A stretch of 59,684 bases of DNA, the filler included, from Sluysia triapertura (taxonomy: Eukaryota): NCBI GenBank assembly GCA_046118255.1. It is 5 parts of 5 records of this genome, joined end to end, with 100 filler letters (N's around TTAATTAATTAA, not from the genome) between each part and the next. Parts side by side here need not be neighbours in the genome. Positions count along the whole stretch, not along the records: positions 11,922 to 24,105 come from JBJNIA010131182.1; positions 24,206 to 36,166 come from JBJNIA010152494.1; positions 36,267 to 47,461 come from JBJNIA010187578.1; 2 more parts are not named here. One strand, written 5' to 3'. Made by a program: the position numbers and the translations under genes. Within the stretch, counting starts at the first letter, position 1. Each line of letters begins with the position of its first letter. Positions 1 through 59,684 of the stretch are shown piece by piece. Under the pieces are notes generated by a model. The model was not told the origin of the DNA and did no database searches. It saw nothing but the letters and a program-made list of their open reading frames with translations.

Positions 1-11921: not shown

Positions 11922-14218
11922 ATTTGATTTGTATAATTGTTATAGAAAAATATAAAGAGATTCGATTTTATTTGATTTGAATTATTTTAAAAGGGTTATC
12001 TATAAACGAAAAACACAACATATTTTTACAATCTAACTCTTTCTCTTTAAAAAAATCTTTAAATAAAATTACATGAATAAAATTCTTTTGAACATAAATT
12101 TCTTAAATTAAACAAATATTCTTTTTATATCTTTAGATGTTTTATAAAATATTTATTCTGATTCCTATTGACTTTCTTAAAGGTATTTGTATAATCTTAA
12201 ATAAAAATGTTAAAGAATGTTTACATTTTGATTATGATGTTTTAAAGTGATTTTGAAATGTGAATTTGATGTTTTTCGATGATATTAAAGATTGAGTGTT
12301 GAATGATTGTGAACTTGGAATGTTTTCGATTAATTTTGAAATGTAAATTGTAAATTTGAGATGTAAATTGTGATTCTAGTGTTGTAAAATTGTGAATTTT
12401 CAATTTGTATTTTTACAATTTTATTTTACGTCATGACAATTTATGGATGCATTCGTGTAAAACCATAAAGTATTATGCATTACTTTTGCATTGAATTTTT
12501 TTATTTTATGATAAATACTTTAACAGTTATAAGTGAATAGTCTGTAATGTCTTCGAAAAGCGAATACGAATAGCAAAATCGTCAAATGCCATTTCCGATG
12601 GAATGACCGAGCTCCTCACGTTAATACAATAATATTTGTTCGTAATTTTTAATCAAACATTTATCAACCATTTTTATTGTTCATGCATAAAAACATATCA
12701 CTGATTTGCAAACATATATTTTTAAAAGTACGTTGTTATGTTAATTACATTAATTTGTTGGTTAATACAAAGTTTTGTTTTTAATTCAATTATTTCGTTC
12801 GAATTAAATTTTATGAATTTTATCGAAGGCCTTAAGCCTAAAAATATTGTTACCAAAGTTATTGTTAAATTAAACGTTTATGACGACAAAAAAACTATAA
12901 AAATAAGTTCGATGTTGTAAAGTTACAAATAAGACAATAAAATCTCCTTTTATAAGCAAATTTATAAAATGCATCAAGCCTCCACAGTTAATAACAACTC
13001 TATTTGATTCTTATACTTTATTTTAGTAATCTTTCTTTTGTAATAATAAAAAGAAAGTCGGACTCTCTAAAGATTTATTAACTAAATAAATACACAAAAA
13101 GGATTTTACAAAACACCAATTAATGATAATAAATAATAAAAAAAATTATTAAATTCTAGGGTAAATGTCTAATTTTATAAAGCAAATTATCTTTAGCCGA
13201 AAATTAAAGAATAAATAATATAGTTCACGGGTATTTTATGTCTCCTAACAGAGACAGAACTTATAAAAACAAACTTATGAAAATCTTTAGATGACTCATT
13301 TAATATAATAATAGTCTCGATAGTTGGATCAATTTATTCTCCGACGTTTACCGAATTATAATAATTAGTACTCACTAATATACTGATATAGCGTTCACCA
13401 ACGTGATTGAGATTAACTCGTTCCAAAAATCATACGAGAGATAAAAAGTTTAACTTCTTGAAACAATGATTCTTATTTTGTTAGAAACACGTATTTATAT
13501 GAAATCAGTCATCTGCTGTTTGTTTCAGTATTTATTTATTTTATTTAGGAAAAGGTGACATCTAGTTAGATAATATTATTTTGTTTAATTATTGTTATTC
13601 TCTGAAATCAACAGCTGGTTTGTTATTATTATTCTATTTTATTTGTTTTGTTCAAAATTATTATTTTTTAAATTAAAATTATTATTATGTTTTTATTTCA
13701 GATGTCACAGTAATATTTTTGTAAAATTAGTATTTCTTGAGATGCAAAATGCCGAATCGAAAATACAATTGTTATTAAGACGAAAATATTCTTAACAAAA
13801 TAGATTTAACAGAATTTTCAAAACAATCAAGCAATCAAATATATTTCAGATATGTATAACATAGGATAAATAGTAATAAACCCATTTAACTAGATACTTT
13901 CGTAAAGGATTATTGTGGTTATTTTTGTACTAAAAAATCATGATGAATGGCTTTCGATTAAATCCTGCTGAAATATATTACCTGTTACTTATGGACTACA
14001 CTTGATTTTAATATGAATTTTCTATAAAAGTGATTAAGAATTAAGTGATTTTGGTGCCTTATTTTTATTGATAATCCAGGACTTTTTGGTTAATGGAGAT
14101 ATATGAAATCGTAATACAATTATTCTAAAACTTCTTCTTAAATGCTTAAATCTTAATAATGATTCTCAAATTTTTCTTAAATACTTAATCTTTAATTTTA
14201 TATTGTTTCAATTCTGGT

Positions 14219-14235
14219 CCTCACTCTGGGCACCA
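14219..14235 (-). promoter_or_regulatory. Primer-binding site, elongator tRNA-Met-like
   Basis: TGGTGCCCAGAGTGAGG lies 10 nt after an LTR-like end (...CCCACA). It is complementary to a tRNA 3' end CCTCACTCTGGGCACCA. Confidence 0.6.
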
Positions 14236-14245
14236 GTTTATTCTA

Positions 14246-14620
14246 TGTGGGATTCTTAGAATAAAGTAGGATTTTAACGTGAGTCCACCAACGTATCAGT
14301 TTACTAGTTATGGCTAGCCGTTGGATTTATAGATTTAATTGAAAGGATTTTCACTAAGGAAAATATCTTAATATCTGCTTAAGTTTACAAATGCTCTAAA
14401 GTTAAGATCTGTGTGTATCTAATTAGTTTTCTTAAATTTTATAAGAACAATCAGATCTAGATTTGGAGGTATTTTAACAATTTCAATTATAACAATAAAA
14501 TCGTTTACAAATGATTTTTCGAAAATCCTATTAAAAGGATTTGTGTTGAGATGAATGATTTTACGTGGTCAAAATTATGCTTTGACTCAAAAATTTTACT
14601 CTTAGTGGTAAATTTATGTA
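14246..14620 (-). mobile_element. LTR (family C), homologous to 36300-36497 and 39300-39597
   Basis: Shared core aaatccaacggct...tacgttg...tcac...ttattcta in all three copies. This copy and the 39597 copy end in CCCACA. The far boundary is approximate. Confidence 0.6.
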
Positions 14621-16228
14621 TTTTAAAACTATGAAAGTTAATATTTAATCACAAATAATGAAAACGTTCTTTCGTGAATTTACATTTATCAAAATGTAAA
14701 AATAAGAACAATAATAAATTTATAAAATTTTACAGTAATTAACTATTAGTTAATTAAATCCTTAAATAAAAACAGATTTTTCGAGAAACTGTTAAAAGTT
14801 TCAAGTTGTATTAAATGTACTTTGAGTGTATTTTACGGATATACTGTGTTAGTATCGAGCCTTAAAATAAAATAAACTAACGTTACAAAATTAAATTAAT
14901 GAAAAGCAAAGATTGGTTAAAGTCGATCTGAAATAATGTACGACGGCGTGCAACTGTATTAAGACTTGAGAGATCCGTACAAATTCTGTATTTGTTTATC
15001 GTAAAAAATTTTTGTGAAATAATGTGAAAATGTGTGACTTTTTATACTTGTTTCAGATCGACCTTGGCTTTTAAATTTAAACAAATAAGAATATTAAATT
15101 AAATATTAAATTTAAATATTAAATTAAACGAATAAGAATATTGAATAATACATTTATTCTTTTTAAATTTAAATTAGTTCCAAAATTGTTAATAATTGTA
15201 ATAATTCCGAAATTGTTAATAATAATTGTAAATTCAAATAATTATAAAAATCAATAATATTAATTATGTTATTCATAATGTTATGCACAAATAAAAATCG
15301 ATCATAATATACACAATACACAAATGTAATTTTGTTCAATCTAATAATCAAGGATCAATTAATTGTACTTTGTAGAACAATACAAAACGATTGTCAATTA
15401 CAAAATTAATAACCAAGAATCATCCAGTTGATGTAGCAGCTTGTCTTGGTGTACCATGAAAAATCGCCGAATCATCATAGTAAATATAAGAAAAAATGTA
15501 CTTACTCTTGTATTAAGTACTAGTTTATCTGAGTTAATATTATAAATAATAACTATCAATGTTACATAAATAATCATTGAATCACTCTATTAATTGTTTA
15601 CAGAACCCCCACTGATACTGCAATCAATAAAATAATTTCTTAATTACACTTAAAAATATTTTGAGGATTTAAAGATGTATTTTCTTAGTTTTATCTTTAA
15701 TAGAAGATACAATATAACCTTTATTATTAGTAGATATATACATGCTTTGATCACTATCAAATTTCTTTGATTTTAACTTGATTGTGTTTCCATTTTTAAT
15801 TCGTTTAATGCTTATATTTTCCAATTCTCGTCTTTCATTTGTGCTTTTAATGATTTAGTAGAACTGTGCGATAATTTTTTGTATCATTTCCGATATCTTA
15901 CTACCTATTGATTTATTATATTGAAATTTAATATAGGTAAAGTAGATGATTAATCGTCATTTTTATAATGTACCAGTTCTAATTTATTTGAATATTTATT
16001 TACAATTTAATCTTCATTTGTACTTATATTATTATCTGATTTATCATGAATACAATTTATGTTCAACTGATGGACTTGTTTAGGTTTTCACTGTTTATTC
16101 ATAGTTTCATAAATGTTCCCGAAATATTATAATGCATGATTTATTTTAAACGATTTTGAGTATTTATTTAATGAAATTTTTGTGAAATTACTTTAGAAAA
16201 AGCAAAATTATTTTAGTTTCAGAAGTAT

Positions 16229-16385
16229 TATTGGGATATAGGCCTGAGGTACCACTTAGTATGGTTGACTATTCTAACCTAAAAATTGTTAGACGGGGAC
16301 TGATATCTCAGTGGTAGAGCATCGAACTGCGCAGCTAGAGATCCCGGGTTCGGTCCCCGGTCAGTCCATTTTACGAAGTCTAACA
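16229..16385 (+). mobile_element. tRNA-containing solo mini-LTR, TSD GTAT
   Basis: T(a)TTGGGATATAGGCC...TGTTAGAC-tRNA-like-TTTT-ACGAAGTCTAACA with gtat on both sides. Confidence 0.9.
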
Positions 16386-16574
16386 GTATTATAATGAAAG
16401 ACTTATTCTAAGCAATTTGAACAATATGATGAAATAGGCACAAGTGGTATTAATAGAAATAATAACAATAAAATTAGCGATAAAATAAGAGAAACAATAA
16501 AGAGATATATACATGAATACAAATATACATACAAACAAGAAGAAACCAAATCTTTCAACAACGATAATAATATG

Positions 16575-16576
<2 letters not shown>

Positions 16577-16645
<69 letters not shown>
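16577..16645. repeat. (TTA)n microsatellite
   Basis: Pure run. Confidence 0.95.
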
Positions 16646-18539
16646 GGACTGCGTTTGACTAGGGGTTTGATGTGTTTTAGTTTATTTAATAACATGTTTA
16701 AGGAAAATATGTTTAAGTTTGTTTGTGAGTTGATTTGGAGTTAAATTATAAAGTTAAATTTTTTGCATTATAATGAGCGTACTGAGTAAAAGTATATATC
16801 AAATTGATGCTCATTGACGTTTCAAAAGATTCAAACGATATGATTTAAAATAAGCTTAATATTTGATTAGATTTATATTCAATTTAAATTGATGTATTAT
16901 TGTATCAATTGTGGTGGTTCAATCACAATGAACATCAACAAAAAATTCACACACATAACGAACTAAACTTTTAAAACATTTAAACAGCTCACTATATAAA
17001 ATCTTTCAACTTTAAAATAAATTTTACAAAAGAATAAATAATATTGCTGGTATTTTCTTATACTTTTGCAAATTATTTATAATTACTATGGTCCGCTTAC
17101 GATATACGATTTAAACCTAAGGAGACGTATTCGTAAGTAACAGCATTTAAACTCAAGATTTTCTCTGAAAATATCCTACATATATTTCCTTCAGCAATAG
17201 AAATTATCTTATTCTTGCAAAACTTCTGAGGGTTTTCTATTAAATTAGTCTGTTAATTTATATTCAAACTATTTTAAGCTCTATGTAATAATTATTTATC
17301 GTTTACGAAACCTTTATTTATTCCTTTAATTTTTTAACTTTTCGTTTAAATATGAGTTCAGCTTGAGCAGCGGTTCTATAAAATTCCTTATTCTTATACG
17401 TGTAAATATAAATATATACTTGTAAATATATATCCTTTGTGACTCTTACTTATTTAATCGCATATAACTCGCACATAATACTTTAATATTTAATATTTTT
17501 TTCCTTTTTTAAATAACTGACCATTTTAATTAAATCTTAACTATGTTTATCTTCTGTTGTAAATTAAGTTTAATTCAAAATCTATTAGGCGACAAATTAT
17601 TCAATAAAATGGATTAAACGTTGTTTTCTATTAATACTTTAATGATCTTACTAGCTTCAGAGTTATAGTTTAAAATATTATGTATGAATTTTATTTGCTT
17701 TAATTCTAAATCTGTTTCTTTTCTTTTCCAAATGTAACAAAATAGCACCAAAATCCGAAAATACATTAATAAAAACAAATTATTCAAAATATTAAAAATA
17801 ATATATAGTTATTACTAGAAAATAAATTCAGATATAATTAAAGATTTTAAAAAATGATTTTATGTTTAGTCTAAACTAAACTTGCTATTCAAAATTTACG
17901 TATTATTTTGCATCTCCTAACAGAGATAAAACTTATCATAAAAAGCTTACTCATAATTCAAAAATTCGGCCACAGATAAAAATGATTTTGTTTGAATAAT
18001 GCCGGAACCAAATCCAATAGCGTAACTCAGAATACATACTAAATCGGATAATTACACCAGAAACAAATCGATTAATCGCCAAGTAAATTGATTACCAAAT
18101 TAAACAGTCCCACCAATGAAAGTGATCCAGTAAATAAGGAGTAATTGATTAAATACAAAATAACTTTGTAATTCGTGGTAAAATTCCAATTAGTTTAATA
18201 TTGAACTTGTGACCTGTCTTTCGAGAGTGACTATTTTGTACTAATAATAATGATTATTCACTAACAAATATTTATTTTTAGATATCCGCAAAGTCAATTA
18301 AGGTAATTATTTTTATTAATATGAAATTAATAATCATTTATTTTTAGAAAAAGGTGATTTACGGTTGATTTTTTATTATTTTTTTAATTTTATTATTTCA
18401 GCTTCAAGTACCTGGACCTAGAATACTAACAATATGATAAATATATTTCTCTAAAAGTATACCGAGTTTATATGAAGTTTAAGTAAAAATAAATAAGCAG
18501 TAATTTGCATGATGACTAACAATTTATTTGGTTCACTTA

Positions 18540-19200
18540 CAGTCCAATCCAAGTTACTCAGTCGATTTGGTCTCCATATTTTAATAACTAATGATTCTCC
18601 GCTTTCCTCAAAAGCACAACTCCATTCACTATACTCTGATTTTCATTAACTTATCATTTATTTGTTTTTATGCTTCCCTTCGAACTTCTTTATAAGGATC
18701 ACAACTTAAACGAATAATCTTGTCAATTAAATCGAAAGCAATTTTTTCATAATGATCAATTAGAAAGAGATGAAAATCTTTATATATTTTTCCCTATCAA
18801 ATACTCGTGTCCTCTTAAATGAAATCAATTTCTAATTGATAATCACTCCTAAATAAAGGCACAATTATATTTTTAAACGTAATATCGCTTTTATTTTAAC
18901 ACAAGATCGTATTTTATCAGCTTTTATAACAGCAAGTAATGATCTAATAATATCAGGAGTAATCTCCATTTTTATTTTCAATCGCCAGTCTTGGTTTGAA
19001 TCTAAATAATGCAGTAAAAAGCCAGTTAAGTAACCAAGCAATGCAAATTTGGATATAATATACCTATTATACATTTTTAAGAAAATTAATTTAAACAAAT
19101 TCAATATATTCGCCGAATAATCCAAATCTAAACCTGAAAAATTATCGTCCCTTTTATTTTTCGATTTTAAGTAATTTTCCATGAAATTAGTCATTTCTGT
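18540..19200 (-). mobile_element. Highly decayed LTR-retrotransposon reverse transcriptase fragment
   Basis: RYIISKFALLG...FLLHYLDS...IRSLLAVIKADKIR...LYLGVII follows the order of the RT FGL, YxDD and YLG motifs. Confidence 0.4.
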
Positions 19201-19721
19201 AGTGAAATATTTACTATCGCATATTTCAATGTAAAAATAATTGTTTTAAATTTCTAATAATCTGCAAACACTTATTTAAAATATAAAAATGATTGAATAT
19301 TATTTTAAGATAATGTCTATTTATAATCATGTACTACATTAAGATTACTATTAAGACTGAATCTTTCAGAAAATTAGATACGATTTTGAGAGATAATGTT
19401 TCTATTTTATAAATTTTGATTAAACGATATTGTGCAATTTTGAAAAGTAAATCATTTTTATTTACTAATTTTTGGCTTTTTTACTGGCTTATTTACTAAT
19501 TCTTGCATCACAATTCTTTCTTCGATGACGAATGATAAATTATGCAATAATCAATGGTATGTAACTATTAATTATTAAATCGTTAATTATTGTCTTTATT
19601 TAGAATAAATTTTTCTTTAATTCTTTCATCTTACATGATTTTGAATATAAATACAACATATATGTAATTAAGTCAAGGATGGAAATGATCTGTAAAATCG
19701 TGTTATTACTATGACGTAGTT

Positions 19722-20363
19722 CAAATGTGCTCAAACTAGGGAGCGACCCCCCGGACGGGGGGCGCGTGTTAATAATTTGGGGGCACTAAAAATTTTAAAA
19801 TTGTTAGATTTTACAAGGTTTTGTTTTTAATTTGAATATTTTGTTTTTTACCAATTCAAATAATTCCATCATTTAACTCCTTAATTTATGTTCTTGATTT
19901 AGAACAATCATCAAGAATAAAATTTCAAAGCAAATAAACTTACAAATTGTACATGTGCACTAGAGATGTTATGCTTTTTGGCATTCTGCTATTTTTTAGC
20001 TGTTAAATAAAAATAATGTTATTTAACATTATCGCAGTCGCGAAATAGCAGCTATTAAATAACAGCGACGTGTTAAAAAAATGTTAATATTTCACAGAAG
20101 CGAAATATTAACAGACATAATATTACATTTCTGATATAAAGAATTAAACTTTAATTTTTCTTTATTTTTGTTAAAGAGTTAGAACTGTTTTCATAATATT
20201 TAATTTATAAGAAACGGAAAAATACATTTTGTTACTAAAAAGGAGTTTATTTTATTTATGAAGTTTTTTTCGCAGTGGCGTTATGATTTTTTTATTAAAT
20301 TGGGGGCGCCAAAAATAAATATGTTGAAATAGGGTCGCAACTTAAAAAGTTTGTGCACGCCTG
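19722..20363. mobile_element. hAT-type MITE
   Basis: Imperfect TIRs caaatgtgctcaaact / (reverse) caggcgtgcacaaact. The 8-bp flanks acgtagtt and atatagtt match at 6/8. GC-rich subterminal motifs are present. Confidence 0.75.
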
Positions 20364-21643
20364 ATATAGTTAAAAGGTTGAAGTTGGGATAACTTCTAGA
20401 ATAAAGTTGTAAAATTATTGAGTATAAAAGTGGTAAGATAGTTAAGGGTGTATGGGACAAGATGTGAGAATTCTTGATGACGTTTGTTGAGTGGTTTATG
20501 GATTAAAGATATTTCTTTTTTACTGTTGAGTTTTTTCTTTGTTTCTTTATTTAATATCTTCAATTGTATAATTTGTGGTTTGATTACTTAATTTTTTAGT
20601 AATACCTGCATAATGAATGCCTAGTGCAAAGTTCTTATTGAACGATTTAAGGTAAAAATATTATATTGGGTGATGCTTAATTTTAAATATGAAAGTGACT
20701 TATTATGCGTACCTTTATATGATTTTATCAATCGTTTATAAATATTTATATATAGCATGATGTGATTGTCACTATATTCCATTAACCACAAAATTCGATA
20801 GCAACTATAAGTTTTATTATAAAATTGAGAACATATAGGTAAGATCATTAAACCGAAGAAAAATTAAATGCAGAACAGATCAGCTGTTAAGTTTACAGTA
20901 TGAAATTCCTTTTATTTTATCAAAATACTTAAACATTTAATTATCTTGTTACCTACTTTTAAGTTTTTGATACGATGCCGTTTGTTTCATAATATTTTTG
21001 ACGCTAATTAAATGTAATACATCAGGATGTTTCTTACATCCCAATTTTAATTTGTCGTCTGACATTAGTAGCATTAAATAAAAGTTAATTTTACTTACAA
21101 TTTTATTATCAAGCAGCACAATTATAATTATTATCCCAAATTTAATTTCAACACAAAAACTTACAACATAAGTAAACAAATTAACTTTATTTGCATAAGA
21201 TACAAATTTCTCAATAAGTTATTCAAGGACATGTTCGTTAAATGTAAGCTCCAATTAAGTGTACTGTTTAAAAATCTAAAAGCGGCATATCGTGGATACA
21301 ACAAAAACTTAAAATTTATATTTCATCACAATTCAATAATCAAATAATTTTAATACACTAAAATTCAATTAAAAAAGACATACTCTAAATAAAATAATTC
21401 CTAAAAATAAAAGTAATTTATTAATACTTTTTGGAGAACAATTAAATACAAGATTAGGGGTTGAAATTCAATAGGTATTTACACTCACTCAATATGAGAT
21501 CACTTTTGATTCTCTTATAATTTCTGTCACCACATATCATTTATTTCAACCACAAAAAAGCAAATAACAAACAAAAATAACAAATTAAAATATAAATTGC
21601 AATAGCGTTGCATAACATTACAACATTGAATTAAAACGAGCTC

Positions 21644-22307
21644 TTATATTTTGTAAGTATACTTTGCTCTACTACTAGACTTGTTCTGAATATCTGTGTG
21701 AGATGTGTAATCAATTTGAATCTGAATATTGAGCGCTTCCTTTATTTTAATGCCAATTCGTTTAATAGCATCCTCAGATTTACAATCAGTTGTCCAAACG
21801 CTAAGTCGGTCACCCTTTCCTCTGATGTTTACAACAGCACCGCATATTTCATCAGAATCATCTTCGAATGTTTCACCAACTAATAACATCAAGATTTCCA
21901 ACCAACATGGATCTAAATTGGAGCTTCTTTGATGTTTTTCAAATGTCAATAACCACATACCCCCATTTTTATTCTTTTCATCTTCCCACATTGGTTGTAT
22001 CGAATCTTTGAACACATAGTAATCACATCCTAGAGGTAATCTGGATGGAGGAGCTATATGATTCATTAAACCCCAAAAATCTTCAACAGTTTCAAAATCA
22101 ATCACTTTTTTCATGTTTTCAATCCATGCTTTGGTGCGGTCATTTTTAAAGAAATAAAACGCCCATCTAATAAAATAAACTACGAAAGAAAAATAAATAC
22201 TTATTTTGTAAATAATGTACTTCACCATCGATGTTATTCTTAATTGTCTCACTTTCTTCTTCTACTTCTAAAGTATTTAACTTATTTATAACGCCTTCTT
22301 CATTCAT
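21644..22307 (-). CDS. eIF4E: Eukaryotic translation initiation factor 4E (class I), 209 aa, two coding exons
   Basis: Exons 22307-22201 and 22166-21644 with a 34-nt GT-AG intron. Motifs HYLQNKWAFYFFKND, FETVEDFWGL, IQPMWED, GGMW, ICGAVVNIRGKGDRLSVW. The ORF-track N-terminus reads through the intron and is wrong. Confidence 0.96.
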
Positions 22308-23182
22308 CTAAAATACAAAAATATGTGAAAAACGTAATATCATCGTGTACATAAAATTAATAAACCAACCTCACTAAACAACAAAATTCGAATAATAAAG
22401 TATTAAAAATTAAAACAAAAAGATAAATTAAAAAGTTTAAGTTTTAATATAAATAATTAAACATAGTTGTAAATATAATTTACTTTTATAATTAATAAGT
22501 ATTTTTATATGTTATTAGTATTAATTTTGTATACACTTTAATTTGAGCAGTTTTTATGTAGACTTCTTAATAATATATTATTATATTATAATTATTAGAT
22601 TCTTTAACTCAAATATATAAAAAAGTAAGTAATATACAGCAATAAGTTAACAAAATTTAACGCTTACTTTATGGTATGTTTTGATTAAAATTTGAGATTA
22701 TTATTAAATATTTTTGTATAATTTAAAAACGAAAAAGATTGAAATTTATATTGATAATCATTATGTACAATATAACAAAAAGCTAAAAATTAATTAAAAA
22801 CAACAGTGACAAAATTTCTCAATAAATAATGACTAGGTGTGCTGAAAGTTTCGCTTTTAAGCTTTAAAGCAAAATAGTTTTAACTTAAAGCTATTCAAAA
22901 AATTTAAGTTTATTAAATTAGTGGTATCTACACTTAAGGTTTGCTTTATTCATATTCAGTGCTGTTTTGCTTTATACACTTACATAACTTATAATTTGCA
23001 TAACTTATACGCTTGATTATAAAAAATTAAATTAATATTTTTAACATGAAAAATTTTTAGTGTTTTATGCAGAAATATAATATAATCAATAAAAAGATTC
23101 TATTAACAATGAAAAGCATAATTCCACATAATTTTTGTTTTAGTCTGCTTCCAGGACCACTACTTCAATCACTTTATGATTA

Positions 23183-23311
23183 TGTTGAGGTTTAGGCCTA
23201 AAGTGCCAATTAGAATAATGATAGTATAATTGATTATAATTAAATAAAATTGTTAGACAGGGCTGATAGCTCAGTGGTCAGAGCATCAATCCATTTAATG
23301 AAAATCCTTAG
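23183..23311 (+). mobile_element. tRNA-containing mini-LTR, degenerate copy
   Basis: tgttgagg...ggcctaaagtgcca...tgttagacagggctgatagctcagtggtcagagc; the 3' half is deleted or eroded. Confidence 0.8.
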
Positions 23312-24105
23312 AAAATCATTATTATATATAAGGGCTATATTCTTACAAAAGACGTACCTATAGGATTTATCTTAAATGTTTTCTTTAAAAGAAAAAGAAA
23401 GAACTTTGAGGGTGCATAACACCTAGATAAACAGCCAGTAACAATATACTCTTCCTTTATGCAAGTTATGTGTTTTGCTTCGAGTTATTAAACTTTAATG
23501 GCTAAAGTTTTTAGCAATCTTTTAATAGTACAAACGATTTATTTCTATCTTGCAGTAATGTTTTCTATGTTATTGTTAAATTTTTCTTTTTATCTTTCTA
23601 GAACTGTTTGATTCTTTATCAATCAAAATAAATAAGTAAATAAATAATAGTCCAAAGTATATTCACAAAATCACATGAAAGAAATTGCTCGAAGGCAATA
23701 TTTGTTAGTCTAATACTTGGTTTTAATCTTGAATAATATGGATATTGCTGTGGTTTTCTTAAAATAAAATTGAGCAGGGTCCGGCTATAGTAAGCGTCTT
23801 ATAACTAGTAGTTGGCACTTCTATAGCTTATAAGTATACAAATTATGCTTATCTTATTTTACTTACACTATCTAGAGGGTCAAAAATTTATGCTTTTACT
23901 AAAAAATAACTAGAAATGGAATTTTTATTATTAAACTACACAATAATATTAATTAAGACAATAATAATAATACTAATAGAAAGGTAAGTTAAAAATCAAA
24001 ATTTGAATAAATATTTGATTATTTTAGATTTAAATATTTTAATAAAAAGATTCCTCTCAGTAAATCGAGGAAGGAAAATGATCAATTAATTATTTTGAGT
24101 CTAAT

Positions 24106-24205
24106 NNNNNNNNNNNNNNNNNNNNNNNNNNNNNNNNNNNNNNNNNNNNTTAATTAATTAANNNNNNNNNNNNNNNNNNNNNNNNNNNNNNNNNNNNNNN
24201 NNNNN
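24106..24205. other. Assembly linker
   Basis: N44-TTAATTAATTAA-N44. Confidence 0.97.
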
Positions 24206-25624
24206 GTCGAATATTATATAACGATAAAAATTATAATTTTAATTCGAATTTTTGAGAAGATATAAATCGTAATAATAATAATAGTTCATGATTGTTAAAT
24301 GAGATGATCGTGTTTACTTCTGAATGAGTTTAATAGTTCGTTTAGTAGCCTGTGTATGTGTGTATCGTTTTTAAGTGATAGACTGTGATGAACTTTATGA
24401 TGGATACCGTATGACGAGTTCCCTACAAACCTCTTTTTAACAGTTTCAAATTACAACCACAAACGTTAATCATGTTGCCGAATCTTCACCTTGGGTTTGA
24501 AAAGTTCAAAAGTTTCTCCACGGTTTTGAAAAGCAAAAAAAGTTATCTTCCAATGGATGTTGCAACTTTATGTTCATCAAGCACAGACGAAAAAGTTGTA
24601 GACGTAATGTATCTATATAATATCACCGTATTCTGTTTACTTATTATTTTGTAAAGAATTTTGTTAAAGTTTGGCAAAATAATTGTTGCGTCTTTTAATT
24701 CAGATTAATAACAATAACTCAATAATAAAGTTTTAATTTTGTTATTTCCTTAGTAATTCTTTATTATTAACCAATTTAATTCAATTTAATATTAAATTTA
24801 AAATTTGGTAAAATTAAAAAGATTCGAACTCAATTACATTCAATATAACATAAATATTTTGTTTCTGTTAAAAGAAAACTAAACAATAATAATTTATGCA
24901 GATAGTAATTCTTATTTCTTTTCTTATTTCTTAAGTATTTTCTTCTTATTTAAATTCGTAAGTATTCCTTTTTTTACTTTTTCATTATCCAATCATTCTC
25001 TCACACATATTATCACAACCGACAATCATAACATGGTATGGTCTGTCAAACGTTATTAGATATGTGGTGGTACAGCCTCATAGATTACATGCACTACACT
25101 TACTTTAATCAGAAACCATACAAATTTCATTACAAAATTCACACTAAAATAAAGTCCATTCGTAATCCTTACACTATTACACCTTTCATAATTAACAAAA
25201 CTTAGACGTATAACAAACTCTAACATTTTTTAATATTCTGTTTATCGATATATAAGTAACACGTGTCGTCACGTCATCATCACGTCAACACCACTCTTTT
25301 AGTGTATCCTTTTTGTTCTACCACGTGATATTAAATATTAGCAAAGTGACTTTCTAATCACCTTAGTTCATTTTATACTTTTATGTATTCCTTTTCATGC
25401 AAGTTGGTACAGCAGATTCTAATCCAAATCCGACATTTAATTTTTTTTGTTGCAACAATTTAGACACTGCTACAAAGCAACTTTTCAATTTGAAATTTAT
25501 TAGTCCAGATGATGTAGTTATAAAAGCAGAAGTAATAGAAATTTTAAAAGATTGCTTAAAAATAATTTAATTACGCCAAAAGGAAAAATTGTTTTAATAT
25601 ATTTTGTTTTAATAATTGGTACTA

Positions 25625-26105
25625 TATTAATTTAATACAAAGATTTAATGTTTGGCGATGAACTATGTTCTGATTCCGATCCTATGAAATTGGTTGATTA
25701 TATAGTATATGAATTTGAAGGTAAACGGATAACCATAGTGAATGAAATTAGTGATGATTTAATTGGAGGTAACGCTTTGCAAGAAGAAGCCGTCGAAATG
25801 TCTGAAGACAGTTATGAATATGTGATGAACATTACACACAAACGTAAATTGAAAGAAACTACGTTTACCAAGAAGTTTTATAGTTTATATATCACAGATT
25901 ATTTGGAAAAGCTACTCTCTTTGCTGGGAAGCAACAACCCCGAAAGATAGCCCCTGCTTATGTTAGTACTATTTTAAAAATTTTTGATAATTATCAATTT
26001 TGTACTGGCGAATTAATGATTGCTGATGCAACTGTCATGTTGTTGAATTATCGAGAAGATCAGATTATTCCTTATTTCATTAATGTTAAGTAAGGTGTTG
26101 AACGT
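25625..26105 (+). pseudogene. TPT1: Translationally controlled tumour protein pseudogene (intronless)
   Basis: YKDLMFGDELCSDSDPMKLVDYIVYEFEGK, LIGGNALQEEA, TKKFYSLYITDYLEKL, NYQFCTGELM...LLNYRED. No start codon; several in-frame stops. Confidence 0.92.
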
Positions 26106-26450
26106 ATTCAAGACGTGAGAACTGAATACGTTGTAAAAGATGTCGCTACGTATGCAAAGAAAGTCAAAGATGATCGTATTAGAAATAAATGCTTGATTGT
26201 AGTTTTATTTAACTACAATTTGAAATTATTTGAAATTATTTCACAATTATTTAGATATTTTTTGTAAAATGATATAAATGATTTTAAGCTTGAGATAATA
26301 ATAGAGTCTTTTACTGATAGCGTAATCTACGGTGTTGGACGTATTCAAAACGTGATAACTGAGTACAAAATCGAAATCGCATGGATCCTCGAAGAAATTC
26401 CAGGTCCGGTGAATCTGAAATCGCGGTTTGTCCGACTTTATCTGTGTGAG
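26094..26450 (+). repeat. Short direct repeat (26094 and 26331), possibly RTE-LINE C-terminal remnants
   Basis: ggtgttgaacgtattcaagacgtgagaactga versus ggtgttggacgtattcaaaacgtgataactga. Translation GVERIQDVRTEY...VATYAKKVKDDRIR. Confidence 0.35.
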
Positions 26451-26699
26451 AATTTGAATTTGAATTTTGTTTGCGTGTCAATAATGACTTTGTTTGTGTC
26501 TTATATCTTTAGTAACACAATTAAATTGTCTTATTTTTATTTAATTCGCCCTCTGAGTCATGTAGTAATTATTATTAAGTGCCTTAAGCACGAAATTATT
26601 AATAAAATTTTCAAATATATGAAAATTGAATATAATGATATATTTTGTAATTTTTATAAAATCTTCTCAATTTTTTACGACATAATCACTAAGTAATCA

Positions 26700-27050
26700 A
26701 AATAATAAACATTACACAACAAGATACAGAACACAAAAGTTTGATTTATGATCACCTATTATTATTTGCTACTCTACTTGATCTGTTTTTATTTAAATTA
26801 ATTCTCACGTTAAAATAACAATCACGATACATAAAAATAGTTTTAGTTTTTAGAATTCACTTCTAATGAAAAATGTTTAAGGCTCTTATTTTTAAATTTC
26901 AAAATTCAAACTCACTTCTAGATTCTCTTATTTCATAGAAGTCATCTCCTATTCAATTCATTATTCTGAATTTAATTCTCTAATTAAGAATTAATTAAAA
27001 TTTGATTTTGCTCAATATTAAGGCTGTTCTTACATCGAAAAACCTTTTTA
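26700..27050 (+). repeat. Repeat family B fragment
   Basis: Shares ttctcac.ttaaaataacaatcac, cttatttcata and taattaagaattaa with 35100-35600. Confidence 0.7.
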
Positions 27051-30000
27051 AAAAATACCGCATCAAATATTAAATAAATAAATAATTAAAATAAGTAAAT
27101 AAATAAATTGATCAAAAATAAGTTACGTAAATCATCGCAATTTTTTAATGCATAAAAATTGAAATATGTCTGACAACCAATGAAATTCGATTTTTCGATT
27201 TAGACAAAATAAAAATAAAACTTTTGGCAGGAAAAATAAAAAAATCTTAAAATGTTAAATTTAATAACAGGCTGGAAAACTAATTTACAGATGATAAAAG
27301 TTTCTACGATTTCCACTAATCTTACACACATTCTTAGTTTAGAAATATCAAAAATATTAAAAACCAATAGGTATTGCTCAGATTTCTTTTTAGTAACATG
27401 ACATCTTCTAAGTCTAATTACGCATCCTGTATGTATAAGAAGCAGTATCGTACTACCTCAAGCCAATTTGTTAATGGAAACTAAACATTTGAGCGTTGAT
27501 AGAAACCCCAATTCATTGAGCTTTTTTTACAGATTCTAAATAATGTCAGTGGATAACACACTATATAAATGCTAATCCTTGAATTGTTGAATAAATGCCA
27601 AAGACCAGTAATAAAAATGCTGAAAATGATGAAAATGCTGATTAACGACAATTAGTATTCTAATAATATGTTAAAACATAACCTTCATCATCATAATAAA
27701 TCAACCAATGAAGATTTTTGAAGCCTTTTAGTAAGTCGATTATTACTTGTCTTACCTTTTATGAATGAAAAACACGTTTATATTATAACTGGTTTAGTTG
27801 TTTATTATTTTCTTTTATTATTATTTTCTGAGGCCCATTAATGTGAAACTTTTAACGTTGCGCCTAAATTTAAATAAAGCTAATTTTAAACTTCAAAGAA
27901 TTCACATTTAGAATGGGAGTTGAAATAAACTTCGCCGATATATCATCCAGCACCAAATTTGAGTTGTTTTAAAATTTCAAAGGAAATATTTATATGTTTT
28001 TAATTTTGATTTTTGTGTAATTTTATGATGATATTTTCTAATTTATTTAATTTTAAAAGAAAGTATAAAACAGCAAACTCAATCATCCAGCTGTCGAAGA
28101 ACTATTTTCAAAATGGAAAGGACTTATCAAAAATTGACTTAATTGAAGCAACAAATAAGATAAGTAAAAGCGATTGCGTTGGATATTTTAAAATATGCTG
28201 TTAAAGAAATACAAAAAGAGGAGCTATAATTACGAGAAAAATAAACAGTTTTGATATTTTTTTATTCAAATTCAGTTTATTTTATATTATGTTCTCTTAA
28301 TTTATCTTTGGTTATTTTATTGTTTTATTTTTTGAATTTAATATTAATATTAAGAATGAATCATTTAAGTTTCAGTGAATTATTATAAGTTTTATCTATT
28401 TTTATATTTAAAAATGCATTGTTTATATTAATGTAAATAAATTATGATTTTTAAACTATTATTAAGCTGAAATTGTTTTGACTGATAATATTAATTTTAT
28501 AAAATCCATTTATTTTTAGATTTATTAAAAATGTTAAATAAAAATATGATATATGTTTAATAAATTTTAAATCATATACTATATGTTCAATTAAATGTAT
28601 ATATGTGGCAATATTAAACCAAAATGTGTTACAAAAATATGAGGGTAATCAAGAAACAGTACAATAAAATATAGTTTATTGTAAATTATTCATTTTTGAG
28701 TTCAAACTTAAATATTAACAATTAAATTGAAAAAGCTACTAATTACTTGTGAAGTATACGTTGAACAATTTAAAACTATACAGTTTTATATTTCGTAATC
28801 ATTATTAAAAATAAAATTATATTGTGCATTGAAACATTGAAATAACCACAACGATCTCCTTTATAATTCAAAACTATCGAAATCAAAAAATATTAAGAAA
28901 CACCTTCAAATAAGATTTTAGTTGTTGAAAATTAGTAAATAAACCTTAATAAGCTTCCAAAAAACGGAGGAAAAGGAAATAATAACAAACACAAACAAAA
29001 AATCAACTAGCAAAGCAGATAAAGTACATAATTAACTATAGTGGAAATCTTATGTGTTGAAAATTCTGAATAAACATCAAAAATTTAAATGGAAACATAC
29101 ATTTGTATGCGTATTTATAAAATTAATTACTCCACCGTCATTAATATGTTGTCAAGAGTTAAGTTAGCATTTTAACCTGTAAAAGGTCCTTAATTGTGAC
29201 ATGAATTCAAAATTAATTTTGATTAATAAAATTTAGTTTACTGTTTGTAGTGATATTTATTTCGAGAAAGGATAGGTAACTTGGGTTTATAAAATAAATA
29301 TAGCACTTCTATTTCTGTTAATTAAGAGACGAATCAAAAATACTTACGATAATTTATAATTGAAAATATCGAGTCGGAACACTGGTCTAAATTAAAATAA
29401 AGTGAGTAATGATAAAATAACGACAATTATCAATAAAACTTCCGGTATAAATATGGAATAGAGCTATAAGTAAATAAAATCTTAATTTTTTAATACAAGA
29501 AAGGAAATTATATACTATTTACTAGCTAGACAGTAATACTTAATTTATAACACATTATTAACTTTCGCTATATTAATTTAAATTTTACAGTTTTAGTGAG
29601 GAAGTTATTTTTATTGTAAAGTTATTTATGATATTTATGATAAAACATTAACAAGATTTTACTTTTTAGGTTTTTAAAACAGATTGTAAAAATTTTAACA
29701 TATTTTAAACATAGTTCTAACAAAAAAATTATTAAACAATTTACCGTATATTTTATTAGGATAAAGAACTAAAAAAGAAATATAATATAAAACATGTACA
29801 CTTATGTCCATTTATTGAACTAAACATTCATAATTTGATTATCGTGTATTTTCTGGTCTATACTTTTCAACAATAACAGGAGCAGTAGATCATATTTTGG
29901 TTTCTTATTTAATGTTTCTTCATGTTCTATTCGAGCATCATGAGAACTAAACCCTTTTACTTCAAGTTCAGGAGTACACTTAGTACAACTAGAATGAGGT

Positions 30001-32109
30001 CGTTTAATTGGTGACAGTGATTGGAAATTTGAACATTGTTGTTCAAGCTTAATTTTATTGAATATAAGTGAAATTATTACAGTAATAATGCAGATATAAT
30101 TGAGCATTTAGTAAATTGCCATTCAAAATATAAATATAATTATCGATTTTTATTTTAGGCTGTTCCAGTTATTAATTAATATTAATTTTAATAAATTTGT
30201 ATTTTATAATTACGGATAGAAACGTCAATATATGAAACATTTTTCGCTTTTTCTTCAAATTTAATAAACTCTTCTTTCATTTTAGCAACACATTTTTAAT
30301 TGCATGTTGATGTATGTAAACAGTCGTTGAATCGAATATTTTTTTACTGTACGATCTTTCATCTAGTTTTAATTTTTGCTTTAACAAAAGATTCTCAGAA
30401 GCTTTATTTAATATGTTACTAATTTCATCATTTGTCATTCTTAAATTCGGTATTACTTTATAAACTTCGTAAGATTTTTCAAATTATAAGTTTGAATTTG
30501 ATTCAATAAAGTAATGTTAAGCTTTGATTAACAATAGACAATAATTTTAAATCATTAATTAAATACATTCTTGAACTTTCAGAATTTTTATAGGTGTTGT
30601 TAAATGTTCTAGCTGAATTTAGTTTGATGATTTGAAATTAATTCGATGTTTAAAAGTATGAAAATCTTCATTTAGATCAAATTTCCAATGAAGTTCATAT
30701 AGTTTTTTCTTCTAGATTTTAAAATTCAATATTTTGAACTCTTTTATTAGATATTGGAATAATAAGTTCCTCAATTGGTTCATAAATATCATCTGTATTA
30801 ATAAGAGAATCGGTCTGAAAATAATCATTCATACCTTCCGCATCAGGATGGTCAAATAAAGTTTCATTATGATCATCAGATATTGAAAGATTGCTACTGA
30901 TAGTATATTGATTTAAATTTTCTACAGCATTATGACAGAATAATGTGGTCTTCCGTAATTACTGATAAGACATGAAGAGTACATTTTTTGTTTTTAATTT
31001 TACTGCTTCTGCTGGGTCTTATTTTACATGTTAAAAATTGTTTTAAAGTTTCGTTTGAAAAACTTCATTTGGGAATGGAATATTTATCAATTTTTTAACA
31101 CAATTAATAATAGGTAATATTAGTAATTCAGAACGATCTATGATTCATGCAGAGTGAATTATTTCACTCCATTTATTACTAATTTTTTAACAAATTATTT
31201 TTTGGAAGTTCCCCGTTTTATTTTTTGTTAAGCCACCCTTGGTTTATTAGAATACTGCTTAATATGTTTTGTATTATTTTGGTTGTTCTTGAATATTTCA
31301 CCTGTATTAGTAATAATTCAATATAATAAAAAAATAAAAAAATAAATCCAATATACTGAAGGTTTATTTATACAAAAATTTATTAATAATAAAAATACCA
31401 AAATTTTGCTTGTAACTAGATATAACTAGTTATTTATGAATAGGAATTTTAAATATTGAATTTACTTTGAACCCTTATATGGTTCAATAAAAACTAAGGA
31501 GTTTAATTAAAAAGTTACGTAAGATAAAAATCTTTATCGACTCCTAAAAGAAATTAGACTAACGTGACTGTGTAAAAATTTTTATAGAATCGGAGAATAA
31601 ATTATAAATTATACAAATTTCTTCTTCCAAATTGTGTATCAAAGATTTACAAAAATTTATATTATAAAAGTGTGCTTTAATTGTGAGAGCTTTATTAAAA
31701 ATCAGTTTATTATATATTGTTTTAGCCTGACCTTGAGAGGTCAGGTTAAAACAAATTGAAAAGTTTAAAAAAAAATTAAAAATTAAATAATTTCTCTACA
31801 GTCACGTTAAAATATTATAAAATTTAACATAAATAATATTTAAAATTATAAATAATATTTAAATTATAAAATTTAACAACATACTTTTTATAACAATCCA
31901 ATTTTTACAAAAATCCAATAAAAGTTTTAATCAAATAAAAATCCAATCAAATATAAATAAATAAATAAATTATATACAAATATATTTAAAATTTTAGGTT
32001 TATGCATGAATCATTTTATTAATAATGTGTCAATGAATTAGTTCAAATGAATAAGTCATTGATCTATTAATGTATGTTCTAAGTTCAAATTAATAAGTCA
32101 TTGATGTAT

Positions 32110-32388
32110 TGATGTATGTTCTTCGCAAATGGTATCTTTATACTTCAAGACATCTTTCCAAACCCTACTTAAGTCTTCATAAGGGTCTCAATACCCTTCA
32201 AGGGTCTTTGGAACTCCAAGGTGTTCTTCAGTTTCAAAACGATTATAAACATTTTACTGTTCATTATTCTTGCTCTATGAATATTATATTATCATATTTC
32301 ACATATTCTATATCACTTTTCGTTAAATATATTTTAAATTCTTTTTCACGTTTATCTACTTTCTTACACTAATTGGACACTCCCAACA
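32110..32388 (+). repeat. Repeat family B terminal segment ending CCCAACA
   Basis: Homologous to the reverse complement of 45420-45680 and partly to 35880-36040. Confidence 0.75.
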
Positions 32389-33672
32389 GGAAATAATATA
32401 AAATTTTAATATATTTAATATATATTTTTAAATTATAATATATATGCACTCAAGGGCCGATGCATAGATGTCAGCGATTAAATAAATGGAAGTACTGGAG
32501 GTTAAAGAAAATGTTTTGGACAGCTTTTGATTATTCTTTCGCTAAGTTTCGCGAGTTTATTTTGTATTTGATCTGAAAAGATCTACAACCTACAAATGAG
32601 AATTATTATAAAAATAATCAACAATTTTTTCTTATGCGAAAAATATTTTTTAAATATTTGTAGCTATGTTATTTGGGTTTAATTTCATGATGAAAGAAGC
32701 GTATTACTACTGATCAAATGTAAAATAAGAAAATTCGTTAATGTATATTAAAGTTTTAAACAAAATTAATAATATACAGGTATTAGAGTGTATTTTGTAG
32801 TTTATAATTTATATTCTTGTATAATTTGTATAATATTTCTTTTTATCTAGGAATAATTATTTTTTATTATAATAAATTTTAAGTAAAATAAATTTTAATT
32901 TAAAATAAAAATTAACTTTTAAAATATAAATCTTAAAATTTCAAAAATTTCAAACATTACTTTATTAAAATTTTAAAATGTGGATTTTAATATTTTAATA
33001 TTTAATACTTACTTTAAATAAAATAAAATTTAAAAAATAAATTAAAAATAAAATTTTTTTTATTTTCTTTAAATAAATCAATTTAATAAATAGATGACAT
33101 CTTCCAGTATGTAGTAAGTTTTATATAAATAGGTAAAATTTTTATAATAATAATATATTAATTTATATTGCGCTCATATCTACCGCGAAAGTACTTAAAA
33201 GGTAAATCACCATAATATTTCTGAAACAGAAAGAACAGAAAAGTTTTTCAAAAAATGTTTTAGAAGATAGCAATTTTATTCCATGCTTTTCAAGTAATTT
33301 TTATTGTTAGGATTTGCCTATTCACCTTAAGAATGGAATAGTAAAATAGAATTAAATTCATTTTTATTTTCAAGTAACACCTTAATACATGTTGAGTAAC
33401 TTATTTTTAAAATCTTTAAAAACTTCCAACCGAGGTTGAGCTAGTTAATAAGCTCATTATTGATATTATAGTTTTGTAAAAAAAACTTCGTAAGAATTTT
33501 AATTAGTTTTTCTTTGTTGATAATATACTTTAAGAGTGTTCGACTGTTCTCAATCGATAGTGTAATTTCAATAAAATTATAAAATCATTTTTGTTAGCAA
33601 CACTTTAATATGGGTTGCGTAATCTTATAAAATATTATTATATCTTTCAAAGCAACACCTTAACACGGATTG

Positions 33673-33831
33673 TGTTGGGGTAAAAGGCCTAAAAAGTGCC
33701 AAGTAGTATAATTGAATATATTGAAAATGAAATTGTTAGAAGGGGCTGATAGCTCAGTGGTAGAGCATTCGAACTGCGCAGCGATGGTCCCGGATTCGAT
33801 CCTCGGTCAGTCCATTTTACGAAGTCTAACA
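33673..33831 (+). mobile_element. tRNA-containing solo mini-LTR, TSD ATTG
   Basis: TGTTGGGG...GTCTAACA with attg on both sides. The tRNA-like unit spans 33743-33814 with box A TAGCTCAGTGG and box B GATTCGATCC. Confidence 0.92.
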
Positions 33832-35029
33832 ATTGCGTAATTATAAAAACTATAATTTTAATTGAACAACACCTCGTAAAGGGTTACAAGCGATTAATCA
33901 TTATCATATAAGCCGTAAGTCATAGGTAAAAAGTTTTTCTAAAGTTATTAAGTTAAGTTATAAAAAAATCCGAATAGTACGTCTCCAATAATGGTATAAA
34001 CCGTATATATTAGGCGAACGGACTCATCGCAAGTAGGTTAAGTTTTTTTAAGAAAAACATTCGCACAGGTAAATAATTTTGTAAAATAGTAGTATATTAA
34101 AATATTAAACGAAATCAATAATTATGCAAATTAGTAATTGTCGACTAAAAATTTTATGAGATAATGATTATTGATAGCAATAAAAATATGGGATAAAAAG
34201 TAAACTAAATAATTAAAAGCAAAATTTATACGACAATATTTCTATATATAGATCAATCAAATAAATAATCAAAACGTAAATAACAGCTGAAAAGTAAAAT
34301 AAAATTTATATTAATAATATTATTTAACAATAATATTTTTTGTAACTGTGTTTAATAAGGTTTATGTACGTAATTAAATTAACTTTTGCTATAGTTTTAT
34401 CAAATTTTTCGTAATATATTAATAAAATATTAAAATAAACTTAACTTTTAAATACTAACGATTATTGTTTTTCCTTTTTAAATAATGGAATTATTCAACA
34501 AATAAACGTAATAAATTAAATTTCTTGAACAAATTTCTTAAATTTCTTAAGCAAAGAATTTTTCAAAAATTTAAAAATTACAAAATAGTTATTATTGTTA
34601 TTCACTATTTACATATAAATTCACAATAATATCATCAGACCATTGATCATTGAAATGATGCTTGTGACTAATAGTACATAAAATAACAATATGATTAAAT
34701 AATATGAATAATATTTTGTGTACTAGATGATAACTCTAATAATAATATTTTTAATAATTATAATATCAATGAATGTTTCATTTAATAATAATAATATTTA
34801 ATAATAGTAATAATAATAATATTTCATTTAATAACAATTTTCATTTTTATTGCATAATTTACAAAATTATATTATTATAAAATTATATTATAAATTATAT
34901 TATTATAAAATTATATTATAAATTATATTATTATAAAATAGACTATCAAAATATTAAACTCAATAAAATATACATTATTACATTCTTACAATATTTTGTG
35001 AATTAAACCGACAATAATAATTTTTAAAA

Positions 35030-36040
35030 TTAAATGGTACGGCTTGTCAGAATTTGTTAGGTATAGAACACTAAAAATTGATTAATGATCAGCCATTATT
35101 TTTCTTTTCTCTACTCGATTTATTTTTACTTAAATTATTTCTCACATTAAAATAACAATCACAATATTGTAAATACACATTAAAATAATAAATTTAATTT
35201 TAGTGTTGGAATGTTGGCCTAATGTGCCACTTAGTATGGTTGACTATTATTGTAGTTTTAGGTTTATTATTTAAGAAATTTAAATTATTGCTATCTCTTT
35301 TGTTGTTTATATTATTACTAGGAGTTTTATTTATATAAAGTCTATAGTTATGACAATATCTGTGCCAAAGGCACTCGAAAATTTCTTCATGAAGGAAAGC
35401 TTTTAATATTCTCAAATAAACAATTATACAAATTATAAAATTATAAATTTAAAATTATAAATTCCTTATTTCATAACAATCATCTCATATTCCTTTCATT
35501 ATATTTTCATCATTCTAAGTAAGAAAATTCAATGTTCCATAATTAAGAATTAATAAAATTTGGACCTGATCAATATTGTGGCTTTTCTCACATTAACTCA
35601 TTCAAACTATATCTTCATCGAAAGATCTTTTTAAAACAAATACATACACACATATTTAGCAAGTCTTTCCTCATTCAAACTTTGATTAATTAATTTATTT
35701 TTAGACTTAATTACTTTGTGCGGGAAAGTTCTAAAATTATTTAGTGCTTTATAAAACACTAGGGAGTTTTAGATGCTTTCACGTTGACCACTTTGATTCC
35801 TTTTATACTTCTTCACATCAAATTTATCTTCGTATCAAATTTATCTTTATTATTAGTAACAATACTCAATTTCTCAAACGTTTTAAAGATTTCAAAGGTC
35901 TCCAAGACTTATCAAGGTTTCAAGATTACTTAAGTTCCTAAATGATCTCAAGGTTTACAATTTCAAAGATATTTTAATGCTTCTAAATGTTTTCAAACTC
36001 ATCTCAGACCCTGTAAATGTCTTTGGAACTCCAAGGTATT
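35030..36040 (+). repeat. Repeat family B, long copy, containing the 5' arm of the mini-LTR at 35204-35250
   Basis: Collinear with the reverse complement of 45580-46520. The segment tgttggaatgttggcctaatgtgccacttagtatggttgactat matches the mini-LTR start. Confidence 0.7.
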
Positions 36041-36166
36041 ATATATATATGTGAGAGTATGAGAGTATGCTGCAATGGATGAAGTTGTGTATGCTGCAAT
36101 GGATAATAATTTGTAATAATTTGTGATAAAGCTGTATTAGATAATAATTTGTAATAATTATGATTA

Positions 36167-36266
36167 NNNNNNNNNNNNNNNNNNNNNNNNNNNNNNNNNN
36201 NNNNNNNNNNTTAATTAATTAANNNNNNNNNNNNNNNNNNNNNNNNNNNNNNNNNNNNNNNNNNNN
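36167..36266. other. Assembly linker
   Basis: N44-TTAATTAATTAA-N44. Confidence 0.97.
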
Positions 36267-39200
36267 TATTAAAATCCATTAACTTAAATTTTCAATTTTC
36301 TATATTAATAAGAAAATTACATATCAAGAGCTCTTTTTGAAAGTATTATAACTTAACTAGAACCTCCATATACTTTGTTAAAAGAATCTTTTGATAGAAA
36401 ATCCAACGGCTGGACCTAACCGGTAAGCCCAATACGTTGAACTCACTTTAAGCTAGGCGTTTTATTCTATTCTATTCTTCCTTACTTACCTAACGATTTT
36501 AAATATGTGACTCAATTAGCCAAAGATATGCGTCCTTTATTGACATTAACAGAAGTGAGAAACATTAATGTAGCAGAGGAGGATCTCTGTGATTTTCTAT
36601 TTGAATACGATAGTATCACTGAAGCATGCAAAAAAATTAAGAGAATCCAAAATTTTTTGACTGGAGAGGCGATCCAGACATACAAAGAAATAGGTAATAA
36701 TGATAATCAATCTTGGAATGCATTTGTAAATGCTCTCACCGATGAAATAGCACTCAACGACATGGGAAAATGTTAAATGTTAAAGCCAAACGAATCTGTA
36801 TATGAATTCGCTTGTGCTCTTAAGACTTATTGCCAGGGCAAAAGTTCCTGAAGATAAAATAGAATCAATATTATTAGATAAACTAAAAACTGGTCTGCGT
36901 CCAGAATTAAGGACATATATTACATTAATGGAAGGCAAACATTTTAAAGAAATAATTAAAAAACTAATAAACATAGAGAGACCTCATTTTGATAAGGATA
37001 ATGATAAATTTAAAAGGGATAAAAGCCCAAAATTTATAAGGAATAAAGATAATTTTGATGATAGATATGTTAATAAAGCTAATAATACCAAATTATGATG
37101 GATATAATAATAATAGAAATAACAATTACAATAGATTTAATTGCCAATGTAGGAGCACTTCAAATAGTTATAGGGATAATCCAAATAATTATAATTCAAA
37201 TTAAAGAGGAAATAATAATAAAGGTAGAGGATTTCAGAATAATAGAACAAGTAATTATGGTGCAGTCAACTATGAACAAAGACCAACACGAGATAGCCAC
37301 CTAGTCTAATTTCAATAATCAAAACAGTTATAGGAATAGAAGTAAAAGCCCAATGAAATACGAAAATAATAAAACAAAAACTAATCTAGATGGAGAAATA
37401 ATTTGTGATAACTGTGGCAAATATGGATACTATGTTGGAAATTATAGAAAATTAAAACAAAAATATCAAAGTCTTAATAGGAAAGTAAGATTTAATGATA
37501 TTACAAATAAATTGTAATTACATAAAATAGATTACAATAGCAAAAATAAATATGAAGATGAATATCAGTATGAAGAGAAAAGGAATAAGAAAATTAAGAA
37601 GAGAAATGAGCAGTGTTGAAGATGATAAATATCTCAAATTAATAACCGATGAAGAAAAGAATTTATGCTTTGAAATTTCTATATTAGAGGATTAGACTGA
37701 GACAAAACTTATTCAAAAACAAACGAGAAAGAAATGTTTATGAGTTATATGCACGAGATATTTGAATTTCAAGAAGGGAACGAGAAAAAGAAAATAGATT
37801 AACTATCCAATCAATTCAAGATAGAATTCGAGAAATATTAAACCGAAAAATGGAAGAAAGAATTGAACAAATAAAGCAAATAAATGAGGTAATTACGAAT
37901 AAAGACGATAATAAAAGAATCCAATACTTGACAAATTGGAAAGTAAACCCAAGGAAAGCCATTAAGAAAATTAATAAAGAAATATATTCAAAATCAAAAG
38001 AAAGTAATGATGAAGTAAAATCAAATAGAGAATATATTAATACAGAAGAAATGAAAGACGAATCAAATAAACAAGAGTTGAATGAAGAAATAAGTTTAAA
38101 TGATGATTAAGAAGTAGAAACTGATATCGAAATTGTTAATAAAGAAACCAATGATGAAGAATTATAAGCAGAAGAAATGGATATAGATGTAGAATAAACG
38201 TATTATAGTGCCACAGAAGAAATGGAATCGATAATAGTAGATCAACTAACGAAAAAATGGATACCCCAGAAATGAAAATCAAAGATTTTGATCAACAAGT
38301 GCCACAAATTATTGAATTCAGAATTAAGTATACAAAATGGATGTGATGCTAAATTAATATTAGCTATTTTAAGTAAAGAGAGTTTATATAAGATTAAGGC
38401 AAGAAAATTATTAAGAAAAATAGACAAAAGAGAGAAAATAATCATAAATATTTAATGAAAATAAGTATAATTATTAACAATGCCTTAAATATTACGATGG
38501 AACTTTCTGTAATTTCAACTGTAAAAGATATTATAAAACTATTTAAGTCGAATGACTACTATAACTGATGTTGATTTATATTTGTATGATAGAAAATTAA
38601 TACCCAATGATTTTATAAAGGATTACGGCTATCCATCTGTGATGATGATAAAAACTATACAGATAACTATACATAACATTAATATGTGATGTGTGTGCTT
38701 CATTATTTTGAACAATTTAAAATAAATAATTCATCATAATTTATGTGAACAATTTTTATCATTGTAGTTTTATGTGAATTAATGATTAGTTTGCGGAATT
38801 TAATGTAAGATCTTTTTATTTTTATTTTTATTAATTTTATTAAAAATTATAAATCTATAATTAAATCTAACGTCACTAACACATTAAAACATGTATATAT
38901 AAAGGTTCAAATTTTTAAAACAACTCGCAATAAAATTTTTAAAAATCTTTAAAAGGAAAACAAGATTTTTGGCCAGACACGCGAAGATTTCGTACAAACT
39001 TTAATTAGACTTTAATTGGATCAAACCAGATTATAAAGACAGTCCTACAAAAATATTTTATTGAGTGACGATAGTTTGATAATTTATAATATTTGATATA
39101 AATTTTATATCATACGAAAAATAAACTTAAAACCTGTCATAAACTTAAATTAAGCTTAATGAACTTACAATAGTTAATTAAAGTAACTTTTGATCATTAT

Positions 39201-39597
39201 TATTAACTGTATTTGTATAATTTTTACATTTTTTGTATAGAATAAAGAAATTTTTCGTATTACGATCATTTCAACTTAAATAGTTATAAAATCTATTAAA
39301 AACCCATTATCTGTTTTCAAAAATCTAGAATTTAATTCTTTAACGTAAATTTTCATTCATCGATTCCATGTAAGGGAATCATTCGTAAAATATATAACTA
39401 AACTCGAATTATTTAATAACTCAAATTAAAATCCTTAAAATATCTACCTTCAGACAAGAGACTTACCGAAAACCTAATTTTTTCTTTTGCACTAATTTTA
39501 TAAAAATCCAACGGCTGGCCCTAGCAGGTTAATCCGGTACGTTGGTGGATTCACATACTCAACTTCTTTTATTCTATTTGCTTCTCACTTTTCCCAC
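36267..39597 (+). mobile_element. Decayed Gypsy-like LTR retrotransposon: LTR, gag, low-complexity remnant, LTR
   Basis: Family C LTR cores near 36399 and 39505. Gag-like frames 36507-37500 read DLCDFLFEYDSI, FLTGEAIQTY, SWNAFVNAL and LKTGLRPELR, with a degenerate knuckle ICDNCGKYGY at 37401. No pol was seen. Confidence 0.7.
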
Positions 39598-40234
39598 AAT
39601 ACCATCATCCATAATAACATAATCTTTAGAATCAATTTATTTTCCGGCAATAATAGTTAGAATAATGTAAAATTTTTATTTGTAACATTTTCGTATCAGT
39701 ACAATTTTATTCAAATTTACGTGTAATGACGCATAACCAATTATGGGGTCACCAACGCATATTTAATTCTCTGACTAATTGAGGCATTGTAAAAATTATA
39801 AGTAAATACAGCAAAAGTGGCTTCCAATTTACACTAAATTCTATTGGTTAATATAGTACACTAAAAAGATTTTAATTTTATCTTGATATTCGACAGTCAT
39901 AAACTTTATACTTACATTTTGTTAGTTTCGAATTATGTTTTGGGCAAATTCTATAAAATTATTTAGCATTTTCAATTAATGTCAGCACTGCTTCACTCAC
40001 ATACTTATATTATTTGATTTAACTGTTACTGTTCTTACTAATACTGAAATAGCAATAACCAATTTAAAATATATTTGTAACCATCATTAGCTTATAAGAA
40101 CTGTGTTTCACAATAACAAAATCATTTTTATTGTGTTTTGCAATAAAAACTTATATAATTATTTTATAGATTTTTATGAAAAACTATTTTATATTATTTT
40201 TATGATTTCTTACTACAAAAGACTAAATTATTAA

Positions 40235-40305
40235 CACATTATGAGCGGGTATTCTTAAGTACAGTCCATAAAACGGGTAATAATACCCGCCCCGCTCATA
40301 ATGTG
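40235..40305. mobile_element. 71-bp piggyBac-type MITE
   Basis: Perfect 15-bp TIRs CACATTATGAGCGGG / CCCGCTCATAATGTG with TTAA on both sides. Confidence 0.85.
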
Positions 40306-41689
40306 TTAATTTAATTTATAATAAACAAAGGAAATAAAAGAAAATTAATTTATTAATAATCCGAAATAAAAATAGCAATAAAAGAACCATCAAAATTCGC
40401 AAACAGAGAAATAAATCTACAAATAAACGTAGACAAGACGATAACAAATTCTGAATTACACAAATCACGAGTATTGCACAAAAAATCAAATTCGAGTTAA
40501 GGATTTTGAATTTATTCAGACATATAGTTTCTTCCATTTTGTGGTAAGTTTTAATTAAATAGGGTTATTCTTCTTCTTTAAGGGAAGAATTAAACTACAC
40601 AATTTTTCAGCTAATTTAAGTCTAGCTTCAAAATCTCCCTAAAATATAATTTGACATTAAGTGAAAAGCCTAATATATTAATTTATTGTTTAAATATAAC
40701 GCGCTCTTTCTTACTCACGATTTAAACTCAAATTATTTATTTATAATCTGTCAGCTCTATCAAAATGCTTTTAGCTTCAAAATTTTATTCCTAATCTGTC
40801 ACCTTAGTAAACTCTTTATGTATTTGAATAGCTAAAATAATTTAGCTGAAACATGTATAAATTTAATTTTTTAATCAATAAAAGGAGATCACTCGATCCT
40901 TAATCCATAGAAATTAGATAACCAGATAAAGCTCTCACACACTGGGACTCGCAGAAATTCTGCCATAAACACTTTAATGAAAAATGTAGAAACTATTATG
41001 TTTCAGCAGATGTCTTGTAGCTCAAATTGACTGAAAAATTAAATCCATTTAATAAATAAAACAATACATTAACTAATATCATGAAATTGAATACTGATAC
41101 AAATAATTATTAGAGCGTATCCACTTATTCATACTATAAATCGGTTTCAAGCACCGCCTCTGGTTTCAAATTCGTCTGCTTACATAAAATAAAAATGTTT
41201 TTTAGGCATAATGAAATATTTTACTATTTACTTTTGATAAAACTAAAATTTGATATTGTCATTTTCATATTTATAAAAACTCAAAAATTATTACACGTAC
41301 GTTTAAGTTATATTAAAAACTATGTATCGAAAATAATGTACATTTATTCAAACAATTTTTACGAAAGTTTGAGTGTACGTTTACTTAAGTTACAATGTTT
41401 TTAAAATTAATGACTTTTTCAAATATAACTAACAATTTTCCTGGGTTTATTAAAATTAAGATAATATCATATAAGGAATTTATAACAAAGTTCACATAGT
41501 TCTTAAAACTTAGTTTCACTTCATTGTTCGTAAAAGAATCGAAATTAACTGTTACATTTATATTCTCATTTTCTTCTTCATTATCGCTAGATACCGCAAC
41601 ATCCTCAGCTTCATTATCAGTGTTGCAATTGTTTGAATTATCTTTATTATTTATCATTAAATAACAACCACTTGACTTTCATACATAAA

Positions 41690-42480
41690 ATTACGTTTAG
41701 TTAGGATCAATAAAAATCAATTTTTTAAAAATATTTTAATAACTTTTATTATTATAATTTTTAATTTTTATATTTTCAGATATAATCAAAATTGGATGTG
41801 ATATTACATTTGTAGCACCGCAAATTATGCATAGAAGTGAATTTGAACTAGCTATAAAATAACCACGTTTATTAAAAAATGGATCAGTTACATTATAAAT
41901 AACAAGCCAAATCTTTCAGTGTTTAGTTAAAATTGGTACATCATTTATTGACCATTCCATATTTTGAAAAGGAACGAAGAAATATTCCACAATTTGGTCT
42001 TTTTTTATTATGCATTAAAAAAATGTATTTTTAACAATTTGTGTGCAATTATCTTTAATGTGATAAATTATATAAATATCTTCTCTAAAAATGCATTCAG
42101 TATTAACATTGCACGTATAATAGTTGTAAGAACCGTAATCAATTTCTGTTGTTACATTTTCTGTAATTAATGTAATCAAATAAAATAAAATCATTGATTA
42201 AGTATAGGTTGAGAAGAGAAACTATTTATTGAATTCTTTTTCATTTTGTTTTAAATAATTTAAAGATGAAGTTGATAACGATACAGATGATAACAATTTG
42301 CGATTACTATGACTACTGTTGTTAGTATTATCATTTATTCGAGTTTTAAATGCGGTTGAATCTGACATACGAGCACTACAATAACGTTTTGGCACAGATG
42401 ACGTATTAGCTGATAATGACATGTCTTGTCTATTAGAACGATTATTATCAGGCACACAAGTTGATTTTGAATGAGACATT
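41690..42480 (-). pseudogene. Decayed unknown protein-coding sequence
   Basis: Long frame with few stops: YGSYNYYTCNVNTEC...WLVIYNVTDPF...LLCIICGATNVISHPILIISE. Confidence 0.35.
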
Positions 42481-45419
42481 GACTTTTGATTGATGATTTC
42501 TGTTTGTTGTAACGTGTTATAAACCCAAGAAGCAAATACATTATTTTGTTCTATGCTTTCCTTTCTTTTAATCGTTTCAAAAATTCTTAAGTTTAGAATA
42601 AATTTAAAGTATTACTTTAAAAGCTTAATTGTAAATTTAAGAATAAATTTTTATAGTTGATAATTAATAATATAGTTCATTATTTGAAATAATAAAATAT
42701 TGTAATTATTATTTATTTTATATTATAAATGTATTATTACAATATTAAAAAAACCTTTTATAATTTATTATACATTATTCTGATTATATCACCATGTTTT
42801 ATTAACCTTAAAATCTTGTTTTTAAAATTATCGTAAAATTTTTTTGAATTTAATTTTAAAATTTTTTAGAATTTAATTATAAAATTATTAGTTTTCAAAC
42901 AATAATAAAAAGAAAAGTACTTAAAAATAAAATATATTCTATAATTAATAAAAATTTAAATATCCACATTCTATCATACCTATGATACAAATTATTAAAA
43001 CACATTTAACATCTTGCAGAATTATTAGAAATTTAAGAATATGATTTATTTTACTAAAATTATATGTGAAGTAAGTTGCATGTTGTGCTTCTTAAGTATT
43101 ATTGACTTTTCGTTCAGAAAATAATAGCGCAAAAATAAATTAATCGTTATTTGAGTTGCGAGAGATTCAAGAAACTTATAAAATGAAACTAGAAAAATAA
43201 AGTTTTAGATAAAGCAAAATGCTGCTATGATAAACGAAAGACTGAGTAGTTAGACTGTTAATAGAATCCAAATAATCGGTTCGAGTTTCTGTAATAACGC
43301 GAAATAATAACTCACAAGGTATATAATTTCTTCAAATAAATATATACATCTCTAAACTCATAAAACAGTTCATCTACTAAAGTTCAATCATACTCACAAT
43401 CCTATAACATACGCATCACATTTACATCCAATATCATCAATTTACATCAACAGATCCATTAAACCTTAACCACTTTCAAAATTACCCACAATTTTTGTCT
43501 TAACATTAAATACAAATTTATATTTGTTAACGTCTTATTAATTCATTTCTATGGTCTGATTATGAATAAATTATGTAGAAGTTTTAAATGTATAATTCAT
43601 AGTGAATTTAGATTTAATAATACGAATAAAGTTCATATAATACTTGACGTAAAGGTTGAAATATCTATTAACAATTTAAGTTATTCTAGGCTAAATTCTA
43701 TAAGTTATTTACAAACATTGTTAAATTTGTATCATTTAGTAATAACTTTTAAAACATTATTAGAACAGTTTAAGACTAATTTTATATATCCTAACATAAC
43801 TTTACCAAAACGTTAATTATTTTTTATATATAACCTCACAAATATGAGGAAGTTAAATCTATTATATAAGGTTTAAACTCCATTAATCTCTCCTCAGAAC
43901 GGAATGGAATCTAAAAGATTAGAAATCTCATTCGAAGTATAATTGCATAAACTAAACTGGACAAATACACAATTACATTTATTTAATTACATTCATGTTG
44001 AATAATTGACCTCCACTATTCTTATTAAGTTAAAAATTTTTTTCTTTTATGAAAGTCTATAATCGTAGGCGAACTCATAACATTTTTATCTTTTATTGGT
44101 AAGATAACTGTTTCAAATTAACCCCTTCTAATAAGTTGAGAGGCAAATTTTTTGATAAGTAAGACTCAAACCCTTTGCATAAGAAACCTATAAGTTTCCT
44201 TTACTAATCAACAAAACTAGAAAAAGAGAAAATTCTTGCCATAAGTAATATTTTATTTTTAATAATAATAATTTTAATGCATTGATTTAATGCAAATCAT
44301 TGATACAAGTCGTTGATTTGATACAAATTAGTATAAATTCTTATTCATTTCAACCAGTGTCTCAAAATTTAAACACAATTATAAAACCGATTTTGTTTGT
44401 AGCTACAATTTTTAATGATGTTAATTAGTGTTTCGTTGTAGGCTCTATTTTGGAAACAATTTTTGATTTACCTTTTTAGAACTTAGTAAGTTGTCATAAA
44501 TCATAATTTATACTTAAATTTCTTTTATTGAGAATTAAAATCATAATTTAAATCAATTTAGAAAGAAAATAAATGCCTAAAAAGGTGTAAATTTAACATA
44601 TTTTATGAAAGCTTCTTGGATTATTTATCTTACAATTTTTATTATATATAATGAATTTGTGTTGTAGAATCGTACCCTTAAAAATTTCTTGTAAACTTCT
44701 TGCATATTCTATCGAAACTATAAGATATATTTAATTTATTTAGTTATTCAGATTAGTGTTAATTATGGACACACGACATAAGTTACTAATTCAATCAAAT
44801 TATTATAAATAAGATAAAAATATGTCTTTATTCTAAATATTCAATGTTAACTCAACAGTCAAATTAACACGTAATCTCGATATATTTCAAATATCACAGA
44901 AATAACAAATTATCATTTATTCTTTAAAAATAATATATAAATTCAAAATTATAAATCATTACTTCCATACAATTAATCAATAAAATATTCCAGGGTGACA
45001 GAAAACAACAAATATTGACTCCCTTATTAAACAATAATAAAATAATAAAAAATGTAGTTTACAACCGCAATAATAGTAATGTCGTTAGCAAAACTATGAC
45101 CATTGCTAAAGATAAATTCTCAAACATAGTGTTTACCACAAATGTGTTGAGGCAGTTTTCTTAAAGCTTTTTATTTTAAGTTTTTAAACTTGCCCAGATA
45201 TCTTGTTCTAGTTTCATTACAGAAATTGGAAAATGGCAATAATTACTTCAGATAATTATTCATTCTTTTTAAAAAATTTCAATAATTAAATTTAGACAGT
45301 AATTTCCGTCTGCTTCCAATTTTATTGTCTCCTGAAACTACCAAAAATAATTGGATTTGTGATGAACAATTCCCTTATCATTTGAACCTAACACAATCAA
45401 AATTTAATATCGTTATTAT

Positions 45420-46520
45420 GTTGGGATTGCCCAGTTAGTGAGTAGAAAATAGGTTAAGAGGTTAGAGAATATAAAATATGTAAGAAAAGTGATATAGAAT
45501 ATCTGTAGCATAATAACATAAGCATATTTCTAGAGCAAGAATGATGAAGAATGTTTACAGTCATTGTGAAACCGAAGAATACCTTAGAGTTCAAAAGACT
45601 TTTGTAGAGTAATAAGAATGGTATTAAAAGTATTAAAAGATACCCTTGAACTTTTAAACCTTAGGATTGTTTGAGAACTAGTTGAGTAACCTTCGAGTAA
45701 CATTGTAAAGTGTTTGGAACCTTTAAAATGTTCAATATTAATATCGTGGTTAATAATATTAAAAATGAACTTGATACATTTGTTGGGATACAAGCCTAAA
45801 GTGCCACGTAATATAATGGACTATATTAATCTAAAAAAATTGTTAGACGGGGCTGATAGCTCAGTGATAGATCATTCGAACTGTGCACGAGATCGATCCC
45901 GGTCAGTCCATTTTATGAGTCTAACACATTAATAATTGACATAAAAAGGTAGTTTGAGTGGTGAAAGTAAAAGCATCTAGAGCCCCTGAGTACCTTATAA
46001 AGTTTTTTAAAAATTTATAACCATAGTAAAACCATTAAACATAAAACAAAGTAAGTGAAACTAATTAATTAATTAAAATCTAAATGAACTTAATTAAGAA
46101 AAACTACGTTTCTGTGAATAACATTTGAATGAGGAATGCTATGTTCGTAAGAGATAGGGTTTGACAGAGTTCATGCAAAGAAAGCCTTCATATTTAAGAA
46201 AGTCGAATTTTAATTAAATTTTAAATTAAAAATGTCAAATTTTCCATCTTTAGAATGATGAAAAGATAATTAATTAAATACGAAATGATTGTTATGAAAG
46301 AGGAGAATTGAGATGAATTAAAAAATTAATTGAATTACAAAAAACTAAATTTAACTTCATCATTTTTGAAGTATGTTGATAATAATAACAATTGTTATTT
46401 TAATGTAAAAATAATTTATGAAAAAATACATTGAGTAGAGTAGAAGAAAATAATGGTTAATTGTTAATCGAATTTTTATGTTCCGTATCTAATAAAGTTT
46501 GTCAGGTTGTACTATGTAAT
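45420..46520 (-). repeat. Repeat family B, long copy, terminus TGTTGGGA
   Basis: Homology to 32110-32388 and 35030-36040. It is interrupted by the mini-LTR at 45781. Confidence 0.72.
45781..45926 (+). mobile_element. tRNA-containing solo mini-LTR, TSD CATT
   Basis: TGTTGGGATAC...GTCTAACA with catt on both sides. Confidence 0.92.
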
Positions 46521-46723
46521 TTTCAAAATTGTCCTATGGGTTTAATCTTCAAAAGAGGTTCTGATGATTTGTGTGAGAGTATTCCTGAGTTTGACACAAA
46601 AGTATAAAAGTGAATACTTAAAAAATTTAAAACAAAAACAAATGATATTAATGGAAAAGAAAATTTATTCTTGTCTAATGTTTTTAATTTTATTTTTAGA
46701 TAAGTTTTAAATAATTAATATTT

Positions 46724-47062
46724 AAATGGACTGACCGAGGATCGAACCCGAGACTTCTCGCTGAGCAATTTGATGCTCTACCACTGAGCTACCAGCCCCA
46801 TCTAACAATTTTATTTTATTATAGTCAACCACACCAAATGGCACTTTAGGCCTATATCCCAATTTGTCCTCAAACATCATATAAATCATTAATTCCATTT
46901 TCAGAAGGATATTCGATATGTAGGCTCACCAAATGTTAGACTTCGTAAAATGGAAATCGAACCCGGGACCTCTCGCTACGCAGTTCGATGCTCTACCATT
47001 GAACTATCAGCTCCGTCTAACAATTTTATTTTATTATGGCACCCTAGGCCTATATCCCAACA
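46724..47062 (-). mobile_element. Two-LTR TRIM with tRNA-derived LTRs (Helenus-like)
   Basis: 5' LTR 47062-46934 ends CTAACA, then TT, then PBS TGGTGAGCC. The internal region is 71 nt, ending in a weak purine tract GAGGACAAA. The 3' LTR 46862-46724 has eroded ends. Confidence 0.8.
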
Positions 47063-47331
47063 TACGTATTACATTTGAGAAAACCCATTTGACTTTAATT
47101 TAATATTGTGTACTATTATAAAATATTTTTTGGTTATTTTTTAAGGAATATCTTTCTAGTAAAATTGAAATAAGTTTTTATTTATTGTTTTAGGAATCCC
47201 CGTTTTAAATGTCATTGCGTTATAATATATAAAATCAATATTTTGGGAAATTTGTCTTTTGTTTTTTATAAAATACAAGGATCAATATTGTTATCAATTA
47301 AATTACATTCTACAAGTCCTGCATTTGAATA

Positions 47332-47461
47332 TTAACTCGTTCGCTACCAGCCGGCACATATGTGTGCCACTGTAATTCGTTACTAGAGACCAGCGGCACA
47401 TATATGTGCCAGTTAAACATGATATGTATATGATTTTTATTAATGAATTTTATAATACATA
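47332..47461 (+). mobile_element. piggyBac-like end with duplicated palindrome
   Basis: TTAA-CTCGTTC followed by ggcacatatgtgtgcc and ggcacatatatgtgcc. Confidence 0.5.
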
Positions 47462-47561
47462 NNNNNNNNNNNNNNNNNNNNNNNNNNNNNNNNNNNNNNN
47501 NNNNNTTAATTAATTAANNNNNNNNNNNNNNNNNNNNNNNNNNNNNNNNNNNNNNNNNNNN
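47462..47561. other. Assembly linker
   Basis: N44-TTAATTAATTAA-N44. Confidence 0.97.
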
Positions 47562-47722
47562 TAAACACATAAAAAAACCTGTGTAAAAAATATGTTGCTT
47601 ATATCTGTGCTTATAAAGTGATAAAAAGGTTTTTATGGCAGTGATAAAGTTTTAAAGTTATTCACATTTTTCTTCCCATGGGGGGTAAAATTACTCCCCC
47701 CAGGTTGACTGAAAAAGGTTAA
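47562..47722. mobile_element. piggyBac-like end
   Basis: Palindrome gggggtaaaattactccccc followed by ...AAAGG-TTAA. Confidence 0.45.
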
Positions 47723-48726
47723 TAAAATAATAATTAAACAATTAAAAATAGAACATAAACAACTTGATGTATTTAATAACACAAATTTTTAACAAACTTG
47801 TAACATTGAAAAGTAACATTAAAATACAAAAACACAAATGTATTGCAAATAATATATTATTAGTAATAATAAATAAATATTTAAATAATAATTATAATAC
47901 AACATTGTACGATGATAAATATTAATATAGCTATTAATTTTTAATACAAAATTATAATAATTAATATCAAATAAAAATAACTATGTTAAATAATCATAAA
48001 TTGATTAATTCATAAAAATTGTTATTTTGCACATTAAATAATTTGTATTTTTTGTTTAAATAAATATTTATAAACAATATAAGATTATTCACTTACGAAG
48101 AATAAAACGCAACAAAGAAAGGAATAGAGAAGTAAAAAAAGTGAAGAAACGAATATTAAATATTATATTAGCAAAAAATGCAAAATATTTGTAATGAATT
48201 ATTCAAAATTAATAAATTAAATGTTAAGAATAATGAAAAATCAAGTGTGTAGATCAATTATTGGTCCATTATTTGTTTGCTATTTTAATTTATGGTTATA
48301 AATGGCATACATATGAAAATATAGATTGAATTTGAAATAAGTAACATAGAAAATACCATTGAAAGTACAGAAAAAATAAATATTTGAAATAAACTGAATA
48401 AATAAAAATAATTTTCAGAAATAAAAACAGCCACAAAAATAAATAAATGAAACAAAAAGAATGGATATTTAGGATGAAAATAGATGAACATAGAAGAAAA
48501 TATTAATTGTATTGTTAAATATGTATAAAAATATTTGAAAATTTATTAATAAAAATAAAGAAAAATATTTTTCACTATTTAATAATGATAATAACGTACA
48601 AAAAGTGTAAAAGTTACAATTTCAATCAGAAAGAATAATTTTTAATAATTCAGTCGAGTTACAAAAACAATATGAAATATATTCGGTTTAAATCCTTAAA
48701 ATATTTAATGATATTTAATTAATAGT

Positions 48727-50200
48727 TTAAATATAAAATGATAATAGATTCATTGATTCTTGCTTATCATTAATATTAATTTTATTTATAATGTCTAAAT
48801 TATTTGGACTATTGACATTATTTACATTTTTATAATTTTCTTTCTGATGACTATAGTTAGTAGTACATTTATTATTAAAATTAGACAAACAAATATTTTT
48901 CTCAGCTTTTGAACATTTATTTTGTTGTTCATTTGATTTTACATCATCATTTATTTTTAATGTTTTAAAAATATTACATTTTAACATAATTTTCAACCAA
49001 TTGAAAATATGTAATCTAAAAGAATCTACAATTGTGATCAATAAAATAAATTTAACAATCATAATGAATAAATTAAGAAATTTCACTATATATTCCAAAG
49101 TTTCAAAACCCAATTGCCAGTTGCTAATATTAACATTATTTGTGACAGAAAATGGTAAATTTAAACTATTACTTGAACCGTAACCAACACGAAATCCTTT
49201 TTCAGTTTTAGATAATAAATAGAGATAAAATAAATATTTTATGAAATAATAAATCAAACGATGAAAAGCGATAATTGTATAAGACAGAGAAATTAATGAA
49301 AAACAAAAATTACTTTGTATAACTAATTTAGCATCCATAACTACTTTATTAAGAATGTCAAACAAATCATTGTGATTTGAATTATAATTTTTATTTATTA
49401 TTTGTTTATTTTTGTCAGTAGTTAAGTTTTGATGCTTTTCTTTCATCATTTTTTTCAAGCCAATAAAAGCGGTTACCAAACCGGTAATGAATGGTATGAA
49501 TTCATTGCAAACATGATCAGTGATTGACCAAATAAAATGAACGAATGTCGGATTTGGAGGAAGTGATGTCAAAAACCACATTTAAATGTACGTTTGAGGA
49601 TTCGTAATTGAAACACTTTTTATCGTTCATGGCTACATCAAATGTCCAAAAAAATTGATTGTTAGTATAAGAACTGCAGACAAAGTACAGACATTATAGA
49701 TCCATTATTTTTGGATATTATGCAAGTTCGTTTTGGAGTCATAAATCGACAATTATCAATTGCTAGACCAACATAAAGAGCAGATTGTGCATGTTTCAGT
49801 GTGCCACAAACCAAGGTAATAATTTGACACGACTGTTTCATGAAAATAAAAGCATCCGTAAATTTAACTTGATAAAATACTTCGAAAAACAAATCGCTTC
49901 CATTTATTACTACAATTAAATCAAGACAGTTTAGTAATGTTAATTAGTAACAGTGCATATTAAGGTGCAAGACGAAGTAAAACAACTAATGAGACAATAG
50001 AAAGAATCAGACCTAATAGAATGAAAATTGGTGTAATAATCTGAATGAAAGAATGAAATGATTGATTAAAGAAGTATTGATGCAAATGTACATGTTTCGA
50101 TGTCCGAATTGCCAGAATCGGTGTCATTGGTCAAAAAGTAATTTAGGTTTGCATCATAACTATGATAGTTTGTATCAATCCAATGAATACACGAATACTG
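48727..50200 (-). pseudogene. Rhodopsin-class (peptide-receptor-like) GPCR, frameshifted in TM1-TM4
   Basis: TM1 IITPIFILLGLILSIVSLVVLLR, TM2 LTLLNCLDLIVV, TM3 SCQII...LYVGLAIDNC...PKR, TM4 LTINFF-WT, TM5 WSITDHVCNEFIPF and TM7 FLNLF...DSFR. Stops and frameshifts occur upstream of the 284-aa ORF. Confidence 0.75.
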
Positions 50201-51499
50201 AACAATAACTAAGATCTTTTTCAAAGCAACCTTCTTGAAGAAACCGTATAATACTGATATTTTTTCTCCAACTTTATTTGGTAAACCACCACGTCCCATA
50301 ATATTAATTTATTAGAGTTAATTAATAATAAACTTTAAATTTATCAACATTCGCAAATTAATTCGTAAAATAATAAATACTCAAATAAATAGCTAAATTC
50401 AATTTACATATTACATATAAAATAGTGAAGTAGAGTATAGTATATTTAACTGGGTTTTGATTGGTTAAAATTTGTACGATGAAATTCTTTATTATTATTT
50501 TTATTATTATTAACTATTATTACATTATTATTATTATTAATCAATTTTATTATTATTCATTATTATTACTATTGTTGTTGAAATTATTATTATAATCATC
50601 ATTACATCAAAAACAAAAACGTAAGATATTTCTTTGAAATGTTAAAAATAATAATAAAGAAAATATCTTATCAATAAATTTTATAACTGTATTAGTCCAT
50701 AGAGAGCTTGAAGAGCAATGAAAAATTCCAGAACTGAATTAAAAACTATACAAATAAACAGACTTCATATTATGGTTTTATTTTTAACAAAGTTCATAAA
50801 AATAGTAACTTAAACAATCTAGTTTATCTAGTTAGACAGAGTTATGATTACATATTAATAATAAAACTTTTTTCGTAGATACCTTTAATTATTTTAATTA
50901 TCTTAATAAAAATAATTTAAAAAATAAGCCTACGTCGTTTGAAATCCAATCTAATGATATAAAATGAGATTTAGTTTAACTATTATACAGATAAAAATTG
51001 AATTCTGCCATTCTACAAACAATTAATGATAAAATATATTAAAAGCAGATATTAATAAAATAGGTATCTTATTTATCATATTTAGAAATAATTTTTAACA
51101 AAGGCATCGTGCTATGTTAGTTATCAAGATGAGTAGCAGAAAATTATAAATAATATAGTAAAAAGTTTAAAAAGTTCAATATTAATCAATAAGGAACAAG
51201 AAAAATAATTCAAGTATCGCAAATTTGCTGAGTTTAGCTTTTGTTTACTAGGATTTGCATGAAATACAACCTTAAATTTGTACATTACCATTTGACCTAT
51301 TTTTTACTATCTCATATTTTCAATTATTACGTTTTCTACAATGGAATTCATATACACTTAATTGTAACATTTAATAGTATTGCCTACAAAAGTCATTAAA
51401 ATCAATAATAAATAAGCAATGTAGTGTATTTTCACTATTGATAAGATTTATAAAATATTAATGCAATTTAGCAGCGAAGATAACAGCTAAAAAAATGCA

Positions 51500-53220
51500 G
51501 TCAGTTTATGGTATTATCACTTACGACATTCGACAAAATCAGAATGGTCAAAGGCGATTTGTTGGCTGCCTAAATCTTCACCATATCCCATTATAGCAGG
51601 AAATAATCAGGGATGCATGACGTTTCTTGTTGATCAAATGGCCAATTTAGAAATAATGAACTTTGATGCTCTTCCATCTTTGATTGATCTTCTTGAATTC
51701 TATCTTCCAATATGTTGTAGTTATAATAAATTAATCTCGATGTTTCATTTTAGCTTTTTAGATTTTGATGTGGTGTGGTGTGATATCTGTTGAAGGTTAT
51801 ATACTTAATTGTTAACTTCATATAAAGATAAAATTTTTTATCAAAATATGTGTACACCACAACCAATGTCTTTTTTAAATACAAATTTATTAAAAAATCA
51901 AAAATTTTCTTTAAATAATCAAAATTAGTGACCGAAAACCAATAGCGAAAAGATTTATTTGAATTAATCAAAATTTTTATTATGATAGTCTCGTAGATGC
52001 TTTTAAAGAAAAGAGATGTTCCATCACCTAAATAAAAATCAAAAAAGAATAATTAAATCAAAAGTATCATAAAAATTAATTACTTTAGATTTGTCCATGC
52101 TGTTGATCTTTAAAGTATTTGTTGCGCTTACATAATTTCTCTGTTGCGAATTAACTTGTAAACTGTCGACACGAATTCTGATGTTGTCTTCAAGGTTCAG
52201 TGAGTATCGATATTGTAGAGCCACTTGGTTTCCTAAAGCACAGAAGTTGATCAGACCATTTGTTATTATATGTTGCAACATACAATTGACGTTAACTGCT
52301 AGACTTTTATATAGTGTACGTATATCTGTTATCATTAAAGTTTTAGCCACACAAAGGCCCTTTATAGTTTTAATCAAAATGAGTCTTTTATAATTCTATC
52401 AACGTAAACTAATATATATGCATATCGGTTGTCATTAAAACTATATTCAAATAAAATCTTTCTATAATTTTATGAATGTTCAGTTTAACATGATCTGAAA
52501 AAGATTCATCTAATTTTAATTTATCATATATAACCCATAAAATAACATATGAATTTTGAGTTTCTATTCCATTATAAGCAAATACTTCTTTTAGTAATTT
52601 TTTTATACATAATATCGTTTTGAAAATAATTTATGGAAGCATCATCTATACTGTAGTATGTTTTAACTGTCATCGTCAAATACAGAAAATAATTAGTCTT
52701 TTTGATAAACAAATCTAAATAATTCTTGTAAACTCTTATAAAGTTCTTCAAACACATAAACAACCTTTTTTTGAGTTCAGAAATTTGATGGTAACATAAG
52801 CACTCATCCTTGTGCAAACAAGAAACGGGTTCAGGAACATCACAAACTTCAACATCATTTAAAACATAGTGAATCGTTGCACAATCAATCGAGCTGTCAC
52901 AAATTATAATTGTTTTTTTACTGTTGATGCTACTAGTGTACTGATGATGTTATTGCTGCTGGTTTTTATGAAATTTCTAATACATAACACAAAATGTATA
53001 ATTTTTTAATCACATAAATTAATGTTTAATCTGTTTTTATTCTCATTGGTCGTCCGACCATAGATATGAAAATAATAAAGAGAACGATACTGGTTGAACA
53101 ACCAGTAATAATGCAATTTAATTTTGTTTTGAAATGATTAAGCTGACACAGCCATCATCACCTGTGACATTAAAGTATGTACATAAATTAAAATGTTAGC
53201 GTTGATGATGGCAGATGCAA
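51500..53220 (-). pseudogene. Decayed unknown protein-coding sequence
   Basis: Consecutive minus-strand frames of 81 and 112 aa plus flanking frames, with Cys-rich parts and coding-like composition. No family was recognised. Confidence 0.3.
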
Positions 53221-56169
53221 AAATTAAATTAATAATAATAACAATAATAACAACACATAAATCTCTTTAAAATATCTCAACATGAGCTTTCTTTTTGCCT
53301 TTAATATTTTCTTAACATATTTAAATCTTGTGAACTTGAAGGTCTATTACTATTTTGTTATAAAATGATGCGTAAAACGTCTCATTAAATCTCTAAATGC
53401 TCTTTTCTAATCTTAAGTGAATTTCTAAAAGTCACTTAGTTTTTCTCGCTGAAGATGTGCTTGCGTGTAAAAGGTTATGTCTTAAGTGGTTTAAAATAAT
53501 ATGAATATTAAAAATAGATGATAAAGGATGGATAATAATGGATAAATGAATAATAAAAGTGTAGTTTCGTGTATAAAAGGAATTAAATTATAGCCTAAGA
53601 TTTGATACGTTGTAAGAGGTAATTGTGTGACGTTGGAAAGGATATGGTTTTGGTAATGATTGTATTAAACTGTAATTTTGAAGATCTCAAATGCGAGTGC
53701 GACTTTGAAACATATGATTTTGAATGTGTTGACATAAGATTATATAAAAAGAATGTTTTTATTGAATTTTGAAGTATGTAGTGTAAATTTTGAAAATTTT
53801 ATAATTTTGTAATATTTGAAAAAGGATTTTTAACAAAATTTGTAAAATTAATAAGTTGACCACTACATTGTCATGTTACAATTCACTAAGATATTCGATT
53901 GTATTACTTTGTGTATTCTTTGTTCCTTTTCCTGTTTTTCCATAATCTGCTTGATTTGCAAATTAAGTGTACCAGTTTAAATGTTTATTTATTTTGATCT
54001 ATAATATTTAATTTTAGGAGATTTTAAGATGTTTGTTATGAGATTATGGTGCACATTTTTATTTTAAGATTAGTGAGGTGTTTTTTAGATTTATTTAAAA
54101 GTTATTTTATAATAATATTAGTATTTACAATAAAGACCCAAGAAAAATATTGAAAAATATAATTATTTAAATAATTATATATAGTACTATATATAGCAAT
54201 ATATAAATGACTTAAAAAGCTGCTAGTAAACTAATAAAAATGTCAAATTATAAAATTATGACAATTAATTTGAGTATTGTTTTATATTTAAATTGTTTGG
54301 ATTTATTATGAAAGTGATGTCAAATAAAAACAAAAATTGCATCAGTGGAATAAAAGTACTTTAGATAATTTATATAAATCATTAAAACCATAAAACACTT
54401 TCAAATATAATTATGAGATCGATCAAGAAAATTGTACAAGAAATGGTTTGATTTTCAATACAATGAAAATTGTTTCGAGTACTTACTTAATCGAATATAG
54501 AAAATGTGAAGATTAAAATTTACAGTACATAGAGAAGATAAAACAATATTTTACAGGAAAAATGAAATATTCATTCAAAGAAAGCACAGATCAAGAAATT
54601 TCTTTATATTAAACCAAGTTTAAACAAGAACACGCGTTTTTGAGCGTCATATTAAATTTGAAAACAGGTGTTAATCAAGTGGATTTTCATTAGTTGGAAT
54701 TAGTGCATTATTTTAGTATTTATAGTATGAGCTGATTAACTTGGTTTTATATTAAAGTATTCTGAAAGTTAATAGATTCTTATTTTATGAAAGGTTATTA
54801 CCTTATTATTATTATTATTGTTGTTGTTTAGCGCCTACAATTATTTAGGTAATAAAAATAATTTTTGAATCAAATATTTTTTAACACAATAAGTGCTACA
54901 TTAGTGGAATATTGCATATTTCTTATTCTCCATACTAATTATTTAAAAATTATTTTAAATTGTTCATTCTTCCGCGTATTAGTTTGATAAATCATCGTTC
55001 TGGTTTAACATTTGGTATGTTGAATTTACTTAAAACATCACTGAGACATTCTATTTTCTTTCCTTATGTCGAATAAACTTAGATCAAAAGTTTATTGTAA
55101 ATTAAAATATATTTTTGTCTTTTTAGAAGTATACTTCATATAAATTGAATATATTTATTTTCCTTCCTTATTACGGAATTGATTTGAGAATTTTATCAAT
55201 TTCTTTGTTAAATCTTTTGACGTTAATGGCGACAATGATGATTTTGGTATGCTAGATCATTTGATTAGTTTTGGAAAACTTTATATTTCATTATCGAAAC
55301 TATTTTTATAACATTAATCAATCATAAATTTTATTTTATCTCGATAAAATGAATTACATTATTTGATTGGTTGTTAAAAGCGATGATGTAATGGGTTTAA
55401 AAATAATACTTTTCAAAATGCTTTTTATTTCTTAAAGGGTTCTAATACCGAATAACATTTAATATTTTAGACTAAAATTTATATTACAACAAAATAATAT
55501 CAGAAGAAAACTTAATTAATTATACAAAATAAAAGAATTAATTTTGCGTAGTTTATAAAACAATAGTTATTTATAACCATAATATAATTTGTCTAGAGTA
55601 ACAGCGCAAAAGAATTTAAAATACACAAATGTAAGACCATACAAATATTTTAATAACATGAATGCAGGTAATCATAAAAATTTCATAATATAGAAGTAGA
55701 AAAACACAAAATTTTAATAATAAATCAACTTATGTTAATATTAAATGAACTTTCAACAACTAAAAATTTACTTTCACTGTTTCTTTAGGATTAGCATAGT
55801 TTAAAAATTAAAACCACATAAAATAATTGAAAGTAGTTATAGTGGTAGATCTAGATAATTTTAGTTTTACCAGAAACTTAAATGACATAATTAATGCGGA
55901 AACTAATTTGGATTTATTAAGCTCAAACTTATAATTAGCATCACCTGGTCTCTACTACGACTGCATAACCTTTTAAAAGGTATGTTATTTGGTATTGTGT
56001 TTAAATAAAGTACAAAAGGTACTAGAACATACATTGACATAATATATTTAGTTAAATACATGAATTTAAAATATTTATTACGACTAAACATAATTATCGT
56101 CTTTAGGCGATTTAAATTAGTTAACTTTTTAAAATTTAAATCACTAGAACATCTACCATTAGGAAGGTA

Positions 56170-56720
56170 GGTCATTGATAATCTACCAAATCATGATCAG
56201 ACAAGTTCTTAAATTGCACCAGAAACTTCTTTCGGAAATAATTAACAGGTGCGGCCTGACAAACACTTTTATGGTGATACTTTTAAAACATTTGGTGGAA
56301 CAAGGATGGCTTCCGCTGAACCAGACTCTGTACGTACGCATACACTTATGAATCGATGTTGATTATTAGGCAATTTGAAACCAACATTAATTAATTCGTT
56401 ACCAACATAGAGTTGTGCATCTCCAAGACTGGTTTTCATTTCTGGTGTTCTAATTTCATCATCAGTCGCAAGATATAAAAATGATACATATCCATTATTT
56501 ACCATTTCTGTCTTAATTACATCAGTATTATATATCGTCTCATCATCAGAAACAACCGCTTTATTAGTAACTCATATCTTTTCTTTTTTAAAATGTAATA
56601 TTTCGGATACTTTTATCTTGAGGTCCACAACTTTGTTGCTTAAAAAGGCTACTAAGGTAAACTCCTTATTTACACTTGCATCCATATGATGTTTGTCAAG
56701 TACTATAATATTAAAACGAA
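56170..56720 (-). pseudogene. Decayed unknown protein-coding sequence
   Basis: 78-aa ORF (GYVSFLYLATDDE...FKLPNNQHRFISVCVRT) with coding-like flanks. Confidence 0.35.
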
Positions 56721-57089
56721 CATTAGGAATTTGAATATATAAACAAATGTTATTTTCCTAATATTTTCATTACATAATGAAAAAATTAATAAAAATAGTA
56801 AAATAATGAAATAACAAAAGTAATAAGAATAGTAAAATTAATAAAGATGGTAAAAATTATAAAAATAATAGAAAAATAAAGTGATAAAAATAATATGGAT
56901 AGTAATGACAAAAGTGATGAGAATGATGATCAGAGGGAAAGAACTATGATATTGATATGGAAAGTTCGTTCAAAAATTACGATTTCGGTGTAGGGTTTAG
57001 AGTTTGTAGAGTATTTTATGTAAATTACGATGAAGTGGAAAGGTAGGATATGGAATTTTATATATGTTAAGGATGACAAAATTATTATC

Positions 57090-57500
57090 GATAGGCGTGA
57101 CACCACGACCAGTATTTGATATCCCTCGCATCTATGGCCATATCACTTTGGAATATAAGACTTCGTAAGTCGCCTTAGCTCTGTAATGGGCGGTGAAAGT
57201 TTTGAACGTTTTGGTTAATAACTGGACTTGAGATGCCTGATAGTTGATTATCAAAGTAAATTCCGTCGCGTAATATTGGTGTTATACAGAAATGGGAAAT
57301 TTCTTGATTTGTTAGCGCATTATGTTGTAGGTCTTTAGTGGAGAACATTGGTAAGAATTCTATACTGTTAATGCCTACACGAGATAAGGCATCTGCGACC
57401 ACATTTTCCTGTCCAGGAATATATTCAATATTAAAATCTAACTGAGACAGTTAACTGATGTACCATTATTTCCGTGGAGTTGGATTTTTCATTTTAAATG
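57090..57500 (-). mobile_element. Ty3/Gypsy pol fragment (RNase H end to integrase zinc-binding region)
   Basis: LSQLDFNIEYIPGQENVVADALSR, then KATYEVL..KVIWP*MR. Confidence 0.9.
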
Positions 57501-59616
57501 TGTAGCAACGGTTTGTTGCAACATATCAACATTGTTGTAAATGTGTACCGGTTTTAGAGGAGAAGTGATAGTACAGCTAGTAAATTGAATATAATTAAGT
57601 GTCTAGATAAATTTGCCTTATTAATATTGTTAAGATTGTGGTGCCATAGAAATTGTCAATTTCTATCTTATTTTCATTTAATCTTACGTTTTTAAAACTA
57701 ATTACATTAGGATCTATAGGGTTTATTTCAACCCGAATTTCGCATCTTACATTTTAATTTGTCATGACTTTTTAACATACTTTCAATCTTCATTTCTGAT
57801 TTTAGGTGCATCATATTTTTATATGAGGATCAAACTTTTCCTTTAAAAACTAATAACATCTAATAAAATAATATCTTGAACATAAAATTAGCTGACACTT
57901 TTACATCTTCGAGGAAGTTGTAAACATTCTTAGTTTCAAGTAATACATAACTGACCCGTTTGGTGAAATTACATCCGCATAGTGGATAAATATATGACCT
58001 TTAACATTTTCAATACATTTGATAGCATGTTTTGGCTCACCAGAAACCGCCATAAACTTTTCGCACAGCTTTTCTTACAAGGTTATCAGCATAGCATATC
58101 TTAAAAATTCTGCATTCCTAACATAACGCCATATTCACTTTTCGTTGCGACCCACCGAAGGCATCAAATTTGCAATTGTCGATCGAGAAACGGATACATT
58201 GTTTTTTGGTTTTATCCACTTCGATAAACAGGAAATGAATAATAATGATTCACATTATCTGAGTCTATTATTATTATTAATAAAACGCAATTAATAAAAA
58301 TAATCACTTCACGTCGTGCTTCAACATCAGAATTTGTTCGCGCACCAGCTTTTTTATGGCGATTTACATGTCATATTAATATGTACTTTAATTTTATTTG
58401 CCATTAATGTTGCTAGTATTATAAAAATTATATTTTTAATTACATTACACTATTTAATATCATTTTGAATTTTCACGAAAATTTCGCACATCTGATACAT
58501 TGAGTAATATACTGAATTGTGATATAATAATCGATGTAATAATATTATACATCAGTTATACATAACTTGGCAATGCTATTACTGCGTTATTCATCATTAT
58601 TATAATTGTTATTAAAATTTTGATTTTGAACTATTATTCTTTAAATCCTGATTAATTAATTATTTCTCTAAATATTTTTAGTTCTAACACGAACTTACGT
58701 GCAGTGACATTATGTTTGGTTGTAGATATAAGGTATAAGGTGACGGTATATGCAAATGAAGTTATTTGACGATCTTTGCATATTGTTATGATTAAAGATT
58801 TATATTCCTCTTTATTTCTCTATAATTATTAAAATTTTTGCTTTCTGAACCATCTTACATGCGCATCAAATAATAATTTAATTATATCTGAAGTCCAGAA
58901 TATATAAAAGCTGTGACATTATTAAGAAAAATATAATTAAATTGAAAACTTTAGTATGATCTTTGTGTTTACTCTTTAATTTTTCTTATACGATTTTGGT
59001 ATAACTTCACATATTATTTGGTATTTGTGTATTTGATCTGAATATCTGGTGTAAGAATGTTTAATAAGATAATGTTATAATTTGTCAGTATTAAAGTATA
59101 TGGTGCTTAGTGCATAAGGATTTAGATATAATATATGTATATATATTTAATAAGATTAGTATATAATCTTTTATAATTAGTTTATATAATGTTTTCCACA
59201 CCTCTTAAAAAGAGATATCAAAAAATAATTACAAATAAATTACGTAAAATTTACAATCGGTTAAAAACGAATAAAAACGGTTTTTATTAACTAATTATTG
59301 AAGGTGCAAGATCGAAAAAATCGAAATCATGCGAGTTGATTGATATCTCTAAAAACTTGAACGAATGAACGTATTAAAACTTATGTAGTAAATTTTGTTA
59401 ATCGAAGAGTGTTGGATCAATAACGTTTAAATGGTATTCTGAATTGTGCAATAGATTTTGTGTGATAGCTTTGCGAGATTTTTGTAAATGTTTCGTGTTT
59501 ATTTATACATTTTTATGTAAAATGACCTATTAAAAATGATTTATTAAAATAAAGAAATTTTAGAAACAAATTAAATAATATTGATAAGGATTTTAATAAT
59601 AATAACGTTAATAAAA

Positions 59617-59620
<4 letters not shown>

Positions 59621-59684
<64 letters not shown>
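59621..59684. repeat. (AAT)n microsatellite at window end
   Basis: Pure run. Confidence 0.95.

Follow-up and report, generated by a model that had tools for sequence, protein, structure and literature searches.

The window, the whole stretch of 59,684 nucleotides from Sluysia triapertura assembly GCA_046118255.1 analysed here, consists of five joined parts, and in a self-comparison eight full or partial copies of one tRNA-bearing LTR are found in four of the five (Table 1), as originally predicted. Two of the copy-bearing stretches map to different contigs of the assembly, which holds 263,945 contigs. The minus-strand copies at 47062-46934 and 46863-46724 belong together, a point that had been overlooked: they are the LTRs of a single decayed element and enclose a PBS; this PBS is of the common mismatched type described below, and the purine tract is deleted. 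The LTR at 33673..33831 has its nearest relatives at 93-97% identity.

Table 1. Copies of the LTR and their parts in the window.
Feature	Position	Strand	Remarks
Decayed partial LTR	1715..1794	-	End of U3, A box, U5
Solo LTR, 157 bp	16229..16385	+	TSD GTAT
tRNA-like part of the 16229..16385 copy	16297-16368, then T4	+	Rfam tRNA model, 35.8 bits
Decayed LTR	23183..23290	+	U3 and A box retained, 3' half deleted
Solo LTR, 159 bp	33673..33831	+	TSD ATTG
tRNA-like part of the 33673..33831 copy	33743-33814	+	Rfam tRNA model, 39.1 bits
LTR 5' fragment	35204..35250	+	U3 start only
Solo LTR, 146 bp	45781..45926	+	TSD CATT; internal deletions
3' LTR of decayed two-LTR element	46724..46863	-	Without first bases and without U5
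tRNA-like part of the 46724..46863 3' LTR	46727-46798	-	Rfam tRNA model, 39.0 bits
Internal region of decayed two-LTR element	46864..46933	-	TT spacer, tRNA-Trp PBS, interior
5' LTR of decayed two-LTR element, 129 bp	46934..47062	-	Deletions in U3 and tRNA part

The three solo LTRs had been read as products of an integrase, with fixed TG...CA-type ends, about 65 nt upstream of the tRNA-like part and no tail. Each is flanked on either side by its exact 4-bp TSD, the upstream part measures about 67-70 nt, and a tail is absent. All three end in CTAACA, but the 16229 copy begins with TA instead of TG. With shuffled flanks a 4-bp match arises by chance in 1.55 of 39 pairs, and the chance of three TSDs out of three in the window is therefore about 6e-5.

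In the whole genome, the exact 20-nt LTR 3' end has at least 7,284 matches (control, 0), a lower bound set by the exact match. Among the first 100 of these matches, inspected by eye, a PBS or interior follows the LTR end in nine, giving a solo:full ratio of about 9:1 (95% range 4-22), which agrees with the earlier view of an abundant, mostly solo family and is likely an overestimate because young paired copies break the assembly; a contig edge adjoins 8 of 31 copies. An exact 4-bp TSD flanks 25 of 39 solo copies, against 1.55 under the null, and none has a TSD of 5 or 6 bp, in support of the fixed length of the integrase type proposed earlier. The count becomes 25/40 when L013, a solo copy without TSD, is included, and the end pattern used for it does not pick up the window copy at 45781-45926. 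For the paired copies, tabulated from 83 of the first 100 junctions after 17 identical ones were merged, an exact 4-bp TSD is present in 10 of 20 and one of 5 bp in none; in TSD-bearing elements the two LTRs share 86-98% identity (median 0.905, n=9). Since a TSD is absent beyond decay in 14/39 solo and 8/20 paired copies, misassembly or recombination between copies is common, which makes a missing TSD a weaker argument for the primer-copy class described below.

The full element is about 410 bp long (L040, L054 and others) and consists of two tRNA-bearing LTRs of about 157 bp, a PBS for tRNA-Trp and a 93-bp interior; paired copies span 306-420 bp (n=20) and have no coding capacity, and of the 17 pairs in which the interior could be measured, 12 have one of 92-93 bp. 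In each LTR a U3 of about 70 nt is followed by a tRNA-like cassette of 72-73 nt, a T4 run and a U5 of 13 nt. The interior runs from TT through the PBS and an AT-rich spacer to a short purine tract and TA; the tract is conserved as 8 nt (seven purines and one T), 2 nt before the 3' LTR. In the cassette the acceptor, D and T arms are intact and the anticodon arm is broken. Conservation over 94 LTR rows is 0.95 in the A box and 0.93 in the B box against 0.85 in the anticodon arm and 0.88 in U3, the figures for U5 and T4 being biased by the search pattern; the A box is found in 35 and the B box in 32 of 55 copies. In the region that Pol III would read through, the sense strand of 45 copies contains 6 T4 runs and 96 A4 runs, a depletion of T4 that is suggestive only, the copies being related, and that is no more than suggestive for a single element.

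The original prediction also held that the family inflates tRNA-Ala pseudogene counts. Inflation itself is borne out, with three window copies reaching the Rfam cut-off and 24 ARAGORN calls in 59 loci; in the window ARAGORN reports 0 tRNA genes. The Ala label is not: the 24 calls comprise 15 undetermined, six Arg-GCG, and one each of Ala, Gln and Ser, and the 5' half of the cassette matches the host tRNA-Cys, with which 20 consecutive bases are shared in the D arm and anticodon stem. The T arm is Ala-like in a comparison made with tRNAs of GC-richer, likely fish contigs and not with the host's own tRNA-Ala gene. For annotation, this means thousands of false tRNA calls in this genome, undetermined or Arg-GCG and not Ala.

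An LTR-PBS junction occurs 627 times in the genome (control, 0). The match to host tRNA-Trp is commonly 10 nt, after which two bases are missing in most of the 627 junctions, and reaches up to 18 nt. The first 33 nt of the interior align with the complement of tRNA-Trp positions 76 to 38, so that the interior starts with a decayed 39-nt tRNA-Trp complement, and one copy (L084) retains all 39 nt perfectly, to position 38, before the interior resumes. The interior likely began as reverse-transcriptase read-through into the primer tRNA-Trp.

The assembly includes bacterial tRNAs as well as three mitochondrial genomes resembling those of teleosts. The element is assigned to the AT-rich animal because its PBS fits the tRNA-Trp gene L104, whose contig has 27% GC, and does not fit that of a GC-richer contig. 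A mitochondrial contig of 22% GC, of which a nuclear insert also exists, reads AAA as Asn, which we take to be NCBI table 9, the code of rhabditophoran flatworms. Its COX1 has no close relative, the best match being a land planarian at 55%, and eIF4E does not place the host, the best named matches being 56%. The AT-rich host is thus likely a rhabditophoran flatworm; the assignment is indirect, since the element is absent from the mitochondrial-insert contig examined.

A rival reading of the repeats is a non-autonomous DNA transposon, a Ginger-like MITE carrying a tRNA cassette. Ginger-like elements have TGT...ACA ends and 4-bp TSDs, and such a MITE is bounded as a whole by terminal inverted repeats and has no PBS. 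The short inverted ends of the present copies, the perfect 8-bp inner inverted repeat that brackets the tRNA part and three head-to-head pairs would fit such an origin. However, a tRNA-Trp PBS follows 627 LTR ends, the two LTRs of a direct-repeat pair lie within a single TSD, no class shows a significant excess of inverted pairs (2/37 vs 2/155, P=0.17), and a TSD lies at the inner repeat in none of ten copies flagged as lacking the outer U3, a result that also removes a shorter ancestral LTR delimited by this repeat; we regard the MITE as very improbable. A tRNA-derived SINE inserted via target-primed reverse transcription, which the high copy number and a tRNA-like head bearing both an A and a B box would allow, can be dismissed, as the original prediction had it, by the fixed 4-bp TSD, the sharp CTAACA end without a tail, the PBS enclosed by paired copies, and the start points, which lie at the LTR end in 16 of 23 copies and near the tRNA in none.

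The family is almost certainly a Helenus (TRIMp3) TRIM, real and abundant; the earlier reading as integrase-made solo LTRs holds, and what it lacked was the name of this known class. We consider the window copies to be solo LTRs of a non-coding Helenus-type TRIM, likely driven by Pol III and likely mobilised by Gypsy enzymes, with a probability of about 0.9. In the cycle that we propose, Pol III would initiate in the 5' LTR at its tRNA-like part, pass the first T4 and end at the second, yielding a transcript of about 330 nt. Reverse transcription would be primed by tRNA-Trp via only 10 nt, the enzymes of a Gypsy element would copy and insert the TRIM, and the solo LTRs would come mainly from LTR-LTR recombination.

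A search of this fragmented assembly for an autonomous partner with a Trp PBS found none: among the 13-nt sites that match perfectly, 37 of 38 belong to the TRIM itself, lying behind its LTR, no partner is recognisable among 65 looser PBS matches, and contigs of the Gypsy lineage joined to the TRIM through its pol (below) contain the Trp PBS in 0 of 40. The best candidate class for the helper is the CsRn1 clade of Gypsy, in which PwRn1 and CsRn1 of flatworms combine a tRNA-Trp PBS with a 4-bp TSD as here, according to the accessible text of PMC2582038; those elements are autonomous, unlike the present one, and none with a matching PBS was found in this genome.

Because the PBS of the element differs from its primer, every junction marks whether it was copied from RNA or from tRNA. 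Seven of the first 100 of the 627 junctions carry the tRNA's own next bases, and none of these seven continues into the interior, against 90 of the other 93 (P=7.5e-9); this count of PBS type by continuation replaces a looser classifier whose threshold had 13% false positives. Genome-wide, 33 junctions are tRNA-perfect for at least 13 nt, of which 29 join unrelated DNA and four run into the interior. The 29 break at 13 nt (7), 14 (11), 15 (7), 17 (1) and 18 (3), with no pile-up at the 18-nt m1A58 stop (3/29). In none of the 16 tRNA-perfect junctions with a left flank is a 4-mer of that flank repeated at the break, and target continuity across the LTR+PBS insertions was sought and demonstrated in no case. 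Nine further loci fit the same pattern. Eighteen LTRs of the tRNA-perfect class are 73-96% alike and a single clade is rejected (p-AU 3.6e-6); being scattered over the LTR tree, they show that the event recurs. Two pieces are joined in sense to pol sequence from a single Gypsy lineage (73% alike across 269 nt), a hint of co-packaging with Gypsy. Against the capture reading, microhomology at one Gypsy junction is weak.

These few dozen copies are probably dead-end plus-strand strong-stop DNA captured in chromosomes, by analogy with the yeast elements Ty1 and Ty3, and we infer capture through break repair. The first plus-strand product would consist of U3-R-U5 and 12-15 nt copied from the primer tRNA; unable to pair with the mismatched PBS, it would be displaced, as in the PPT recycling of Ty1/Ty3, and occasionally patched into chromosomes without a TSD, leaving an LTR, a tRNA-perfect PBS and unrelated DNA. 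Displacement would account for the mismatched PBS being almost never corrected in full elements: PPT recycling predicts both a rarely corrected PBS there (4/33) and the existence of an LTR+primer-copy species. The same pieces could be full elements of a tRNA-perfect subfamily whose interior and 3' LTR were deleted later, since deletion inside copies is free in this genome and four full-type copies have a tRNA-perfect PBS. That is unlikely, as the interior would have been lost in 7/7 tRNA-type junctions and only 3/93 others, the breaks cluster at 13-15 nt and the LTRs are polyphyletic. An assembly or library artefact appears slightly less likely still. The assembly is fragmented and of short-read type, with copies at contig edges as noted, and one count gives a strand skew of 26:6; the skew is 25:13 in another, the pieces bear their own decay and differ by 4-27%, and the PBS and the tRNA gene, which has no CCA, have only 16 nt in common, presumably short for a k-mer jump.

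The PBS marker suggests that dead-end cDNA reaches chromosomes. A bolder extension, which we hold to be doubtful, is that many solo LTRs never were full elements and that a bare-LTR second plus-strand product, which under PPT recycling would be exactly one LTR, was inserted directly, as was the dead-end first product with its tRNA copy. If so, the LTR alone, as a Pol III cassette of 157 bp, would multiply in the manner of a SINE but on Gypsy enzymes, the LTR+primer-copy class would be its marked by-product, and the ratio of solo to full copies would be no measure of recombination in families of this sort. The mismatched-PBS marker test can be applied to any such family and bears on the origin of solo LTRs.

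Helenus TRIMs (TRIMp3) are animal families described by Kojima (2024; PMC10886601), and, going by the accessible text of that paper, they share with the present element two short LTRs, an A/B-box cassette of tRNA-like sequence whose anticodon is broken, a PBS for a tRNA 3' end, lack of coding and a 4-bp TSD. Their range of 311-1263 bp covers the element, many solo LTRs and inflated tRNA predictions are reported as here, and the Trp PBS recurs in the wasp Helenus-2_SyJa and in Gypsy-32_NVi; the published purine tracts are G-rich and the tract here is shorter. Of the defining Helenus traits examined, a clear PPT and a demonstrated partner are the two that the present family does not show. Pol III transcription is left unvalidated in the accessible text. 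Flatworms are missing from its Table 1 and the host here is likely a flatworm, which would place Helenus in a likely new phylum. The LTR-end and PBS motifs have no match anywhere in its supplement, where line breaks may hide one, and a literature search, with subscription papers and Repbase outside its scope, turned up no account of Helenus in flatworms or of LTR+primer-copy pieces in chromosomes. The ta-TRIM of taeniid cestodes (PMC4558846, accessible text) is a flatworm TRIM with mostly 4-bp TSDs, a 9-nt PBS and many solo LTRs; it differs in its tRNA-Leu primer and 590-bp interior, and no tRNA cassette or Pol III is mentioned in that text.

The decayed tRNA complement resembles the lentiviral primer over-extension sequence, in which tRNA complement beyond position 58 follows the PBS (PMC13191261, accessible text). 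Reverse transcriptase is known to make a minor stop there at position 37, whereas the tract here extends to position 38, with decay in most copies. In Ty1/Ty3 the initial plus strand ends after 12 nt of the tRNA have been copied and is then displaced as a dead end, and the primer sequence is not inherited, a model of Lauermann and Boeke according to the accessible text of a review (PMC5371799). It was shown in yeast particles, whereas here it is read from animal chromosomal copies with stops at 13-15 nt, which suggests that in an animal LTR element, too, the primer sequence is not passed on. Compared with the Helenus families in the accessible text of PMC10886601, the present one is special in its 10-nt PBS match and its interior opening with a decayed 39-nt tRNA complement, and the LTR+primer-copy class goes unmentioned there; this class and the fossil tRNA complement are what the present genome adds to known Helenus.

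In three loci, a piece consisting of an LTR and a short stretch of PBS perfectly matching the tRNA is followed by an inverted LTR, so that the pair is bounded by U3 on either side. At loci L042, L089 and L091, respectively, 1, 2 and 3 of the 4 TSD positions are mismatched, and enrichment of inverted-LTR pairing among the LTR+primer-copy pieces was tested and found not significant. One single other repeat family adjoins four LTR+primer-copy pieces (L031, L042, L077 and L090). Coordinates of the features are listed in the table below.

Features described in this section (window positions unless a locus, L, is named)
Feature	Location	Strand	Basis or property
LTR+primer-copy piece, then inverted LTR	L042:1356-1588; L089:1350-1754; L091:1348-1753		
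Decayed LTR-retrotransposon relics	7500-8700; 36441-38107; 57178-57450	+; +; -	by eye
Old repeat pair	32186-32410 / 45396-45617		
Old repeat set	34994-35614 / 46152-46554 / 26722-27035		
Old repeat pair	5760-5936 / 55562-55725		
eIF4E frame, open, intronless	21647-22261	-	Pfam IF4E, E 3.5e-56
TCTP fragment, stop at its end	25636-25947	+	
284-codon open frame with hydrophobic stretches	48730-49581	-	
Host-type mitochondrial contig; broken nuclear insert of it	L105:774-6000; L106		contig 22% GC

Among TRIM copies, about ten lack U5 through a deletion between two CATTT words (e.g., contigs G000:C29988 and C131737; looser PBS matches), by which T4 has become T3 and a CA end now lies immediately 5' of the PBS. 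The 10-nt PBS word was also found, without a preceding CA end, in eight copies of another repeat (e.g., G000:C212123 and C216741; looser PBS matches).

By eye, the three LTR-retrotransposon relics in the window have integrase-like, gag-like (with zinc knuckle) and RNase H-like features; a Pfam search of them gave no matches. A broken Gypsy copy with RT, RNase H and integrase is present at L037 and L237, with an extra aspartyl-protease-like frame downstream of integrase, and its lineage is large (2,966 candidates). Similarity within the other old window repeats is 68-81%.

The eIF4E frame, 56% identical to the closest named animal proteins, is either a retrocopy or an intronless gene, and the TCTP fragment is likely a processed pseudogene. 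For the 284-codon frame, no match was obtained by Pfam search.

The assembly is composite: besides sequence of the AT-rich host, it includes bacterial tRNA genes and three distinct mitochondrial genomes that resemble those of teleosts (loci L100-L102, L141-L168). In the host-type mitochondrial contig, the gene order is atp6-like, cox1, nad4-like and nad2-like (cox1 neighbours named by eye), and a broken nuclear insert of host-type mitochondrial sequence is present. AAA is an Asn codon in this contig, and the best identity of its COX1 among all matches found is at most 57%.
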